Part shown: positions 1 through 64,000 of the stretch, in pieces | How the letters are laid out: the number at the start of each line of letters is the position of its first letter | How positions within the stretch are numbered: the first letter of the stretch is position 1 | IMG/VR virus record: IMGVR_UViG_3300010352_002815 | Location: 1-64,000 of that record | Origin: a virus | Lineage: Duplodnaviria; Caudoviricetes | Strand: one strand, 5' to 3' | Length of the DNA: 64,000 bases | The notes under the pieces: generated by a model | The model's database searches: none | What the model was told of the DNA's origin: nothing | What the model saw: only the letters and a program-made list of their open reading frames with translations | Translations under genes and position numbers: made by a program

Positions 1-822
1 TTAACACCTCATTATTCGTTCCGGCAAGAAATCCTTGAAACGCCATACTGCATTTTCCAGGATCTTGACATCAGCTATACAATGTTCAACAATATAATCA
101 AGCATCTTAGAATCTCGATTAAAGACCACGCCATTCCATTCCTTCATACCTAGGCGTGTTTTATCAGGAGATGCATCTGGATCACTAATACGTAGAATAT
201 CATTAATGCGTTCTAGTCTTCGGCTCGTTGGATTTGTGGTACGTTTTACTGTAAAGTAGAGATCTAATGAACGTTTTTTACTCGGAGGCTGAAGTCCATG
301 ATATAAAGATCGTGTTCTAATAAATGGAATATCAAATCGACTTCCGAAATACGTTACCACACCATCATAGTTTTCTAATTCGGTATTAAGTACTTCCAAT
401 AATGCCTTTTCTTCGGACAATAAATCTTTATTCGCTAAGTCAATTGCGCAAACTTTATATTTCTCGTCGGTTCCTAAGGTGTGAAGAACTGCGCAAATTA
501 TAATACCAAAGTCTGACTTTAATGATGATGTCTCGATATCAAGAACAGCAACTTTTGTCTTATTAGGATCTAGAAATATTTCAGAATTAATACTTTTAGT
601 AGTCTTTTTGGGCTTTTCTATAATTACTGCTGTATTAATAGTATTTTCCATACTGGGTGTCATTTCATTATCTTCAAATTTCATTTCATAATATTTTTTA
701 AATGTATTATGGTGGCATCCTAATTCGCGGCCACATGCTCTAAATGACTTTCCACAAGCGTTGTAAAAACTATTCAAACGCTCAAATGACCATTCTGATA
801 ATGGTGGTACGTTATCCTTCAA
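1..822 (-). CDS. RNase H-like (DnaQ/YprB-type) 3'-5' exonuclease with N-terminal HTH
   Basis: Exo motifs LDIETS, YFGSRFDIPF, HCIADV; HTH-like SFRACGRELGCHHNTFKKY. Start moved to TTG at 822, behind AGGAG (831-835). Confidence 0.75.
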   Translation of the reverse strand: MKDNVPPLSEWSFERLNSFYNACGKSFRACGRELGCHHNTFKKYYEMKFEDNEMTPSMENTINTAVIIEKPKKTTKSINSEIFLDPNKTKVAVLDIETSSLKSDFGIIICAVLHTLGTDEKYKVCAIDLANKDLLSEEKALLEVLNTELENYDGVVTYFGSRFDIPFIRTRSLYHGLQPPSKKRSLDLYFTVKRTTNPTSRRLERINDILRISDPDASPDKTRLGMKEWNGVVFNRDSKMLDYIVEHCIADVKILENAVWRFKDFLPERIMRC

Positions 823-865
823 TTTAAATTCTCCTAAAAATAATAAAAAAATGGTTGAAAATAGT

Positions 866-1597
866 TTAAATTCTATAATATATAGTGTAACTCCTATTAG
901 ACCAATTACACTTTCTGCGGGTTTTACCAACACGTCCAAATATTTTATTTAGTGTCACTGATATTTTTACGTAATTTTCCCGGTTGATAGACATATTTAA
1001 CGCCCGTAGCAAATACGGAACCGTACCAGGTGTTTTATCTTCGTCAATTACTAGGTCGGGCGTAGGCATATCCGGTAACAACGAAAGGAGTTTGCTTGTA
1101 AGAGTTTCTCTTTCTGGTTCGGTAACAATTACTCTATCCTTGTAATCTGAAAAGGATAGATCATGAAGTTTGCCAAGCTCGTTAAGACCTCTTGGCCACC
1201 AAGTCGGAATATCGGCTCCTGCATCTATATACATATATGACCGCTGATAAGGACTACCGCCATCCCTGCCTTTTGCTATATTACACGGTACACGAACTAT
1301 GCTTCCTCCTCGGATGCATTCATTTAATTCCCTAGTAACTGCGCACGATTTGAGTTGTACCCTAATTGCTTCGATTATATTTTGTGCTAAATGCAAGCTA
1401 GAAGGATCCACAACCGGCAACCCACTATCTTCTGATAAACGTAGATATTTTGGTTGTGTTGGCACAGTTGCTAATATACCACGAACTATCATATCGTGGT
1501 CAGGCTCAATTCTAATTTTATATGCATCTCTATGCACACCGTCTGCTTTCGCAGTTACGGTCTTACTCATTTCGTCTTGGCTAACAAACTCACTCAA
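866..1597 (-). CDS. hypothetical protein
   Basis: 243-aa ORF, GGAGG before TTG start, promoter at 1641-1660. Confidence 0.6.
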   Translation of the reverse strand: MSEFVSQDEMSKTVTAKADGVHRDAYKIRIEPDHDMIVRGILATVPTQPKYLRLSEDSGLPVVDPSSLHLAQNIIEAIRVQLKSCAVTRELNECIRGGSIVRVPCNIAKGRDGGSPYQRSYMYIDAGADIPTWWPRGLNELGKLHDLSFSDYKDRVIVTEPERETLTSKLLSLLPDMPTPDLVIDEDKTPGTVPYLLRALNMSINRENYVKISVTLNKIFGRVGKTRRKCNWSNRSYTIYYRI

Positions 1598-1640
1598 AGT
1601 ATATTACCTCCATTTTCACTATTAAAGTCATTAAAATTGG

Positions 1641-1660
1641 AGTATTTATAGTTTTTGGTT
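1641..1660 (-). promoter_or_regulatory. BRE/TATA-type viral promoter (ACCAAAA-N-TATA family)
   Basis: Minus strand AACCAAAAACTATAAATACT; one of ~20 related motifs. Confidence 0.65.
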
Positions 1661-1912
1661 TTTTAAGAGCCAAGCAACCTTAATAGGATGAAAAGTCATT
1701 TCCATTAAGTATTGACCGTCTGCATTTTGTTTGATTTCGATACTAGTCTTGTTAATAATTTCTGACGATATTTTATTAGACAATTCAGTTTCGTTACATC
1801 CCGATTCTTCCCAGGAACGTGTTATTATATCTAATTGTTCAATGTCCTTTTTATAACTTTCAAAAATATCATTTAGTTGTTTGTATTGGTCTTCTAAAAA
1901 AGTATTATCCAT
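1646..1912 (-). CDS. hypothetical protein
   Basis: 88-aa ORF just downstream of the promoter at 1935-1954. Confidence 0.55.
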   Translation of the reverse strand: MDNTFLEDQYKQLNDIFESYKKDIEQLDIITRSWEESGCNETELSNKISSEIINKTSIEIKQNADGQYLMEMTFHPIKVAWLLKNQKL

Positions 1913-1934
1913 TAAATATATTTAAACGGTTTCT

Positions 1935-1954
1935 AGTATTTAAAGGTTTTGGTT
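1935..1954 (-). promoter_or_regulatory. BRE/TATA-type viral promoter
   Basis: Minus strand AACCAAAACCTTTAAATACT. Confidence 0.7.
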
Positions 1955-2269
1955 ATAAACAGTTATGTCAAGGTATCGTATGCTATTTGAAATTGTCGGT
2001 TGACCATTTAGCTGTATAATTATATTAATATTACCAGAAAGTTCATTTAAGGTAATTTGACTTAGTTGACAATTATCATAGATCATAGGACGCCTGTCAT
2101 ATAACTTTTCGATAATAGACGACACTAATTGAGCCAAAAATGTTTTACCAGACGCGGCAGGACCATTAATTACCAATGATTGTCCGTAAGGATTATCAAT
2201 CCAGTTCCATAGTCGAGCTTCATCGAGTTCATTTAAATGTTTGAAATGTTTTACTGTCATTTTAGTCAC
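1940..2269 (-). CDS. small P-loop-containing protein
   Basis: Walker A GPAASGKT after a hydrophobic strand; only ~105 aa. Confidence 0.5.
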   Translation of the reverse strand: MTKMTVKHFKHLNELDEARLWNWIDNPYGQSLVINGPAASGKTFLAQLVSSIIEKLYDRRPMIYDNCQLSQITLNELSGNINIIIQLNGQPTISNSIRYLDITVYNQNL

Positions 2270-2410
2270 CTTATAATCATTATATTACCAGACTTAAATA
2301 CTATATGGAGTTCGGAAATTGTATCACCATCTACTTGGAGAATTTCTGTTAAGGCTTGTTTATTGCCTCTTGATATTTCTAATCGACGTTCTATTTCTTC
2401 GGCTATGTTT

Positions 2411-2821
2411 TCACGACCTTAGAATGTTTTTGGATATTACATATTCTAAAAACTTGCTATCTTGTAGATTATGTTCTGTTATGAAATTTGATAGTTCTGC
2501 CATGGTTTTTATAATATAATATACATGCTTATAAGCGTCCAGTTGTTTATATATCATTAATTCCAATAATGTCCTGGCTCCTTTATTATTATAATAAGCA
2601 TCCCACTGACGTGGTTCTTTATCAATAATATCATGATTTAAATGAATTCCTTTCATTATAATAGTATCATATTCTGTTTGTTCTATAATGCTTAATGTTC
2701 GAGTATTAAATGGAAACGTTGACAAGCATAATATAATACTATCCTTTATATCGCTCTCCTTGAAGTTAGGAATAATGTCATTAATATTTTTGTTAATGAT
2801 GATCATATAATCACCTCTCAA
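2411..2821 (-). CDS. hypothetical protein
   Basis: ORF in a co-oriented operon. Confidence 0.5.
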   Translation of the reverse strand: MRGDYMIIINKNINDIIPNFKESDIKDSIILCLSTFPFNTRTLSIIEQTEYDTIIMKGIHLNHDIIDKEPRQWDAYYNNKGARTLLELMIYKQLDAYKHVYYIIKTMAELSNFITEHNLQDSKFLEYVISKNILRS

Positions 2822-3050
2822 AGAATTCCAGGCAACTTTTGTCGAAATAAAACGACGATAATGCTTTTCCGTTTTCCATTATCATTGAGGATGTTCTGAT
2901 ATTAAATATTTCTTTTTGGTCCTCAAGAATTTTTAACGACTTATCAAGAATACCTTTGCCGTTACAGCAAGGAGTTGTATTATATATTTCTGTATATGAT
3001 ATTCCTGGAAAAATCTTAATAATATTTAGAATATCATCTACGGTTTGCAC
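2811..3050 (-). CDS. hypothetical protein, possible winged helix
   Basis: ILNIIKIFPGISYTEIY...LDKSLKILEDQKEI pattern resembles a wHTH. Confidence 0.4.
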   Translation of the reverse strand: MQTVDDILNIIKIFPGISYTEIYNTTPCCNGKGILDKSLKILEDQKEIFNIRTSSMIMENGKALSSFYFDKSCLEFFER

Positions 3051-3085
3051 AGACTTTTCATGTTTGATTTTTTCATAATCTACAT

Positions 3086-5599
3086 CTACTGAAATGCGAA
3101 TAATCCCACCTTCCTAGTTGGCTTTATATTAGTAGTTTGGTTTGAAGTATTAGTAGTTATTGGTTGGTTGCCTTCAAAACCAAATAACGACTGTTCTTTT
3201 AGGTGCTTTTTGCCAGTATTAATATCAATGCCTACTGCGTTGAATAAGCGTTCCAAGGGAGGCTTAACCTGTGATTCGATGTACCAAGTAGTGTCTATAC
3301 GACCATCCGTACTTTTTATATGGTCTATTGTATCAACCATTTCACTTATGCTACCAGTACTAGCTCCTGGTAGTGCCATGTACATTATACGATCGCCTAA
3401 GCCAGGTAGTTGTTCGCCCCTTGATTGCATTTTTCTATAGACCGTAACATGCGGTTGCACATTTTTATAGGAGTCTATGTTGCCGATTTTCCTACTTAAA
3501 ATTAACTTATTAGCTAAGTCTTCATTTAACCGAATATCACGCAGATTCTTGATATCGTTTAGAACGCTATTAGTATGTTCCCAGGCTTCCTGTACCTTGC
3601 CTTCGCACAAAATTAAATGGAATACTTTGTCCATTGTTTCGCCGACTAATTGAACCCAGTCACGCCTTCGAAGTTCCAAACCTCGATATTTCATGTGGTC
3701 TTTCCAACCATCTTTTGAAGGTTCAAAGATCCACATCGCGTAGCGTTTCTTTTCAAACAAAATAGCGCGCTTACAGAAACATTCAAAATCAATTTCCATG
3801 GGGGGAGGCAAAATCTTAAGCATTTCGTCGTGAATAATTTTAGAAGCTTTCAAAGCATCGTCTGGATTGTCAATAGCATTTAATTTAATGAAGACAGAAT
3901 CCGTGTCGCCACCTACTACCTTACAATCGACGAGTTTTTCGGCCGTCTGCTTAGTAAGACCAATCGAACGCCTACCAACCGACGTCACAGAATTTGCTAA
4001 TCGTGGATCGTAAAGTCGTCCCATTACCGCGCCAGTATAGCCATAAAAACTATTTAATAAAATCTTTACTGAATATTGTTGATTGTCATAATATTGCCGT
4101 TCTGACTCATTAGTAGCCTTTTTCATTAAGGTCTTAAGTTCTACCCGTTTATTATATAGTTTGGTAAGGATTCTAGGCATTATCCCGTGATAAACCATAT
4201 GATTTACATACGAAACCTTATTAGGAGCTTCTATAGAAGGCACGTTAGGGCTGTCCTCATTTATAATTGATGACCAACATATATTATAGGCTCTAATCGC
4301 AGATGGATACAGGCTTTTGTAGTCCATGACTATAAGATTTTCGTGTAAGCCGCGGTCTGGTTCGAATACCGTTGCACCTTCCACTTTATCAAGTTTTTTA
4401 TGTTTGTCATTAAGAGGCCACAATCGATTTTCCTTATAAAATTCTCGCAATAACATGGATTCTATGCGTCGGGACTGCCCACCATTAATTGTTTCGTGGA
4501 GAAGTAGTCCGCACTCTCTACTGATAGCAATATAACGATCCACTAATTTAAGTTCATTGATAATGTCTTGAAGTAGGTCAGCATCTCTAACCGCATAATC
4601 AATGAAGTCATTTAAACGTTTGGAATCGTTGCCTAACCAAATGGACCGCATTTCACTAGCTTTTATGTCTAATTTGGGTCTATTAAGCAGAGTCTTTGAA
4701 ACGTTTTCCAGACTATACGATGCAAGAGAATAATTAAGTTTGATAGCACTCAACAAGTCAATACAGGCTCTACCTGTTATGTTAAGTTCTTTGGTTTCTC
4801 CGAATTGTCGAATTACAAATGGTGACTTATCTCGTCCTAGATCGTTAATAATGTTTAATTTGGTTAGTCTTGTTTCTATATATGGAAAGTCAAAATTATG
4901 GTCATTGAATCCCATTACGACATCCGGATCATAATTATGGAAGATATCAATGAAGGTTTTTAAAAGGGTTCTTTCATCTTTAGTGAATATCTTGGATTCT
5001 GTTGATTGACCTTCCTTGGCTACTAGTACTATACTCTTACCATTATTAAAACTAATGGATATTATGGTTATTGGGTCGTTATTGGCATCTGGTACGCCTC
5101 GTTCTGGTGGCAAAACTTCAATATCTATGCCGAGTATTCTAATAGGAGCGTTGTCTTTACGGTCTACTAACATCACTGAATCTGAAGTAGCTTCCACCCA
5201 ATTCATGCCATAAAGGTTATAATTTGTTAGAAACCGTTGCGTAGCAAACAACACGTCAGCTTCAAATATACCTAGAATTTCAGGGTGTCCCAATAATTGA
5301 TCGCGTATTCTAGGAACGTCTCCCGGCCTTCCAACATAAATTTGCAAGACTTCAATTGGTTCTGTCTGGTAACCATTAGGCAGAAACCGATATTCCTCGA
5401 AAACGTCAGTAATTTCCGGAAATTCACTTAAGAGCATTTTAACTGTTTCGATATTTTTTGGCCTTACATAAAAGTATGGTTTGAGTCCATGAAAATCTTG
5501 GTAAATAGCATTGCCGTCTTCTGACCTGCCGTATATAGTAATGACTGGACCAGACGGAGTATTTCGATATTTTGTAGAAATTAATTGAAAAGTTACCAT
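3086..5599 (-). CDS. polB: family B DNA polymerase (archaeal type)
   Basis: Exo motifs DIE, FNDHNFDFPY, YAVRDA; polymerase motifs DYKSLYPS, KILLNSFYGY, GDTDS, KKRY; N-terminal KPYFY and IFEAD; C-terminal PIP-like motifs. Confidence 0.97.
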   Translation of the reverse strand: MVTFQLISTKYRNTPSGPVITIYGRSEDGNAIYQDFHGLKPYFYVRPKNIETVKMLLSEFPEITDVFEEYRFLPNGYQTEPIEVLQIYVGRPGDVPRIRDQLLGHPEILGIFEADVLFATQRFLTNYNLYGMNWVEATSDSVMLVDRKDNAPIRILGIDIEVLPPERGVPDANNDPITIISISFNNGKSIVLVAKEGQSTESKIFTKDERTLLKTFIDIFHNYDPDVVMGFNDHNFDFPYIETRLTKLNIINDLGRDKSPFVIRQFGETKELNITGRACIDLLSAIKLNYSLASYSLENVSKTLLNRPKLDIKASEMRSIWLGNDSKRLNDFIDYAVRDADLLQDIINELKLVDRYIAISRECGLLLHETINGGQSRRIESMLLREFYKENRLWPLNDKHKKLDKVEGATVFEPDRGLHENLIVMDYKSLYPSAIRAYNICWSSIINEDSPNVPSIEAPNKVSYVNHMVYHGIMPRILTKLYNKRVELKTLMKKATNESERQYYDNQQYSVKILLNSFYGYTGAVMGRLYDPRLANSVTSVGRRSIGLTKQTAEKLVDCKVVGGDTDSVFIKLNAIDNPDDALKASKIIHDEMLKILPPPMEIDFECFCKRAILFEKKRYAMWIFEPSKDGWKDHMKYRGLELRRRDWVQLVGETMDKVFHLILCEGKVQEAWEHTNSVLNDIKNLRDIRLNEDLANKLILSRKIGNIDSYKNVQPHVTVYRKMQSRGEQLPGLGDRIMYMALPGASTGSISEMVDTIDHIKSTDGRIDTTWYIESQVKPPLERLFNAVGIDINTGKKHLKEQSLFGFEGNQPITTNTSNQTTNIKPTRKVGLFAFQ

Positions 5600-5624
5600 A
5601 ATATTTTATCCTATTTTTATTAAA

Positions 5625-5996
5625 TCATTTAATGATACAATTAATAGTGTTTTCTGCATTTACCACGTCTTCAAATAATTGATTCAAGGATACCTTCATT
5701 ACAATTCTATGTTGCATCATATATAAATTTGTTGGCGGACAGTCGTCATAATTATTTAATTTTACTAATATAGTTCCTAGACTGCGTTCAATACTATAAT
5801 GAAAAACACAACCAACATAATTTTTATTTCTTAATGCAAATATTCTTGATGCTAAATTTGGTATTTGGTTGTTTGCTCTTTTTGCCCAACGTTCATATAG
5901 CCATATTTGTGCCATGTGCTTTTGATATAAATCGATTTCCTTGTTTGATTGATATTGTTTTATATCAAATAACTTATCAGTTATGAACATTTGCAT
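5625..5996 (-). CDS. hypothetical protein
   Basis: ORF preceded by GGAGG. Confidence 0.55.
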   Translation of the reverse strand: MQMFITDKLFDIKQYQSNKEIDLYQKHMAQIWLYERWAKRANNQIPNLASRIFALRNKNYVGCVFHYSIERSLGTILVKLNNYDDCPPTNLYMMQHRIVMKVSLNQLFEDVVNAENTINCIIK

Positions 5997-6006
5997 TACC
6001 TCCTAT

Positions 6007-6330
6007 TTAATAAATCGCTATTAAATCACCATCAGCATTAAATGTAAAATGGTTCTGGTTACTTATTATGGACTCAAATTCTGGCGGGGTTAATTCAACG
6101 TAACGTGGGCATGTTTTCATTGCATTCATTCTAAGGACAATTTCATCCAGGAAAAGCAACCTGAGCGTATTCAGGATAACAGGTACTTCATCGATATTTT
6201 GATCGCGTAATTCCTGATAAAGTATGCAAGTATTCGGACAACAATCGCAATTAGCTTCTGAAATATTTTTGCAATCTTTCAATAGAACGGCTATTATTGA
6301 ATCAAATTTATCTTGATTTATGCGGACTAT
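6007..6330 (-). CDS. hypothetical Cys-rich protein (proposed ATA start)
   Basis: GGAGG at 6338-6342 lies 7 nt before an in-frame ATA at 6330; the ORF track starts it at TTG 6282. Confidence 0.5.
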   Translation of the reverse strand: MVRINQDKFDSIIAVLLKDCKNISEANCDCCPNTCILYQELRDQNIDEVPVILNTLRLLFLDEIVLRMNAMKTCPRYVELTPPEFESIISNQNHFTFNADGDLIAIY

Positions 6331-6365
6331 AATTAGGCCTCCTAAAAATTATAATTAGAAAAATA

Positions 6366-6737
6366 TTATGTTATGGCAGCTGCTGCTCCTGCCATAATTT
6401 TCGTAACAACTACATATTCTGGTGCAAATATATACATCAACGCATCATGAAATATTAGGTAAACTATTAAATAACTAAGTACATATGTAACTAATAAGAA
6501 TACTAAGCTCCAACATATAGCCCCTTCTTTGCTAAATTCATGTTGAACTGATATCCATTGGTTAACTTTCTTAGCAGCATATATTGTAATAAATAACGAT
6601 AATAATGATACAACGATAACTGATATTCCATCTATCATTGTTCCTTTTACAGCAACTTCATAACCGTAACTCGACACATTATGAGCCGAATTAATACCAT
6701 CAGTGAGTACTTTTAATTCTGCATCGCTTAATACCAT
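6366..6737 (-). CDS. membrane protein (2 TM)
   Basis: Two long hydrophobic segments; GGAGG SD. Confidence 0.6.
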   Translation of the reverse strand: MVLSDAELKVLTDGINSAHNVSSYGYEVAVKGTMIDGISVIVVSLLSLFITIYAAKKVNQWISVQHEFSKEGAICWSLVFLLVTYVLSYLIVYLIFHDALMYIFAPEYVVVTKIMAGAAAAIT

Positions 6738-6740
6738 TTA

Positions 6741-6926
6741 TTAGACCTCCATGCATTCTATTGAACAAATTTGATCGACCTGCGATACTTCAAAATCTTC
6801 TGGCTTAACGGATTCCTTGGCTATTTCAGATGCTTCTTGAGCATTTATAGCATCTACAAGAACATCCGCGACCATGATTCCTGTGGACGTTACCAATACC
6901 CTAAATTGTTTTAGGTTTGCCGCCAT
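6741..6926 (-). CDS. hypothetical protein
   Basis: 61 aa, GGAG SD. Confidence 0.55.
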   Translation of the reverse strand: MAANLKQFRVLVTSTGIMVADVLVDAINAQEASEIAKESVKPEDFEVSQVDQICSIECMEV

Positions 6927-7128
6927 TGTTGTCTTCTCCTGAATAGTAGATTGTTAGGCCATCTTTACAAGCTTTGATTGTATTGTTGTTATAATTTTGG
7001 CCATTAAGGATTTCCAAGTCTTTGTCATGATTTCCTGATAATGTAGTTAGATACTTTTTCACGAAGTCTATTCTGATGCCTTTACGCCCACATATTTTAT
7101 TGATTTGGCCTAAGGTGAGTTTACTGAT
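6901..7128 (-). CDS. hypothetical 75-aa protein (proposed ATC start; not in ORF track)
   Basis: Open frame (M)SKLTLGQINKICGRKGIRIDF...KPKTI; GGAGG at 7136-7140 is 7 nt before ATC; promoter at 7159-7179. Confidence 0.5.
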   Translation of the reverse strand: MSKLTLGQINKICGRKGIRIDFVKKYLTTLSGNHDKDLEILNGQNYNNNTIKACKDGLTIYYSGEDNNGGKPKTI

Positions 7129-7158
7129 TTATATTCCTCCAAACTCTAATTAGTTTGG

Positions 7159-7179
7159 CTATTTAAATACTTTTTGGTT
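7159..7179 (-). promoter_or_regulatory. BRE/TATA-type viral promoter
   Basis: Minus strand AACCAAAAAGTATTTAAATAG, overlapping the helicase stop codon. Confidence 0.65.
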
Positions 7180-8782
7180 ACTTGAAACGAATTGCCTCAG
7201 AAAACCAATTATGGAATAAATTTCTGTTTCGATTGTAGAATGGTCCAAACGAACCATCCAAAATATGAGTTTCCGAAAAGTCAGTTGGACCGCGAGTAGT
7301 TCGACCACAAGCTTGTTGGACCAAACAAGCCGTCGTCATTCCGTACCATTGCCAATTATCAAGTTTGTTTCGGCTTTCGACCCAACTATCGCCCAAATTC
7401 GGAAATGGCAATTTCGCTATAATGTTCATTGGATAAGATGGACCATCTAATGAAATGCCTTCTTCGAACCTCACAGAAAGAAATATTCCTTCTTGCTTTT
7501 TTTGCCATTTTTCTAACGAACCTTCGCGCCAATCTGGTTCCTGGCAAACTACGTGCTCTCCCGGCAAATTCTCATAAATAAGACGAGCTATATAATAAGA
7601 ACCACAGTGCACGATAGTATGCTTACAATATGTGTCATGGAGTTGTTGGATGCGGTTTGCTATTAAAGGAGCAACTTTTTCTCGGTTCTGGTAGTTCATT
7701 GAGCCTACAGGATCATAATAGATTAAGCGATTCTTAACCGGTATAGGATGATCGACTTTAACCGAAACACTTTTGGAAGTTACTAAATCAGTGGTTGGTG
7801 TTCCAGATGCCAAAACAATACAATTTAAGCTTGCAGCTAAATCTCCAAACGGCACATATGCATTTAAAAGCTTAAAAGTTGGAACAACTGCTTGTTCTTT
7901 ACGACGTGTTTTATCATTCCAAACTTCTTGAATATCAGTTACTAACACATAAGGAACATCTGAATTAATATAACGAAGGGCATTACACGTCGAGATATAT
8001 TTTCGATGGAAACTATTATATTCGATTTTGCGAGACTTTAAACGCTTTAATTCGTCTTTGGTAGGTCGTCGTTTATCTCCGTCAAAAATACCTTTTCGAT
8101 ATTCCCTACAAGACTTTCCTGATGTGTTTACTGACGTTTGCAAGGAGTCTCGTTGCTTAATTAAATATTCTTTGATGTTAAAATTACACAGGAATTGTTT
8201 GACTTCAGGAATTTGATCAGAAACTCTTTTCTTTTTGGTTATTGCTTGGATATTAAGATCTAAATCTATCGTTGAATTGTCTAAGAGTTGACCTTCCAGT
8301 TCCGAACTTTCGTCGACTACTAAGCCTTTTGTTTCAGAATAGATACTTGGATCAACTAAATACCTTTTGAAGGTTACGGCTCCAAAGTCGGAGTTTTTAA
8401 AAGCATATTTAGCCAAACGATACGTGCACTTTTCGCAGGCTAAGAACCCATCGTCCTTGGCACTGAAAGGACAATCTTCTGCGGTGTAGCCTTCGATTGC
8501 ATTACATTTATAATTACGCTTGCCCACGAGCTTTGGTAAGTCAAATAGATTTCCATTCTCAATTAATGCAACCTGAGGCGACGTAAACATTATTTTTTTT
8601 AGACCAAATTCTTTTTCTAATATTCTACCGAATACGTATAAACTGACGGTCTTACCCGATGCTGTTGGAGCATTTAATTCAATGACTTTTTGACCGTTTT
8701 CGTAGAGATCAAGCATTTGCTGGATAGCTTTTTCTTGACCTACCCGAAAATATTTATAAGGATTGTATTTCTGAAAATTCAT
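7178..8782 (-). CDS. XPD/DinG/Rad3-like SF2 helicase
   Basis: Q motif FRVGQ, Walker A APTASGKT, four Cys (putative Fe-S cluster), DESS in the DEAH position, SGT, EGISL, QACGRTTR. Confidence 0.88.
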   Translation of the reverse strand: MNFQKYNPYKYFRVGQEKAIQQMLDLYENGQKVIELNAPTASGKTVSLYVFGRILEKEFGLKKIMFTSPQVALIENGNLFDLPKLVGKRNYKCNAIEGYTAEDCPFSAKDDGFLACEKCTYRLAKYAFKNSDFGAVTFKRYLVDPSIYSETKGLVVDESSELEGQLLDNSTIDLDLNIQAITKKKRVSDQIPEVKQFLCNFNIKEYLIKQRDSLQTSVNTSGKSCREYRKGIFDGDKRRPTKDELKRLKSRKIEYNSFHRKYISTCNALRYINSDVPYVLVTDIQEVWNDKTRRKEQAVVPTFKLLNAYVPFGDLAASLNCIVLASGTPTTDLVTSKSVSVKVDHPIPVKNRLIYYDPVGSMNYQNREKVAPLIANRIQQLHDTYCKHTIVHCGSYYIARLIYENLPGEHVVCQEPDWREGSLEKWQKKQEGIFLSVRFEEGISLDGPSYPMNIIAKLPFPNLGDSWVESRNKLDNWQWYGMTTACLVQQACGRTTRGPTDFSETHILDGSFGPFYNRNRNLFHNWFSEAIRFK

Positions 8783-9078
8783 AATAAACCTGATAAAAAA
8801 TATTATTTTGTAACTCTTTTTTAATAATTATAACCATAATCATCTAAATATCTTCTATGATGCGGAGGATATTCATCAGTATCGTCGGATGATGAAAATT
8901 CACAGACAGATACATGTTCAGTCTTTTCTTTTCGAATAAGTTTCTTAGCCATTTAAAACCCTTCCGTAATTTTATAAAATATATTCAATATATCATCATT
9001 AGTCATCATCATAACGGTTTCTGGATTAAGACCATATGTCCTAACTAGATCTCTTCGTCGCCAAGAAAAAGTTTTCAT

Positions 9079-9312
9079 TTAATCACCATGTAATAATTCA
9101 GATATTCGTTTATAACGATTCAACATTTCTAAGCAATCTTTCCCAACTGTCCAAGGATAATTATGTATGAGCCATTTAAGCATTTTAATATCTTCCGGTT
9201 TAATGTTATCTAATATTTCAAATATCATATCTTTATTCTGATAAAGCTTATTTGCGCATGCAACTGGATGCTTGATATCCTTTATTTCTGAAAATTTAAT
9301 AAATTTATTCAT
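9079..9312 (-). CDS. hypothetical protein
   Basis: GGAGGTG SD. Confidence 0.5.
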   Translation of the reverse strand: MNKFIKFSEIKDIKHPVACANKLYQNKDMIFEILDNIKPEDIKMLKWLIHNYPWTVGKDCLEMLNRYKRISELLHGD

Positions 9313-9433
9313 AAGACACCTCCAAATAAAACTTTCATGATTACGATTACAATACCTACTGCTTCAATAGGAAGCAAGTCAATGACTACATTTGGTATCA
9401 TATTCGAATCACCATACTATATAGTGACTTAAT

Positions 9434-9453
9434 AGTTAATAAAGGTTTTGGTT
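9434..9453 (-). promoter_or_regulatory. BRE/TATA-type viral promoter
   Basis: Minus strand AACCAAAACCTTTATTAACT. Confidence 0.55.
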
Positions 9454-9643
9454 ATAATTCTTTCCAATCTCCAAATAAACCCCATCCTGCTAGCCAAAAC
9501 CATAATATGTATATTGGTGTTAGATCATAATGAATGTAACGTAGGGATATATCTCCGATTATGAATCCTAGAAGTATTAAACACGAACCATAGTATCCTA
9601 TTACTAAAAAAAATTTTGTAAGATCAATTAATTCCTTGATCAT
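9452..9643 (-). CDS. small membrane protein
   Basis: Two hydrophobic segments; ATGA overlap with the upstream gene. Confidence 0.5.
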   Translation of the reverse strand: MIKELIDLTKFFLVIGYYGSCLILLGFIIGDISLRYIHYDLTPIYILWFWLAGWGLFGDWKEL

Positions 9644-10113
9644 ACTAATTCGCCTTTTTTAACCAACGCAAGCAAACTATATCCATTAATGTCTTTCCAG
9701 GCTGACTCGTCGCCTTGATCTCCTCGAGTGATCCTAAATAGCTTATCGATAACTCTAACAACTGTCAACAAATCCTGATAATCTTTTAGTTGAATTCCAT
9801 CTGGATATAAGACTTCTAGAATTTTATATGAATTACCAAAACTGTCGCCGTATTGCAATTGCTTGGATTCCACAAGTTTGGCAACGTCTTCTGCTATGTT
9901 TTCATAGACAGACTGTATATTAATTCCCACGTTTGAATTAATTTCGCACGGTCTTTTTTTAATAAGACTGGCATACTCTTCTCTGCATGATTTTTCCGGC
10001 AACTTATATGCTGGACAATCTACATTATCGATCATATTGCAATCATCGCAATAAATTGTTGAATGACCATTGCGTTCGCAACCTATAACATTTCCTGATT
10101 GTAAAATTAGCAC
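9640..10113 (-). CDS. Nmad1/DUF1599-like all-alpha NTP-pyrophosphatase-like protein with Cys-rich N-terminus
   Basis: KQLQYGDSF ... RVIDKLFRI ... ESAWKDINGYSLL matches the K-x-x-x-YG / DKxxR / D-x-x-GY pattern of this family. Confidence 0.6.
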   Translation of the reverse strand: MLILQSGNVIGCERNGHSTIYCDDCNMIDNVDCPAYKLPEKSCREEYASLIKKRPCEINSNVGINIQSVYENIAEDVAKLVESKQLQYGDSFGNSYKILEVLYPDGIQLKDYQDLLTVVRVIDKLFRITRGDQGDESAWKDINGYSLLALVKKGELV

Positions 10114-10252
10114 TATTGTTCACCTTTTTTCATATAAATCTTACCACTTGATTTATCTATCCAATATAAACGATATGTCTTACCAGTTTTCTTTTTCAAG
10201 TATTCTTGTAATATACGTTCAAGATCTTTTCGTTCAAATATTACTTCCATTT

Positions 10253-11275
10253 TCATTCTCCATACTTTAGCAGAAATTCATTGCTGACGGCTTTAAAAGA
10301 CAGTCTGCCTAATTTGATGTCAGTACTTTCTGGAAGTGATCTAAAGACCAAACCTTCACGCAGAGTTTCCGGATTAATTTTAGAACTACCATCTGCCATT
10401 TTGAGCAAATCATCTACAGTATGATTTAGTTCCAACGTTCCTAAGTTGGGTACTAGAAAGTCTTTTCCTAGGCCAAATGCCTCAACAGTATCAACCATTG
10501 TTTGACATTCTAGATAGCAGTGATTGATCATGTCCCAGAAATTAAAGACTCTGAAATGCAGACCCTTTAAATTATATTTGTTCTTTTGAATGCCTTCGCC
10601 GAATAATTCGCCTTGAAGGGCAATTGTACTACCTAATGTTTTTAGAATTTCTTCTAAGTTATGGTCCGTAGCGTATCGCCAATAAGCATCTCCATTATAT
10701 TTATGATCAAAATCTGGAGCCAAGTCAACGTTTCGAGAGCATACGTGCATGCCGGTTTCTGTATTCAGGTAAACAGACATTGACGTACCATCCAACTTTT
10801 CATTTACGTTGAATACTTTGCCTTTATGACGTTCCAAGACATCCGGAATGTTTTGAACGCGCATTTCATCGGTTTTTGGGACAGCTAACCGGAATATTGG
10901 ACACCTTACACGACCTCTTAACTGTACTGGAACAGGAGGTTCGTACTTAGTGATTCCTAGAAGTTCGGAAACGTCTTGGTCAACATTATAAGAACCTTCA
11001 GGAAGTATATCCATTGGAAAGCAGATTCCTTGAGAAGTGACTCCTCGTAGTCGACAAGTTTTAATCTTGAATTTTTTGCTTCTCATGAATTCGTATTCGG
11101 GTTTTTCTGGTAGTAGACTATCAGGTTCGCAAAATACAATTTTATCGCCTATTTTAAATTGGTCCTTTTTGATCACTGACTGCCAACCATCTATTCTTGC
11201 CAGTTCGATATTGTTTGCTTCTGGAATTGCATTGATATCCAGAATTTCTTTTATTGATGCCATTTGTCGAGACAT
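10253..11275 (-). CDS. RNA ligase, Rnl2/DRB0094 family
   Basis: N-terminal OB module (AIPEANNIELARIDGWQSV), motif I EKLDGTS, QGELFG, FRVFN, EGLVF, FKAVSNEFLLK. Confidence 0.92.
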   Translation of the reverse strand: MSRQMASIKEILDINAIPEANNIELARIDGWQSVIKKDQFKIGDKIVFCEPDSLLPEKPEYEFMRSKKFKIKTCRLRGVTSQGICFPMDILPEGSYNVDQDVSELLGITKYEPPVPVQLRGRVRCPIFRLAVPKTDEMRVQNIPDVLERHKGKVFNVNEKLDGTSMSVYLNTETGMHVCSRNVDLAPDFDHKYNGDAYWRYATDHNLEEILKTLGSTIALQGELFGEGIQKNKYNLKGLHFRVFNFWDMINHCYLECQTMVDTVEAFGLGKDFLVPNLGTLELNHTVDDLLKMADGSSKINPETLREGLVFRSLPESTDIKLGRLSFKAVSNEFLLKYGE

Positions 11276-11297
11276 TACTAATCACCAAATAAAATAT

Positions 11298-11729
11298 TTA
11301 AAATAAATTTTTTAATTCTTCATCTAACTCTTCTTCTAATTTTCGTATTTTGATATCATATAACAACGCAAGTACAATTTCTGGTCGAGTATTAAATATT
11401 TCGAATATATCTTTTGAATAACACTGATAACCATTGTCGTCTAAAAATAGTCGATAATCATCAGACAATTTGCTTATGTCTATACTAAGATGCGAACAAT
11501 TATGGTGATTAAATTTAATATCTACCATTGAACCTATTTTATAAAATGTTTCTTTTAATAACGCCCTCTTTGTATCATACTTATCTCGGATCTCTTTTTC
11601 AATAGCAAACTTTCTTCGATAGATTTCTGATTCTAAACGACTTTTTTCTGATAGAAGTTCCTGACACGTTAATTTTGTTAAGTTTTCTTGCTTACGATTA
11701 TTATAGTCAATGTAATTTCCGGTATTCAT
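11298..11729 (-). CDS. hypothetical protein
   Basis: ORF with GGAGG SD. Confidence 0.55.
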   Translation of the reverse strand: MNTGNYIDYNNRKQENLTKLTCQELLSEKSRLESEIYRRKFAIEKEIRDKYDTKRALLKETFYKIGSMVDIKFNHHNCSHLSIDISKLSDDYRLFLDDNGYQCYSKDIFEIFNTRPEIVLALLYDIKIRKLEEELDEELKNLF

Positions 11730-11730
11730 T

Positions 11731-12006
11731 TCATCCCTCCAATGCGAACTTTATAAAGTTAATGGTATCTTGGTTATCTGAAATTTTACCATCAATGGAT
11801 TCAATGGCTGCGTCATGTTCAACTGGTACGTTATTTTCATCAAAGACTTTGACATCATGACTTTTTATAAGGTCTCTCGAAGAGGACATTATGGAATTTT
11901 CTTCTTGAAGTTCCTGGATAAATTCTGACCATAATGCTTTGTCTGAAAAGTCAGCTTCCCAATCGTTGATGTCATAACGAACGTTATTTATCCAACAGAT
12001 GGCCAT
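11731..12006 (-). CDS. hypothetical acidic protein
   Basis: Tightly packed ORF. Confidence 0.5.
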   Translation of the reverse strand: MAICWINNVRYDINDWEADFSDKALWSEFIQELQEENSIMSSSRDLIKSHDVKVFDENNVPVEHDAAIESIDGKISDNQDTINFIKFALEG

Positions 12007-12234
12007 TTAAATCGCCTTCTTACCAGTTTTTGCATCTAATATAAGATATTCGCTATTTCTTGATACAACAGCTTCTTTTTGTTCTTTAAATGCATTGAGA
12101 TCATTTGAACTATTTACATAAAGCCAGGTACTATGATCTTTTTTTCTGAAATAAAAATCATATGCCATAGCAGGATTACTTTTCTTAGGATTAATCGGAT
12201 ATCCTGTATAAAAATCCTTAAACGTACCTTTCAT
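12007..12234 (-). CDS. hypothetical protein
   Basis: GGAGG SD, tightly packed. Confidence 0.5.
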   Translation of the reverse strand: MKGTFKDFYTGYPINPKKSNPAMAYDFYFRKKDHSTWLYVNSSNDLNAFKEQKEAVVSRNSEYLILDAKTGKKAI

Positions 12235-12386
12235 TTAAATCCCTCCAAATTGTTCAAGTGACGCTACCAAAAATACTACCAGCATCCATAAAAAGGCAAC
12301 TATTCCTTGGTATTGCTCTTCAATGTATGGTAATTTTGATCCTACCATCAATGTAACTAAAGTAGTAATAACCATATCTCCAATTC

Positions 12387-12761
12387 CTAACATGGGTTGG
12401 TCTCCATAAATTTGCTTGAAATCAATTTAGTCATTTTAAGTGAATAATCATCGGTGTGATCCGAAGCCCTAGTATACCTAAATGGAAGAGCCTCAAACTC
12501 AATGATCATATTTGGCATGATTCTACTATAAACAATTGGTACTGCTGGAATTTCCTTACCAACAGTTAATATAAGGTGGTCAATATTTATCAGGCCATCG
12601 CTACTTTTAATGTCCTTAAGCAACTTTTGAATTGCAATTTTCCCTCCAAACCTTATGTTATTCCTGCGCCAGCCTATCACAGCCTGGAACGTCGTTGGTG
12701 GAGCTTTTTGGTCGTAGAGTCGTTTCAAACTATCCCGAATACTAATTCCTCCTAATTTCAT
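12387..12761 (-). CDS. hypothetical protein (probably leaderless)
   Basis: ATG ~24 nt downstream of the TATA box of the promoter at 12783-12802. Confidence 0.55.
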   Translation of the reverse strand: MKLGGISIRDSLKRLYDQKAPPTTFQAVIGWRRNNIRFGGKIAIQKLLKDIKSSDGLINIDHLILTVGKEIPAVPIVYSRIMPNMIIEFEALPFRYTRASDHTDDYSLKMTKLISSKFMETNPC

Positions 12762-12782
12762 CTAAGTAGCAATTATTTTAGG

Positions 12783-12802
12783 AGTATTTAAAGGTTTTGG
12801 CT
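12783..12802 (-). promoter_or_regulatory. BRE/TATA-type viral promoter
   Basis: Minus strand AGCCAAAACCTTTAAATACT. Confidence 0.7.
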
Positions 12803-13061
12803 ATAAACGTTTCAAAAGTAAGTTTTTGTCCAAATTTTTGTCTTTTTTATTAGTATTATATACTACTTTATAGTATATATAATAGTATATAGTATAATAT
12901 ATAGTATAATAGTAGTTACTAATAGTGAATATATAGTAATATGGTAACTAAAATTAATAATGAAATAGTCCTTAATAGTTTAGTAGTATAGGGAAAATAC
13001 TATAATGACTTGGAGTTGTTTACTAATAACGGTTTTACTAAAAATAGTAAATAGTAGTACC
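12803..13061. repeat. AT-rich non-coding tract with ~10 TAGTA(T) iterations; candidate replication origin
   Basis: No ORF; repeated TAGTA; C-depleted plus strand. Confidence 0.5.
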
Positions 13062-13403
13062 TTATAGATGTTTATTTCTTTCAAATCTATGATACTTGGT
13101 CACGAATATATAATCAGTCATTGGTAATAAGTTTCTTTTTATAAAATCCACTAATAATACAAATGCATCAATCACATCATATGTATCCAAATAAAATCCA
13201 GGTGAAAATATTCCAGTATCATATAACCAGCATAACTGATTCATACAAAATTCGTTATCATTTAAATGAATTATATCTTCTTTGCTGATATACAAACATG
13301 GACGATCAAATTGTTCTTTATTTGGTATTAACATAGGATATTCTTTATGTACTAGGTCATGAAACTCATCAAACGTCATAATGGTAACATCATTTATTTT
13401 CAT
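13062..13403 (-). CDS. hypothetical protein
   Basis: GGTGA SD; divergent promoter at 13437-13470. Confidence 0.55.
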   Translation of the reverse strand: MKINDVTIMTFDEFHDLVHKEYPMLIPNKEQFDRPCLYISKEDIIHLNDNEFCMNQLCWLYDTGIFSPGFYLDTYDVIDAFVLLVDFIKRNLLPMTDYIFVTKYHRFERNKHL

Positions 13404-13436
13404 GTCTTATCACCAAACTACTTATTAGTATCCTTC

Positions 13437-13470
13437 CTATAAATACCTTTTGCCAAAAGGTTTATATACT
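13437..13470. promoter_or_regulatory. divergent promoter pair
   Basis: Plus strand GCCAAAAGGTTTATATACT (13452-13470), minus strand GCAAAAGGTATTTATAG, located at a strand switch. Confidence 0.65.
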
Positions 13471-13489
13471 CCAAAATTAACCAAATATT

Positions 13490-13717
13490 ATGCCAAATAT
13501 GATTAAGGTTTGGACATGGTTAACAGCTCCAAAAAAGTATAAGAAATTGTCGAAATACGGTGGTGATGAAGATTGGTTAGTCTACGTTCCAATAGAGCTT
13601 TTAAAGGACGTTGAAGGTACGCGATGGCTTGAAAATATCGATGCTATTCAAAAGCCTGAAAAGATTATCATCCCAAATGGAACCGGTGACGTCATCTTTG
13701 TTGGTGGACATGCTTAG
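13490..13717 (+). CDS. hypothetical protein (leaderless)
   Basis: ATG ~22 nt after the TATA box. Confidence 0.6.
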   Translation: MPNMIKVWTWLTAPKKYKKLSKYGGDEDWLVYVPIELLKDVEGTRWLENIDAIQKPEKIIIPNGTGDVIFVGGHA

Positions 13718-14030
13718 ACGTTTCTTAATTTTTTTGAAGCCACGTTTCCTATATTATAGACAAATCAAAAGAGTAGCAGATAGTTCTGACCATCGGTTTA
13801 ATAATATTAGAGTTTCTGAAATCTTGGAAACTATGAAAAAGAACCATAAAATAACTCATTACAATGTTAGTTATTCCAATGTTGACTTAATTGAAAATAA
13901 ATATAAAATATTTAATAAAACTACTACAGAACATTTATTCACTATACTAGAAGTCATATTTATAATAATGTTTTTCTGCTGGATGATAATAATGTTAAAT
14001 CTATTATTGAATGCAATTTCGGAGGTATAA
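13710..14030 (+). CDS. hypothetical protein with C-terminal TM helix
   Basis: Likely start ATG 13710 after GGTGG; hydrophobic C-terminus. Confidence 0.5.
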   Translation: MLRRFLIFLKPRFLYYRQIKRVADSSDHRFNNIRVSEILETMKKNHKITHYNVSYSNVDLIENKYKIFNKTTTEHLFTILEVIFIIMFFCWMIIMLNLLLNAISEV

Positions 14031-14032
14031 CA

Positions 14033-14263
14033 TTGTCCACGTATAAAGAAGTCTATGAAAAATACTTAAATGAATTACAAAAATTGGCTAATACGCTTAC
14101 TCATAGTAGCGAAAATATTAAATTGTTTGAAATTGCAGAAAAAATGAAAACCACTAAATTAATTGAAAATTATAAATTATTGGACAATGGACTAACATAT
14201 CCTAAGTCGTTATATTTACAAAGGTATCCTGACGAGCATTATAATAAGATTTTCGAGGAATAG
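14033..14263 (+). CDS. hypothetical protein
   Basis: GGAGGT SD before TTG. Confidence 0.55.
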   Translation: MSTYKEVYEKYLNELQKLANTLTHSSENIKLFEIAEKMKTTKLIENYKLLDNGLTYPKSLYLQRYPDEHYNKIFEE

Positions 14264-14644
14264 TGTCTAAAGAACTTCCGGAATCACTTATAAAGCTCGC
14301 TATTAAGCTTTCTGAAAAAAGTGAGATGCGTTATCATTTATCCGCTATTATATTTGATAAAAAATACAATATAATTAATACTGGATATAATTAATACTGG
14401 ATATAATAGGTGGCTCTGTTGTGGACATTATGACGTTAAGCCACTTCGATCTTCCATCCACGCCGAAGAAGACGCCATTATAGGATGTTCCAGGCGCGAA
14501 CTTTACAATGCATCCATATTTGTATTTCGGAAAAACTTCGGAAATGCTAAGCCGTGTCATAATTGCATGAAATTAATCCAACATGCTAAAATCAAACAAA
14601 TCTATTATTCAGAAACCGGCACCATTTCAAAAATAGTTTTATAA
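14263..14644 (+). pseudogene. Zn-dependent cytidine/dCMP deaminase-family gene interrupted by a 16-bp tandem duplication
   Basis: GTG 14263 ...IINTGYN* (TAA 14392-14394). Removing one repeat copy gives a 121-aa ORF with SIHAEEDAI and KPCHNC motifs. Confidence 0.85.
14369..14407 (+). repeat. perfect tandem repeat of ATAATTAATACTGGAT (2.4 copies)
   Basis: 14371-14386 is identical to 14387-14402. Confidence 0.95.
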
Positions 14645-14655
14645 CTTCGGTTTTC

Positions 14656-14675
14656 AACCAAAAACTTTATATAGT
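14656..14675 (+). promoter_or_regulatory. BRE/TATA-type viral promoter with no ORF downstream
   Basis: AACCAAAAACTTTATATAGT. Confidence 0.65.
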
Positions 14676-14694
14676 AGAACAACGTTTTATTATT

Positions 14695-14748
14695 GTCCCC
14701 AAACCGTCGGAAAGGAAAAGGAGTTTCATCTAACTTCTTTTTCTTTTT
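14695..14748 (+). ncRNA. candidate ~55-nt small RNA ending in a 17-bp hairpin
   Basis: 14709-14725 pairs with 14732-14748 using 4 G-U pairs, valid only on the plus strand; own promoter. Confidence 0.45.
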
Positions 14749-14772
14749 GATGAAAATACTATTTTATTGCCG

Positions 14773-15336
14773 TTAATACTGCGGCGTATTGCCATATGAA
14801 TCCATATACATATACCCGTTGTACTCAGAAGTTCTTAAATAGGTCCCGGTGCAATATGACGGTATAGTTGAACTTACTGGAGCACTACCATATTTGATAA
14901 AATACCTATATGACTTGATTAAAAGATATGCTTCTCCTTGATCTGTTGGTTCATAATTTTTATATTCTTTATTAAATATTTTATCTTGTATGAAGGCACT
15001 CATTAGATCGCTATTTCTATGATGTTTTAATTTTACCACGTACTTCATATTTCTGGTAAGATAGTCATAGGTAGCAAAGAACAATCCGTCCATTTCGTCA
15101 TCGTACCACATGCGAGGATGTACTTTTTTAAGGTGATCTAATAAGTCCAGCGGCACTTGAACCTTTGAATTAACCATAATGATTATTGTTTTGTCGTGGG
15201 TTCGATGCCTATTTTGAAAACGAAATACAAAATCTGGCATATGACTATTAAGCCATTTTCGGAAAGAATACCTAATTAACATTTTGTGACTCCATGAATC
15301 TATCGTACGCCGTACATATGTTTCTTGCCAAGCCAA
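14773..15336 (-). CDS. hypothetical protein
   Basis: 187-aa ORF. Confidence 0.55.
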   Translation of the reverse strand: MAWQETYVRRTIDSWSHKMLIRYSFRKWLNSHMPDFVFRFQNRHRTHDKTIIIMVNSKVQVPLDLLDHLKKVHPRMWYDDEMDGLFFATYDYLTRNMKYVVKLKHHRNSDLMSAFIQDKIFNKEYKNYEPTDQGEAYLLIKSYRYFIKYGSAPVSSTIPSYCTGTYLRTSEYNGYMYMDSYGNTPQY

Positions 15337-15382
15337 ATTCTGTCAACGTACCGGTTTTAAAATATACGTTTCCAGATATTTT

Positions 15383-15946
15383 TCACAACGTCACCTCTAA
15401 CATATCAAACGGCCGCATAACTTCCGGACAAAATCTTTCCGCAGATTCCAACGCTAACATTAATCGAGCTTTTGATGTCATTCCAAAGCACTCCTCGAAA
15501 CCATCAGTAGTGTGCAAAGACCCCAGGGCATAGTTTCGGCCGCTTCCGATTGCGATATAGTCAGACTTATGTGCTGTTACGCCATAGTCATAGCTAACTC
15601 GGAATATTTCATTGTCAACTGTTATCAGGAAATTAGCGTCCATTCTATGACATTCCAATTCATGACCTAATACATTATTGGAGTCCATGATGGTTTTGAT
15701 AGCAGGTACTATACCTTTAACGACATATTTATAATTGGAGTCATAATTATTTGACGGTAATTCAAAATAATTATCAACCAAAGAACCTTCGTGGCAGTTA
15801 CCTGCTCCTCCTATCAACACGTTATCAGACAATTTAATGATTTTAGGCAGATTACTGATCTCCCGGAAGGTTTGATCATATGTCAGGCAACGATCCGCAG
15901 CCATTATCATATTAGAAGGTGTTCGAAGGGCTATTATGCAAGTCAA
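15383..15946 (-). CDS. proteasome-beta/HslV-like Ntn-hydrolase (Thr protease)
   Basis: N-terminal M-T-C-I-I-A, AADR, PKI, IGGAG, YIAIGSG...ALGSL. Confidence 0.8.
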   Translation of the reverse strand: MTCIIALRTPSNMIMAADRCLTYDQTFREISNLPKIIKLSDNVLIGGAGNCHEGSLVDNYFELPSNNYDSNYKYVVKGIVPAIKTIMDSNNVLGHELECHRMDANFLITVDNEIFRVSYDYGVTAHKSDYIAIGSGRNYALGSLHTTDGFEECFGMTSKARLMLALESAERFCPEVMRPFDMLEVTL

Positions 15947-15966
15947 TATATGTCAACTCCGTTTAG

Positions 15967-16230
15967 TTAAACAATCGGCAATATTTCTGCGATTATTTCC
16001 GTATCTGTTGGTTTAGGATGATTAATAGTATGTACCATATATTTGTATATTAATATATGATTTTTTCGTAAGATTATATAAAAACTTGAATAAGATATAT
16101 TAAGAAGGTGTTGTTTATCAACTTTTATATATCTGGTGATATGATTTCCTATGAGATCTATTTTATACTTAGCTGGAATATACGTTATTTTATTACTTGG
16201 TACTGCCCATACTGATATCCAGTTACTCAC
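15967..16230 (-). CDS. hypothetical protein
   Basis: GGTGA SD, GTG start. Confidence 0.45.
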   Translation of the reverse strand: MSNWISVWAVPSNKITYIPAKYKIDLIGNHITRYIKVDKQHLLNISYSSFYIILRKNHILIYKYMVHTINHPKPTDTEIIAEILPIV

Positions 16231-16236
16231 TAGTAA

Positions 16237-16536
16237 TCACCCCAGTTCATAATAATCGCAGGAAACTTTATATGCAACTATAATAAAGTTAATATCTGAT
16301 ATAAAATCAATAAGATTATTATAGTCTCTTTCGTAATTGGTATACATAGTAAAATATTTTTGATAAAATGATATTGTAGTTCTTATAATAATAACTTTAG
16401 AATCTAGGTCGAGTGATAAATCTTCTATTAATTCTTTGTTTAGCGAAAATCCTGCTTTTAATATATCCGGAAGATTATTTATATCTAGTTCCATAAATGA
16501 TCGTATTAAATTAGCATTGTCTTTATTTAATTGCAT
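16237..16536 (-). CDS. hypothetical protein
   Basis: TAATG coupling with the upstream gene. Confidence 0.5.
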   Translation of the reverse strand: MQLNKDNANLIRSFMELDINNLPDILKAGFSLNKELIEDLSLDLDSKVIIIRTTISFYQKYFTMYTNYERDYNNLIDFISDINFIIVAYKVSCDYYELG

Positions 16537-16808
16537 TACCTATCACCAGAATACGATACTATATGAAGTTTGTTTTTAGTTACATGATGAATAACATTTG
16601 TTAATATACAATTATTATGTATTATTCGACCGTCATTTCGACATATAGAAAAATTGCAATTAGATAATTTTAACATATCATTTATATTTACGGTGATACA
16701 CGGAAACGTAAGTTTATGCGAATTATGTCCGGTTTGAATTGTTACTGTTCTATTACTTTCATCAAAAATTGGTATTTTCTCTAATTTTATATTAGGAACT
16801 GCGTACAT
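16536..16808 (-). CDS. hypothetical protein
   Basis: GGAGGTGA SD. Confidence 0.5.
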   Translation of the reverse strand: MYAVPNIKLEKIPIFDESNRTVTIQTGHNSHKLTFPCITVNINDMLKLSNCNFSICRNDGRIIHNNCILTNVIHHVTKNKLHIVSYSGDR

Positions 16809-16811
16809 AAA

Positions 16812-17120
16812 TCACCTCCGTTTTGGCTTTGCAATTATGGTTGTTTTGATGGTTTCAGGCTTGCCTTTAGCCCACGTTCTGCCGCCGACTGGAATCAATT
16901 CAGTAGCAAACCTACTATGATTGACAGCAGACTTAGCTTCGAGTAATCCAGCTCCTCTCAATTCCTGTATGGAATCTATGATTTCGTTTTGGCGGTCAAA
17001 TTCCGCAAATTCGATTAGGTCGTCGACGGTCACTATACGGGTTTTATTGCGTTCCAAGATGCGTTTGAATAGTCGTTGGGTACTATCACCCAAAATACTT
17101 AATAAAGTATTTTCGGTCAT
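16812..17120 (-). CDS. putative winged-helix DNA-binding protein
   Basis: RLFKRILE...VTVDDLIE...IIDSIQELRGAGLLE pattern. Confidence 0.5.
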   Translation of the reverse strand: MTENTLLSILGDSTQRLFKRILERNKTRIVTVDDLIEFAEFDRQNEIIDSIQELRGAGLLEAKSAVNHSRFATELIPVGGRTWAKGKPETIKTTIIAKPKRR

Positions 17121-17276
17121 CTTACTGCCTCGATCCAGATAGACTTTACAAGATTGGTTGGTCCGTCCTTAATGATTTGTACGCAAGATTCGTAGGAATT
17201 TATTAGTTCGGATCTTGAAACTATATCTCCGAACAACATTGCTATTCTATATTTCATACTTAGTGATTAGTACGAA

Positions 17277-17296
17277 GGTTTAAATAGTTTTTGGTT
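17277..17296 (-). promoter_or_regulatory. BRE/TATA-type viral promoter
   Basis: Minus strand AACCAAAAACTATTTAAACC. Confidence 0.6.
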
Positions 17297-17747
17297 ATAC
17301 TTCAGAATATTGGAAGTCATAAGATTCATGACTATGGCAACGACAATTTATATGGTCGACTTCTGGTACGTTAGACGTGTCAAATAATATCGTTTCTTGC
17401 CGACGGAAGTTTGCTCTTAATGAAATATGCTGTGACGTAAAACATATTTTAATTAAATTATTTTCGTCTTGCATATGAGTTATTCGGCACTTTGAATATA
17501 TAGATTTATTAGAATCATTAATTATTCGAAATAGACTATTAGGTCGGATACGGTTTTTGTCGTCTTTTGAAATAAATATTGAGTGGTCTATGACAGTACG
17601 AGGTAGATAACTAGTACTATAAAAAGTCATTTGCTGTCCTTCTCGGAAAATTACTTGTGGTTCGGAAGTATAATATACTGCTAGATGTTGTTCGACTTCC
17701 GAACACTTAATAGGATCCAATTTATCTTCGAAAACAATCTTGGGCAT
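17295..17747 (-). CDS. hypothetical protein
   Basis: GGTGA SD. Confidence 0.5.
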   Translation of the reverse strand: MPKIVFEDKLDPIKCSEVEQHLAVYYTSEPQVIFREGQQMTFYSTSYLPRTVIDHSIFISKDDKNRIRPNSLFRIINDSNKSIYSKCRITHMQDENNLIKICFTSQHISLRANFRRQETILFDTSNVPEVDHINCRCHSHESYDFQYSEV

Positions 17748-17753
17748 TTTAAA

Positions 17754-18029
17754 TCACCATGGAATGATCATAAAGGTCATAGTAACCGAATAATCATTGT
17801 AATCATTGTAGTTGAAATGTTGATCTATGCCACATATGCTTATATTTGGATATATAATAGACCTATCATCGCTGCTACATATCATTGCATTTATTGGCAT
17901 ATTATCAGTTAGCAAGTGTTTCATTGCTTTATACGGCTGCGAAATTACAAGGCTACCACGATAATCAGAAGTCATCCAAGTTATATGACATTTTATTTCA
18001 ACTAATTTATCATGTGGTATTAATATCAT
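17754..18029 (-). CDS. hypothetical protein
   Basis: GGAG SD. Confidence 0.45.
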   Translation of the reverse strand: MILIPHDKLVEIKCHITWMTSDYRGSLVISQPYKAMKHLLTDNMPINAMICSSDDRSIIYPNISICGIDQHFNYNDYNDYSVTMTFMIIPW

Positions 18030-18375
18030 TAGTGGAGATCTCCTGTGTTTCGTGTATCAAGGATGCTCGAATTCCATTAAGAAGGTCTACAGTATCATAT
18101 AAACTGAAGCGGGATGCATCGCCGTCTTTATCAGGATAGATTTCCCAGTAAGGTTCGTCAACGGTTCCTAAATGACCATAGCAGTCTAAATACACCGATA
18201 CGAATCTATTATTAAAGGGATTTTTGACATAAAATCTTATTACTGCTCCTCCGAATGGTGGAACAACCCTGACTTTCCAGAACGGGTCGAAATCCAGATC
18301 AGGAATTTCTGATGCCCATTTACGAGTTTCCATGATGTTGTCGTAATTGTGATAAGTATCATAATTATTGGTCAT
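18010..18375 (-). CDS. hypothetical protein
   Basis: ATGA coupling; aromatic-rich globular sequence. Confidence 0.55.
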   Translation of the reverse strand: MTNNYDTYHNYDNIMETRKWASEIPDLDFDPFWKVRVVPPFGGAVIRFYVKNPFNNRFVSVYLDCYGHLGTVDEPYWEIYPDKDGDASRFSLYDTVDLLNGIRASLIHETQEISTNDINTT

Positions 18376-18761
18376 ACTTCACCTAAGAATTCTTCAGTGC
18401 ATTTTCCTGCCATAAATTCGTATATAAAGGTTTTATTATTACGAGGATATTCTGATACTATTTTATATCTAGTATTTAATTCTTTTGGATCTAACTGTGA
18501 GGAGGTTATTCGAAAAGGACTAAACATAAATTTAATTTTATCATCTAATATAAATTCCATGAAATTGATAAGGTCATCAGGTAGTTCTTCGTATGTTTCT
18601 ACAAGTCCGGTAATTGTTGGAGGACTTATTTCGTGAAAGTGCCCGCTTAATGGTTCTAATTTTTCACCACAGTACGGACAATACCAACCATGATTATATG
18701 GTTCTGCTATAAATTTTTCTATATTAGCAGATTTTGTAATAGAAATTGAATGTATTTTCAT
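18372..18761 (-). CDS. hypothetical protein with CPYCG motif
   Basis: GAGGT SD; CxxC. Confidence 0.5.
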   Translation of the reverse strand: MKIHSISITKSANIEKFIAEPYNHGWYCPYCGEKLEPLSGHFHEISPPTITGLVETYEELPDDLINFMEFILDDKIKFMFSPFRITSSQLDPKELNTRYKIVSEYPRNNKTFIYEFMAGKCTEEFLGEV

Positions 18762-18769
18762 TGTGACCT

Positions 18770-20134
18770 CTATTCAAATGTTACAGGAATTATCATGGTG
18801 TTTAGTAATGCGGTATGTCGACAGTCTCCAAAATTCCGGATCCCAGATAAGTACCATGGAATACAAGATTTCAGGATCTTGCCAAACGGGACTTGATGTA
18901 AGGGTTCTACGTGATTTAAAGCACAGAACTTTACGTATTCCATGTAAATGCGTTCCTTGGCCACACATTCATCGGCTACTTCCTTGATATGCAATTCAAC
19001 GAACGTGGCTATTGGGTCTGACTGTCGTTTATACTGGTCTTTGGCAGTAGAAACCTCAAAAGAATTGCTGAAGCGGCCTGCTTCCAATAAGGGTTCTAAA
19101 TACGGCAATACTAGATTCAAGAGGCCACTTAATTCTTCTGGAGTTTGGACTTTCTGTAGACGGTCAGCTCCTTCTTCCTTTTCGGATTCGGTAAATATAT
19201 GTTCGAAGGGTATAATTTCAATGCGACGATAGAAGCCAGATGTGTCGTCCTTGACGCGTGGTAATTTATTAGCTGCAAATATAATTTTAGCGAAGTTCAC
19301 GAAATCAAAGGCTCGTTCACCCTTTCTTTGAGCACGAATCAAGTCTTTGTTTGACGTAAGCATCTTAAGAACGTTGACATTTGGCAAAGTGTTTTGCGAA
19401 AGGTCGCCATTTTCATTTAGGAGTTTGTTATAAAGGTCGCTGGAAGCAAATCGATCTTCTTCCAGGTCATGCATTGATGTAGAGCTAACGTTTTCGTCAC
19501 TCAGCATGGCCCTAATAACATCAATGAAGTGAGATTTGCCTGTGCCACCAGGTCCCAGCAAGATGAACGCCTTTTGAATGGGGTACCTTCTATAAAGACA
19601 GTATGCTATAAACTCTAAGGCTTTTCGAAAGTCTTCGGGCCTCAAAATCGTCTTAAACATTTCATGGATGTTTGGGCACGTTGCTTCTGGGTCGTAATTA
19701 ACGTCTAATTGGATTCGACTATAATAGTCTGGAGAGTGTTTATTGAATTCTCCTGTTCGCCAATTTAAGAGGCCGTTTTTGCAATTTATAATGTTTTCGT
19801 CGCTGTCAAAGACCTTACTTTCGACGTAGGTCATGCCCTGAATGATGCCTATAACTTCTTTTAAGAGGTGACTGCTGTAAACGGTTTGTCCGGTTTGCTT
19901 TCTATATGGCGCTAATAAATTTACCAAAGTGCGGTGAATGATTTCCAAACCATTTGGAACGTAGTGACCTCTAGCATATACTAGAATTTCTTTGGTCTCG
20001 ACTAGCGTAGCCATCGGCATATTATTAAGTATTAATTGCGCAAGAGCATTATTATTGACAGCAATGACTTCTCCTGTCTTCGGATGAAATTCAATGCATT
20101 GGTCGATTTCTGTTTTATCAAATTCGTATGACAT
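18770..20134 (-). CDS. D5/P4-type SF3 replicative helicase without a primase domain
   Basis: D5_N region (INCKNGLLNWRTGEF), Walker A GPGGTGKS, FAANKLP, GFYRR, C-terminal wHTH. Confidence 0.9.
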   Translation of the reverse strand: MSYEFDKTEIDQCIEFHPKTGEVIAVNNNALAQLILNNMPMATLVETKEILVYARGHYVPNGLEIIHRTLVNLLAPYRKQTGQTVYSSHLLKEVIGIIQGMTYVESKVFDSDENIINCKNGLLNWRTGEFNKHSPDYYSRIQLDVNYDPEATCPNIHEMFKTILRPEDFRKALEFIAYCLYRRYPIQKAFILLGPGGTGKSHFIDVIRAMLSDENVSSTSMHDLEEDRFASSDLYNKLLNENGDLSQNTLPNVNVLKMLTSNKDLIRAQRKGERAFDFVNFAKIIFAANKLPRVKDDTSGFYRRIEIIPFEHIFTESEKEEGADRLQKVQTPEELSGLLNLVLPYLEPLLEAGRFSNSFEVSTAKDQYKRQSDPIATFVELHIKEVADECVAKERIYMEYVKFCALNHVEPLHQVPFGKILKSCIPWYLSGIRNFGDCRHTALLNTMIIPVTFE

Positions 20135-20145
20135 TATTGTTTGTC

Positions 20146-20427
20146 CTATAATTGTGTTGTACTATCTGAATATGTTACAGTATAATTTATATTATTATCT
20201 ATATAATTGGGTTCTATATCTATAAGTTCCGTGAAACTCATAGAACTTATTGGAAAATGAAAACGCTGATCAGGACACGTTCTGCAACATCTGTTACATA
20301 TTCCAAATTTTTCGCAAGAATTGCAAATAGATTTAACAAGATATGCTACGTCTTCTTCGTCTAAAATATGAAATTTTAAATTTTCTAAGCAAGTTTTGCA
20401 TATTTTGTTGAAAGGTACTTTAGACAT
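20146..20427 (-). CDS. Cys-rich Zn-finger-like protein
   Basis: Several CxxC motifs. Confidence 0.5.
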   Translation of the reverse strand: MSKVPFNKICKTCLENLKFHILDEEDVAYLVKSICNSCEKFGICNRCCRTCPDQRFHFPISSMSFTELIDIEPNYIDNNINYTVTYSDSTTQL

Positions 20428-20671
20428 TATTATCGTCCTGAATTAGTTTGTCAAGTTTTTTGAACATTAAGTCGAATAATAGTCGGCCTTGGAACCTCAT
20501 TGCGTCTTCTTGGTTGGCTACTATAGAAATATCGAAACCATATTTATTAAGGGTTGTTTGGATTTCTTGGAACATACTATTAATAGAAGTTTGATCCCTA
20601 GATTCATCGAACGTCATGTCGGAAGCAATTAATGTAAAACCTGATCCTATGATCTCTGAAACGTTTAACAT
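20420..20671 (-). CDS. hypothetical protein
   Basis: AGGTG SD. Confidence 0.5.
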   Translation of the reverse strand: MLNVSEIIGSGFTLIASDMTFDESRDQTSINSMFQEIQTTLNKYGFDISIVANQEDAMRFQGRLLFDLMFKKLDKLIQDDNNV

Positions 20672-20820
20672 AGCGCACCTACTAATGTTAACATTATATG
20701 TATTATATATAATAATAGTATTGATAATATTGCCATTAACACTATTATAGCAATATTTAATATTGCATTAAGTGATAGCATTAATGCATATAATACGCAT
20801 AATATATCATCTAATGACAT
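20665..20820 (-). CDS. 51-aa hydrophobic membrane peptide (not in ORF track)
   Basis: AGGAG SD; MSLDDILCVLYALMLSLNAILNIAIIVLMAILSILLLYIIHIMLTLVGALC. Confidence 0.4.
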   Translation of the reverse strand: MSLDDILCVLYALMLSLNAILNIAIIVLMAILSILLLYIIHIMLTLVGALC

Positions 20821-21005
20821 TTATTCATCTCCTTGATTTTAGCTTTTATGCATTCATGACTGCAGAATGGTGCGTTAAAATCTATTTGCCAGAATTCAGT
20901 TAAATCTCTACAATGCAAGCAAGGTTCTAGATACCGGAACTTTACTATGCTCGGCTCAACTTCTTCATGAAGTTTGGCTTTAGGATACTTTTTGTAGAAT
21001 TTCAT
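20811..21005 (-). CDS. small Zn-binding (TRASH-like) protein
   Basis: CLHC...FCSHEC. Confidence 0.5.
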   Translation of the reverse strand: MKFYKKYPKAKLHEEVEPSIVKFRYLEPCLHCRDLTEFWQIDFNAPFCSHECIKAKIKEMNKCH

Positions 21006-21009
21006 AATG

Positions 21010-21273
21010 TCACCGAACTATTTTTAAGCTGAACCACGGAAATCCAAATGATGATCCATTACCATCTTCGAAATCTATGTAATGACCGGTTCGTGATATC
21101 ATAGTTATTATACCAGAACGACCTATATATTTGTTCATCCCATCAGGCCAACTGTTGTCCCAACCACCTGAATCTCCTTTATATGCTTTTATTACAGTTA
21201 CTCGGTCACCTACTCTCGCGCCAAACCTTTCACAATTTTGAAGATACTCTTTAGTAGTTGTTATAATAATCAC
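21010..21273 (-). CDS. SH3/KOW-like beta-barrel protein, paralog of 21270-21536
   Basis: Shared VGDRV, W..W..M..G..G.I, (F/Y)P(W/Y)F.L.I.R; start at GTG 21273 or ATA 21264. Confidence 0.55.
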   Translation of the reverse strand: MIIITTTKEYLQNCERFGARVGDRVTVIKAYKGDSGGWDNSWPDGMNKYIGRSGIITMISRTGHYIDFEDGNGSSFGFPWFSLKIVR

Positions 21274-21536
21274 CTTATAATGGATAATGCAAAATATGGA
21301 TATGCCCAACAATCTTTCTGCCAAGAAGGTCCTGGATGATCAGGTACACTGACAAGTATTCCACTATTATGGATATCAACTATTGTACCAATTAGTCCGA
21401 CAGTAGGATCCATTTTTTCGTTTACCCAGCCATTCATCCAGATATGGTCAATTTCGTGGTGGGTTGGTTTATGGACAATTTTAACGCGGTCTCCAACGGT
21501 CGCTTTAAATCGATCTTGCATTTCACGATATTTCAA
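21270..21536 (-). CDS. SH3/KOW-like beta-barrel protein
   Basis: KATVGDRVKIV; GAGGTGA SD; promoter at 21573-21592. Confidence 0.6.
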   Translation of the reverse strand: MKYREMQDRFKATVGDRVKIVHKPTHHEIDHIWMNGWVNEKMDPTVGLIGTIVDIHNSGILVSVPDHPGPSWQKDCWAYPYFALSIIR

Positions 21537-21572
21537 ATTACTATCACCTCGTTATAAAGCCATTTAGTTTTG

Positions 21573-21592
21573 AGTATTTAAAAGTATTGGCT
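21573..21592 (-). promoter_or_regulatory. BRE/TATA-type viral promoter
   Basis: Minus strand AGCCAATACTTTTAAATACT. Confidence 0.55.
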
Positions 21593-21625
21593 AAATATGG
21601 GTTTAGCACATTATAAAAAATATAG

Positions 21626-23503
21626 TTAAGAAAACCTCCTGCGTGGAAATTCGAATTCACGTCTGGTATGGTTCCAGGACTCGGTTTTCGTAAAATACCC
21701 CACGATACGTGTCAAATGACTACTTATGTTTGAATTACATATCAAGCATTTCGGAGAATTTCCACAAATTGTTGTATGACCATTTTCGCATATGCCGAAG
21801 CCATAATTGATGGCTAAATGACTGACGCCTTTTGACACCGAATACATTATAAGCTTTTTCATGATTTGTGGGTCAGTAATTTGTTCGGAAATATTTAAAT
21901 GGAGGATACCACCGCCTGAAAGTATATCCTGGAATTTGCCGGTAATGGTTATTCGGTCTGGTAACGATACATTAGCTATAAGAGGCAAATACTGGTTGCT
22001 ATAGAGTTCGAAGGGGATCTTATCTTCTCCAAATAATATTCGATCTTTTTGGACGAACTTAGTTGCTACTGACTCTCCAGGAATTTCTTCAACGTTGAAA
22101 GAGTTACCAGTTTCCTGACTTGTTTTGATGGCAAATGCTTCAATGAATTCTAGGACATGTTTCACGAAGTTTTGGCCACCAGATGTAGTAATGTCCAAAT
22201 TAAGGAATTCACACATTTCATAGATTCCGATAATGCCTATAGTGCTGAACATCCGGCTAAGGGTAAACCAACCTAATGGTTTATAGAAACGCAGGAAACC
22301 TTGATCGATACGGCGATGTAAGATTTCTTCCCGATGAACTTGTAAAAGATCACGACATTCTGTTAATCGTGTTTCCAAGATACTAAAGAACTTTCCAAAA
22401 ATGTCATTATTACATTCTATAGCAATTCTAGGAAGGTTAACAGTAACCACTCTATGAGAGCCAAGGTTCAAGCCGCCGTTTCCAAAAGAGTCTACGCGAG
22501 CTAGCATTCTACTCTCGTCGTTGATGAGTCGACAACATGACGCAAGCTTCTCGCCGCTATTAACGTAAATGTTGAACGTGCCTTTAGCCAAGTTAACGTT
22601 TGATACCCATTCCAGGAATTCCTGGTCAATAATTTGTTTGTTTTCGTCGCAACTTATATTAAGAGTTACGATCGGGAAACGATATGGTAATCCGCTAACA
22701 GGATCTCCTTTTGCAAACCATTCTGCAAACAATTTCTGGACATGAATAATATATTCGATGTCGGGTTTGGAACCGTCCGGATAAATGTGGGATGCAAATA
22801 CTTTTTGTAAGTTTGGTCTGTCAAATATGCTTAAATTTGTAAAGGGACTTTGTCCGCCTACTCTAAATTTATTACTCATTACGTGGATGAATTGTTGGAA
22901 GAGATTGATTATATTATAATCACTTAATTGTTCTTTTTGGGCATAATAACAGAAATTCACTATAAGGTCTGATATGGCTATTGCGCCAGCATAAGATTGG
23001 CTAAGGTCCATCGTGGTTTCTGTTACTTGAGCTAAAAATGAATTAGCTCTTTTAGGCGGTACACTATATAGTTGACCATATTGACGACCATCAAACATTA
23101 TAAATGATGTTGAGTAGGCCATACAATACGGAATTTGAGCTGATGCGGCGTCATGGAAATATATATTGCCGTCTAAAATTGAAGTCAAGAGTTCGTTGGC
23201 GCGATCTTGTCCAAACCTACCTGTAGCATAATGGTATAAAAGATAATAGGAATTTAGTTTAGAAAGGCCTTTTACTATCTCAGACGCATAATTGTTTTGC
23301 GAAAGTTCGTCATTGCTGTTAGAATTAGCATCTAATGAAATGTCGCTTAAATTTTCTGTGAAGTACTTACGAGACATTGCTCCGATGTCAAGCGATGTTC
23401 TATCTATGCCTTCTATTGATAAAAGTTTTTTACCTGATTCTGATCTATTATATTGATTATATAAATCATCAAATGATTCTGAAAAAGTTGTTTCTAGTCG
23501 CAT
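21626..23503 (-). CDS. nrdD: anaerobic (class III) ribonucleotide reductase, no ATP cone
   Basis: IYFHD, PYC, GGQSPFTNLS, SCCRL finger loop, NLPRIA, PGES, C-terminal Zn site and glycyl-radical motif RIVGYF. Confidence 0.95.
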   Translation of the reverse strand: MRLETTFSESFDDLYNQYNRSESGKKLLSIEGIDRTSLDIGAMSRKYFTENLSDISLDANSNSNDELSQNNYASEIVKGLSKLNSYYLLYHYATGRFGQDRANELLTSILDGNIYFHDAASAQIPYCMAYSTSFIMFDGRQYGQLYSVPPKRANSFLAQVTETTMDLSQSYAGAIAISDLIVNFCYYAQKEQLSDYNIINLFQQFIHVMSNKFRVGGQSPFTNLSIFDRPNLQKVFASHIYPDGSKPDIEYIIHVQKLFAEWFAKGDPVSGLPYRFPIVTLNISCDENKQIIDQEFLEWVSNVNLAKGTFNIYVNSGEKLASCCRLINDESRMLARVDSFGNGGLNLGSHRVVTVNLPRIAIECNNDIFGKFFSILETRLTECRDLLQVHREEILHRRIDQGFLRFYKPLGWFTLSRMFSTIGIIGIYEMCEFLNLDITTSGGQNFVKHVLEFIEAFAIKTSQETGNSFNVEEIPGESVATKFVQKDRILFGEDKIPFELYSNQYLPLIANVSLPDRITITGKFQDILSGGGILHLNISEQITDPQIMKKLIMYSVSKGVSHLAINYGFGICENGHTTICGNSPKCLICNSNISSHLTRIVGYFTKTESWNHTRREFEFPRRRFS

Positions 23504-23520
23504 GTTAATAGAGCTCCGTA

Positions 23521-24027
23521 TTAAAAATTATAATATTGTTCGGTTTTATGACCTACCATAAAATAGAATATCTGTTGTTTGGTAAGTTTCAACGTGTTAA
23601 AATAAATTTTTTGGTTAGAAGACGATGGCGAACCTTTTAAAGCAAGATTCTGGATGTAAGGACCGTCCACGATAATAGAACATAATTTTCTGATGTGGTC
23701 CGGAATGTCTTTGAATAAATAACCAGTATATAAAATAGTTGGAATAGTTATATTGGTTAAAGTACTATATAAAGCTTTTGGTTGGTCAACAGGGTCACCA
23801 CCTGTTAGTACGACACTATCATAAAAGTCTAGGTTCTGGTTGATATGGGCAATAATATCGTCTACTGTAGTTTCGTAACCTCCCAGGAAATCTTGTAAGT
23901 CTGGATTTTGACAGTTAGGACAATAATGGGAACATCCTTGGAAAAAAATATTATAAGATAGACCGATGCCATCTATAGTCGAAGTGGATGTTCCTGCGAT
24001 TCTTATAATGTTATCTTGGGACAACAT
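23521..24027 (-). CDS. nrdG: class III RNR activase (radical SAM)
   Basis: FFQGCSHYCPNCQN, TGGDP, YTGY, IVDGPY, SSNQ; adjacent to nrdD. Confidence 0.93.
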   Translation of the reverse strand: MLSQDNIIRIAGTSTSTIDGIGLSYNIFFQGCSHYCPNCQNPDLQDFLGGYETTVDDIIAHINQNLDFYDSVVLTGGDPVDQPKALYSTLTNITIPTILYTGYLFKDIPDHIRKLCSIIVDGPYIQNLALKGSPSSSNQKIYFNTLKLTKQQIFYFMVGHKTEQYYNF

Positions 24028-24152
24028 AGCTTACCAGGGTTGGATTGTCTGAACTCAATTCTGCGTTGCAGATTCTACAATAGGCCTTTCCTGAAATCGG
24101 ACCCATTTTAATAACAATTTTAGGATGTTGGCAATTAATATTATTCATAATA

Positions 24153-24422
24153 TTACACCGAATATTTATGCTTTTGAATTGCAATGGTTAGCCAAGCTAA
24201 TGTTGTTATAGAACCAATTATAGTTGCTAATTCAAAATCATTGGCTATGTAAACCATAGTTACCATTGACATTCCAAAGAATGTTGGCAAAGAAGTACTA
24301 AACGGTATTTCACATAAATGGTTTTTATAGTTATGATAGATCGTTGGAAACAACGATATGCTAAAAATTATAGAACAAACTGACAAAATAATGTCAGAAT
24401 ATGGTTGGAGAATTTCTAACAT
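24153..24422 (-). CDS. 3-TM SemiSWEET/PQ-loop-like membrane protein
   Basis: 89 aa, three TM helices, LFPTIYHNYK after TM1. Confidence 0.55.
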   Translation of the reverse strand: MLEILQPYSDIILSVCSIIFSISLFPTIYHNYKNHLCEIPFSTSLPTFFGMSMVTMVYIANDFELATIIGSITTLAWLTIAIQKHKYSV

Positions 24423-24424
24423 TC

Positions 24425-24919
24425 TCAGAGGTTCTCATTTTGGTATTGTCCAGTATACAGTACATCAGCAACTTTTTCGGTAGTCATAAAGACAATTTGA
24501 ATCAACTTAGCATTTTCATATATTTGGATACCATTTGGATTATGAACTACGAGCATTGACTGAGAACGTCCTACATATCCGGGATCCCAAACTGAGGTTT
24601 CAACTGTTGCACCCATCCTAAGCAAACTTGATCTTGGTCTTGCAATGCCCATAGCATTTCCTGGTACGTTAACGACTTCATTAAAGGTGACTAAGTAGGC
24701 TCCCTTCGGAAGTAGCCAATATTTATCGATCTTGCCTGGTTCATGTAGATGGGGTAATTGTCTCTTAGAATTGTCAAAATCGATAGTGCCACGACTATTA
24801 TAAGCTTCGATTTTCTGAACGGTCAAATCAATGCCTACTGGTTGAACTTGTTTGGAAGGATCGATTAGACCTTCGATAATTTTATTATCATTTAATGATT
24901 TTCCTAGAAGTACTGACAT
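24425..24919 (-). CDS. dut: dUTPase (archaeal dCTP-deaminase/dUTPase family)
   Basis: QPVGIDLTV, ARPRSSLLRMG, VWDPGYVG, QIVF, YTGQYQ. Confidence 0.88.
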   Translation of the reverse strand: MSVLLGKSLNDNKIIEGLIDPSKQVQPVGIDLTVQKIEAYNSRGTIDFDNSKRQLPHLHEPGKIDKYWLLPKGAYLVTFNEVVNVPGNAMGIARPRSSLLRMGATVETSVWDPGYVGRSQSMLVVHNPNGIQIYENAKLIQIVFMTTEKVADVLYTGQYQNENL

Positions 24920-25221
24920 TATAAATACGTCCTCCGATTAAAGTCTTTTCGAATTCTATCATACATTGCTTTATACATTTCGTCTTCTGAAATATTATAG
25001 TTAATGTTTTCTGTTGGTTCGGTTGTAAAGGTATGAGTATGAATATAATCGTTATTTTCTGGACTAAACCACCTTACTGACCTCGTGGGTATCCAAAGTT
25101 CGTTATCGGAGGTTTCCTTGATCCATAGATGGTCAGAACCTGGTTCGTATTCCTTAATGGAATAGGTACGTTTGAAGCCATCATGCCAACGTACTGTAAT
25201 TGAAGTTGCGGGAATTTTCAT
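24919..25221 (-). CDS. hypothetical protein
   Basis: TAATG coupling to dut. Confidence 0.5.
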   Translation of the reverse strand: MKIPATSITVRWHDGFKRTYSIKEYEPGSDHLWIKETSDNELWIPTRSVRWFSPENNDYIHTHTFTTEPTENINYNISEDEMYKAMYDRIRKDFNRRTYL

Positions 25222-25240
25222 TATAAGACCTTTTAAAAAT

Positions 25241-25546
25241 TTAGTAGCCTCTTATTGAACGTCTTAAATATTCTTCTTTCTGGGATTGTTCACGACATTT
25301 TGCAATATCGTAACTATCGCAAATACCGTTATATTCTATCCAATTATCATCACAAAAGTCACTATCTAAATGGTGATGTCTAGTATCCATATATTTTCTG
25401 TGCCACCAATCTGCATATTCAAATGTTATGCAATGATTTGTAGCAGTTATAACTTTAATTGGGTGATCAGTATACGAATGGTCTTTAATTGTGTTAGTTG
25501 GTCTTGTTCGTATTGCAACTTTTCCTATTAGTTCAGTTGCTTTCAT
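25241..25546 (-). CDS. hypothetical protein
   Basis: ORF in operon. Confidence 0.5.
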   Translation of the reverse strand: MKATELIGKVAIRTRPTNTIKDHSYTDHPIKVITATNHCITFEYADWWHRKYMDTRHHHLDSDFCDDNWIEYNGICDSYDIAKCREQSQKEEYLRRSIRGY

Positions 25547-25574
25547 AACATATCTATTCCTATAATGTTGAGTA

Positions 25575-25850
25575 TCATGTTTCTAACTCATCGTTTGGTA
25601 CTGTAGCTAACATCCAGAGACGTTTGACAGTATTAGATTCTTCTTTTAGTGATTCATATACGTTAGCTGGAATTTCATGCCATTCTTCCCAATAACGGAG
25701 ATAAATTGGCTCGAACTTCTGATAAGAAGAGTCCCAACTCAATTGCATATATTGGCAGTCGCAGGAAGGCTGACCGCCATTTTCACATTCGATAGTGATT
25801 TCTTGGTCAGTGGTTAACCTTCCACAGAGTTTACAAATATAATATTTCAT
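25575..25850 (-). CDS. hypothetical Cys-containing protein
   Basis: CKLC, CDC; GAGGT SD. Confidence 0.5.
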   Translation of the reverse strand: MKYYICKLCGRLTTDQEITIECENGGQPSCDCQYMQLSWDSSYQKFEPIYLRYWEEWHEIPANVYESLKEESNTVKRLWMLATVPNDELET

Positions 25851-25991
25851 GGTATCGTTACCTCATTCTTTTCATATCATACTGGATTTTTCTGCAATCA
25901 AAACACATAAAATTATTATCGGAATCTATTAGTTCTTCGGCTATGGTCGTATTACCACAATTCTGGCAAATTAATATAATTTCGGACATAC

Positions 25992-26321
25992 TTATGCCAT
26001 TGTAACATGCTTTAAGAGTCTATTACCAAAATTTACTCGATTATGTTCGTAACCTTCGTATATTCCTAGAACATGTTCCGGAATTTCTGATTTTATAACA
26101 TTAAATATTTTATTAGTATGCTGCCAAGCTGCAATACCAACGCCGTTTATAATAATATCACAATGGTAATTTTTTAAACGGGTTTCCTTAAATGGATTAA
26201 CATAATGTAAATTAATTCCGGAATATAAATACTTTTCTATAATAGTTTGGGCTTTATCTAAGTAATTTTCGGGTACTGTTATGCAAAGACAGTAATATTC
26301 AGTTTCAGTCAATATCACCAC
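25992..26321 (-). CDS. hypothetical protein
   Basis: ORF in operon. Confidence 0.45.
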   Translation of the reverse strand: MVILTETEYYCLCITVPENYLDKAQTIIEKYLYSGINLHYVNPFKETRLKNYHCDIIINGVGIAAWQHTNKIFNVIKSEIPEHVLGIYEGYEHNRVNFGNRLLKHVTMA

Positions 26322-26932
26322 TCCTCCAAGAGTTTTTTAACAGAAGTCGGAAGACCATTAATAGCATCCAATGGCGTTTTATAGGTTTCTTGCAAAGACT
26401 TTAATTTGGCTGGACCCAATCCTGGGAGTTCTGATAGCCATTCTACTGCCGATCCTGCTTTAATGGTAGGATTTGGAACATCTAACTTTGGCAAGTAATT
26501 ATGAATATGAATTAGTCGCCAAATAGTTTCTTCCAGGTTCATTGTATGGTAGAGACGCACGCCTAACTCTTCCTGGTGAGTTAAAAAGTTAGACATTGCC
26601 TTATATGACATTCGGGGTTTTAGTTGGCCACTTTCATTTAGGAAGACTTGACCATTTGCGACGACATAAGTTCCTTCTAATAGGAGGCCGATTCGCTCAA
26701 AGTCACATTTCCGCATTTTCGAAAGTCTTGATTTCAATTCGCGGTAGCTTCCACAAAAGTCGGCAATGGACTTTCTTTCAATTAATATATTATGGGATGA
26801 ATTTTCTATTAAATAATCAGCTAGAGGCAAACAATGAAATTGGAATTGCGGAACATCTTCTCCGATTATTTTAGTGACTAATAAGTCCTTGATCTGAGGA
26901 ATAAGGTGTTCACGCGTATCGACAGTGATCAT
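26315..26932 (-). CDS. ERCC4/XPF-family structure-specific nuclease with C-terminal HhH
   Basis: ITVDTRE, ADY, IERKSIADF, LLLEG, HhH LPGLGP; start reassigned to ATG 26932 (ATGA overlap). Confidence 0.85.
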   Translation of the reverse strand: MITVDTREHLIPQIKDLLVTKIIGEDVPQFQFHCLPLADYLIENSSHNILIERKSIADFCGSYRELKSRLSKMRKCDFERIGLLLEGTYVVANGQVFLNESGQLKPRMSYKAMSNFLTHQEELGVRLYHTMNLEETIWRLIHIHNYLPKLDVPNPTIKAGSAVEWLSELPGLGPAKLKSLQETYKTPLDAINGLPTSVKKLLEEW

Positions 26933-27237
26933 ACTCGGGTCCAAGTAGTCGAAGCAGTTCCTGAAGATGTGTACCAAGTAGTATCTGTCGCACCAGTCCA
27001 TTCTGGTTGGACATAATGTGGTCTTGCTACTGCTATAGGAATTCTTATAGGTTCGTGGACAACCCTCCAATTATCAACAGGAAATTTCTTATCATAGAAT
27101 TTCATGGTATAGTGAGGTCCTAGATAGGCTAAGTGGGTTTTACAACTTTCGCATATAAATTCATTGATAATGTTGTCTTTGATTTCAAAAATAGTTGAAT
27201 GTCCACAAGGACAATCTATTTCTATTTTTACTGTCAA
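26929..27237 (-). CDS. Zn-ribbon protein
   Basis: CPCGH...CESC. Confidence 0.5.
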   Translation of the reverse strand: MTVKIEIDCPCGHSTIFEIKDNIINEFICESCKTHLAYLGPHYTMKFYDKKFPVDNWRVVHEPIRIPIAVARPHYVQPEWTGATDTTWYTSSGTASTTWTRV

Positions 27238-27263
27238 TATAATCTACCTTCCCATAATTATAA

Positions 27264-28082
27264 TTACCATAATAATCTAGGAATTCTAGCGGCAGCTAAC
27301 ACTTCTTCAGGAGTTGGATCAATAACTTCCACTTGGTAATCAGGATTGTTGCACGGGAAGTTATGGCCAGTACTATGGATCAAAGCTACCTGCTTTTTAC
27401 CACTACCGTCGACATCTCTGTGAATCAATTCAATACTAACGTCAGAATTAAAGTCAGTAGACGCAGGATAAATCAAGGGAATTTTATTGCCGGTTTCGAA
27501 TTCTCGAGTTGTTCTATGAATCACTGCAACATTAGCAAAATCCTGGATTGCTGTTATTTGACTAGCCATTGCTTGAGTGATTAAACCAAATTCTGGCTGG
27601 GATGGCCACTTTCTTTTATTAACTTTAAGGTAGTGCAAGACTTCGATTGCTCGCCACCGTACTGAATCATCCAGAATTACCCAAACTTTGCCGTTTTCTG
27701 GAGTAAGTGCCACATCTTCAGAATAGAACTTAATCTTTTCCAACGCTATCTGGAAATCTTCCCAACTTTTCGGGAAGTAATATTGATTACGGTAGTCAAA
27801 GTTTTCAATTTTTGGTTGCCAGGCCAACGTTCCATCAGGTTTTCGAACCGGTTTAAAGATCGACCGGAAACCTTCGCCGACAGTTCGTTTCAGGGCAATT
27901 TGGTCCAATTCAACTTTTCCAAAGGAAAACTTAGCAGGCGGAAAGTCAATAACAACGGCATTGGGGAATAAAGCACCGAAGTATGTTTTGCCAATTTTCG
28001 TATCTGCATAAATAGATACCAGAAGCGGATATGTGACTTCTCCTTCTGGAATACTAACTTCAAGATTCGTATTATCAGTCAT
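27264..28082 (-). CDS. AAA_24/Sak4-like P-loop ATPase (putative recombinase)
   Basis: SIYADTKIGKT, Walker B VILDDS; neighbours are a nuclease and a putative SSB. Confidence 0.6.
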   Translation of the reverse strand: MTDNTNLEVSIPEGEVTYPLLVSIYADTKIGKTYFGALFPNAVVIDFPPAKFSFGKVELDQIALKRTVGEGFRSIFKPVRKPDGTLAWQPKIENFDYRNQYYFPKSWEDFQIALEKIKFYSEDVALTPENGKVWVILDDSVRWRAIEVLHYLKVNKRKWPSQPEFGLITQAMASQITAIQDFANVAVIHRTTREFETGNKIPLIYPASTDFNSDVSIELIHRDVDGSGKKQVALIHSTGHNFPCNNPDYQVEVIDPTPEEVLAAARIPRLLW

Positions 28083-28115
28083 AATAACTCGAAAAATAAT
28101 TTTAATGTGTTATTT

Positions 28116-28265
28116 TCATTTTTTCAATTCAATTAGGAACCGTCGGTTCTTAATTTCGGTTATAATAATTCTAGATATTCCCTCCTGGATTGTTTCTTTT
28201 TGCAAGCATAGTTCTGACTTAATGAAGTCTAAGTCAGTGTCTGGAACATCAATGACTACTTGCAT
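28116..28265 (-). CDS. 49-aa ribbon-helix-helix-like protein (not in ORF track)
   Basis: GAGG SD; MQVVIDVPDTDLDFIKSELCLQKETIQEGISRIIITEIKNRRFLIELKK. Confidence 0.45.
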   Translation of the reverse strand: MQVVIDVPDTDLDFIKSELCLQKETIQEGISRIIITEIKNRRFLIELKK

Positions 28266-28291
28266 AAAACCTCTGGAAAAGTGAGGAAGGT

Positions 28292-29062
28292 TTAAGCCTC
28301 ACTGAAATCCAAGGTCTTGCCATCCTTGGTGTACGTTACATTCTTCATGATTTCTTGCCAGGCTGCAGTTGTCTCCTGGTAGGAACCGAACTGACCGCTA
28401 CCATAAAGGTCTAGGATATCTCTCTTAGGTCTACCCTGATAATTGGCCTTCAGGAACTCCAATAGTTGCTTGGCTCGATCTGACAAAGCATTTACGCCTT
28501 TAACGATGGGCTTTGCTAGCTCCTTCTTGGTGATCGACTTCGGATCAATTTCCTTGAAGTTGTTCTTGGTCACGACGTCGAGTACATATTCGTCTCCAGG
28601 CTTAAAGAAGTCCTTGAGGGCAAACTCGTCACCGGGATTCACTGGAACGCCAGTTGCCCTTGTAATGAAGTCTGTAAAGGCTTTGCCGCCACCCATTCTG
28701 TTCCCGGCAGCGTCGTATAGGTCAATCGGGAATACTGCTCCAAACTTCAAGTCAGAACCAGACTTAGGTTCAGTGAACACAAATCGATAATGTGTTACGA
28801 AGGCAGTCTTCTTGCGAGCTTCCTTGTCGTTAGGACCAAGTGGCCAAAATTCATCGCCTACTGCATCTACGATAGCCTTTTGACTGTCATCTAAACTAGC
28901 ATATTCCTTACCAACAATGCCTTTGCTGTTGGATCGAAGACCTTCTCTGAACTGGACGACCTTTTCTTCTCTAATAATGTCCTTGAGTGTAACTTCGTAT
29001 GTTCCCTCAGCGATGCCGCTTCCCTTAATGACGATCTTCTCGTCCCATGCACTATTACTCAT
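28292..29062 (-). CDS. putative ssDNA-binding protein (OB-fold-like)
   Basis: IAEGTYEVTLKDI N-terminus typical of phage SSB-like proteins; upstream of the Sak4-like gene; own promoter. Confidence 0.45.
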   Translation of the reverse strand: MSNSAWDEKIVIKGSGIAEGTYEVTLKDIIREEKVVQFREGLRSNSKGIVGKEYASLDDSQKAIVDAVGDEFWPLGPNDKEARKKTAFVTHYRFVFTEPKSGSDLKFGAVFPIDLYDAAGNRMGGGKAFTDFITRATGVPVNPGDEFALKDFFKPGDEYVLDVVTKNNFKEIDPKSITKKELAKPIVKGVNALSDRAKQLLEFLKANYQGRPKRDILDLYGSGQFGSYQETTAAWQEIMKNVTYTKDGKTLDFSEA

Positions 29063-29097
29063 TATTTGATACCTTTCCTTATTTTACAATATAATTG

Positions 29098-29135
29098 GAG
29101 GCTAACGGTACACTCTAAATGACCAAATTAGCCTC
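29098..29135 (-). promoter_or_regulatory. 5'-UTR stem-loop upstream of the putative SSB gene
   Basis: GAGGCTAA (29098-29105) / TTAGCCTC (29128-29135), with an inner GGT/ACC pair. Confidence 0.45.
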
Positions 29136-29171
29136 AAAGTCGTATTATTACAACTTACTCGTTATAATAGG

Positions 29172-29191
29172 AGTATTTAAAGTTTTTGGTT
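29172..29191 (-). promoter_or_regulatory. BRE/TATA-type viral promoter
   Basis: Minus strand AACCAAAAACTTTAAATACT. Confidence 0.7.
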
Positions 29192-29207
29192 ACAATCTCC
29201 TATTAAA

Positions 29208-29283
29208 TGATCCTGGCTGGAATTGAACCAACTTCGCTGGCAGCCTAGGCAACCAGACTCTTGCCGACATGAGTTACAGGACC
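29208..29283 (-). tRNA. tRNA-like RNA with a non-canonical 8-nt palindromic anticodon loop (identity undetermined)
   Basis: GGTCCTG TA ACTC ATGTCGGCAA GAGT C TGGTT GCCTAGGC TGCCA GCGAA GTTGG TTCAATT CCAGC CAGGATC A: acceptor, D and T arms are canonical; no encoded CCA. Confidence 0.8.
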
Positions 29284-29297
29284 AAATTATATTTTAA

Positions 29298-29375
29298 AGG
29301 GCTCCGTTAGCCGTCAATTAAGACGTACTCCCACCCATTCCTGGCACGGAGCGCACACCAGTTCCCTATAGCCCC
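29298..29375 (-). ncRNA. structured RNA (H-type pseudoknot plus hairpin) co-transcribed upstream of the tRNA-like gene
   Basis: S1 CTGGTG/TGCCAG, S2 GCTCCG/CGGAGC, hairpin CGTC-TTAATT-GACG, alternative end pairing GGGGCT/AGCCCT; GC-rich within AT-rich flanks. Confidence 0.5.
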
Positions 29376-29451
29376 TGAAAATGTTAATAAAACAACTTGG
29401 AAACATCGGAGAACCCTATTGCCTTACTAACAAAATAATAGTTAAATTAGT

Positions 29452-29470
29452 AGTATAAAAAGGTTTTGGT
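29452..29470 (-). promoter_or_regulatory. promoter of the ncRNA locus
   Basis: Minus strand ACCAAAACCTTTTTATACT; only RNA-like elements follow before the next promoter. Confidence 0.65.
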
Positions 29471-29471
29471 A

Positions 29472-29726
29472 CTACAGTTCTTCATCGATACACATATCTA
29501 CGAAAGACCATTTCTGCCCGACCATTGCTTGAGCAGCAGCCTGGGCATTTGGGTAGTCCTTCCCGGCAACCCAATACAGTCCATTAGATGGGCTATATCC
29601 AGCCCATTCTCCGAATGAATTTTTGAAGCTCATCACATGGGAAGCAGCGAGCTTTTCAGCAACTGCCTTCAATGGTAAGAAGCCCGTCACATCGCCTACT
29701 AAGATGGTTATTTGATCAAAGTTCAT
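29472..29726 (-). CDS. hypothetical protein
   Basis: Start reassigned to ATG 29726 behind GGAGGTGG. Confidence 0.55.
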   Translation of the reverse strand: MNFDQITILVGDVTGFLPLKAVAEKLAASHVMSFKNSFGEWAGYSPSNGLYWVAGKDYPNAQAAAQAMVGQKWSFVDMCIDEEL

Positions 29727-29727
29727 C

Positions 29728-29868
29728 TCAAGCCACCTCCTCGCATCCATTCCCATACAGGATATATATCCCATATTCGGGGTGTATGACACATTCCGCC
29801 CTAGCTTGGACGGATAAGTCATCGCTCACGATTGGCGAGCAGTGGATGCAGCCTACACAGATAGCCAT
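29728..29868 (-). CDS. 46-aa Cys-rich protein (not in ORF track)
   Basis: MAICVGCIHCSPIVSDDLSVQARAECVIHPEYGIYILYGNGCEEVA; GAGGT SD. Confidence 0.5.
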   Translation of the reverse strand: MAICVGCIHCSPIVSDDLSVQARAECVIHPEYGIYILYGNGCEEVA

Positions 29869-29869
29869 T

Positions 29870-30259
29870 TCAAGCTACCTCTCCATTATAGTGGGCTGAC
29901 ATATCTGACATTTCTAACATCATTGGATTATTCAAGGTTACAAGTCTATATCCCCAGGCTCCCTTCTGGCCTACTTGTTCAGACTTCAATTCTAAACCTA
30001 ATGGAAGGTGCTCCTCTATTCGGACCATTAAATTATCTAAGCTCTTGGCATACTTGGAGCCGTATTTGCCGGCCTTGCCTCTGAGCCTAGTACCATCGGC
30101 TTCATAGCCAACTACGTAGCCATTTCGGATTAAATATCCGGCTACTCCTTCTTGCCAAGTGCCGCGAGCTTGTTCGTAGATCCTTTTCTGCAGTAATGGT
30201 AATTCTTCTGCGATCAAACAATCTTTGCCATTTGGTGTCTTACCGTTGTTTCTTGTCAT
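29870..30259 (-). CDS. hypothetical protein
   Basis: Likely start MTRNNG at 30259, downstream of the promoter at 30294-30313. Confidence 0.55.
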   Translation of the reverse strand: MTRNNGKTPNGKDCLIAEELPLLQKRIYEQARGTWQEGVAGYLIRNGYVVGYEADGTRLRGKAGKYGSKYAKSLDNLMVRIEEHLPLGLELKSEQVGQKGAWGYRLVTLNNPMMLEMSDMSAHYNGEVA

Positions 30260-30293
30260 AGTAGTCTTACTCCAAACTACTATTAGTGTTTTG

Positions 30294-30313
30294 AGAATAT
30301 ATAGTTTTTGGTC
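30294..30313 (-). promoter_or_regulatory. BRE/TATA-type viral promoter
   Basis: Minus strand GACCAAAAACTATATATTCT. Confidence 0.6.
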
Positions 30314-30371
30314 GAAAATCATGTTAGTTAGGTGACCAAAAAATAATAGTAATAAAATAAAAAAGTTTAAA

Positions 30372-31793
30372 TTAAGTTACCGTTACAGTAATTGTTCTAG
30401 CTCGTATCCTTTGGTCTTCATCAATGTCTATAGTAGTGCCTGGTCCAGAAATCGTGGAACCATCACCCACAAGTGAACATGACGTTATACTATCAATACC
30501 GGTTATTAAATCAGAACTTGTATAGTCCATATAAATATAGAAGAATAAATCTGACCATTCGAGATCCTTTCCAATTGTAAATGAATTCAAGAAATCCGTT
30601 ATAGAATCTTTGATACTGTCATCTAAGGTTGCTGGCGCAGTACTTGTACCTACGACATTAATTGTTGCATCTACGTAGACTGTTCTTGGCAAGATATACA
30701 TATATGGATAGTCGCCCATTCCTATAAGAATATCGTAACTGTTGACACCAGAATAGAACGTTTCATTGATGTAAGCGGCACGATCATCGTCGTCTTCTAG
30801 AGTAGCTTCGATCGTATCTCCAATAATTGTACTTGCTGGTATTACAACTGTTGCGGTTCGTGATCTGCCTAAGATGTCAATATAATTTATAGTAAATGAA
30901 TCACCTGAAAGAGCATTTGAAACTGCTCGAACCAATATGCGACCGCCTGAACAATCAGATAAATGATCAACTACGACGCCAGTCCTTATAGTAGATCCTA
31001 ATTTACCTCGGCATGTTATTCCGGCGGCGACATTGTCCAAGAGGACTTCGCCAACATCATCATAATCATCGCCAACTCCTCCACTATAATCAACTACGAC
31101 TTCCAAATCACCATTACTTCGTGAGAATAGATGAGATTCTGAAATGTCCTCTAAATCAGTTAAATGTTCTTCAATAACTGTAGTAGTTGCAGTGCCTGTA
31201 GCCAAAACAGCATAATAATAACGATTTCGAAGGTCGTCGTCACTTTCTTGGTCAGTACCACCAGAAAACGCATTAAGGTTTTCGACCCTATCAATATCAT
31301 CAATAGCATATGGAATATTCGTAATCATGTATGCGGAAACGTTGCCTGATTCTCCGGAATTCACGGCTCTAGCTGCGATGTTAACTGAATTCTCTCCTAT
31401 GGAAATTTCACCATAGGCAGTTGTTTCAAAGAACACCCGACTGCCGTCAGATCCTACTGCCAGAGCTTTAGAACCTAACGGCACAGGAATTGCAACCGTT
31501 GCAATGTCCATGCTGGAAAATGTTATTGTACCAATTGCTTGATCGCCATCTAGACGACCTTCGGGAAGTCGGTCAACTACTAGAGCATCTAAGTCTGCAT
31601 CTTCGGCTGTTAATATCGAAATGCTATAAACTGAATCCTCGATTTTTTGATACATTAAATTGATTTGTATGGCAATAATCTCATCAATTATATCAAGCAT
31701 ACTGCCCGAGCTAAAATTCCGTATTTTAGGATGCCTTCGAATAATAGCTTCTCTTAGATCATCTTTAATATCTTCAATTTCAGGAACTAACAT
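30372..31793 (-). CDS. baseplate J-like wedge protein
   Basis: NFSSGSMLDII, TAEDADLD, AVNSGESGNV, FSGGTDQESDDDLRNR. Confidence 0.92.
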   Translation of the reverse strand: MLVPEIEDIKDDLREAIIRRHPKIRNFSSGSMLDIIDEIIAIQINLMYQKIEDSVYSISILTAEDADLDALVVDRLPEGRLDGDQAIGTITFSSMDIATVAIPVPLGSKALAVGSDGSRVFFETTAYGEISIGENSVNIAARAVNSGESGNVSAYMITNIPYAIDDIDRVENLNAFSGGTDQESDDDLRNRYYYAVLATGTATTTVIEEHLTDLEDISESHLFSRSNGDLEVVVDYSGGVGDDYDDVGEVLLDNVAAGITCRGKLGSTIRTGVVVDHLSDCSGGRILVRAVSNALSGDSFTINYIDILGRSRTATVVIPASTIIGDTIEATLEDDDDRAAYINETFYSGVNSYDILIGMGDYPYMYILPRTVYVDATINVVGTSTAPATLDDSIKDSITDFLNSFTIGKDLEWSDLFFYIYMDYTSSDLITGIDSITSCSLVGDGSTISGPGTTIDIDEDQRIRARTITVTVT

Positions 31794-31810
31794 AAAACCT
31801 CGAAAAATTA

Positions 31811-32266
31811 TTAATAGTAATTTATAATATTACTTAATTCTGATGTTATTGACATTATTTCGTCTGGTGTATACAAGAATTGTAGTAAGTTGTTTTGAGC
31901 CAATCGTAATAAAATTTCAGTTTGGAACGGATCGCTTACGCTAGTTGAACACGTTATAGAATTTATAGCCAATTCAGGAAATTGATATTTCATGTCGGCT
32001 TCCAAGTCTTGTTCCAGTCTACGTAAGTTACCACGAGTATTTTTTTCGTGGAGATAATCTAGGCAACTGCAACCAATTTTTGGATCGTAACGCTCGCCTT
32101 TAGGCGTAGCTAAATATAAAAAGAATCGTTGCTTGAGTTCATCGTGACTAGAAACCAAAGCAAGGTCTCCAGTTGCATCTAACAACAAATCTAAACTTGA
32201 GTGACAATGACAATGCCCTGCTGAAATATCCATGTTGGTTTTTAGATCGTAATATTCAATAGTCAT
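31811..32266 (-). CDS. gp25/gpW-like baseplate protein (sheath initiator)
   Basis: GDLALVS...LKQR...LATPKGERYDPKIGC; lies between spike and baseplate J. Confidence 0.8.
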   Translation of the reverse strand: MTIEYYDLKTNMDISAGHCHCHSSLDLLLDATGDLALVSSHDELKQRFFLYLATPKGERYDPKIGCSCLDYLHEKNTRGNLRRLEQDLEADMKYQFPELAINSITCSTSVSDPFQTEILLRLAQNNLLQFLYTPDEIMSITSELSNIINYY

Positions 32267-32270
32267 TATT

Positions 32271-34442
32271 TTAAGCCGCCTTGAACACTTTGTCAACATT
32301 ATATGTAATTATAATCATTGTTACCACAAATTCTCCTGACATTTCGACCTTACCTGCTCCAACAGCAACTCTTCGAATCCTAGCAGCAAAAAAATCGGAA
32401 GTCAAAATATCAGGATTGTTTAAGTCCCAATCAATGGCAAAATCGACTTTATAAATCGAATATTGAGCAGATCGATTAGTATCAATGTTGGTTTCAACGG
32501 TAACGTCAGTAGTTGTATCTTGAACAACGCCAGATGAGGTTGATTTATTCATCCAGGAAACTTGTAATGCAAAATCGTCATTTACATCTTCTGCAGAAGC
32601 TAAGTATCCTATTATGGACATTGAAATGTTGCTTGCCCCGTCCCATCGACCAGCAATATATTCTGAAATGAATAATTCTTCTTGGTCGCTATTATAAATT
32701 GGCAGACTATAACCTGTGGTTGCGCCTCGTTGGACAATAGTTGGCTTGCTATTTTGAGCAATTTTACCAATTTCGATAAAGGGACGCATCGAAAGTTTAC
32801 CAGTTGTAGTAATAGGTCCTGTTATGTCACATCCGCCGCCGATATTAGTTTGTCCGCCATTTGGCTGGATATTAACGTTGCCTTTCGTTGCATTAGATGT
32901 GGATTCTAATGACAGATCGTCTCCACTATCAGTACCACCTAATACGGATTGACCACCACTACAACCACTAGATTGAACATAAGATGAGTTAAGTTCTCCT
33001 TCAATTGAAGATAGCAATTGAGAACCTAATTCGCCAGTACATTCTAAATCTGCGTCTATGGTAACTTGGCCTTTGCTAGCATCGCTTGTACCGCATAATG
33101 TTAATATTCCATCTTTTTCTGTGTCACCACATACGGTTTGTCCGCCTTCTGCACCTGCTTTTATGACAAAGGTATCTTCGCAACTGCAACTTCCGTGAGT
33201 GCATGTGCCATCAATTTGCATATCTCCAGTAAGGTGTAACGTCGGAGTGGTACATGTAGTACCTTGAGAACTCTTAATCTCTATGGAACCGTCTGCTGCA
33301 ATTTCAGCATATGCATCAGCTAGTATATTCCAGATATAGCAATTGCCATTTGGATTTAATTCGACTTCAGAACAACCGTTAGTTGTATCACTATTAGATG
33401 TTATTCGTATGGATCCGTCTCTATAAATTCTCACAAAAGCTTGAAGCGGTAAATAAATGGCTTCATATGCTATGTCGCCATGAGCATCGCTTAATGTCAT
33501 ACCAGAACCGGTTACCATCATGCGAGCTCCTAGTTCTTCGGCGTTAATAGCTTTTTCTTCGTGATCTCCATGAATGTCTATAGTGCCAGTCGGATGGAAA
33601 TTAATGTGACCTTTCTTAGTTGCTTCAGTAGTTGCATTTCCTAAACGAATATGACCAATACCTTCAGAATATTCCAGTGAAGTGTTTTTAGACGGATTTT
33701 CATCGTCTGATTCAAAACGAAGATATGATCCACAACGACTATGCCATTCAGCCCTGCTATTGTAAGCTTGCAAGGATTCCGTTTGGGTTGAGTATTGTTT
33801 AAACCACTGTTCGCCACTTCTTGGAACAGAATCAACTATCCAACAATTTTTGCATGTAGGTTCGGCGTCACCCATTTGACAGTCCCAAACAAACATTTCG
33901 TCACGGCCTTTACCGCCAGGCTGGCCAGTAACTGGACCGTGAAACAATTTCCTACAAATGGGCATCTTGCCTTTTGGATGATCCTTATAATCGTGGTTGC
34001 GATCTTGAGTTGGTTCAAGCCACTGGCACCATTTCCAAACTTCGTCGTACATCGCATCAGCGCAAGTTGGTCCTCTCATTGGAGGAGCCTGATACGTAGT
34101 ATTAACAGGTCCTAATATTATAGGTTGTGTATTATAAAGAAAAAGGACCTGAACTAAATCACCAACGCGCGGTGTCCAAGGATGTCCAAAACAATTACCA
34201 ACGAAGTCTTGAAGCACACATTCATATTGGTGTTCGAGTTTGGTTGGGTCTACATTTTCTTTGGCATCGCGCACCTTAACTGTAACCGTATTATAATATT
34301 CGGGATGGTCGGGACTATGACACTGAACACCGTGCTCGCCTTTTTTGTTAAGTTTGACGACCGTGGCATATTCAATTTTCATTATATTCTGGAGCCATCT
34401 TTGGACACTACTTCCTATGGAAGTCATTGGACCAGACGGCAT
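32271..34442 (-). CDS. baseplate central spike (gpV/gp5-like) with a long C-terminal extension
   Basis: OB-fold motif TPRVGDLVQVLF; beta-helix repeats; tip-like LHLTGDMQIDGTCTHGSCSC; extra domains follow. Confidence 0.75.
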   Translation of the reverse strand: MPSGPMTSIGSSVQRWLQNIMKIEYATVVKLNKKGEHGVQCHSPDHPEYYNTVTVKVRDAKENVDPTKLEHQYECVLQDFVGNCFGHPWTPRVGDLVQVLFLYNTQPIILGPVNTTYQAPPMRGPTCADAMYDEVWKWCQWLEPTQDRNHDYKDHPKGKMPICRKLFHGPVTGQPGGKGRDEMFVWDCQMGDAEPTCKNCWIVDSVPRSGEQWFKQYSTQTESLQAYNSRAEWHSRCGSYLRFESDDENPSKNTSLEYSEGIGHIRLGNATTEATKKGHINFHPTGTIDIHGDHEEKAINAEELGARMMVTGSGMTLSDAHGDIAYEAIYLPLQAFVRIYRDGSIRITSNSDTTNGCSEVELNPNGNCYIWNILADAYAEIAADGSIEIKSSQGTTCTTPTLHLTGDMQIDGTCTHGSCSCEDTFVIKAGAEGGQTVCGDTEKDGILTLCGTSDASKGQVTIDADLECTGELGSQLLSSIEGELNSSYVQSSGCSGGQSVLGGTDSGDDLSLESTSNATKGNVNIQPNGGQTNIGGGCDITGPITTTGKLSMRPFIEIGKIAQNSKPTIVQRGATTGYSLPIYNSDQEELFISEYIAGRWDGASNISMSIIGYLASAEDVNDDFALQVSWMNKSTSSGVVQDTTTDVTVETNIDTNRSAQYSIYKVDFAIDWDLNNPDILTSDFFAARIRRVAVGAGKVEMSGEFVVTMIIITYNVDKVFKAA

Positions 34443-34886
34443 TTAGTCCACCATCCAAATAGCTGTTCCAAAATATCGATTTTTCTTGGCGATAGACTTC
34501 AAGAGTGATAGCGGCATATCCAAATAGGATTTTGAACGGTCTTGGTGCTCAACCAACATCTTGAATTTACTGTTTTCAAAAATAACATTTGCATAACGGG
34601 ACAAAACAAGTTCCTTAAATTCTTCGTCCGTTATGCCAGTATCTGAAGCATTTTCAGGAATTTCTTGGGTTGATAGTTCCGGTTCAGGATATGGATCCAT
34701 AGACCATTTTCGCTTTGATGCGTCTCGAAATTCGCAGATCACCCGTTTAGGCATTTCAGCTAAGTCAAAATAACTATAATGATCGTCTGATGATTTAGCT
34801 CGAACTATATCACCGCTTTCAGAACAACGATAGACCCAAGTGGTTGTTCCATCACCATAAAAAGTATAAAGGTAGTTATCGCTCAT
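34443..34886 (-). CDS. hypothetical tail-region protein
   Basis: Translationally coupled between hub and spike. Confidence 0.55.
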   Translation of the reverse strand: MSDNYLYTFYGDGTTTWVYRCSESGDIVRAKSSDDHYSYFDLAEMPKRVICEFRDASKRKWSMDPYPEPELSTQEIPENASDTGITDEEFKELVLSRYANVIFENSKFKMLVEHQDRSKSYLDMPLSLLKSIAKKNRYFGTAIWMVD

Positions 34887-36565
34887 TAATAATTGCTCCG
34901 CCAGTTAGGTGACTTTTCGTCGTTAGCTGATTCGATATTTGAAATTTGGTCCTTGAAATGATCAGAAACTTCAGTAGGTGGATTATCACTATAATTAAAT
35001 GGATCTAAAAATGTACCAGAATAGCCATAAGTCCATTTGCCGTTTCTGAATACTGCTTGCCAACGCTGACCATCTGACGCAACATATTCGTCGGTATTTA
35101 ATATAAGGCCTTCATATGTAGATGTTAGTTCATTACCATAACCATTGTTGATGCGGGCAACTTCTAAGTGGGTTATTATTCCCGCAGAACTATATTCGAC
35201 TTCCTTTTTCTTGACTCCGCCATAGATCCAGAGAAGTTCTCCCGTCTGTAAATCAGGAACTTGGAAAATAACCATACTAAGTATTTTTGGAATTCTATTG
35301 GCAACCACTAATTTAATATCTCGGTCAATATATTGTTTGAAGTTTTCATCTTTTATATCAGATTCTACGTCTGCTTGTACTGACATTAAATTAGGGTCAT
35401 GTATTATCGAGTCTTCCGTTTTACCGTACCGATAAATACTTTCCCAGTTATATTTGGTTGCAAATAATTCATCTTTTACAGATGACGGTATATGCCGCAT
35501 AGTATCTTCAATGGAAGTTGTTCCAGCAATTGTTGTGATTACGTTAGCGTGGCCAAATATTGTTGACGTGTCAGCAGGTTCAATAACATATGGGTCTAGA
35601 AATACTGTTTCTGTGAAGGAATCAGAATCTGTAAGAACTACATAAACGTTATCGTCGAAATCGTGACCATAATAAAAACTTTCTTTGTTATCGGTGGCTA
35701 GGCTTCGTAGAGCTTCATTACCTGATAGGTCAGATGGAGTATAGTCTTGTTTACGTAAAACAGGATTATTTAATTTAAGGTTTTTAATTTCAATACCTAA
35801 ATTACCGCCATTATTAATTTGGTCTACAGTTTCTTGCATTTTTAGTATGTAGCCATCTTCTGGTGACCAAGTTGTATCCTTATAGGAACCAGCAGCTTCT
35901 ATTGAAATGCAACCAAATGTTACTACAGCCGTTTCATTATTATATTTGGCATCAGCCATAAAACCTTGAAAGATCATGTAAGTGCTGGTTTGTACACCGT
36001 TGTCCATATTGTAGTCTATAGCAGCCTGACTCCATATTCGGGTAATTCGTGGCGCCCATTGGTATGAAGCTATTTTCTTGCCGTATTTTTGATAATTATT
36101 GTTTAATGTTACAGTACAAGATGCCTGTTCATTGCCTTCGTCATAACCGGAAGACATAGTGGCTGTTATGCTTATAATGTCTGCGGATACAACGTCGCCA
36201 CCAATTACTGTATATGTTCGAATGCCTTGACCTAAGCCACTTCCAGAATTTTGAGCAATTGGGTCTTCATTATCATTAGATGGGGGCACTGCTTCATCAG
36301 AAGGATCATCCTTTTCATCGGCAATGTTTGCAGTGCCGTAACCCATTAAAGCAAGTTTTAATGTCGCATCTGGTGTTTCGCCTGCTGCTATAGCATCCTG
36401 GTATTCTTGAATTTCTTCGTAAAGAGCGTTGTAACCTTTTGTATACCAATCACTTAATTTATCGTTACTTTCAGCTGGAGCTTCCGGCTTAAACATCGTA
36501 ACGACGTTTCCAGGATATGCAGCAGGATTAGCGTCCAAATATTCAGGAATTGTCCATTGTACCAT
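34886..36565 (-). CDS. baseplate hub (gpD/gp27-like)
   Basis: ASCTVTLNN...IFQGFM...LRSLA pattern; position between tube initiator and spike. Confidence 0.6.
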   Translation of the reverse strand: MVQWTIPEYLDANPAAYPGNVVTMFKPEAPAESNDKLSDWYTKGYNALYEEIQEYQDAIAAGETPDATLKLALMGYGTANIADEKDDPSDEAVPPSNDNEDPIAQNSGSGLGQGIRTYTVIGGDVVSADIISITATMSSGYDEGNEQASCTVTLNNNYQKYGKKIASYQWAPRITRIWSQAAIDYNMDNGVQTSTYMIFQGFMADAKYNNETAVVTFGCISIEAAGSYKDTTWSPEDGYILKMQETVDQINNGGNLGIEIKNLKLNNPVLRKQDYTPSDLSGNEALRSLATDNKESFYYGHDFDDNVYVVLTDSDSFTETVFLDPYVIEPADTSTIFGHANVITTIAGTTSIEDTMRHIPSSVKDELFATKYNWESIYRYGKTEDSIIHDPNLMSVQADVESDIKDENFKQYIDRDIKLVVANRIPKILSMVIFQVPDLQTGELLWIYGGVKKKEVEYSSAGIITHLEVARINNGYGNELTSTYEGLILNTDEYVASDGQRWQAVFRNGKWTYGYSGTFLDPFNYSDNPPTEVSDHFKDQISNIESANDEKSPNWRSNY

Positions 36566-36573
36566 ATTAAGCC

Positions 36574-36969
36574 TCAGTCATTTTCTTCCTTGAGCTTTAA
36601 GGAACACTGAAAACGGTAATCATCGTTACCTTCTTCAGAAATAGCAGTAAACGATTCAATGTACATTGGAATTGACTTAAATGCGGTTTCAACTTGATAT
36701 GGTCCTGCGTTGTCGACTTTTGTTTGGATTTGTTGCATACGTTCCTTGGTTACTATCACAAAATCCATATCGCATTTCCAGAGAGTTAGTTTGGACGTCC
36801 GACATGTTTTATGAGCAGGCCATGGTATTTCGTGGGTCTTTATAGAATTTTCTTTACTCCATGTTATGCGGGTCGGATTTGGCTGACCATATGGAATTGA
36901 ACCATCTTCCTGGGTTTCTCCTAACGGCTCATTAAAGGTATAGTCGCCTATTTTTACTGTAAATGTCAT
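36574..36969 (-). CDS. tail tube initiator (gpU-like)
   Basis: Directly after the tape measure; VKIGDYTF...MYIESF...CSLKLKE; start moved to ATG 36969. Confidence 0.6.
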   Translation of the reverse strand: MTFTVKIGDYTFNEPLGETQEDGSIPYGQPNPTRITWSKENSIKTHEIPWPAHKTCRTSKLTLWKCDMDFVIVTKERMQQIQTKVDNAGPYQVETAFKSIPMYIESFTAISEEGNDDYRFQCSLKLKEEND

Positions 36970-37010
36970 AATATTGTTTGATTCTCCTTGATATGCTTTT
37001 AAAAATATTT

Positions 37011-39536
37011 TTAGTAGCTTCCGTATGTTCTGGTACACTTTCCGATAATGTTTTTGACTGCTCTTTCAAATGCAAAGTCATCTAAGTAACGGCCATTTCC
37101 AGTACCGGGACCAGAAGACTTATAATCCATGTTAACTACGATTGTGACGCCGTTCTTGGAAGATGATCCACCACTAGATGCAATTTCTTCTAATAAATTT
37201 ATTAAATTGGAGTCACGAGCTACACTAGCTGGAATAATAGGTTCACCGGAATCGACCCAAGCTAAGCCCGATTTTGTTACTTCACCACCTACTGCATTTT
37301 TGGTTAAATAACCGTATACGCCTTTTCCTGCGCCCCATAATGCAGATGCTCCATATCCTAAAGTATTGAAGATACTCCAAGAAGAAGCAGACATACCAGT
37401 CTTGCCGTTATTAAGGTTTTCTTGGGTTTGTGCTACGTCTTTTGTAAACTTATCGTTAATTGCTGACATAGCTCCAGCTGCAGCAGCTCCAACTAAAGTT
37501 GTCGAAGTAGCACCGGCTCCGGTTGCTCCACCGCCAGAACTTAACATATTAATAAGATCTTTAGCTGCATTATATTCTGGATCAGATATACCATATTTTG
37601 TTTTAGTAGCTTGAATATCTGCTGAATTCCCGGATGCAATAGCATCAAATAGAGCATTTAGTCCTTCTGGACTACGAGTAGCCAACGGGCTTAACGCATT
37701 ATTAGATTTAGCGGCTTCCATGAAGGCGTTTTTGAGATCTTCTCCAGTCAATGTTTTGCCAAATACTTTTTCAACAATTTTGATAACTGAGTCCCAGATA
37801 CCCTTTAAAGGCATATATAAATATTTATAGAAGAGACCGATAATGTAATCCACGAAGTCTCTGATCTTTTTAATAAGGTCTCGAATCTGTTCCGCAAAGT
37901 CAATCAATTTATATAATGGAACGCCCAGCAATCTAGTAATTACAGAAAAGAATGTTGTACCATTAAATATACCCGCAAAGACATCTTTGATACCTGCAAA
38001 AGCAACTTCCATGGTGGGCATTTTAATGTGAGTCAGGGATTTCCAGGCTCCGCCAAAGTCTCCTGAAAAGGCTTTCTTAACTGCAGAAATTAATGGCTTT
38101 AATATACCTAATTTATCGGCTATCAAGGCTAGGATGCCTACTAGTATTGCTCCAGCTGCGATAAATGGTAATAATGGCGAAAGGAATGCCCATACTCCAG
38201 CCGCTAATGCGTAGGCTCCGGTTGCAGCGGTTCCTTCTGCGGCAGATAATCCTAATAGGCTACCTATGCCTAGCATGTTAGCTGCGTTAGCGGCATATTG
38301 AGTAGCGGTGTGCCAGATGTTTGCTCCAATTAATCGAAGTCTAGTAGCTAACGAAGTATTTTGAGCACCATTATTAAGTTCTGTTACAGCAAATTCACCT
38401 TCCATGGCTCCCGTTAATAACGCATGCGATCCTGCGTCCGCAACAGTAGCAGAAGCTTCTGAAGCTTTTAGCATCGTACTGATACCAGAAGTTATATTAA
38501 GAGCTTTCATTAAGTTCCAGAGAGGAGTCATTACTCCAATTGTAACACTTAATGCTGATGCTAATGCTAATGCCATTCCCGCGAAACCTATTAACGCAGA
38601 TCCTCCAGGAATATTAGTAATTGTTTCTACTAAGTTTGAAACGACAACAGTAACAAATGTCATTGGCTTTGCAATACTATCGCCAATAGAAGATTTTAAT
38701 TGCCCTAATCTAGAATCCAAAACATCCCAAGGCCTAAGGTCAATTTGAGCCTTCATATCAATTACAGAACCTTCTTGAACAAGTCTGTTTATTCTTTTTT
38801 GAGCAGACTTCATTGAAGGTTCGTCTAAACTGATACCCAAGGCAGTTGAAAGACTTTTGGCTCTGATGCTCTTGGACATATCACCTGATGTCATAGTGAG
38901 ACGTCTTACTAACTGTTCAGGAGACGAAATGCCTTCTTCTTCCATTAATTCTTTTCGGGACGTATAGAACGCTTCTAATGATCCAGCTTGATCTACTTTA
39001 TTTTGGCCAGATTTGCCCATATATTTTCCGCCGGCCATTATAGTAGCATAAGCACCTTTCATGTTGGAAGTTACGGTTCCTAAACCCATTTCAGCTTGTT
39101 CTTCTGCTTGTTTTTTAAGTTCGTCAAAAGAAATTCCAAGTTTTTTATTGGTGTCTATAGCTTGCTTCATTTCAGCAACATATAAGTTAGATTTGGCTTT
39201 TGATAACCAAGCTAGACCCGAAACAGCACCACCGGCAGTCATTCCAAGTAATGCACCAGACATTTCTTGGATACTTTTTTGGACGTCTCCTAACGAACTT
39301 TTTACGGAGTTGAAGGCTCCAGACATCTTACTGCCTAGAGAACTGAAAGCATTTCCTGAGTTGTTGGCAGCACTTGATAACTTATTCACCGAAGAAGTAG
39401 CCTGTTCTGCTCCTGCGCCTACTGTGACCTTTTGTCCGGAAAGTTGGCTAGCTTTTTTAGAAATAGCATCCAACTTGGCTTCTGGATTTCCTGCGATTTC
39501 TACGAGTATGCTGACAGATCTGGCGTAATCGGAAAT
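37011..39536 (-). CDS. tape measure protein (proposed ATT start)
   Basis: Ala/Gly/Ser-rich helical protein with hydrophobic segments, downstream of the chaperone. The frame is open to ATT 39536 behind GGGAG; the track start is TTG 39473. Confidence 0.85.
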   Translation of the reverse strand: MSDYARSVSILVEIAGNPEAKLDAISKKASQLSGQKVTVGAGAEQATSSVNKLSSAANNSGNAFSSLGSKMSGAFNSVKSSLGDVQKSIQEMSGALLGMTAGGAVSGLAWLSKAKSNLYVAEMKQAIDTNKKLGISFDELKKQAEEQAEMGLGTVTSNMKGAYATIMAGGKYMGKSGQNKVDQAGSLEAFYTSRKELMEEEGISSPEQLVRRLTMTSGDMSKSIRAKSLSTALGISLDEPSMKSAQKRINRLVQEGSVIDMKAQIDLRPWDVLDSRLGQLKSSIGDSIAKPMTFVTVVVSNLVETITNIPGGSALIGFAGMALALASALSVTIGVMTPLWNLMKALNITSGISTMLKASEASATVADAGSHALLTGAMEGEFAVTELNNGAQNTSLATRLRLIGANIWHTATQYAANAANMLGIGSLLGLSAAEGTAATGAYALAAGVWAFLSPLLPFIAAGAILVGILALIADKLGILKPLISAVKKAFSGDFGGAWKSLTHIKMPTMEVAFAGIKDVFAGIFNGTTFFSVITRLLGVPLYKLIDFAEQIRDLIKKIRDFVDYIIGLFYKYLYMPLKGIWDSVIKIVEKVFGKTLTGEDLKNAFMEAAKSNNALSPLATRSPEGLNALFDAIASGNSADIQATKTKYGISDPEYNAAKDLINMLSSGGGATGAGATSTTLVGAAAAGAMSAINDKFTKDVAQTQENLNNGKTGMSASSWSIFNTLGYGASALWGAGKGVYGYLTKNAVGGEVTKSGLAWVDSGEPIIPASVARDSNLINLLEEIASSGGSSSKNGVTIVVNMDYKSSGPGTGNGRYLDDFAFERAVKNIIGKCTRTYGSY

Positions 39537-39570
39537 GGTTTAACAACTCCCTAAAAAGGTTATAAAATGT

Positions 39571-39864
39571 TTACTTGGTTTTATTCTTCTCTACAACAGC
39601 AAGCCAACGTTTCTTAGCATCTTCACTGCAAGTATCGTACTTAAAGTTCTTAGGAAGTTTGCACTTCATACGATTTAAGAATTCCTTGTGGGTTAGAGTA
39701 CGACCACCGGGCTTTTTGCCAGCTTTAGCTAATGCAATAATTTCTTGAATGTGAGAAATGGCATCTAATTGCAGGCGCGTCATCTTACCAATTGGCTTAT
39801 TGCTTATTTTATATCCTGAATAATGGAGCCAGACAAGCTTTTGGCCTTCTGCTCCTTGAAAAAA
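39571..39864 (-). CDS. tail assembly chaperone, -1 frameshift extension (gpT-like part)
   Basis: The -1 frame from the T TTT TTC site reads FQGAEGQKLVWLHYSGYKISNKPIGKMTRLQ..., continuous with ORF 39571-39783. Confidence 0.75.
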   Translation of the reverse strand, partial: FFQGAEGQKLVWLHYSGYKISNKPIGKMTRLQLDAISHIQEIIALAKAGKKPGGRTLTHKEFLNRMKCKLPKNFKYDTCSEDAKKRWLAVVEKNKTK

Positions 39865-40229
39865 TCCAAGAGTTCTTGACTACCTACTGACGATATATTA
39901 ATGATTTCGCGACCTATTTCAACTAGAGCATTTCCGACCATGCTTTCAAAAACTTCTTTTTGTTCTTCTTTTGGAGCATCTGGATTAATGATTTCGTGGA
40001 GTGACGGATCTACAATACCATATCGACAAGCTTCAATTGGTAAAATATAATTATCTGATATTTTAGTGTCTTCCATAGAAATTAGGAATCCTTCTTTTTC
40101 GACTTTCTTGAATACTTTTGCAATTTCGATTTCCGTCAGCGGGCGTATCTCGATATCCTCGTTATATACGGTTATGTGCACAGTTTTTCGGAATTTAGTT
40201 CCTTCTAAAATAAGTTCTTTTGATATCAT
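39804..40229 (-). CDS. tail assembly chaperone (gpG-like)
   Basis: Between tube and tape measure; IEIRPLTEIE; slippery heptamer near the 3' end. Confidence 0.8.
   Translation of the reverse strand: MISKELILEGTKFRKTVHITVYNEDIEIRPLTEIEIAKVFKKVEKEGFLISMEDTKISDNYILPIEACRYGIVDPSLHEIINPDAPKEEQKEVFESMVGNALVEIGREIINISSVGSQELLDFFKEQKAKSLSGSIIQDIK
39858..39864 (-). promoter_or_regulatory. -1 ribosomal frameshift heptamer T TTT TTC
   Basis: GAT TTT TTC AAG; X XXY YYZ form; open -1 frame. Confidence 0.75.
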
Positions 40230-40267
40230 GTTTGATTTTCCTTGCTTTTATTATATTATGTTAAAAT

Positions 40268-40771
40268 TTACTTAGGATCTCTATACATTGCACTGAATGA
40301 ATACTTAGTGGATGCAGTGGAACCTACGTTACCAACACTCAAAGAATCTCCGGTCAGTAAACATCTATAAAATGTTACTATTGAATGGCCAATAACTTCA
40401 GTAGGACCTTCTCGAATAGATCGATCATACGCAGCACCATTATCACCAATTACAATAGTGAATTCTCTACCAAGACCGTTAGCTGCATAAGTAAGATTTT
40501 CTTTAATAAGATCCATCCACTTTTCTGGGTTTTCAGCAGAAGATACCCACCAGGTTCCGATTTCAAAGTCGCCTTTGTAGTCGATTTTGCCTTGAGTCTG
40601 ACCATACTTTTCGTGAGAACCAGTTCCCCATTCTGGTGTTACATCAGTACTTTTTTGTACTGAAACAGACTTCAACGGAATAATATGAGGAATACCGTTA
40701 GCGGTAGATGTAAAAGTTACCACTATGTCTCCTGGATCTTCTGCAACTATTGTATATGCACTATCTGCCAT
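40268..40771 (-). CDS. tail tube protein
   Basis: Immediately after the sheath; 167 aa; WGTGSHE...GKIDYKGDFEI. Confidence 0.8.
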   Translation of the reverse strand: MADSAYTIVAEDPGDIVVTFTSTANGIPHIIPLKSVSVQKSTDVTPEWGTGSHEKYGQTQGKIDYKGDFEIGTWWVSSAENPEKWMDLIKENLTYAANGLGREFTIVIGDNGAAYDRSIREGPTEVIGHSIVTFYRCLLTGDSLSVGNVGSTASTKYSFSAMYRDPK

Positions 40772-40808
40772 AAATGTTATAACTCCTTAAAAATGTTTGG
40801 AAGTGAGT

Positions 40809-42491
40809 TTATTCCTCGCTCACTTCAGTAATAACGCTAGTATCCTCATTTTCATTTAGGATGCCAACTGCGATTGTTTCATCTATGCGTTCTATGTGGC
40901 CTATGTTCTCCATACTGATTTTAACGATGACTTTTCCGGTATCTGTGTCATCTGGATAAACATCGAGTTTATAAGCTCTAATATTTTCATCACGTAATAA
41001 ATCGTTAAGAACTGAAGCAATAGAAGCTTTCATTGCAGACATTACTGCATTAGTACGCTTTTCGTGGAAATATTGTTGAGCAATTTCGTTAGAGCAAACA
41101 ATGACCCAATTAATGGTACGATTATCAACCGTTCTTAAGAACTGCCAAGTTTGGTCAGTAGTAATTCCAACGTATGGTCTGATGCCTCGGCTCTTTATAA
41201 TCGCATCAACTCTTGCGTCAGTATCTTGAGTTAAAGTGTCAACTTCGTCTTGGTCGAAAGTATTCAATAAACCATTTAAGCCGTTCATTGCATTGCGGGG
41301 TAGGGCAGCACTTTCGCCAATTGCTACTGCGGCTTCCTTACCAGCTCTAGCACATGCAATATTTTGAACTGTTGAAGAATTGTCCCAAGCGTTGCCAACT
41401 ATTGTCAGAAGACGATTCGAATACCCAGATGCTAAATCCAATAATTGATCCACGGATAAGTTTGGAGCAGCAGCCACGAAACACTGGCATGGATGGAACT
41501 TATTAGCCATTTCAGATGCCCAGCCGTCTAATACCGGTATTAAATCATGAGTACCAATGTCAACTTCATATTCTGTGATACAAGCGCATTGAGGAGCACC
41601 TATTAGTTCTGCGGCGGCGTTTCCACCGACCCATAACGCATCTTCCCAGTCATCGGTTGTAATTGTTGATCCGTCTAGTCCACCTGTTAAAATGTGCGTG
41701 GTGGCAGCATCAATTTTTGGTAAGTGAGTTTCGCCAGATACCGCTTCAGCTTCCACGAAACCTGAAGAATTGAGACGAGCAACCAGTTTAACCAAGGATG
41801 AAATATTATCATAGGTGTAAGTCGATTCATTGTCAGAAAGGACAATCTTGACAGTATAATATTTTAAGCTATATGTAATCAAGGAAGTTGCGGCTACCGC
41901 AGTTCCAAAAGTCAAACTTCCGTTGACAGTATCAACATATACTTGATCTGCGGAAGGTGGAGCAGTATAAGTAATTGTCTTAGCGACTCCGGCAACTTTC
42001 ACCCAATTTGCAGAGCTCTGATATAAAGCAATATTATCCGTGTAATACGGACCTACTGTTCCATCACCTGGAATGCCGTACTGGGAAAATTCTGTGGCTT
42101 TATAACTGCCTTGAAGCACCTTGGCGGTAATTGCATTGCCCCAAATTCCGGGAGAATACGCGCCAATAGTTACGACATCGTTTGGAGAAGATAAGCCGTC
42201 TGTTAATGTTTTTGTTGCAGTCGCATGACTAGTACCTAATACCCTGACAGCATAGACAACAGGAGCGCCTTGCGCAAATATAATTTCAATAGCGTCTTTT
42301 AAGCCACCAGAATAGAAATAATGGCTAGCCTCTGTAGATGACGTCATTACAACGCATTCGTCAACGGGACCTCTTACAGCCCTACCAACTACGAGTACAG
42401 TGCCTTTTCCTACAATAACAGGAACTGGACCAACTGTCTCTAACTTAATAATCAGTCTTACGAACTGATTTGGATTTCCATATTCAACCAT
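40809..42491 (-). CDS. contractile tail sheath protein
   Basis: VGRAVRGPVD, YAVRV, AYSPGIWGNAI, LTGGLDG, C-terminal FLRTVDNR. Confidence 0.9.
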   Translation of the reverse strand: MVEYGNPNQFVRLIIKLETVGPVPVIVGKGTVLVVGRAVRGPVDECVVMTSSTEASHYFYSGGLKDAIEIIFAQGAPVVYAVRVLGTSHATATKTLTDGLSSPNDVVTIGAYSPGIWGNAITAKVLQGSYKATEFSQYGIPGDGTVGPYYTDNIALYQSSANWVKVAGVAKTITYTAPPSADQVYVDTVNGSLTFGTAVAATSLITYSLKYYTVKIVLSDNESTYTYDNISSLVKLVARLNSSGFVEAEAVSGETHLPKIDAATTHILTGGLDGSTITTDDWEDALWVGGNAAAELIGAPQCACITEYEVDIGTHDLIPVLDGWASEMANKFHPCQCFVAAAPNLSVDQLLDLASGYSNRLLTIVGNAWDNSSTVQNIACARAGKEAAVAIGESAALPRNAMNGLNGLLNTFDQDEVDTLTQDTDARVDAIIKSRGIRPYVGITTDQTWQFLRTVDNRTINWVIVCSNEIAQQYFHEKRTNAVMSAMKASIASVLNDLLRDENIRAYKLDVYPDDTDTGKVIVKISMENIGHIERIDETIAVGILNENEDTSVITEVSEE

Positions 42492-42517
42492 AAATTAATA
42501 ACTCCATAAAAAGGTGT

Positions 42518-42664
42518 TTAGACTGTTATCAGGGTGGTTTTGACATTATAACCATCCTTAAAATATTTCTGATAGACGTCTTTAGAGATCTTCCCATCTC
42601 GATAAGCGGAATAGACACTCATCCGACGTTCTTCAGGAGGTTCTTCAATTAATTTTGATTTCAT
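42518..42664 (-). CDS. 48-aa protein (not in ORF track)
   Basis: First ORF after the conserved element at 42681-42723; AGGT SD. Confidence 0.4.
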   Translation of the reverse strand: MKSKLIEEPPEERRMSVYSAYRDGKISKDVYQKYFKDGYNVKTTLITV

Positions 42665-42680
42665 GAATAGTACCTACTAA

Positions 42681-42723
42681 ATTATAATCAAATAATAGAA
42701 ACGATTTAATATTTTACGACTAA
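42681..42723 (-). promoter_or_regulatory. conserved late-promoter element, copy 1
   Basis: ATTATAATCAAATAATAGAAACGATTTAATATTTTACGACTAA; upstream of the sheath operon. Confidence 0.75.
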
Positions 42724-42782
42724 TGTTATAAGAGCAAAAAGTACTTATAATAAATCAAATAAAAGTACTTTAGGTGATTTAA

Positions 42783-42929
42783 ATGTCTAATATTCATTTA
42801 GACGATTTATCAAATAACGAGTTAAAATCATTAGGACATACAGAAAAAGAAATTCAGAAAATTAGAAAAGAAGCTATGTTATTAAGAAACTTCCAGATTG
42901 ATAGATATATGGATGAGAGTGAATATTAA
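42783..42929 (+). CDS. 48-aa protein (not in ORF track)
   Basis: AGGTGA SD; TAATG coupling to the next gene. Confidence 0.45.
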   Translation: MSNIHLDDLSNNELKSLGHTEKEIQKIRKEAMLLRNFQIDRYMDESEY

Positions 42930-43150
42930 TGTCTATATTAAAGTATCTACCAAAGGACCCAATTGAAGATCTTATATTTGGTCTATCGTGTGTTGCCTGC
43001 GCCTCCGGAATGTTCGTAATGAAAGAAATGTCTACATTTATATTATGGGATATATTGTACGGATTATTTGGAACGTTGATCGTATTTTATGCAACGTATT
43101 TTATATATCACATGACACAGTGGCATAAAGACACTTTCGGAAGTGAGTAA
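42929..43150 (+). CDS. small membrane protein
   Basis: Two hydrophobic segments. Confidence 0.55.
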   Translation: MSILKYLPKDPIEDLIFGLSCVACASGMFVMKEMSTFILWDILYGLFGTLIVFYATYFIYHMTQWHKDTFGSE

Positions 43151-43168
43151 CCAAAACTTTTATATTCT
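43149..43168 (+). promoter_or_regulatory. BRE/TATA-type viral promoter
   Basis: AACCAAAACTTTTATATTCT; leaderless ATG at 43188. Confidence 0.65.
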
Positions 43169-43187
43169 CATATAACTACTAAGTACT

Positions 43188-43454
43188 ATGAAAGAATCGT
43201 TTGAGAAATTAGGATTGGTTGCCTTGCAACTAATCAGAGAAGAATTCCAAGAAGATCCGAAAGATGACCAAATGCTATTCGTATTATATAAAACAAAGCC
43301 TGATACGAGCTTAGTCGAGGTTGTAAATGTAAAGACTTCCGATAATACATTTAAAGAATTCTATAAATACAAGGACTTTAGATACAACGGAGTTCCAGTA
43401 ATCACATTACGGGTTTCGAACACAGAATTCGAATACTACCTACGATTACTTTAA
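43188..43454 (+). CDS. hypothetical protein
   Basis: Leaderless ORF. Confidence 0.55.
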   Translation: MKESFEKLGLVALQLIREEFQEDPKDDQMLFVLYKTKPDTSLVEVVNVKTSDNTFKEFYKYKDFRYNGVPVITLRVSNTEFEYYLRLL

Positions 43455-43468
43455 TTTTTTGAGGTTAA

Positions 43469-43657
43469 ATGACAAAAGGACGATTAAGTATTCGAGAAGA
43501 ACAAATCCTTGGAAATATAAAATCGGAAAAGTTCACTACTAAGGAAATCGGAGCCCGTTGTAGTGAATTAATCCGATTGGAAAATCGTGGACTCGTCAAA
43601 CGCAGCGGAATGACTGGTCCTAGAAACAGAACAACAATTTGGCAGAAGGTGATTTAA
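43469..43657 (+). CDS. small winged-helix-like protein
   Basis: FTTKEIG...LIRLENRGLVKR...TIW. Confidence 0.55.
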   Translation: MTKGRLSIREEQILGNIKSEKFTTKEIGARCSELIRLENRGLVKRSGMTGPRNRTTIWQKVI

Positions 43658-43810
43658 ATGTCTGAACTAACTGATAAAATGTTCCAAAATTTTTGGTCTG
43701 GTCAAAATAGAGAACAAAATACTAGTATTGAAAAGAAGACCACAATCACTCGACAAGAACTCTACGAAAAACTAAAAAGAATAGAAAATAGAAATAATAA
43801 AAATATTTAA
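43658..43810 (+). CDS. 50-aa protein (not in ORF track)
   Basis: AGGTGA SD. Confidence 0.4.
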   Translation: MSELTDKMFQNFWSGQNREQNTSIEKKTTITRQELYEKLKRIENRNNKNI

Positions 43811-43820
43811 TAATACTTTT

Positions 43821-44549
43821 TTATTCATTTATTAATATAATATCGCAACTAATTCCTTTCGTTGGACTAGCACCTTGCAAAATCAAGTCACAAACCAAGT
43901 TAGAATACCATCCTCTAACACATATGGACATTTCGTACCACGGAGGATGTACATCTGTCAACGTATCCATCCAACTAATTGGTTCGTCTGCTGGGAAGCC
44001 AAAATCGTATTGGATAGCATGGATGTTTGGTGTCTCATCTAGTACTGAGAAGCAATATTCTATTTTGAAATCGTAGACCGCAGGATAAATCCAATGTTGG
44101 TCGGATGCCTTGGCTTGAAATGGTGGTAAATAATTGACGTGTCCGGAACCAGGCACTACCTTCATGAAGTCTGTTGGCCAATATAATCCGAGCCTCAATA
44201 ACTCAATTTCAGTTTGTAAATCATAAAGCATTTGGTCAAGAATTTCTGGGGTGTCTTGGTCTGTTCCAGCTAGTAGGCTTTCAGCTAAAAGCGTTACACT
44301 AACAGATGCTTGTTGATGCTGGCCTATCCATTCACGAGCGTCGCCATTATCACCTAAATAGTCTTTGTAAATCGGACCATGAGTGGTTGGTCGCATTCTA
44401 ACGCCCTCAGAAATAATATTAAGTCTCATCGATGGAAATGTAAAGTCATCATTTTCTAATCGATCTTTCCGAAGTTTTTTAACAACAAGATCTGCAAGAT
44501 CGGTTGGAATTGCCTCAAGTAATCTTGCCCTTTGTGTTATCGAAAGCAT
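43821..44549 (-). CDS. putative tail terminator/completion protein
   Basis: TFPSMRLNII...SVSVTLLA...YDFKIEY fold pattern; last structural gene before the sheath operon. Confidence 0.45.
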   Translation of the reverse strand: MLSITQRARLLEAIPTDLADLVVKKLRKDRLENDDFTFPSMRLNIISEGVRMRPTTHGPIYKDYLGDNGDAREWIGQHQQASVSVTLLAESLLAGTDQDTPEILDQMLYDLQTEIELLRLGLYWPTDFMKVVPGSGHVNYLPPFQAKASDQHWIYPAVYDFKIEYCFSVLDETPNIHAIQYDFGFPADEPISWMDTLTDVHPPWYEMSICVRGWYSNLVCDLILQGASPTKGISCDIILINE

Positions 44550-46222
44550 TACGGCACCACCCTTTGTGCTCGGCTATCATAAGGCTTATACGGTAAATCC
44601 AAGTACTCGATATCAAGTAACTGCGGAGTATAACGTTCTATTGATACAGTAATTTCTTCCAAGTGGTCATCAATTAATCGAATGTCAGCACTGTACGTTT
44701 TTTCAGGTGTATCAAATAAACAGACATCATAGTAAGATAATTTTGTTAATGTCTTCTTATTAAGGATATCAGGTGTTATCGAAACAGGAACCCTTTCAGC
44801 GATTGCAACATAACTATCCATTGATTCCGTAAAGGATTTTTGAAGCATTTGACTGACTAAATGGGTTTTAGTAACGGTCTTTTTCAAAAGAACATCATCT
44901 AGCAATGATTTTAAAATAGTTTTTTTATTTAAAACATCGTTATCATATGTCTTGTATTTAGTGACTAAAGTACTATATAACATAGCTAATGGATTAGTTT
45001 TTCTAAATGATATTAATAAGTCTTGATCCCAAGAAAGACCTCGAACCGTTTTATTTAAGTCTATTATCCATTTACCAGAATTGTGGCACGGAACACCAGA
45101 CCAAACATACTTAGCAATATATTCTTCATCAAATACTTGCTGCCCTACTGGAGAATAAATTTCATCCAAGGGATCTCCTTCGTAGACTGTAACTGTAGAC
45201 GTGTTAACATTTATCCAATTAAATCCGTTAATAGATGTTTTAAATATTGGAGTTCCGTCAGAATTAAAGTCACTTATAGTAGCAAGAAAATCAGTAGTTG
45301 ATGTACCTACTTTTAAAACACTATAAGTATTTATTTTACCAATTTCTTCACCGTGATAGTTTAAGTCAAATAAAGTATTCCAAGTATTTAAATAACCACC
45401 ATCATTATTAACAATATAACGCACTTTACCAGTATTTTGTATAAGTACTCTAGCAACTACGGTAAAATCATCGGGTTGTAAACCAGTATAGTCTACGATA
45501 GATAATTGTAAAATACGTATATTGTTTCTTGGTAATGTCCACACAATACCAAATGCAGCAAATGTAGGATCACCTGCCCAGCCCCACGGCATGGTCCAAG
45601 TACTGCCTAAATTATCTGATACTAATAAATAAGGTCCGCAACTTGCTACGACTCTAGAACCGTAACCACAAAGAGCTGGACTCGAATATCCGGTAAATGT
45701 TGTACGTTCAGAACCTCCGTGAAAACCTACCCAGGATATATTATGACAGTCTAAAACTTTTGACCAGGTTTCTGCCAAGTCATACGATCGCCAGATATAA
45801 TTACCGTCATGGGCAAATAAAACATCATCATCAATGTTAATTACGGTCTTGCAACCTGGTGCGAAACTTGATATTTCACTCCACGTATAGCCGGAATCTT
45901 GCCAAGATTCGATCCAACCAGCTGAAGTGCTACCTATTACCCAACCAAAATCAATTAACGTTAGGGTATAAATAATGTTAGCAGTATTATAAACTTGGAC
46001 CCAGGACTTTCCCATATTTTTGGTACGGTAAATCGAATACGTACCATTAGACATTTTACAAATACATACATGATACTGGCCATAAACGTGAACCGGTTGC
46101 TGTATTTCATCTATTGCTCCGGGAAATGGTTCAGACTTCCACCAATCCTGGAAATTAGTAGTGTCAAAAGTCCCTAATAGAAAGTTTTTACCTTCAACTA
46201 CTGATAAAACAACTGGTTGCAT
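44549..46222 (-). CDS. BNR/Asp-box beta-propeller virion protein with C-terminal 14-aa repeats
   Basis: Asp boxes TKNMGKSW, SWQDSGYTW, SYDLAETW, SDNLGSTW, SINGFNW. Confidence 0.75.
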   Translation of the reverse strand: MQPVVLSVVEGKNFLLGTFDTTNFQDWWKSEPFPGAIDEIQQPVHVYGQYHVCICKMSNGTYSIYRTKNMGKSWVQVYNTANIIYTLTLIDFGWVIGSTSAGWIESWQDSGYTWSEISSFAPGCKTVINIDDDVLFAHDGNYIWRSYDLAETWSKVLDCHNISWVGFHGGSERTTFTGYSSPALCGYGSRVVASCGPYLLVSDNLGSTWTMPWGWAGDPTFAAFGIVWTLPRNNIRILQLSIVDYTGLQPDDFTVVARVLIQNTGKVRYIVNNDGGYLNTWNTLFDLNYHGEEIGKINTYSVLKVGTSTTDFLATISDFNSDGTPIFKTSINGFNWINVNTSTVTVYEGDPLDEIYSPVGQQVFDEEYIAKYVWSGVPCHNSGKWIIDLNKTVRGLSWDQDLLISFRKTNPLAMLYSTLVTKYKTYDNDVLNKKTILKSLLDDVLLKKTVTKTHLVSQMLQKSFTESMDSYVAIAERVPVSITPDILNKKTLTKLSYYDVCLFDTPEKTYSADIRLIDDHLEEITVSIERYTPQLLDIEYLDLPYKPYDSRAQRVVP

Positions 46223-46224
46223 AT

Positions 46225-47529
46225 TCAGGCTCCCACTAAGGTCATTCGCATTGCTGCACGTTTTGGAAACGTTCTTTTATTTAAAATGTCTATATCTAAC
46301 GACTTAGCAAATAACATGCTCAGGATGTCAAATTCAACAGAAGCTAACTTTTGAAACACTAAATTGGATTCAGTTCTATAAAATCGTCGTTTGGTTATTT
46401 TTGATATTTGGTCCATTGTCCAAGTTTCGGTTAAGTCATTTTTGCTAAAGTAACCATCAACCATATATTGACTTAATATATTTAATTTTGACATAATAAT
46501 ATCGGATGGTAGTGTCTTTAATATGTGGCCAAATAGTCCGATTAACATAGTATAACTCTTTGCAAAAGCATTTCGTAAGTTGGCACTTACTAAATAATCT
46601 TTATTGAAATATTTTTCTGTTAAAATATCCATATCATAGCCAATGGTGTATTTAAAAATATTAATTAGATCGAATTCGTATGTTGCATCATTATTTCTGC
46701 GTCGCAATCCGTAATACATATTAAATGGTAGCCATATCGGACCATTCATTATAATGTCAGTAGTATAATCGACAAGGGGTAACATTAAATCGTATGAAAC
46801 TCCAGCAGCTAACATTTGGGGAATTAAAATATCTAGTGTAGTCTTTTTGGCAATTGCTATTCGTGTGTAATCATCAGTATTAAAAGATATTCTAACGCAC
46901 GACGGATATTGGGTATCTACGTCGGATGCATCTTCTTCACCAATAACATTATCAATGATCGATTCACAATTGGCTTTAGTGCCTGAACTATTTAGAATTT
47001 TTGTTCGAGTCTTTAGACGGTCACGATATTGAGTATCGTCTTCTGAAACCAAACGTGGCAGGTCGTATATCTGACCCCATGCATTATCTAAGTCGTCGTC
47101 TTGTGCATATTCTAATTTAAGGGCATTTGCCATCGTATCCATTTGACGCCAAACTGCATCTAAAATTTCAGCATATGACCATACTAGAGCACTAATAACG
47201 GTCGTTGACGGTATCGTGGATTCGTAGGACGGTCGTAACACTAAGTCAAAATCTGCAACAGTTAACGTCTTTAGAATGCCAGTATTGATTTGGAACGTTT
47301 TGGATAAGTCTGATCGACCAATTCCTATAAGGCCTTCATACGTTTTTGGAACTAATTTCTTTAAAAGAACATCATGATTTCTATTAAGGGTATATCGGAT
47401 TGCACCGCCTTCAAGTGGTTCTGATCCAGTAAAGATCACCCACATATCCATGTCGTAGGTCTTTGATAGTACCGAAAATGAGTCTCCAATTCCTGGAAGT
47501 TCTCCTATGGGGGTTTCTCCGATTAGCAT
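46225..47529 (-). CDS. baseplate wedge (gpI-like) domain plus 14-aa repeats
   Basis: AQDDDLDNAWGQIYDLPRLVSEDDTQYRDRLK...GTKANCESII...AAGV. Confidence 0.7.
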   Translation of the reverse strand: MLIGETPIGELPGIGDSFSVLSKTYDMDMWVIFTGSEPLEGGAIRYTLNRNHDVLLKKLVPKTYEGLIGIGRSDLSKTFQINTGILKTLTVADFDLVLRPSYESTIPSTTVISALVWSYAEILDAVWRQMDTMANALKLEYAQDDDLDNAWGQIYDLPRLVSEDDTQYRDRLKTRTKILNSSGTKANCESIIDNVIGEEDASDVDTQYPSCVRISFNTDDYTRIAIAKKTTLDILIPQMLAAGVSYDLMLPLVDYTTDIIMNGPIWLPFNMYYGLRRRNNDATYEFDLINIFKYTIGYDMDILTEKYFNKDYLVSANLRNAFAKSYTMLIGLFGHILKTLPSDIIMSKLNILSQYMVDGYFSKNDLTETWTMDQISKITKRRFYRTESNLVFQKLASVEFDILSMLFAKSLDIDILNKRTFPKRAAMRMTLVGA

Positions 47530-47555
47530 TATTCACGTCCTGTATTAAAAAATTT

Positions 47556-48161
47556 TTATAAAGATTCGACGTCTATTTTATCTTTTCTAATAATTATCTT
47601 GAATTTGCCTACGAATTCTATAACATAATCTGTATTTTCTATAATGTCTTGAATCCTTTCAAGATAAACGGTCCTATTTAAGCCATACGGAATTTCGCAG
47701 TATGGACAGTTGGTTTCACCGCGATTATTACGTTTGACGAGATTATTGTCTATGTTGCTTCGACCGCATCTTTTGCAAGTCCATTCATCTTTCTGGCCGC
47801 ACTTAGGACATTCTGCCCATTTCGAGCTATCAATGTGCTTCCATTGGGCTCCACACGTCTTACAATAAAAGTGATTAGTTAATTGGATTTCGTTGTCCCA
47901 ATAGGCTTTAACGTTATCGGACGGTAGGACATTAAAATTCCAAGTCGGTAATGGTACCGCACAACCTGGAATTCCTTTGGATTGCATGGCTGCGGCAACT
48001 TCTTCGCTAAAAGGTGCTATAACCAATTTATGTATCTTAATGTTTTCGGTATGTGTCCAAAATTGTTGTGTGCCATCAGACGTAAATTGCGGTATAAAGT
48101 GTTCGCATCCGTCCTCATCTTTATAGATCTTGATCCACTGATATTCAATGATCGCGGACAT
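47556..48161 (-). CDS. double Zn-ribbon protein
   Basis: CKTC, CPKC, CKRC, CPYC. Confidence 0.6.
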   Translation of the reverse strand: MSAIIEYQWIKIYKDEDGCEHFIPQFTSDGTQQFWTHTENIKIHKLVIAPFSEEVAAAMQSKGIPGCAVPLPTWNFNVLPSDNVKAYWDNEIQLTNHFYCKTCGAQWKHIDSSKWAECPKCGQKDEWTCKRCGRSNIDNNLVKRNNRGETNCPYCEIPYGLNRTVYLERIQDIIENTDYVIEFVGKFKIIIRKDKIDVESL

Positions 48162-48729
48162 TATCTACTGAACCTTCCCGAAATTCTTGTAGCCAATTAA
48201 GTGCTTTGCATATGTCTGCCATTGGATATTTCAAATCTTTGATGGCCTTACTAACTGCATAATCATAGAAGTACTGGTTTTCAGGTATCATCCTGGATAT
48301 CTTTTCTTCTGAAATTTGCCAAGGTTCGTTTGAATTGGTAAAATAGTAACGGACTGTTGAACTTAGGTCTAGTTCAGGTATAATAAATTCTTGACGACAG
48401 AATACACAATCTTTATAGATTCGAAGTATCTTCGGACAATCTACGGTATTAAAAGCCCTGACATATACGTCAAAGTGAATTTGATCTTTATAAAGTTCTT
48501 CTAATAAGTCTCGACGTATTTTGTCATTAATATATAGGGTTACTATTTCTAGGAGGCCGCAAAATTCGTCTTCGATTTGGTCTACTAAAAACTTTCGAAC
48601 TGGTAGTAAGTAGCCTACTTCGGCTTCTGGAACTGCCACGATATCTTTATTATTGTTAGTTAGAAATTCTGGCACTATCTGGATTTTAATATCAGACGGC
48701 GACAATGTTACTATTTTGTTTTGTGTCAT
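48145..48729 (-). CDS. diverged tail-tube paralog
   Basis: Colinear motif matches to 40268-40771 (see findings). Confidence 0.5.
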   Translation of the reverse strand: MTQNKIVTLSPSDIKIQIVPEFLTNNNKDIVAVPEAEVGYLLPVRKFLVDQIEDEFCGLLEIVTLYINDKIRRDLLEELYKDQIHFDVYVRAFNTVDCPKILRIYKDCVFCRQEFIIPELDLSSTVRYYFTNSNEPWQISEEKISRMIPENQYFYDYAVSKAIKDLKYPMADICKALNWLQEFREGSVDNVRDH

Positions 48730-49687
48730 ATTTTCTTTTATTCTCCTTGATTGTATTATATTCTTCTTTAGTATAATAAGATCTTCCGTTATATATTTCT
48801 AATATTATTCGGTGGATCATAGCTTCCCAATTTTCTCTATCAAAGTTGGTCTTGCTATGACATCTATGACATAATGCTGCAAATTGAACTGGCTTACCAT
48901 CACAACAAGCTTGCTTATTATATTCTACGTGATGTACGGATAACGCTTTTCCGTTTTCTGATTCTGATTTACCACATGTAACGCATTGAAAGTTAAAGTA
49001 TGCTCGGACACGTTCTTTTAAGTCGTGGTTAAACTTTGGACAATATGGCTCAAAAGAAATACCACCTTTCCAATTATAATTTTTATTACCTAATTTACAA
49101 ATACTTAACTTTTCTTTCACATCAGGATTTTCTTCGTAAAATTCTTTTAGTGATTTACTCTGTCGAGCAATTTGATCTTCGGAAAGTTTAACGCCAAATC
49201 TTGGATTTCCGGAGCCTGACATTCTTTCCGAAAGTTTTTGGCGTGTTTCAATTGTTGTAATATGACCAGAATTAGTTTCGGATAGTTTTTGACGGGTTTC
49301 TTTGGAATGATGTTTACCAAATAATGGATGTCGATCTCCGGAAATTGTTTCTGATTGAGACCTTATTGGTATTCCAAACTTATGCAGGAAATTTGATACC
49401 GTTTCTTGTTGGCATCCTAATTCTTTTCCTATTGTTGAAGCTGATTTAAATTGATTAATATATTGATCGTATAACCAATTATAATTATTTAATTTATTAA
49501 ATACGTCAGGTGATAAGATACGTTCAGCACCGCACTTTAAATGAATATTATGCTTTTTAAGCCAATGCTGAATTGTGGATGCTCCACACCCGATTTCTTG
49601 TGCAATTTGATATGTTGATTTATTATTGGTTACGTATTGTTCATATAGCCATTCTTTGTCTTGACATTTTGTATTCTTTTCTGTCAT
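48692..49687 (-). mobile_element. free-standing HNH homing endonuclease (2 HTH repeats + NUMOD3 + HNH)
   Basis: WLYEQY/WLYDQY repeats, GKHHSKETRQKLSE, NWKGG, CVTC...LSVHH...LCHRCHSKTN; own promoter at 49711-49730. Confidence 0.85.
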
Positions 49688-49710
49688 ACGAACTAATAGT
49701 AAAATTAACT

Positions 49711-49730
49711 AGTATATAAAGCTTTTGGTT
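49711..49730 (-). promoter_or_regulatory. BRE/TATA-type viral promoter
   Basis: Minus strand AACCAAAAGCTTTATATACT; leaderless ATG at 49687. Confidence 0.7.
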
Positions 49731-49839
49731 GAATATATTTCTTACTAAATCTTAATAAAATCAACTTTAAGTTAAATATACTAATTACAATTTTACTATT
49801 ATGCAGTATGTTATAATTTAAAACAAACGTTTAGTTAAT

Positions 49840-50424
49840 TTATATCTCATCATATCTGAACGTGAGAGTTTCTGCCGCCTTATCTCCTTGCGTTGCGTCA
49901 GTAGCTATCTTAACTTGGGTTACGACCAAATTACTGACATCCGCGGACGTATAAGCCGTGCTGTCAATAAGTAGTGTCGAACCACTTACATAAGTATCTG
50001 CATCCACCGGCACCGCATGATTACTGGTTCCGGACTTATAATAAGTATGACCATTCGTTACGTTGTCGATATCGTAACCGGTCGTGCCGGTAGTTCCTGC
50101 GGCTTGATCATAAGATGCAACTGGACAGCCATTATCGCCGGTAGACTTTACACCGACAAATAATCCGCCATTTGTACCTAAGGCCCAGTTTGTTCGAACT
50201 GATCCGGACGTATACCAACGAATATTACTGATCTGGGTAAAGTCTCCAGAAAAGGCAATATTATGGCTCTTCCAGAAGGAATAATTGAAGTCTGCTGTCG
50301 GTACGACGCAAGGATTACTGAGTCCTGGATTGTATGAATCCATTGTGCAGTATCGGCCTTGCGTAATTACTGTAGCGGTTGGACCGCTACCATTATACTC
50401 GTTCACATTTACTGTGGCAACCAT
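49840..50424 (-). CDS. virion structural protein (fibre/appendage subunit-like)
   Basis: Thr/Gly/Ser-rich beta protein ending ETLTFRYDEI; GAGG SD; late region. Confidence 0.55.
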   Translation of the reverse strand: MVATVNVNEYNGSGPTATVITQGRYCTMDSYNPGLSNPCVVPTADFNYSFWKSHNIAFSGDFTQISNIRWYTSGSVRTNWALGTNGGLFVGVKSTGDNGCPVASYDQAAGTTGTTGYDIDNVTNGHTYYKSGTSNHAVPVDADTYVSGSTLLIDSTAYTSADVSNLVVTQVKIATDATQGDKAAETLTFRYDEI

Positions 50425-50462
50425 TTCTGTAAACCTCTTAATATATTAATAATTTTATATAA

Positions 50463-51164
50463 TTAAATAACTTCACTTATTTTAGAACCTATTGAATTTA
50501 TTTTAATAGGTATATTATTTTCTAAATCTTTCTCTAACATTTTTATATGATCATTAAAAATCAGTTTTAAATTTTTATCCGGATAATATGATTCAAAAGT
50601 TGTTATTTTTTCTATGCTAGAATCATTTAAATAACCCTTAACTTCCCAAAATATCGTATCATTTATTAGAAAATCTGGTATGTAAAATTTATTACCCATT
50701 TCAAAATAATAAGGTTCGTATTCCCATTCCACATTTAATGTATCCAATATATGAGCTATTCTTACTTCATAGGACGAACGTAACCATATCATTTCGCCAT
50801 TTAATCGTTGATACCATTCTCCTCTACCAACCGGATGATCGCAAACTCCTTGCGCTATATGCAAATTATGTTCTTTGGTATGAGGTCCTGTTGCCAATCC
50901 TTTATTCCAAGCAACTGTACCTTTTTTAGAATATGATATTTGTTGTTTGGCTTCTTCGGTATGATGATATCCTTTGAAAGTACTTGGTTTCCCTTTATGA
51001 GCAATAGAAAGTTTTTTCTTTTGTTCATCAGACATTGGTTTACCAAAGTTTGGATGAAGTTCTCCTTTTCGTCCGGTCATTGGATTATGAAATTTCCGGA
51101 TTTCTTTCATTTTAAGGGATATTTTGAGTTTAGCTTCTTCTGTTTGTTTTGAACCTTTCTTTAT
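50463..51164 (-). mobile_element. NUMOD3 + PD-(D/E)xK homing-endonuclease-like protein (proposed ATA start)
   Basis: Three to four NUMOD3-like motifs; LRSSYE...WEYEP...YIPDF...EVKG; GGAGG 8 nt before ATA 51164. Confidence 0.8.
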
Positions 51165-51182
51165 GAAAGATTCCTCCTACTT

Positions 51183-51578
51183 TCATTTACTTAATTTATC
51201 TTTGGATATATCTGCCAGTCTATCTACTATTTCTGGCATTAATTCATTATCAAATATTTCATCATAAGTTGATCGTATAAACGACCTGCATGGAATTCCG
51301 GCTTCTTCTCGACCATATTCATGCGAAACAGCGTATTCTGCTACGTCTTCTTCGAAAATGCCGGCCCAAATTTGAAGTAATTCTGGAATACTATCATCAA
51401 TGGTATGACTAACACTTGCTAACATTTGGCCGCTGTCAATTAAAGTATGAGATGAACCTTTTCGTTTGATAGTGGCTTCTTTGAGAGGCGGAGGAACATT
51501 ACTTAGGATCTTTAACCTTATGGCATTCTCGATCTTCATGCCAATGTCGTTGGAAAGTTCTAATAATGTTTCAGGCAT
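51183..51578 (-). CDS. neck/tail-completion (virion morphogenesis, gpS/HK97 gp10-like) protein
   Basis: PPLKEATIKRKGSSHTLIDSGQMLASV...YAVSHEYG...IPCRSFIR. Confidence 0.85.
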   Translation of the reverse strand: MPETLLELSNDIGMKIENAIRLKILSNVPPPLKEATIKRKGSSHTLIDSGQMLASVSHTIDDSIPELLQIWAGIFEEDVAEYAVSHEYGREEAGIPCRSFIRSTYDEIFDNELMPEIVDRLADISKDKLSK

Positions 51579-51583
51579 TTATG

Positions 51584-52609
51584 TTACCACGCATTTAGTC
51601 CGATGATTTGTGGTCCGACACTAACATCTGCATATAAAGTATTTAATAATCTAGCAGCAATAATATATTTACTAGCAGGTATATGGGTTGCTGATCCTAA
51701 TGTTCCGGAAATTGCATGCGAATGAATGACAAGATTACATATAGCATCCTCTCCTGCAACTCCTCTTCCATATCCGGTATTATTATAAGAACTAGTATTT
51801 CCTGAAAATGTTTGAGTATGAGTATCTGATCCAGACAACGTAGGATCTGAATTTCCTGGTTTTAAGTTGCCTCCTGACCAAGTAGTCAAAACTTCCCAAT
51901 TTGCGCTAGGAGTACCATTTACAAAAGCAACTGTTCCTGAAACTGCTTTACTTGTTTGACATAATGTATAATATAATCGTGTTACTAAATTTGCTGGTTC
52001 AACGTATTTGGTTTGGGACGCAACGCTAATAGTATGTGTATGAGTAGCGGGAACTGCATATAAAATACTATTAGAATCACTTTTCCATCCATCAGTTCCA
52101 GACGAACCAGTAGTTCCTGATATCGTATGACCTTGCGCTGTATCGGTACCAAAAGAAGTACCGGGCTCTCCATGCACAATATATTTTCCGTCTGCACTAG
52201 TAAATCTTGATAATTCTGCATCTACTAATGAACCATTGGACATCAATACTGAACCTTCCGGAAAATATTTAATATTAGTTTCCCAATATGTTATTTCAGT
52301 ATATATGATATCAAGACCATATCCTAAAGGATTATTATTATTTGTTGATATTGTCCAAGATGATGGTTCTGCATGATTATGTATACCCATTCTCCAAGTA
52401 CCAAACATATCCGTTGTTATATATCCTTGACTTCCGTTATCACAAGAAAAACCACTCACTGATGTATGTGTATGTGTAGTAGAACCTACATCTGTCCAAT
52501 GATTAGAAGTATTATTATTAAAACGTATATATTTATTAGTGCGGGTTAATCTCGTCCACGGACTAGGAGGATCTTCTACTTTCTTCCAGAAAATGTATAA
52601 ATTTGTCAT
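51584..52609 (-). CDS. tail-fibre-like protein with HxH metal-binding repeats
   Basis: THTHT, IHNHA, THTHT, DTHTQ, IHSHA; collar-like PSPWTRL and PSANWEVL. Confidence 0.65.
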   Translation of the reverse strand: MTNLYIFWKKVEDPPSPWTRLTRTNKYIRFNNNTSNHWTDVGSTTHTHTSVSGFSCDNGSQGYITTDMFGTWRMGIHNHAEPSSWTISTNNNNPLGYGLDIIYTEITYWETNIKYFPEGSVLMSNGSLVDAELSRFTSADGKYIVHGEPGTSFGTDTAQGHTISGTTGSSGTDGWKSDSNSILYAVPATHTHTISVASQTKYVEPANLVTRLYYTLCQTSKAVSGTVAFVNGTPSANWEVLTTWSGGNLKPGNSDPTLSGSDTHTQTFSGNTSSYNNTGYGRGVAGEDAICNLVIHSHAISGTLGSATHIPASKYIIAARLLNTLYADVSVGPQIIGLNAW

Positions 52610-53623
52610 TTAAGTAGCCTCTAATGTTAGGCTACAAACAATCTGGGTTGCTGCTGTAATGGAAGACAATTCAATCCGGAGTATGTTACCTAAAGCAACG
52701 GTTATATTTAGTCCTGTCTCTTCGTAATATGTAGCACTTGAAATTGTAAATGTGTCAGCAGCACTACCTTTTGCTGCTCCTATTGCATGATTATATAATG
52801 TGCAGGTTACCGAACTACTTGTTAAACCAACTTCCCAAACACGGGCTGCAACAACTTTAGCTGCAATTGGAATACGATATTCTTGAGTACCACCTGTTAT
52901 GACAGATGTACCGTTTCCAAATGGAAAAGCAACGTCAAAAGTTCGTGTCGACCAACCTGGGTTACTAGCACCTTGAATAATAGTTTGGCCTTGAGTACCG
53001 TTGGCAATATTAGCTACGGCAACTTTAGCCGATCCATCTAACTGAAGTAAGCAATTTGCTGTAGTTCCTACTGAATAACCATCGGACAAGGTCTTGGCCG
53101 TAGCAGACCAATATGGCACCTTACCTGATGTGGTAGTAGTTGGCGATTCTACAACATACGGACCATACGTGGCAATATCATTGATACTAGCATTTAGAAT
53201 GGTAGTTGCTCCAGCTGCTACGTAAACCAGCGCAATTATGACACCAGACGGTATTGACGTTCCCGGGGCCGGAGTAGCCATTTCTTTAAAGTCTGTCTTC
53301 GAACTCGGAGAAATAGCAGTTGGTGTTCCGGCATAAATTCCAAGAGCACCAGTAGCATCAATATAAATGACATCAAGCCTAGGAAGCGTTGCGTCTGCGG
53401 TTGCTACGGTTACAGTACCACCTGATACGGTTTTACGACCTAGACCAAATCCAGCTTGTACGTAACCAGCGTCAACTACCACTGACATTCCGGGCGTACC
53501 AGCTTGGTTACAATCACAACCAGAAAGGACATAAAAACCTAAGCCTGCCCGACTTTGCGATAAAACATGCGCTGACGTAAATTGCTGGCCTTTAGCAGTT
53601 TGAACGGATCCAACATTTGCCAT
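52610..53623 (-). CDS. virion/fibre structural protein
   Basis: PGMSVVVDAG...ADATLPRLDVIYI pattern common in phage tail proteins. Confidence 0.6.
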   Translation of the reverse strand: MANVGSVQTAKGQQFTSAHVLSQSRAGLGFYVLSGCDCNQAGTPGMSVVVDAGYVQAGFGLGRKTVSGGTVTVATADATLPRLDVIYIDATGALGIYAGTPTAISPSSKTDFKEMATPAPGTSIPSGVIIALVYVAAGATTILNASINDIATYGPYVVESPTTTTSGKVPYWSATAKTLSDGYSVGTTANCLLQLDGSAKVAVANIANGTQGQTIIQGASNPGWSTRTFDVAFPFGNGTSVITGGTQEYRIPIAAKVVAARVWEVGLTSSSVTCTLYNHAIGAAKGSAADTFTISSATYYEETGLNITVALGNILRIELSSITAATQIVCSLTLEAT

Positions 53624-53660
53624 TTTTACTTACTTCTCCTTGAATGGGTTATAAAAATTT

Positions 53661-54239
53661 TTAAAGAGTATTTACATCAAAAGTTGCAATAGCGCCCTTA
53701 AGTACGCACGTGAGGTCAGCACTTCCGGCATCCTCAACCATCAAACGAGCATACAATTGTTCGCCATCGTCAATGAAGTCCTGTTCACCGGTTGGAATGG
53801 TTACAGTAAATGTATGGGTTGCAGCAGTCAAACGTTTGGCCTTCGCATCGTATGATGTTCCATAGTCTGCTCCTGCATCGCCTGCCAATACTGATCCGAC
53901 AGGAGTACTGGCATCAGCAGGTGTAGTAACCTGGATAATATTAATTTCGATATCGTCGTTAGAAGTTGAAATTGAGCCGCCTAACGTTAAAACCATCGTA
54001 ACCGACTTTAGTTTCGCACCTTTGTCAGCGGTTGTTCTGAATGGCATTATAATAGGAATAGTATAATAGTCTTTTTGGGTTGCAGCAGTCCTAGTAACAA
54101 AATAAACGTTTGAACTTTCAGTGACTGTCCATGTACCCGCGGAGTATACCGCTGGAGCCAATTGAAGCTGTACCTGATAGTCAGTTTTGGCTTCAGAAGC
54201 AGTGATAACTCCACCATCGATTTCAAATGTACCTGTCAA
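53661..54239 (-). CDS. virion structural protein (jelly-roll-like)
   Basis: First gene after element copy 2; Thr/Ala-rich beta protein. Confidence 0.5.
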   Translation of the reverse strand: MTGTFEIDGGVITASEAKTDYQVQLQLAPAVYSAGTWTVTESSNVYFVTRTAATQKDYYTIPIIMPFRTTADKGAKLKSVTMVLTLGGSISTSNDDIEINIIQVTTPADASTPVGSVLAGDAGADYGTSYDAKAKRLTAATHTFTVTIPTGEQDFIDDGEQLYARLMVEDAGSADLTCVLKGAIATFDVNTL

Positions 54240-54256
54240 AATAATTACCTCGAAAT

Positions 54257-54299
54257 ATTATAATCAAATAATAGAAACTATTTAATATTTTACGACTAA
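54257..54299 (-). promoter_or_regulatory. conserved late-promoter element, copy 2
   Basis: ATTATAATCAAATAATAGAAACTATTTAATATTTTACGACTAA (1 mismatch to copy 1), abutting plus-strand AACCAAAAAATACTTATAGT. Confidence 0.75.
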
Positions 54300-54348
54300 C
54301 CAAAAAATACTTATAGTCACCTCTTAAAAATCAAATAAAAAAAATAGT

Positions 54349-54675
54349 TTACTGGGTATCCGGAGATACACCAGAATCCTTGTAGCCGTTAATGGCAATT
54401 TGGTCGCCATCGACTTGCATGCCGGCAGCCAACTCAGTCACGGATACCATGGCACCGGTGGCAGTTTGAACAGCTTGACAGGCAGCCTTTAAGTTCTTGA
54501 CTACGTGTTCGCCGTCTTCAATTGCCCAACCAGATGCTAGACCGCTGGACTGGCTTTCAATCATATAGGATTGTGTTCGTATAATCTGTTCATTGAACGC
54601 CTTAATAGTAGCATTCATCATGTCGACTAATACTTTAATGGTAGTATTGTTAACGTCTGCTAAAGTCTTTCCCAT
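54349..54675 (-). CDS. hypothetical protein
   Basis: Start moved to ATG 54675 behind GGAG. Confidence 0.55.
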   Translation of the reverse strand: MGKTLADVNNTTIKVLVDMMNATIKAFNEQIIRTQSYMIESQSSGLASGWAIEDGEHVVKNLKAACQAVQTATGAMVSVTELAAGMQVDGDQIAINGYKDSGVSPDTQ

Positions 54676-54706
54676 TTTATTTGTTCTCCATATATTTTTA
54701 TTTTGT

Positions 54707-55690
54707 TTAACCATATAATTTGAATATTCCTGTTTTATCGCCATTCCCTAAATCCCGGTCAATGCCATGATAATAACCATTCATGACCTGACCGGCCCGG
54801 TTGCTGGCGTATAGGTCGCATAATCCTAAGCTGTGCCCCAGTTCGTGCAGGGCAATTGACTGGAAGTCATATCCATTGCTCCCATCCATCGAGAAGGTAT
54901 ATTTGCTGTTGTAGGTGACATCCGTCTCCAGTATCTTATAGTATCCGTCCTCTTTTGCGCTGCTAAACCAGGTTCGAGCGAAGGCAATGCATGACGATGT
55001 GCTCGGCGCGAAGGCATGAACTCGCATATTATCCCTCGTGTCAGACTTCGCCGTTGCACTCAACGCCACCGTATTGCTGTCCGCAAACAGTTCTTTGTTC
55101 GTAGCCGAATCCCATATTTCGGCATCCCGCCGGATTGCCTCGGCTACATTCGCTGCATTTAGGCCTTCTGCCCGGAGCAGGGCATCATCCTTAACAACGA
55201 TTTGCATAGGGACGGCATCCTTGCTCAGCTTGTAGATTTTCAGAGCATAGGCGGAAGAAGACCCATCATTTGTAATGTATTCCGGACCTGCGAGTAATGC
55301 ACTAAATTTTCCTTTTTCGGTTATAGCGTCTACTGACATCATAGTATCAGTCGATACTTCATCCATGATTTCCATATCAGATGCTACAACTGAACCAGTT
55401 ATTCCGTTTTCTGAAGAAATTAATTCTCCATTAATATTATTATTTTCTGATTCTAATATAAATATTCCATTTTGGGTATTTTGAAGTATAGTATTATTTC
55501 CAGAACCGGAAAATTTTGTATTACCATTTATAGTACCTTCGGATAATTCTAAATTTTGAGAATACTCTAAAGAATTATCCAAAATTAAGTCATTAAATTG
55601 AGAATATCCTTCAGATGAAATACTAATAGAAATACAATTAATGGGTGATATTAAGAAAACCATCAATATATAATAATAAAATTTAATCAT
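54707..55690 (-). CDS. secreted matrixin (M10/metzincin) metalloprotease
   Basis: Signal-peptide-like N-terminus; ETDVTYN, ALHELGHSLGLCD, Met-turn QVMNG, LGNGDKTGIFKLYG. Confidence 0.85.
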   Translation of the reverse strand: MIKFYYYILMVFLISPINCISISISSEGYSQFNDLILDNSLEYSQNLELSEGTINGNTKFSGSGNNTILQNTQNGIFILESENNNINGELISSENGITGSVVASDMEIMDEVSTDTMMSVDAITEKGKFSALLAGPEYITNDGSSSAYALKIYKLSKDAVPMQIVVKDDALLRAEGLNAANVAEAIRRDAEIWDSATNKELFADSNTVALSATAKSDTRDNMRVHAFAPSTSSCIAFARTWFSSAKEDGYYKILETDVTYNSKYTFSMDGSNGYDFQSIALHELGHSLGLCDLYASNRAGQVMNGYYHGIDRDLGNGDKTGIFKLYG

Positions 55691-56043
55691 TATAAGTCAC
55701 TGCTTTTTAATGGATATAGTAAGAAGTGGCCAGATCCTGATATTTCGCCGGTCCCGGAAACCTTACCGTCATTATATAAAAATACTGCATCACCATCAAC
55801 GGTCATTGTACCGCTATTAACCATATCAGCATTTGGTCCAATATATCCCATAACGGTTTCGCCTGATTTGACAGTCCACGTTCGCCCTGATCCCAAGTTC
55901 ATGTAAGAAACGGTAACCATTTCGGCGCTGCGTCCCGACGTAAGTTGAACAATGTCTGACGGATCGTAACCCAAGTCCAAGTAACTCTGATATTCTGATA
56001 GGGTTAGTGATCCAGCTCTAAAAGCATCAATTAATCTGACCAT
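55690..56043 (-). CDS. hypothetical protein
   Basis: Start ATG 56043 behind GGAG, after element copy 3. Confidence 0.55.
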   Translation of the reverse strand: MVRLIDAFRAGSLTLSEYQSYLDLGYDPSDIVQLTSGRSAEMVTVSYMNLGSGRTWTVKSGETVMGYIGPNADMVNSGTMTVDGDAVFLYNDGKVSGTGEISGSGHFLLYPLKSSDL

Positions 56044-56062
56044 ATTGTAACTCCAAGAAATT

Positions 56063-56105
56063 ATTATAATCAAATAATACAAACGTTTTTATTTTTTACG
56101 ACTAA
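56063..56105 (-). promoter_or_regulatory. conserved late-promoter element, copy 3
   Basis: ATTATAATCAAATAATACAAACGTTTTTATTTTTTACGACTAA abutting plus-strand AACCAAAAAGTAGTTAAACT. Confidence 0.7.
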
Positions 56106-56155
56106 CCAAAAAGTAGTTAAACTAGAAAGTAATATAATTGAATGAGGTAATTAGA

Positions 56156-56878
56156 ATGGAACAAAATGAAATTAACGAATCAATAACAATGCAAAAGACG
56201 GAAAATCAAATAATTTTCTATGGTAGGGATATAGGCATAATAGCAGGATACCTCTATCAATGCAAAGGAAATACCATACTATCAGAACTTACAAAGTGTG
56301 GTATTATATCAAAACCAAAACATCGAAAAGTATTCATTGGCAATTTAAAAGTTGGTGATGTAGTATTACTAGAATCCGGAATATACGATTATGATCAAGT
56401 AATATTCGAAATAGCTGATGTTATCAACGTAAATCCACTAACGATACGCATTCGATCAGATAAAGATACAGATATTTATAATGCACTTGGTGTATGCAAT
56501 GGGTTTATGATAGAAGAAAAATCAGTTGACCAAATGACAATAGAGTATTTTAAGCATTTGATTTTAACTATATCAACAAATAACGAATATGCTAGTTGCA
56601 TTTCTGGAACTATTAACAACCGGAAAATACAAGAAACAAAAAATAAAAATGCTCATATTATAGCAGAAGTTTCTGACGAAACTATTGCAAATCTAATAGT
56701 CAAAACATTTAACAATCCTACGAACAGCCAAGCAAAATCTACTGCATTATATAATCCAGTTGTTCTAGCATATGAATCAGGTAATATAATAGCAACAAAC
56801 GGAATGTCAGAATTTGATCGAAATTCTATCCGAATGTACGTATTAGGATTTAAAAATGCATTGAACGTGGTAGATTAA
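56156..56878 (+). CDS. hypothetical protein
   Basis: GAGGT SD before ATG 56156. Confidence 0.55.
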   Translation: MEQNEINESITMQKTENQIIFYGRDIGIIAGYLYQCKGNTILSELTKCGIISKPKHRKVFIGNLKVGDVVLLESGIYDYDQVIFEIADVINVNPLTIRIRSDKDTDIYNALGVCNGFMIEEKSVDQMTIEYFKHLILTISTNNEYASCISGTINNRKIQETKNKNAHIIAEVSDETIANLIVKTFNNPTNSQAKSTALYNPVVLAYESGNIIATNGMSEFDRNSIRMYVLGFKNALNVVD

Positions 56879-56947
56879 GATAGCACACCAAATATGCAAG
56901 GAGAACTAATATGTCAATAAATATGGAAATTTTTTGGAGTGATTTAA

Positions 56948-57130
56948 ATGCATTGTAAATATTGTAATTATAGATGGACATATTTTCTGACTAAAATAGT
57001 TAAAAAGGTTATATGTCCAAATTGTAAGAAAAAAGTAGCTATAGAAAAGGGCAATTTAATTTTAATAAGTAATAAATTATTAAAAAATAACGAAGATCCT
57101 AGAACGTTTATGGAACGTACATATAAATAA
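56948..57130 (+). CDS. small Zn-ribbon protein
   Basis: CKYC...CPNC; GGAGTGA SD. Confidence 0.55.
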   Translation: MHCKYCNYRWTYFLTKIVKKVICPNCKKKVAIEKGNLILISNKLLKNNEDPRTFMERTYK

Positions 57131-57132
57131 TT

Positions 57133-57582
57133 TTATTCCTGGGTTACCAAAATAGGTGTTAAATAACTAACGTCCATGGAAATTGTTCCTATCCAACGAG
57201 CTTGTTCCGTTTCAACAAGATTACTAGTAATTTTATTAATATAAATTTTATATTCAGACGTAGTTCGTTTTCTATGCCACGAAAACAACTCACAAATATC
57301 TTCGACTACTTGTCTACAATGATTTTCATTGTGGCCATACGACGTCACTATCGTAATTTTTATCTGGACTTGCTTTTCATCCCAATCTCGGATCTGGCTA
57401 AAAAATGCACTGTCTCCATTATCAGAAACATATTCGATACCTAAACGGGTGTAATGTGGCTCTGTTAACGTAACAGGATCTCGTAATAGTCCAACATAAA
57501 ATTTATTATCTGTTAGTTCAACAATCTCAGTATTTCCATGAAGTTCATCTAAAATAAATTGCAAAATAGGATTTATGGTCAT
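57133..57582 (-). CDS. putative tail-terminator-like neck protein
   Basis: Size, position after head closure, VQIKITIVT pattern. Confidence 0.45.
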   Translation of the reverse strand: MTINPILQFILDELHGNTEIVELTDNKFYVGLLRDPVTLTEPHYTRLGIEYVSDNGDSAFFSQIRDWDEKQVQIKITIVTSYGHNENHCRQVVEDICELFSWHRKRTTSEYKIYINKITSNLVETEQARWIGTISMDVSYLTPILVTQE

Positions 57583-58203
57583 TTATGCATCTCCGTCCTG
57601 TTTTTTTACCACCCTAAAAGCATATTCTTGAGCAACATAACTAGGTGGCGTTGAAATATTTTCGAAGTCACTTATTGGAACAAATAATTGATCGTCATAA
57701 CCTACTACACTCATTGTCATAGATTTGTCTAATGGGGTTGATCGTTCGCAACGGACATAATGAACTATTTTAGATCCTAGTCCTAATGAGTCAGCTTGAA
57801 TTTGTGCAGACATTCCTCCGTGCTGGCCGAACTCTGCCTTATACGGTCCATAAGTTTGTTGCCACGTTATAGGCATTCCGACGGAATTGACAGCAGTCAC
57901 GACTAATGTAGCATCTGTTTCGTAATAGTCGGATCTTAAACTAGTTAGAATGTCAAAAAAATTAGTAGTATATTGAGTTCCAGCTTCTGAAAATGACAAT
58001 CGTTCTATTTTAGCAGTACCATTTAAACTACCAGCTATACGAATACGACATGCTTTATCAGCAGTCACTGCTAATTGAAAGTTCTCTGCCGTAGGATAAC
58101 CCACTATGGTCATTGTAGCAGCGGCATCACCATTAAAGATTTCATTAATTTGTTTGTAAATGTATATAGAATGTGTATAACGTAGTCTTTTTGGATAAGG
58201 CAT
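57583..58203 (-). CDS. putative head-closure protein
   Basis: RYTHSIYIYK...GMPITWQQTYGPYKAEF; follows the adaptor; TAATG coupling. Confidence 0.45.
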   Translation of the reverse strand: MPYPKRLRYTHSIYIYKQINEIFNGDAAATMTIVGYPTAENFQLAVTADKACRIRIAGSLNGTAKIERLSFSEAGTQYTTNFFDILTSLRSDYYETDATLVVTAVNSVGMPITWQQTYGPYKAEFGQHGGMSAQIQADSLGLGSKIVHYVRCERSTPLDKSMTMSVVGYDDQLFVPISDFENISTPPSYVAQEYAFRVVKKQDGDA

Positions 58204-59051
58204 TACGACCACTCTGCGTTTTCTCCGGCATCATAACCATTGTCGTCAACTTCGTTTTCGTCAAAACCACCTTCGAACTGATTATAAGACGGTATGAGAG
58301 TACGTTTCCATCTATTGGGATAATTAACAGCATCTTTGATTCTAACCATTTCAACGGCAGCACCACGACTACAAGACACTGCAGACAAGTTAGCCGAAGT
58401 TGCTATAGAATTAAATAATTTTTCAAATGCTTCCCTTGGTCCTGTTTTTTCACCCCTTGAAAATGACACACCAGGAGCCTGGCTTTGGCTTCTAAATGAC
58501 CAGTCCGGATTGCCCATTTCGAAGTAATCTGCGACTAAATGACACATCAATGCGCTATATTGAGCATCTGTTAAATATTCAGAAGATACTGACCTCATAG
58601 CAAGTAAATTATTTAATTCACTTTCCGCAAGATCCTTATAAACATTAAACGAATCATATAGAATATCAGCTTCTTCATTATCATCAATAGCTGCTTCAGA
58701 CGACGTTTGAACTGTCAAAAATCTATAATACACTCCAAACAATTGTATTAATTTATCAACGCCTGATTTCGTACTATTAGGATCCAGTACTTCAATAGTA
58801 GCAACTTCGCCTAAATGTTTTGAAGTTCCTATTTCAATATAAGCCCGTAAATAATAAACACCAATTTCGTCTAGGTCACTAGCTGTCGCAGTATATGTAA
58901 TTTCTTGAGTACTTTCGTATTGGGTTGCTACCCAAGTATCAGATGTACCAGACGGCCTAATAACCTGAATATTAATTAATGTAGCTCCAGATAATGAAAT
59001 ACTAGTATCCATACGTATTTCGACATCTGATTCGCCTAAAAATATTGTCAT
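58203..59051 (-). CDS. putative head-tail adaptor with N-terminal Ig/BppU-like domain
   Basis: SLSGATLINIQVIRPSG...DLDEIGVYYLRAYI; C-terminal ALMCHLVA...SQSQAPGVSFS. Confidence 0.55.
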   Translation of the reverse strand: MTIFLGESDVEIRMDTSISLSGATLINIQVIRPSGTSDTWVATQYESTQEITYTATASDLDEIGVYYLRAYIEIGTSKHLGEVATIEVLDPNSTKSGVDKLIQLFGVYYRFLTVQTSSEAAIDDNEEADILYDSFNVYKDLAESELNNLLAMRSVSSEYLTDAQYSALMCHLVADYFEMGNPDWSFRSQSQAPGVSFSRGEKTGPREAFEKLFNSIATSANLSAVSCSRGAAVEMVRIKDAVNYPNRWKRTLIPSYNQFEGGFDENEVDDNGYDAGENAEWS

Positions 59052-59059
59052 AATTCACC

Positions 59060-60022
59060 TTAATAAGATTTTATTTTTTCTAAAAGTTGTTTAGAATATG
59101 ATTTCAGAATAGTTATTTTTATATCACAATATGATTTTATAATATTAATATTTTTATATAAATAATTAAATATTGTTAATAAATTAGAATTACTGCTTAC
59201 ACAACTATATAAACTTATATTATTTTTTAATGTTGATAAAATACAACTATTACTATTTAATACATTTAACGGTAATTCAAATAAAACTGTCCATCTAGAC
59301 ACTAAATTGTTTTGTGTATTAATACTACCAATAATATTATTCAATCTACTTAATAACAGATTACTTGTAATTGAAGAAATCACATTTGAATATATATAAA
59401 AATTTTTTAATAAATACGTATTTATTATAGTATTATTTGAAATTACCGCCGTCAGATTACATAATAAATTTATTATATTATTTAGATAAATATTATTTGA
59501 TATAAGTCCACTTATTGAAATATTATTATTTAATATATTATTGACATTTATTGTATTACTAAGGATAACAGAACATATATTCATATATAAGTTACATATA
59601 TTAATTATTATAGTATTATTAATAATATTACTACGTAACTTAATATCACATAACATTATATTAATTAAATTATTTCTATTTTCAATTGTACTATATAATA
59701 ATTTAAAAACATTTAATGAATTCGCATAACTATTATTACTATTTATAATGCCATATAGCATTTTTGAAATATTTGATACTCCAAATATGTTTAATACGCT
59801 ATTTACGCAGGACCTAACATTTTGCAAAATATTTAAATTGCTTTCATATAAAGAATACACACAAACATTACCAATAATGTTTTTTAATACCAAAATTTCA
59901 TTATCAGATACGCTCAAACTATAAACAGTACCACTTAATTCCGCTATATCAGCATTAGATGCTAAGCCACACGAAACTGGCGCTATTTGCTGTTTTCTTC
60001 CTAAAGGTGTAGGAGAGGTCAT
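59060..60022 (-). CDS. extremely AT-rich Asn/Ile/Ser/Leu protein with ~20-aa repeats
   Basis: Intact 320-aa ORF; sampled line 59461-59520 is 7/60 GC. Confidence 0.6.
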   Translation of the reverse strand: MTSPTPLGRKQQIAPVSCGLASNADIAELSGTVYSLSVSDNEILVLKNIIGNVCVYSLYESNLNILQNVRSCVNSVLNIFGVSNISKMLYGIINSNNSYANSLNVFKLLYSTIENRNNLINIMLCDIKLRSNIINNTIIINICNLYMNICSVILSNTINVNNILNNNISISGLISNNIYLNNIINLLCNLTAVISNNTIINTYLLKNFYIYSNVISSITSNLLLSRLNNIIGSINTQNNLVSRWTVLFELPLNVLNSNSCILSTLKNNISLYSCVSSNSNLLTIFNYLYKNINIIKSYCDIKITILKSYSKQLLEKIKSY

Positions 60023-60033
60023 TTAGCCTTCCA

Positions 60034-60588
60034 TTACGTATGAATAGTTCTAGTGTATACGTCGGTCATCGAAGGCGAGCCACTAGAATCAGTTAAATCA
60101 AACCTAAATAGTTCCGTAGCATTATCTGATGCATATACTATTAGTTGATTAGACGTTACGGTCATCTTACCGCCTAACGATGATACTAAGTTACCTACTG
60201 TACCTGCTGTTAAGTGACCAGATACTGCGTGATTTAATAATGCTTCAGCGTTTTCTGATGCAGTTGGAAAACCATCTTGTAACCTAAAACGGAAAATTTC
60301 GGTGCCGACTACAGAAATTCCGTCTACTGTACCAGCAGAAATTACAGCAGAAAAATCATGTCCGTTAGCATAAAAAGTACCATCTTGGCTAGTATCAACT
60401 TTTACATTATGCAGACCAGTTTTACTATCAAAATCTACAGTTAAAGTTATCCCAGAATCGTCTTCCGTGGTGCTATCATCCTTGTAAATTTTAATGGATG
60501 GTGTACCCGCTAAAGTAATTGGTGTACCATCATCTTGATGTGTGTTAAAATTTCTATAAATAATAGATCCAGCTTCATATGAATCCAT
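60034..60588 (-). CDS. virion structural protein
   Basis: Beta-rich acidic protein in the late operon. Confidence 0.55.
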   Translation of the reverse strand: MDSYEAGSIIYRNFNTHQDDGTPITLAGTPSIKIYKDDSTTEDDSGITLTVDFDSKTGLHNVKVDTSQDGTFYANGHDFSAVISAGTVDGISVVGTEIFRFRLQDGFPTASENAEALLNHAVSGHLTAGTVGNLVSSLGGKMTVTSNQLIVYASDNATELFRFDLTDSSGSPSMTDVYTRTIHT

Positions 60589-60589
60589 G

Positions 60590-61108
60590 CTAAACCACCT
60601 TGCTAATTAACGGATTACAACTTATTAATCCTGATCCTATTAATGGTATATTCGATGTACTATATACAGCTATGCACAAAACTGTGTTAGTATCTTCGCC
60701 GGCCCATGTCTCTGGTATATTATCTGGAAAAGGATAATCATCTAATGAACCACCCGGTGCTTCTGTATTATAGACAATACTTCCAGATAAACTTTTCATC
60801 TGTATAGAACAATAATTTCCTTCGTGACATGGTATTTGAGCAATATAGTAAGTTTGGCCTTCTGTTATAGTTTGCCCTGTTCCAATACTTACTACATGCC
60901 AACCAGCAACATCTTCTACGTCAACTTCCGCTAATAAATCAGATGAATTATATATCGCAAATCTACTGCCACAAGTCCCTGCATCAGGAAAATTAAAACC
61001 AATTTTGGCTAATACGCCAGATCCAACTGCAACAAACGGACAAAAAACTGCGCCCCAATTAAAAACTAAGTTTGCACCAGCGTAATCTGGGTATCCAAAA
61101 AGTTGCAT
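60590..61108 (-). CDS. putative fibre tip / carbohydrate-binding-like protein
   Basis: RFAIYN..LLAE...GWHVV...ITEGQTYYIA pattern. Confidence 0.45.
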   Translation of the reverse strand: MQLFGYPDYAGANLVFNWGAVFCPFVAVGSGVLAKIGFNFPDAGTCGSRFAIYNSSDLLAEVDVEDVAGWHVVSIGTGQTITEGQTYYIAQIPCHEGNYCSIQMKSLSGSIVYNTEAPGGSLDDYPFPDNIPETWAGEDTNTVLCIAVYSTSNIPLIGSGLISCNPLISKVV

Positions 61109-61109
61109 G

Positions 61110-61571
61110 TTACTCCATGGTAATATAAAGATTCTTTACTGAACCATCGCCAGCAAACATTTCCACACGATAAATTTCAGTATTATTGTTTCTTAATGTA
61201 CCAGAATCGTCTCGAAGTGGTGCAGCACCTTTCCATTCGCCATCTATTGTCCAGTCCATACGACTATCAGAAAAATTTAATACTACGCAACAATCATACC
61301 ATTTATTTAATTGATACGTTGTTGGTTGTGGTAATGATTTAGGTAACGACCATCCACCAGGATAATATTGGAATTCCAAACTATTTGACATAGTAGGACC
61401 TACCAAGAAAGGTTGAATATTCGTATAATCATTATTTGTTAATATGTTTCCAATATATGCATAGTCGTTAATACCAGACATCATTAAATCGAAGTCATAC
61501 GTTATTTTTTCAATAGCTTGTACGTTACTAATAGTTAATAATAACAATAATAATAATATAATATTTTTCAT
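61110..61571 (-). CDS. secreted protein, ConA/laminin-G-like
   Basis: Signal peptide MKNIILLLLLLLTISNVQA; LNKWYDCCVVLNF...WTIDG. Confidence 0.55.
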   Translation of the reverse strand: MKNIILLLLLLLTISNVQAIEKITYDFDLMMSGINDYAYIGNILTNNDYTNIQPFLVGPTMSNSLEFQYYPGGWSLPKSLPQPTTYQLNKWYDCCVVLNFSDSRMDWTIDGEWKGAAPLRDDSGTLRNNNTEIYRVEMFAGDGSVKNLYITME

Positions 61572-61593
61572 GTTTACCTCATTATACTTTTAT

Positions 61594-62022
61594 TTATGTA
61601 GTTGGTGTTATACTGATATCTAATGCTCCAGCAGCAAAACTAGGTGTATCACCATCGGTAATAGTTTTTTCGACTGTCAACGTACCAAATGCAATAGTGT
61701 GCGTAGATCCCAATGTCGCACTATCACTTATAAAGAACGTATCTAATGTACCCCATGAACCAGAAGCCGTTGCAAATGTTATGACTGCTTTATTATCTAC
61801 TAATCCATTTGATGGTGTATTCCATAAATTGGTGTCGTTGGTTATTGATTTTCTAGCGTAATTGGAAACACCAATTGTTGGTTCTCCTGTTATCGTACCA
61901 TCTGCTGCAACTGACGTACATAATCCAAAATATAGCGTTGCAGGAGCTGATAATACAGTTCCACCAAATAATTCTCCAAGTATGGAATCCGACCATGTCG
62001 TACAAAATCCAGATGCTACCAT
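61594..62022 (-). CDS. conserved phage fibre/appendage subunit
   Basis: PATLYFGLCT...NYARKSIT...ITFATASGSWGT...KTITDGDTPSFAAGALDI, a widespread phage virion family. Confidence 0.7.
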   Translation of the reverse strand: MVASGFCTTWSDSILGELFGGTVLSAPATLYFGLCTSVAADGTITGEPTIGVSNYARKSITNDTNLWNTPSNGLVDNKAVITFATASGSWGTLDTFFISDSATLGSTHTIAFGTLTVEKTITDGDTPSFAAGALDISITPTT

Positions 62023-62140
62023 TATTTATCACGAATCCTGAAAAGTATTTTAAATAAAAGTTTTTCTATAAATGATTGTTTATGACCGTTTCTAATAATC
62101 ATATTAGCATGGCCACTTAACGGAACAATTCTAGTCACTT

Positions 62141-62179
62141 TAATCAAATAATAGAAAACTATTTTATTTTTACGACTAA
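62141..62179 (-). promoter_or_regulatory. conserved late-promoter element, copy 4
   Basis: TAATCAAATAATAGAAAACTATTTTATTTTTACGACTAA abutting plus-strand AACCAAAAAGTATATAAAGT. Confidence 0.7.
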
Positions 62180-62229
62180 CCAAAAAGTATATAAAGTCTA
62201 GTTATAATAAGTAGTACGAAGTGAATTAA

Positions 62230-62976
62230 ATGGAAATCTTAGGATGTCGACCAAGCCGAATAACCGGTAAGGCATTAGCAAACCGTTTGCAAGCTCGATA
62301 CATAGAAGAAAGACCGCAGTCAGAACTAGTAATTCGATACGGAAATGGCTATAGTAGGGATCCGTCTAGTGGAACCATAATCAACAAACAAGAAGCTGTT
62401 GCGCTTTCGAGTAACAAACCTTTATGCAAACAAAGATTACTCGAAAACGACATTCGAACTCCTCGATATTATAGTTTCGAAGATGCTCAACAATACCTTG
62501 CTACGTCTGGTCGAAAGCTTGTAGTCCGAAGAAATGGTCATAGTCAAGGTCGATGGTTCTATGTAGTTGAGAGTCCTAGACAACTTTCTAGGTACGATCC
62601 ATCTAGACATTACGTCCAAGAACTTGTCAACAAAATCGATGAATACCGACTATTTGTCATGAAAGACAGAATCATCGAAGCCGACCTCAAGGAACCCCCA
62701 GCAGAAAATCCAAATGCCCTTATCCGTAATCACACCCACGGAAGCTTCTTTAGGTGGGTCCGTGTCAGTTCGTTAGATCCTGAACTTAAAAATATGGTTA
62801 GACGATCTGTTAAAGATGTCGTTGGTCTTGACTTCGCTGCAGTAGACTGCGCAACAATCAGATTACCTGATGGTAGGACTTCATCAACGATATTTGAGAT
62901 TAATTCGGCTCCTGGCCTCATAGACCGTAAGTTAGACCTATTTGTTAACAAGCTCCACGAACTATACGATATCTAA
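62230..62976 (+). CDS. ATP-grasp (RimK-like) amide/peptide ligase
   Basis: VIRYGN, SSNKPLC, HSQGRWF, YVQELV, EYRLFV, IRNH, GLDFAAVD, IFEINSAPG. Confidence 0.85.
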   Translation: MEILGCRPSRITGKALANRLQARYIEERPQSELVIRYGNGYSRDPSSGTIINKQEAVALSSNKPLCKQRLLENDIRTPRYYSFEDAQQYLATSGRKLVVRRNGHSQGRWFYVVESPRQLSRYDPSRHYVQELVNKIDEYRLFVMKDRIIEADLKEPPAENPNALIRNHTHGSFFRWVRVSSLDPELKNMVRRSVKDVVGLDFAAVDCATIRLPDGRTSSTIFEINSAPGLIDRKLDLFVNKLHELYDI

Positions 62977-62988
62977 GAAGGCCTATTT

Positions 62989-63162
62989 TTGAATATTTTT
63001 TTAGAATTATTTTCACTTATTATATGGTCCGCATTATGTCTAGGACTCATGTTAACGAATCATGCTGCACTGGGTCTTATTGCAATGTTTATAGGTTATG
63101 TATTATTAGCATTTCATGATATATATAAAAATGCATTAGACCAAAAACTACTTAAACCATAA
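62989..63162 (+). CDS. 57-aa membrane protein (not in ORF track)
   Basis: TTG start; two hydrophobic segments. Confidence 0.4.
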   Translation: MNIFLELFSLIIWSALCLGLMLTNHAALGLIAMFIGYVLLAFHDIYKNALDQKLLKP

Positions 63163-63180
63163 CAGCTATTATAGTATCGT

Positions 63181-63339
63181 ATGATAACAATAGACGAAGA
63201 AGAGTTAGCCAAGGAAATTGCTGGGCATAATGGATATAGACCGAAACCAAAAAATATGTCATTAGCAAGCTGGTCGATGGGTCAAAGACAGATTGCTCAG
63301 GCTAAAGCTCAAGGCAGATGGCGAGGAAACAACTATTGA
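63181..63339 (+). CDS. 52-aa protein (leaderless; not in ORF track)
   Basis: Promoter GACCAAAAACTACTTAAACC at 63139-63158; MITIDEEELAKEIAGHNG...GRWRGNNY. Confidence 0.5.
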   Translation: MITIDEEELAKEIAGHNGYRPKPKNMSLASWSMGQRQIAQAKAQGRWRGNNY

Positions 63340-63474
63340 GGAAGTGATATTTTGCCTAATTTTTTGGAACGAATAGAATACTTTTTCTGGAAGAGAACAA
63401 AAAACTTGATCATTTAACAGAAGAACTTAAAAAAATATTAAATTGTTCTAATACTAAATAATTAAGAGTTATTT

Positions 63475-63765
63475 TTATTTTTCATATTCTTCCAAGACTT
63501 TTCTTTCCAATAATAGCCACTTTTCTTCAAAGTCAATATTATGATTATTATTACCATTTAGGACATGAAGCATCTCGTGACTGATAGCCTTAATAATCAT
63601 GTCCTCCGTTTTCGTTAATTTCATATTAAGTATTATATTTACTTCACTATCATCAAATTCTACGCCAGCTACTTGATCGTCACTTAACTCAGTGGAAGAA
63701 TGTATGCGGACAGTTCGCCCGCACAATCCTTCACAGATTCGCTTCAGTCGTATCCATTTGATCAT
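63475..63765 (-). CDS. minimal zincin (SprT-like) metallopeptidase
   Basis: AISHEMLH...HNIDFEEKW. Confidence 0.65.
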   Translation of the reverse strand: MIKWIRLKRICEGLCGRTVRIHSSTELSDDQVAGVEFDDSEVNIILNMKLTKTEDMIIKAISHEMLHVLNGNNNHNIDFEEKWLLLERKVLEEYEK

Positions 63766-63813
63766 AAAATACCTTTTTATTCGTATATCGATATATTATG
63801 AACATTAAGTCTT

Positions 63814-63999
63814 CTACGGCAAGGCAACATTTTGTTCTTTCTGACCGCAGTATTCTGGGTAGAATTCTTTGCAATATTCGTCCCAGTCCTCGTCGGACAT
63901 GTCTTTGATGTTTTTTCCGTGAAATTTTTCCTGGTTTTGCCAGTAAGTCCCTCCTTGCTGATTACCAGCCAGACAAGAATTCTTACCGCCGTTATACCG
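63814..63999 (-). CDS. 3' end of a gene entering from outside the window
   Basis: Open frame ...RYNGGKNSCLAG...YCGQKEQNVALP*. Confidence 0.45.
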   Translation of the reverse strand, partial: RYNGGKNSCLAGNQQGGTYWQNQEKFHGKNIKDMSDEDWDEYCKEFYPEYCGQKEQNVALP

Positions 64000-64000
64000 A

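Follow-up and report, generated by a model that had tools for sequence, protein, structure and literature searches.

Genomic context of the tRNA look-alike

The DNA analysed here (the window) comprises 64,000 nucleotides, positions 1 to 64,000 of the 97.5-kb IMG/VR record IMGVR_UViG_3300010352_002815, and comes from a myovirus-like phage (baseplate J gene at 30372-31793) found in anaerobic-digester or fermentation metagenomes. Its minus strand contains a slot with, in order, an upstream copy of a promoter-like motif (P1), a structured leader RNA, an A/T linker, a tRNA-shaped RNA (hereafter the tRNA look-alike), a downstream copy of the motif (P2), and a conserved gene for a 256-aa protein. The features, in window coordinates, are as follows.

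29472..29822, minus strand: lineage-specific 116-aa ORF upstream of the slot, no family match
29454..29469, minus strand: P1, upstream copy of the promoter-like motif CCAAAAnCTTTAAATA, recognised by motif count and conserved in relatives
29298..29431, minus strand: structured leader RNA of 134 nt, P1 to look-alike (fold z -2.45)
Between 29284 and 29283, minus strand: predicted RNase P site of the look-alike
29283..29208, minus strand: tRNA-shaped RNA gene, 76 nt (Rfam RF00005, 31.4 bits; cloverleaf fold; lowered-threshold ARAGORN)
29237..29256, minus strand: remodelled anticodon arm (C26-G44, U-A, G-C, G-C, U.G, U.U, G-C and C-G, closing CUAG)
29243..29250, minus strand: nominal anticodon loop, the perfect 8-nt palindrome GCCUAGGC, which occurs once in the 97.5-kb record
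29208, minus strand: discriminator A (A73) of the look-alike
29174..29189, minus strand: P2, downstream copy of the CCAAAAnCTTTAAATA motif, between the look-alike and the 256-aa gene
28292..29062, minus strand: conserved 256-aa gene anchoring the slot, weak DUF669 lead only
10253-11275: RNA ligase (OB-fold domain and PF09414), 19 kb from the look-alike

The promoter-like motif is present in 12 copies in the record, compared with approximately zero in 20 shuffles, and all copies point at downstream genes. It has the form ACCAAAAnCTTTAAATAC (for example at window positions 1643, 1937, 12785, 13453, 14658, 23766, and 49713) and is conserved in the clade; some copies carry a T4-late-like TATAAATA core. 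The sequence-only reading had endowed the look-alike with a promoter of its own. However, the motif lies at least 157 nt upstream of the 5' end of the look-alike, behind another structured RNA, and we conclude that the look-alike has no private promoter. No terminator was found in the slot after the look-alike. On the plus strand, a near-consensus σ70-like promoter at 29066-29095 (TTGATA, 18 nt, TATAAT; 11 of 12 matches) is directed through P2 and the look-alike in antisense orientation, and may be a chance occurrence in AT-rich DNA.

The leader RNA is composed of an AU-rich hairpin (29376-29431) and a 78-nt domain with 59% GC (29298-29375), and is separated from the look-alike by a 14-nt linker of pure A/T. 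It matches no Rfam family and has no homolog in relatives. The 78-nt domain (minus strand) starts with GGGGCUAUAG, which could pair at six of seven positions with the domain's own 3' end, AGCCCU. Judging from its sequence, this domain could represent a second tRNA-derived module in a more degraded state; Rfam recognises no tRNA in it, and the similarity between the upstream RNA and the look-alike is not significant, with 41 of 500 shuffles scoring as well. The look-alike itself has a GC content of 54%, while the spacers have 0-29% and the genome 36.5%. A GC-rich look-alike in AT-rich flanks points to recent gain or to selection, and not to long decay. Sak4-like and ERCC4 genes lie downstream of the 256-aa gene, and the 116-aa ORF on the other side of the slot is not homologous to the ORF found at the same place in relatives.

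The body of the look-alike is that of a tRNA

The acceptor stem of the look-alike is fully paired over 7 bp (GGUCCUG/CAGGAUC, with G2.U71), as are the 4-bp D stem (ACUC/GAGU) and the 5-bp stem of the T arm (GUUGG-UUCAAUU-CCAGC). U8-A9 is present, A14, G18G19, and A21 are found in the D arm, and the T arm contains G53-C61, U54/A58, and C56. The variable loop has 5 nt (GCGAA, with G46), and position 15 faces position 48 in an unusual combination, U15/A48. Every body feature listed in the sequence-only reading (the acceptor, D, and T arms, U8-A9, U15/A48, and the variable loop) is therefore there on the minus strand, and the nucleotides that make tertiary contacts in elongator tRNAs (U8, A14, G18G19, A21, G53-C61, T54-A58, and C56) are all in place. 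CCA is not encoded; the trailer is UUUAAU. A phage CCA-adding enzyme was not found.

The Rfam tRNA model (RF00005) scores the look-alike at 31.4 bits, above its cut-off of 29, over model positions 1-71 (E = 1.8e-4 on 900 nt, 4.7e-6 per genome), which places it in the family and makes it the sole Rfam tRNA match in the 97.5-kb record. A run with fast filters on the whole window missed it. ARAGORN made no call at default settings. At 95% thresholds it reported tRNA-? (Pyl or Leu) with a 6-nt loop and named no anticodon; such an undetermined call on a good body had been anticipated. With introns allowed, ARAGORN proposed Pro(AGG) with a 3-nt "intron", a solution that we rejected, as it would leave A34 and C37; to our knowledge, there are no known 3-nt introns of this kind. 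Neither ARAGORN nor Rfam called a tmRNA. The minimum free energy of the cloverleaf is -27.3 kcal/mol (z -2.2). A second scanner match, at 15126-15220, falls within an opposite-strand ORF and was put down to chance.

The anticodon arm is rebuilt

The nominal anticodon stem, UGGUU/UGCCA, consists of three Watson-Crick pairs, one U.G, and one U.U (U31.U39). As had been noted from the letters, this weak stem carries an 8-nt palindromic loop centred on CUAG, at window positions 29243-29250; a C26-G44 pair, which is possible in addition, goes beyond the earlier description. The chance that a random 8-mer is a Watson-Crick palindrome is 4^-4. ViennaRNA adds the pairs G32-C and C33-G, which turns the arm into an 8-bp rod with one U.U and a CUAG tetraloop; pair probabilities along the whole rod, both loop-closing pairs included, are approximately 0.55-0.57. 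The nominal loop is thus 8 nt long, or 10 nt in the register chosen by cmscan. The genome avoids neither CTAG nor CCTAGG.

All defects of the look-alike (one extra loop nucleotide, the lack of a U33/R37 register, and the U31.U39 mismatch) fall within the 18-20 nt of the anticodon arm, and the remaining 56 nt retain every pair and every tertiary nucleotide. No single indel can restore a canonical loop from either the 8-nt or the 10-nt loop. The view that the body was preserved while the decoding end was rebuilt is upheld by these results.

The same sequence is found in independent assemblies

Exact-protein look-up with the two flanking genes was used to find assemblies made from other samples and by other assemblers. 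Four further assemblies from four samples span the site (ENA ERZ27257449, ENA ERZ27257423, JGI 3300025867, and JGI 3300009692), and in all of them the look-alike and the whole 409-bp intergenic region are identical, with zero differences. A normal 7-nt loop, which the sequence-only reading had allowed might appear in reads or relatives, was not seen in any of the four, and we conclude that an indel or assembly error is excluded. The four assemblies represent the same strain, so that they confirm the sequence and do not inform on selection. In three other independent assemblies of this strain (L231, L236, and L237), the contig breaks off in the slot or next to it, at window positions 29175, 29582, and 29593. 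This suggests that variants with different cargo co-occur, i.e., that the population is heterogeneous.

The look-alike lacks the properties of a decoder

A functional elongator has a 7-nt loop, U33, a purine at position 37, and a 5-bp anticodon stem, and the look-alike does not show this combination. The earlier conclusion that it is not an ordinary decoder agrees with our finding that U33 and R37 never occur together in any register: position 33 is C in the CUA, UAG, and CUAG registers alike, and the register with U33 gives the anticodon AGG and C37. ArgRS and LysRS need anticodon bases, and ArgRS needs A20 as well (general source, PMC9976931). The look-alike has C at position 20 and neither C35 nor U35; by the known identity rules, charging by either enzyme is therefore unlikely.

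The phage uses the standard code, with ORFs of at least 100 aa spanning 87% of the record. TAG terminates 13 of 123 genes, and beyond it the next in-frame stop comes after a median of 4 codons; taken as a sense codon, TAG yields the smallest gain in coding coverage among the three stop codons (below TGA and TAA). These results speak against an amber suppressor of a TAG-recoded phage. A quadruplet or +1 frameshift suppressor would have an 8-nt loop with U33 and a stacked purine 3' of the anticodon, and sites in need of suppression. The look-alike has the 8-nt loop but C at position 33 in these registers, and a CUAG reader would frameshift at 92 ordinary in-frame CUA-G sites. Amber or quadruplet reading, one of the options offered by the sequence-only reading, is disfavoured by the ordinary TAG stops, by these 92 sites, and by the weak anticodon stem.

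The slot in sister phages

The arrangement P1, cargo, P2, followed by the 256-aa gene, is found in 18 of the 23 loci from relatives; the other five show the proximal motif only. The commonest cargo is a plain AT-rich hairpin segment of 95 nt, and so a tRNA shape is not required in the slot. Near-complete relatives (ca. 125 kb) have one tRNA each, in the same region, and real tRNAs (Ser and Leu) occur there in sister phages.

Locus L010 contains an intact tRNA-Ser(GCU) (1251-1337, 56.7 bits). Directly after it lies a 127-nt element (1347-1473, plus strand) with a 7-bp acceptor stem, a consensus T arm, and a long internal hairpin. L015 has a 68-nt four-arm cloverleaf (5786-5853), both ends of which align to the tRNA-Ser(GCU) of L010 and which, as judged by sequence, is clearly derived from it. 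In this element, a 6-bp stem with a GAAGA loop stands in place of the anticodon and variable arms; a compensatory change is seen in one acceptor pair, the T stem contains one mismatch, and the element scores 27.3 bits as a tRNA. The 62-nt element of L016 (5709-5770) has a 7/7 acceptor stem, a 5/5 T stem with a consensus T loop, and a single arm of 4 bp topped by a 5-nt loop; an alignment to the Ser anticodon arm covers part of the element. Its T arm is perfect although three T-stem pairs differ from those of the tRNA-Ser. Across the L010, L015, and L016 sequences, 90.6% of acceptor and T-stem cells pair, compared with 25-41% when partners are slid. Three pairs are changed on both sides, which with three sequences is not significant (65 of 500 shuffles reach this value). 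The Rfam tRNA model recognises neither the L016 element nor the 127-nt element of L010, and, together with the T-stem mismatch of L015, this means that the series can also be read as progressive decay. The loops of the sister elements, GAAGA and UAAUU, are non-palindromic. Anticodon-less cloverleaf elements are seen in the slot of L039, L040, and L005 as well.

The build of a non-decoding tRNA look-alike, an acceptor and T-arm top half with no usable anticodon, is thus found both in the look-alike of the window and in the sister elements of the same slot. We conclude that in at least two lineages tRNA genes of the slot have lost the decoding arm only.

Other cargo differs in kind. In L034, an 80-aa ORF (2540-2782, plus strand) in the slot is Tad2-like (Thoeris anti-defence 2; PF11195, E = 6.5e-18), and hence the slot can carry anti-defence cargo. 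The cargo of L037 and L038 is a TnpB N-terminal remnant. The slot is a turnover hot-spot for accessory cargo. Arrays of a ca. 34-nt hairpin repeat, GCAATTTAC..GTAGATTGCCAC, with spacers of ca. 30-40 nt, are found at approximately 5440-5750 in L011 and 5690-5860 in L014, the latter adjoining the end of a TnpB-like ORF; a mini array and IS-associated RNA repeats are both possible readings.

Origin of the look-alike

A scan for the exact acceptor stem and T loop returned at least 120 cellular tRNAs. Among the 80 cellular matches fetched, 70 were tRNA-Arg, mostly from Bacteroidota, and 10 were tRNA-Lys, from Anaerolineaceae, Ardenticatenaceae, and Cloacimonadota. The same acceptor stem had 44 matches in viral contigs, including 28 Arg, 9 Met, and 5 Glu tRNAs. 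By sequence, the acceptor stem is of a type used mainly by tRNA-Arg and also by tRNAs for Lys, Met, and Glu. No full-length relative was found among tRNAs that share the acceptor stem, and the T arm of the look-alike was matched by none of 124 such tRNAs. An attP copy of a host tRNA appears unlikely, given this unmatched T arm and given that no tyrosine or serine recombinase/integrase was found in the 97.5-kb record (which is 69% complete, so that absence is not proof).

An exact 22-mer of the look-alike had no match in IMG/VR. In blastn searches with the intergenic region and the RNA, matches to GenBank phages were confined to 18 nt of the T arm; neither 16 IMG/VR loci nor 22 metagenome loci yielded a homolog of the look-alike by blastn. 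Homologs of the two lineage-specific ORFs were located on short or unrelated contigs that lack the slot. With no diverged homolog in IMG/VR, the 22 metagenome loci, or GenBank phages, conservation and covariation provide no evidence on the look-alike itself.

An IMG/VR scan for GCCTAGGC upstream of a T loop returned unrelated high-GC phage tRNAs; it had no control pattern, and we make no claim of enrichment. Unrelated high-GC viral contigs (L018 and L022, also L019 and L020) contain tRNAs with a short variable loop and CCUAGG centred in the anticodon loop. In L018 and L022, these tRNAs have a 6-bp anticodon stem, the loop CCUAGGC, C at position 33, and the nominal anticodon UAG. An apparent 8-nt loop (ttca) in L213 was rejected as a relative, since it is UCA-centred, like the adjacent tRNA-like gene, and looks like an opal suppressor. 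The two adjoining tRNA-like genes (2778-2936, minus strand) have UCA-centred loops and look like an opal suppressor pair; the phage they belong to may read TGA as sense.

Discussion

We put at about one half the probability that the tRNA look-alike does not decode, is released from the P1 leader by RNase P and RNase Z as a tRNA-shaped RNA, and is retained because of its shape. The sequences show the cloverleaf, its recurrence in other assemblies, its setting in the slot, and a genome that needs no recoding; from these we infer transcription, processing, and retention by selection. A tRNA-derived gene would have ceased to decode, its L-shape-forming body staying intact, and several changes would have reshaped its anticodon arm as a closed rod ending in a CUAG tetraloop, which can also be drawn as an 8-nt palindromic loop. 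Transcription would start at P1, with the RNA contained in the leader of the 256-aa operon. Host RNase P would then cut the 5' end, where U occupies position -1, and RNase Z would cut the 3' end, where a U-rich trailer follows and CCA is not encoded, the products being a tRNA-shaped small RNA and an mRNA with a trimmed 5' end. The benefit would lie in the tRNA shape, which could act as a module for processing or stability or give a stable small RNA, rather than in translation.

The main rival is a young pseudogene, i.e., a tRNA gene whose anticodon arm was recently inactivated and which is now neutral and will be deleted like other cargo of the slot. The look-alike belongs to a singleton lineage with no diverged homolog, cargo in the slot turns over fast and includes TnpB remnants, the L010, L015, and L016 elements can be read as a deletion series, and three other assemblies break at or beside the slot, all of which suits a relic. 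Nevertheless, we consider a relic somewhat unlikely. Its visible defects would have to be restricted to an anticodon arm of 18-20 nt while the other 56 nt are intact; more than one mutational event, by our reasoning, separates its loop from any canonical one; and the island has kept its high GC content amid an AT-rich background. The perfect T arm of L016, despite three T-stem pairs unlike those of tRNA-Ser, also argues against decay. The confinement of defects to one arm, the several events needed, and the intact GC island are the reasons for which a non-decoding RNA kept for its shape is favoured over a relic.

The remaining readings are less probable. That the RNA is a working decoder with an 8-nt loop, be it one that suppresses amber codons (CUA), reads CUAG as a quadruplet, or, as yeast mitochondrial tRNA-Thr1 does, reads CUN codons (UAG), is very unlikely, and we rank it last: U33 and purine 37 are absent together in all registers, the weak anticodon stem carries a loop that folds shut in the predicted structure, and the anticodon bases (and A20 for Arg) needed by the Arg and Lys synthetases are missing. 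TAG serves as the stop of 13 genes, behind which another stop follows after a median of 4 codons, and reading it as sense gains less coverage than TGA or TAA; frameshifting would occur at 92 in-frame CUA-G sites. The body would fit the ribosome, and decoders with 8-nt anticodon loops do exist, both natural, as in yeast mitochondrial tRNA-Thr1(UAG) (PMC3113583, PMC7609411), and engineered, as frameshift or quadruplet suppressors (PMC9094744). The look-alike resembles them in having a nominal loop of 8 nt with UAG/CUA at the centre, but its loop is self-complementary and predicted closed, it has no U33/R37 register, and no codon needs it. According to model folds, the perfect 8-nt palindrome could instead give a self-dimerising RNA, two tRNA-shaped molecules being joined in a kissing or extended-duplex dimer, for which cofolding yields -70.0 kcal/mol versus 2 x -27.3 for two monomers. 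We give this a slim chance, since any palindromic hairpin cofolds well, the monomer fold closes the two outer pairs to leave a 4-nt loop, and the sister elements end in the loops GAAGA and UAAUU, neither of them a palindrome. If the two G-C pairs are counted as stem, the chance palindrome is only the CUAG tetraloop, 1 in 16. A counter-defence decoy is improbable to a lesser degree. By analogy with known phage strategies, an uncleavable tRNA mimic, early and abundant, might bind or titrate a host defence nuclease or sensor that targets tRNA. Anticodon nucleases generally read the anticodon loop, and it is this loop that is missing from the look-alike. On the other hand, the acceptor stem is as in Arg and Lys tRNAs, the classic targets of anticodon nucleases, and the same slot of L034 holds the Tad2-like anti-Thoeris gene. 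Defence nucleases that cut the anticodon arm have been described (PMC13056530, PMC12445682), and changes in the anticodon loop let phage tRNAs escape such nucleases (PMC10264068, PMC11464382, PMC11555353). The look-alike is likewise phage-borne, with a body above the Rfam threshold and changes concentrated in the anticodon loop. However, these known phage solutions are functional decoding tRNAs that retain a 7-nt loop, U33, and a usable anticodon, none of which the look-alike has. The RNA ligase lies 19 kb away, and no adjacent tRNA-repair gene was found; together with the non-significant similarity to the upstream RNA, this leaves the earlier proposal of a system that unites the look-alike, the ligase, and the upstream RNA weak. 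In a related and equally improbable version, the sealed palindromic arm would itself be the adaptation: an uncleavable mimic, possibly a dimer, from an anti-defence slot might trap or blind a host immune nuclease that targets tRNA. If true, this would be an RNA decoy form of the known strategy in which phage tRNAs act against anticodon nucleases.

The RNAC and RNAD of phage T4 have tRNA-like 3' parts and share tRNA processing. They are small RNAs of the T4 tRNA gene region, and their role is unknown (PMC3014915). Like these stable non-tRNA RNAs, which are co-transcribed with the phage tRNA genes beside them, the look-alike is phage-borne and non-decoding; the promoter motifs, U at -1, and U-rich trailer lacking CCA are features by which it might be made and processed. 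The two kinds are unrelated in sequence; the look-alike has every part of a cloverleaf in its 76 nt and departs from a tRNA in the anticodon arm alone, and it stands alone in a promoter-flanked slot, outside any tRNA cluster, and is known here from its sequence. In eukaryotes, mascRNA is a tRNA-like processing module at the 3' end of MALAT1. Both mascRNA (mentioned in PMC4919922) and the look-alike are cloverleaf mimics with a non-decoding anticodon arm inside a longer transcript, and RNase P and RNase Z would set the flanking ends; the look-alike differs in being from a phage and unrelated in sequence, and its cleavage is a prediction. We conclude that the look-alike is either a further case of the non-decoding phage tRNA look-alike kind, with a rebuilt, closed anticodon arm, or a young relic.

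Phage tRNA genes are usually discussed as decoders, which supply codons or replace tRNAs cut by host defences. Here, within one clade, tRNA genes of a slot lose the decoding arm and retain the tRNA shape, and the same slot can hold an anti-defence gene. If the shape is under selection, the clade is a tractable place to ask what non-decoding tRNA-shaped RNAs do in phages, an open question since the discovery of T4 RNAC and RNAD. If it is not, the clade documents the death of phage tRNA genes. For annotation, the locus serves as a warning that a tRNA match barely above threshold may be no decoder.

Elsewhere in the window, a 187-aa ORF at 15383-15946 (minus strand) matches proteasome subunit family PF00227 (E = 1.2e-10), and a second 187-aa ORF lies beside it at 14773-15336.

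Follow-up and report, generated by a model that had tools for sequence, protein, structure and literature searches.

Archaeal BRE/TATA core promoters start transcription about 22-27 nt past the TATA box; behind them, first cistrons are leaderless and internal cistrons are led by an SD sequence. In activator-dependent archaeal promoters with weak core elements, such as those served by Ptr2 in Methanocaldococcus and TFB-RF1 in Pyrococcus, the weak TATA or BRE is offset by a sequence-specific factor bound beside the core promoter. How archaeal tailed viruses time the expression of their genes is, to our knowledge, almost unstudied, and we know of no dedicated late-gene factor from these viruses. 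Two described systems come close to the locus analysed here. One is the set of class I and class II intergenic repeat promoters of HF2 and other members of Haloferacalesvirus (Russ, Pfeiffer & Dyall-Smith 2021, PMC8707807). According to that account, reporter assays, primer extension and mutagenesis showed the HF2 repeats to be promoters in which the block at the start site is essential, and some of them are active in both directions (PMC8707807). The other comprises the PeSLs of T4-type phages, composite promoter-early/stem-loop motifs (Arbiol et al. 2010, PMC2839356; Comeau et al. 2014, PMC4122927), described as a bacterial early promoter joined to a terminator hairpin and flanking gene cassettes on both sides.

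The DNA examined, hereafter the window, is a 64,000-nt stretch corresponding to positions 1-64,000 of the 97.5-kb virus record IMGVR_UViG_3300010352_002815. A gapped search for TCGTAAAA-N15-17-TTATTTGATTA returned four exact matches in the window, all on the minus strand, against 0.00 expected, and thus recovered the four bipartite elements of the original prediction; the literal string, written there with a single N, has no match since its "N" stands for about 10 nt, and the gapped form was used instead. These four copies make up the largest direct-repeat family between 42 and 64 kb (61 nt, 74-87% ungapped identity). They are accompanied by the only four exact occurrences of TACGACTAA in the window, at 42715, 54291, 56097 and 62171 of the plus strand (0.69 expected). 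When the scan was extended to the whole record, the core of the element, which we call promoter A (TCGTAAAA-N14-17-TTATTTGATTA), gave nine matches against 0.27 expected, every one of them intergenic, on the minus strand and before a start codon. The five copies beyond the window lie at 73.7 (a weak match), 77.6, 81.73, 81.79 and 82.1 kb, and a tenth is found on L005, a contig that continues the record just past its end. No copy was detected by the motif scan in the replication half of the record (1-42 kb).

Each window copy is followed by a minus-strand start codon at a distance of 18-36 nt, which agrees with the predicted place of these elements ahead of late operons. Copy 1 (42683-42719, with TCGTAAAA at 42712-42719, a 16-nt spacer and TTATTTGATTATA at 42683-42695) heads a 48-aa gene (42518-42664) and the tail sheath operon, whose first large gene encodes the sheath itself (40809-42491, minus strand; phrog_279, 4e-22). 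Copy 2 (54259-54295) is upstream of gene 53661-54239 and further baseplate/fibre genes; copy 3 (56065-56101) heads gene 55690-56043, whose ATG at 56043 is served by the SD GGAG; and copy 4 (62139-62175), carrying the box 2 variant TTATTTGATTAAA, heads an eight-gene run from 62102 down to 57133. The further copies expected before the capsid operon were found at 77.6 kb (scaffold and major capsid genes); others precede an ADP-ribosyltransferase gene with an 888-aa gene (81.7 kb) and the operon of the portal-like gene on L005.

In the anatomy that we propose for A, TCGTAAAA would be a BRE-like box, followed in the place of a TATA box by eight positions that are weakly or variably AT-rich, and the strongly conserved proximal box TTATTTGATTATA (box 2) would end 1-5 nt short of the predicted start. 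At the TATA position the four window copies have decently AT-rich octamers, and many other copies have degenerate ones. SD sequences behind A start at least 6 nt past box 2; in the 82.1-kb copy the ATG follows box 2 by 1 nt and a good TATA octamer by 20 nt. We infer that A is a virus-specific promoter of virion ("late") operons, the late timing and the start sites being likewise predicted from position and comparison, and a weak TATA would make it dependent on a putative viral or host factor recognizing box 2.

The outward-facing partner of A, the ACCAAAA box of the original prediction, appears to represent a promoter class in its own right. Its consensus, CCAAAA-NN-TTTAWATA (promoter B), places a purine-rich box directly upstream of an A/T-rich octamer. 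A strict search of the window with CCAAAA-NN-TWTWWATA gave nine matches, where 0.05 would be expected. The sites are intergenic, have the orientation of the next gene and occur in relatives as well. Their spacing to the ATG is regular: across four related genomes, 13 first genes without an SD have their ATG 21-27 nt past the B octamer, and SD-led genes behind B have it mostly at 31-38 nt. All window copies paired with A are on the plus strand. Three of the four abut A; at the 42.7-kb site, a GCAAAA variant is found 10 nt further on (copy 1, 42734-42749, GCAAAA-AG-TACTTATA), which heads a gene island with the SD AGGTGAT and an ATG at 42783, 33 nt past the box. Copies 3 (56106-56121, CCAAAA-AG-TAGTTAAA) and 4 (62180-62195, CCAAAA-AG-TATATAAA) head two other islands, with ATGs at 56156 and 62230, both 34 nt past the box. 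Copy 2 (54300-54315, CCAAAA-AA-TACTTATA) is an orphan, and its predicted start would be antisense to the 3' end of gene 54349-54744.

With its purine-rich box 2 nt upstream of the 8-bp TTTAWATA and SD-less ATGs downstream, B resembles archaeal core promoters and would be the general promoter of this virus, an ordinary BRE/TATA element with leaderless geometry. The overall geometry is also kept by A, which differs in having TCGTAAAA in place of the consensus BRE (CCAAAA here), a degenerate TATA position and an extra 13-nt conserved proximal box. Nor does A follow the Ptr2 and TFB-RF1 pattern exactly, as the activator sites in those promoters lie upstream of BRE/TATA whereas the best-conserved box of A comes after the TATA position and before the start. 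The likeness to the HF2 repeats, as these are described, is more extensive: both are virus-specific, repeated and confined to intergenic regions, both precede long transcription units that include morphogenesis genes, both keep sequence and position among related viruses, and both combine a sequence at the BRE/TATA position with a conserved block at the start site, the start being a predicted one in A (PMC8707807). However, the HF2 repeats have a good TATA, whereas A, a putative promoter, has a weak or variable TATA position and an invariant box at the BRE position; for HF2 we know of no described tight pairing with a second class of promoter, nor of any association with variable islands. The two-box signal of this virus would be a new instance of a type of signal already known.

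Orthologues of A before the sheath operon and before the homologue of gene 55690-56043 were found in at least five related contigs. Copy 1 has its counterpart ahead of the sheath operon in L016/L017, L018/L019/L022, L020/L010, L023 and the distant relative G002, copy 3 ahead of the homologous gene in L006/L008/L011 and G002, and copy 4 at position 14207 of G002. Such retention of position is the behaviour anticipated for a putative virion-operon promoter. Only the CGTAAAA and TGATTA-containing boxes are kept between orthologous copies, the spacers being unrelated. Among the copies of this genome, spacer identity amounts to 0.76-0.95, and among those of G002 to 0.77-0.91, versus 0.38-0.50 between the two. 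The four window copies appear to have been copied or homogenized recently within this genome, which would be why they are alike beyond the functional core; in a related contig, 3300027914_000844, two copies of A are not homogenized. Altogether, these data and those on the junctions presented below favour a reading, to which we assign a probability of roughly 0.6 as a whole, in which A would head every virion-gene operon of a contractile-tailed, probably archaeal virus, B would drive small divergent accessory genes, and the boundaries between operons would vary.

It is possible, if somewhat unlikely, that A is simply a strong constitutive repeat promoter read by the basal machinery of the host, so that neither a viral factor nor a temporal switch would be involved, the similarity of the copies reflecting gene conversion and the islands being only tolerated at the boundaries. 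HF2 repeats of similar design are described as driving a reporter in uninfected cells (PMC8707807); by analogy, A may need no viral factor. Along the same line, the search of the record and its relatives yielded no TBP, TFB, sigma or recognizable DNA-binding regulator, so that the proposed factor is hypothetical, and the AT-rich octamers of the window copies would suit a basal apparatus. However, many of the orthologous copies of A in relatives have clearly non-TATA octamers (such as TCGGTAAT, ACATCTCA and CCTCCTAT) and yet keep both boxes, which suggests that the boxes, rather than a TATA box, are recognized. The clean division of A and B by gene function also speaks against this explanation, as does the finding that box 2 has changed in all three G002 copies together, to CCAATATGATTA, versus TTATTTGATTA in the present genome.

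The plus-strand ORF islands of the original prediction are present at all three places. Island 1 (42783-43810) has five small ORFs of 48-88 aa, with no match in the family search, and includes an internal B promoter (43151-43166, plus strand) with a leaderless ATG at 43188; in relatives, this junction holds one unrelated small gene or is empty. Island 2 (56156-57130), consisting of a 240-aa ORF and a 60-aa Zn-ribbon-like ORF, is missing in L006/L008/L011 and replaced in G002 by two unrelated ORFs of 109 and 117 aa. Island 3 (62230-63339) comprises an ATP-grasp (RimK/R2K-like) gene of 248 aa (62230-62976; phrog_2599, 8e-25) and two small ORFs, with T6/T7 runs on both strands downstream (63360-63435). 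Gene counts thus vary from 0 to 5 at the same junction (5, 1, 1 or 0 at that of A copy 1; 2, 2 unrelated or 0 at that of copy 3), and the content at copy 4 is partly shared among relatives. The invariant island content that would have told against the original prediction is thus not what the relatives show. This variation lends loose support to the idea of "slots" for accessory genes; no repeat was found at the distal island ends (repeat search, 42-64 kb), and the ATP-grasp gene sits at the same place in G002 (55% identity). Junctions devoid of an island (L020/L010, L006/L011) are also devoid of B; therefore, B travels with the island and does not mark an empty slot. One divergent small gene of G002 is located inside an operon with no copy of A after it. 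Oligo-T acts in archaeal transcription termination. Because operons end at oligo-T runs, a boundary would be laid out as T-run, B facing outward and A facing onward, and such boundaries would be the places where inserted genes do least harm; it is there that related viruses differ in their accessory genes.

Downstream of the B box at the 54.3-kb site there is indeed no plus-strand ORF, as noted originally for the promoter at 54298; 33 nt separate this box from the convergent gene's stop codon (54349-54351). In the relatives, the homologue of gene 53661-54239 follows directly behind that of 55690-56043, with no promoter between. Neither of the two genes that separate them here (54349-55690, minus strand) has a homologue in L006, L008, L011 or G002, in which their neighbours stand side by side, and no close relative of them was found in IMG/VR. 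They encode a 131-aa protein and one of 327 aa, hydrophobic at its N-terminus and with a matrixin (Peptidase_M10) domain at its C-terminus (Pfam PF00413, 2.3e-9). Just past the stop codon of gene 54349-54744, a minus-strand run of eight T residues (T8, 54337-54344) is likely a terminator of archaeal type that closes the inserted cassette. The "empty slot" is better read as a module copy ending an insertion lacked by three related lineages: this copy would close the two-gene insertion, its B half being orphaned, and its A half would restart the interrupted baseplate/fibre operon past the T8 terminator. Alternatively, the two genes may be ancestral and have been lost later in the three lineages.

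As with the PeSLs, short conserved regulatory repeats here edge variable accessory regions within conserved virion and replication modules, and genes are proposed to be gained and lost through homologous recombination between copies. The differences from PeSLs as described are that the A/B module consists of two divergent promoters with no hairpin, that it borders an island on a single side, and that just one insertion boundary, that at 54.3 kb, coincides with a copy. Identity with T4-type PeSLs was thus rejected: there is neither a promoter-hairpin composite nor a pair of copies flanking both sides. We regard as rather doubtful the extended proposal that the A/B junction is a portable counterpart of the T4 PeSL, copied with incoming cassettes and restarting the virion operon past the cassette terminator, and that A is read by a dedicated late factor co-evolving with box 2.

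Hardly tenable is the mechanism put forward originally, in which a viral factor bound at an invariant TACGACTAA makes the divergent promoters mutually exclusive and the same string serves as a site-specific landing pad, vacant at 54.3 kb. The BRE-like boxes of the window copies are only 4 nt apart, close enough for the two initiation complexes to collide; A/B pairs set back-to-back are found at each of the three G002 junctions, and island content does vary. However, the CTAA of TACGACTAA is conserved only among the four window copies, and neither in the five other copies nor in any relative, where TTTTACGA is the only part conserved. The A-B linker, 3-4 nt here, measures 7-10, 22 or ~230 nt elsewhere, and a switch of fixed, overlapping geometry is therefore not called for. 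The junctions that lack both island and B, and the coincidence of the 54.3-kb copy with an insertion, likewise argue against vacant landing sites, and neither an integrase-like gene nor a flanking repeat was seen.

Searched against 50,697 phage records, the major capsid protein matches solely the ANME-1 virus ANMV-1 (40% identity, 2e-50) and the sheath protein solely a Methanosarcinales virus; since each finds only an archaeal virus among these records, the host is probably an archaeon. The best matches of PolB are haloarchaeal tailed viruses. The terminase is closest to those of Firmicutes phages, two close relatives were binned in Bacteroidales MAGs, and SD use is strong (at least 61 of 140 ORFs). 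The region shows no excess of sigma-70-like sites and has a deficit of hairpin terminators; Sigma70_r2 and Sigma70_r4 have no match at E <= 1 in the record, outside which ~30% of the genome lies. A bacterial sigma-dependent late promoter was rejected on the sigma search and on the evidence favouring an archaeal host. That the virus is a bacteriophage, with A as a -35/-10 element (TCGTAAAA, 16 nt, TTATTT) for a phage-encoded or alternative sigma and B as a second phage-specific class, would fit the 16 +/- 1 nt box spacing, which has sigma-70-family geometry, as well as the SD use, the Bacteroidales bins and the terminase, but can hardly be upheld against the capsid and sheath matches, the sigma, promoter-site and hairpin results, the 21-27-nt ATG rule of B, which has no bacterial rationale, and the SD use itself, which speaks against Bacteroidota in particular.

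Read as a late promoter paired with a general one, the A/B system offers a compact conserved two-box signal separating virion operons from all other genes, and a concrete case of how a virion operon accommodates accessory genes, a matrixin-like protease cassette among them, without polarity. Its value is that of a testable lead and not of a result, as everything rests on sequence comparison; given a host, the natural variants (weak or strong TATA position, altered box 2) would ease reporter or pull-down work.

The core of box 2 also occurs without box 1 at two further sites, where, as noted originally, AATCAAATAA recurs on the plus strand: minus-strand positions 42753-42762 and 54329-54338, 67 bp from copies 1 and 2, respectively, the second overlapping the T8 run.

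The four elements that the original prediction had located in the virion region were all recovered. Element A, a putative promoter made of two boxes, reads on the minus strand as TCGTAAAA, a 16-nt spacer and TTATTTGATTATA(AT). This bipartite pattern is matched four times in the window (copies 1 to 4, at 42.7, 54.3, 56.1 and 62.2 kb) versus 0.00 times in shuffled sequences, and its TACGACTAA stretch is found as four plus-strand copies, at 42715, 54291, 56097 and 62171, where 0.69 would be expected. The string originally proposed, containing a single N, finds no match in the window because the real gap is about 10 nt. Of the direct repeats in the 42-64 kb region, the four A copies, 61 nt long with 74-87% ungapped identity, are the largest family; a second AATCAAATAA is present at 42753 and at 54329. 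The proposed gene layout was likewise confirmed, as three islands of plus-strand ORFs (42783-43810, 56156-57130 and 62230-63339) lie, as indicated, beside junctions between A and B, a second putative promoter motif facing the opposite way.

The window covers 64 kb from the start of an IMG/VR record 97,515 bp long. Searching the latter with a loosened A core (CGTAWAA, 18-23 nt, TGATTW) yielded 9 matches against 0.27 expected. All nine are intergenic, lie on the minus strand and are oriented toward the downstream gene, shortly upstream of its start codon; those beyond the window map to 73.7 (a weak match), 77.6, 81.73, 81.79 and 82.1 kb. No copy occurs in the replication half (1-42 kb). When the nine copies are aligned, only TCGTAAAA and TTATTTGATTA are invariant. 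A tenth copy is found on L005 (IMGVR_UViG_3300009692_000822), a contig whose proteins are 97-100% identical to those of the record's right end (L005:1-10340) and which extends the record by about 10 kb, adding a portal-like gene, a thymidylate synthase fragment, an exoribonuclease-like gene and the terminase large subunit. Genes headed by A include a small gene followed by the tail sheath operon (sheath, phrog_279), a baseplate/fibre run, an eight-gene run, a scaffold-position gene with the major capsid gene (phrog_264), an ADP-ribosyltransferase gene with an 888-aa gene and, on L005, the portal-like gene, with the terminase further along. Additional copies had been anticipated before capsid and packaging operons; they are indeed present before the capsid and portal-like genes.

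Related viral contigs, whose sheath proteins are 80-89% identical to that of this virus, were found via the A motif itself and via the sheath protein. They keep A at orthologous sites, one ahead of the small gene and sheath and another ahead of the 55690-56043 homologue, with spacers of 14-17 nt and unrelated sequence. Since all three copies in a more distant relative, G002, read CGTAAAAC...CCAATATGATTA, the putative minimal core common to the lineage is CGTAAAA plus TGATTA. Spacer-region identity among A copies is 0.76-0.95 within this genome and 0.77-0.91 within G002, versus 0.38-0.50 at orthologous junctions of the two genomes; the two copies of contig 3300027914_000844 are 0.57 identical. 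Paralogues are more alike here than orthologues are, a pattern suggestive of copying or gene conversion inside a genome. Co-evolution of the copies with a genome-specific factor is an alternative that fits the same data, attractive given that box 2 is altered in concert in G002. Two AT-rich jumbo contigs (L009 and L012) contain an exact A match but carry no B motifs and share no proteins with this virus; they were discarded as relatives and the match was treated as chance or unrelated.

The 54.3-kb copy had been regarded as a vacant slot. The B box at this site (54300-54315) is followed by no plus-strand ORF, and the stop codon of the convergent gene occupies positions 54349-54351. In four relatives (L006, L008, L011 and G002), the homologues of genes 55690-56043 and 53661-54239 are immediate neighbours, in this order and with no promoter between them; the second has an SD and starts at the same TTG as here. 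In this virus, the two genes are separated by 1.4 kb of extra DNA. This stretch encodes a 327-aa protein (54707-55690, minus strand) whose N-terminus is hydrophobic (MIKFYYYILMVFL...) and whose C-terminal domain is of the matrixin/Peptidase_M10 type (PF00413, 2.3e-9), as well as a second protein of 131 aa; a T8 run on the coding strand (54337-54344) comes right after the stop codon of the inserted genes, and the A/B module forms the last part. Thus, rather than marking a vacancy, the copy ends a stretch that the relatives lack. The simplest account would be that of an insertion whose terminator would silence the genes downstream, with the A copy switching these on again. The B half would have nothing to drive and, if active, would produce an RNA antisense to the inserted genes. 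Having the two genes ancestral, and lost in three other lineages, is less parsimonious. No relative examined has the 327-aa protein; it may be a protease, secreted or membrane-bound, whose target is a cell envelope made of protein.

The idea that the junctions serve as cassette slots holds in a loose sense, since their contents vary among relatives; a role as landing pad is unsupported. Slot 1, upstream of the sheath promoter, contains five small genes in this virus, one small gene, matching no island protein here, in each of L016/L017/L023, L018/L019/L022 and G002, and neither a gene nor B in L020/L010. Slot 3 (56.1 kb) carries genes for 240-aa and 60-aa proteins here, genes for 109-aa and 117-aa proteins matching none of this virus in G002, and A alone, without genes, in L006, L008 and L011. 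At slot 4 (62.2 kb), a 248-aa ATP-grasp gene (phrog_2599, 8e-25) is kept in place in G002 (55% identity), with different small neighbours; this gene is probably a functional partner of the COOH-NH2 ligase genes next to it and no casual passenger. An IMG/VR search returned no close relatives of the inserted protease gene or of two island genes; the G002 homologue of the gene at 62230 was recovered by tblastn.

All three G002 junctions are back-to-back A/B pairs with linkers of 8-10 nt, and leaderless island genes are found at two of them. The linker is 7-9 nt at three further copies in this virus (at 81.8 kb, at 82.1 kb and on L005), 22 nt in L016 and about 230 nt in L018. Such variation, from 7-10 to 22 to about 230 nt, suggests that the A/B arrangement recurs without any required fixed overlap. 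Furthermore, B is present or absent together with the island. On a plain reading, operon boundaries tolerate insertions and a divergent gene must put its own promoter beside A. The switch originally envisaged at TACGACTAA finds no support, as there is no fixed A/B overlap and the CTAA of this sequence is confined to the four window copies.

B, initially described as an ACCAAAA-type promoter, appears to be the general promoter of the genome. The sequence CCAAAA-NN-TWTWWATA is matched nine times in the window (0.05 expected), and looser forms occupy most intergenic gaps of the replication region and precede homing-endonuclease genes, ligase genes and islands. In four related genomes, 13 of the first ORFs after the B octamer are devoid of an SD and have their ATG 21-27 nt downstream; first ORFs bearing an SD mostly start 31-38 nt past the octamer. 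A purine-rich box followed by TTTAWATA and, about 23 nt further on, by an ATG without SD is how archaeal BRE/TATA promoters of leaderless mRNAs are laid out. A bacterial -10 element lies about 7 nt from a leaderless start.

Several observations speak for an archaeal host. Among 50,697 phage records, the major capsid protein is matched by just one, ANMV-1, which infects ANME-1 archaea (40% identity over 96%, E 2e-50); the only match of the sheath among phage records is a Methanosarcinales-assigned virus with the same local gene order, and PolB is nearest to haloarchaeal tailed viruses (24% identity). Sigma-70-like sites are not enriched (95 vs 89.7 +/- 9.3), and hairpin terminators are rarer than in shuffled sequences (4 vs 10.5 +/- 3.7), with oligo-T runs in their place at convergent junctions. 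Two adjacent 187-aa ORFs (14773-15336 and 15383-15946, minus strand), one of which matches PF00227 (proteasome subunit family, 1.2e-10), fit an archaeal host without deciding the matter, as does a nuclease with an ERCC4 domain encoded among the replication genes (26315-27070, minus strand); PDB sequence searches with the proteasome-like protein and the nuclease gave no matches. The terminase resembles those of Firmicutes phages, a point against an archaeal host. A second such point is that two close relatives come from MAGs labelled Bacteroides and Porphyromonadaceae, as stand-alone viral contigs placed by binning; SD use is strong (at least 61 of 140 ORFs), unlike in Bacteroidota. Altogether, these comparisons lead us to estimate the probability of the host being an archaeon at roughly 85-90%. 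Megablast of 15 kb against phage records found nothing, 99.5 kb of sequence contained no Rfam match, and no tRNA was detected with ARAGORN.

Downstream of A, SD sequences begin at least 6 nt past box 2, and the conserved TTG start of gene 53661-54239 lies 19 nt past it. From these distances, the predicted transcription start must lie at or just beyond the end of box 2. If B is taken as the yardstick, TCGTAAAA would fall at the BRE position and the first 8-9 nt of the spacer at the TATA position, with box 2 spanning about -15 to -2. This arrangement is supported by the 82.1-kb copy, whose octamer, TTATAATA, is good and where a leaderless-looking 49-aa ORF opens with an ATG 1 nt past box 2 and 20 nt past the octamer. 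Octamers at the TATA position are AT-rich in the four window copies (e.g. ATTAAATA). Since many orthologous copies have octamers that are not AT-rich (TCGGTAAT, ACATCTCA, CCTCCTAT, ACCAAGTT), A looks like a weak-TATA promoter defined by two boxes, one a BRE variant and the other proximal. This combination is the usual sign of a promoter needing help, which either an activator of the virus or an alternative TBP/TFB of the host could provide. Searches for TBP, TFB/TFIIB, TFIIB Zn-ribbon and sigma r2/r4 in the record and five related contigs identified none, apart from a sub-threshold Zn-ribbon inside a structural gene, and Pfam scans of 40 early-region proteins detected no DNA-binding regulator; about 14 kb of the genome may lie outside the sequence covered. 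ANMV-1 (L042, KP703175.1) has an annotated TATA-box binding protein of its own (12057-12650, adjoining the terminase). The conserved SD and TTG of gene 53661-54239, 6-19 nt downstream of box 2, led to the rejection of this box as a TATA element at -26. A Bacteroidota -33/-7 reading (TTTG / TAnnTTTG) of A or B was rejected on inspection of the copies: it fits neither strand, puts promoters antisense to genes and is at odds with the high SD use.

The comparisons support both A as a candidate promoter and the variability of the islands; the mechanistic steps we infer for A and B all derive from sequence. A belongs with the virus-specific promoter repeats of archaeal tailed viruses, an already known type, and the A/B junctions offer an interesting link to accessory-gene turnover. 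The closest known system is that of the intergenic repeat promoters of halovirus HF2. These are repeated, genome-unique intergenic sequences (PMC8707807) combining BRE/TATA with an essential conserved start-site block; they are kept in place among relatives, and one heads a 35-kb morphogenesis transcript. Reporter assays, mutagenesis and primer extension proved their promoter activity. Their TATA boxes are good, whereas the TATA position of A is weak or variable. For repeats with a regulatory role that border variable regions, the closest model is the T4-type PeSL (PMC2839356, PMC4122927); neither its promoter-plus-hairpin make-up nor its two-sided flanking is seen at A/B junctions.

Some B sites have unusual arrangements. 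Near-palindromic bidirectional pairs, with GCAAAAGG/CCAAAAGG back-to-back between divergent genes, occur at 13438-13468 in the window and at 67761-67795 in the record. Two B promoters (29454-29469 and 29174-29189, both minus strand) share a 409-nt gap; the upstream one, which no ORF follows, may drive an RNA there, with no call by ARAGORN or Rfam at 29208-29283. The tail module carries an inserted HNH homing-endonuclease gene (48692-49687, minus strand) that has a B promoter to itself (49713-49728) and starts, leaderless, at an ATG 25 nt past the octamer; its G002 homologue has the same promoter arrangement, with the ATG 23 nt past the octamer.

In the right-hand stretch of the record (L015), three tandem A copies (82132, 81788 and 81733) lie within 400 bp, together with two B-like boxes in the opposite orientation (L015:1700-2225, record 81.7-82.2 kb). 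The segment, flanked by the ADP-ribosyltransferase gene on one side and a helicase operon of the plus strand on the other, has the look of a complex control region acting in both directions. The ADP-ribosyltransferase frame (L015:1501-1730, record 81501-81730) is open for about 200 nt upstream of its first ATG, reaching an ATA codon just past a strong AAGGTGAT, 15 nt after the A copy at 81733. Finally, a B-like box with the module's CTAACCAAAAA-CTACTTATA is found at the end of the plus-strand operon (L015:5229-5290, record 85229-85290), followed by a 9-bp AT-rich hairpin, AAGGTGA and TTG; the ORF called at 85326-85610 may be on the wrong strand.
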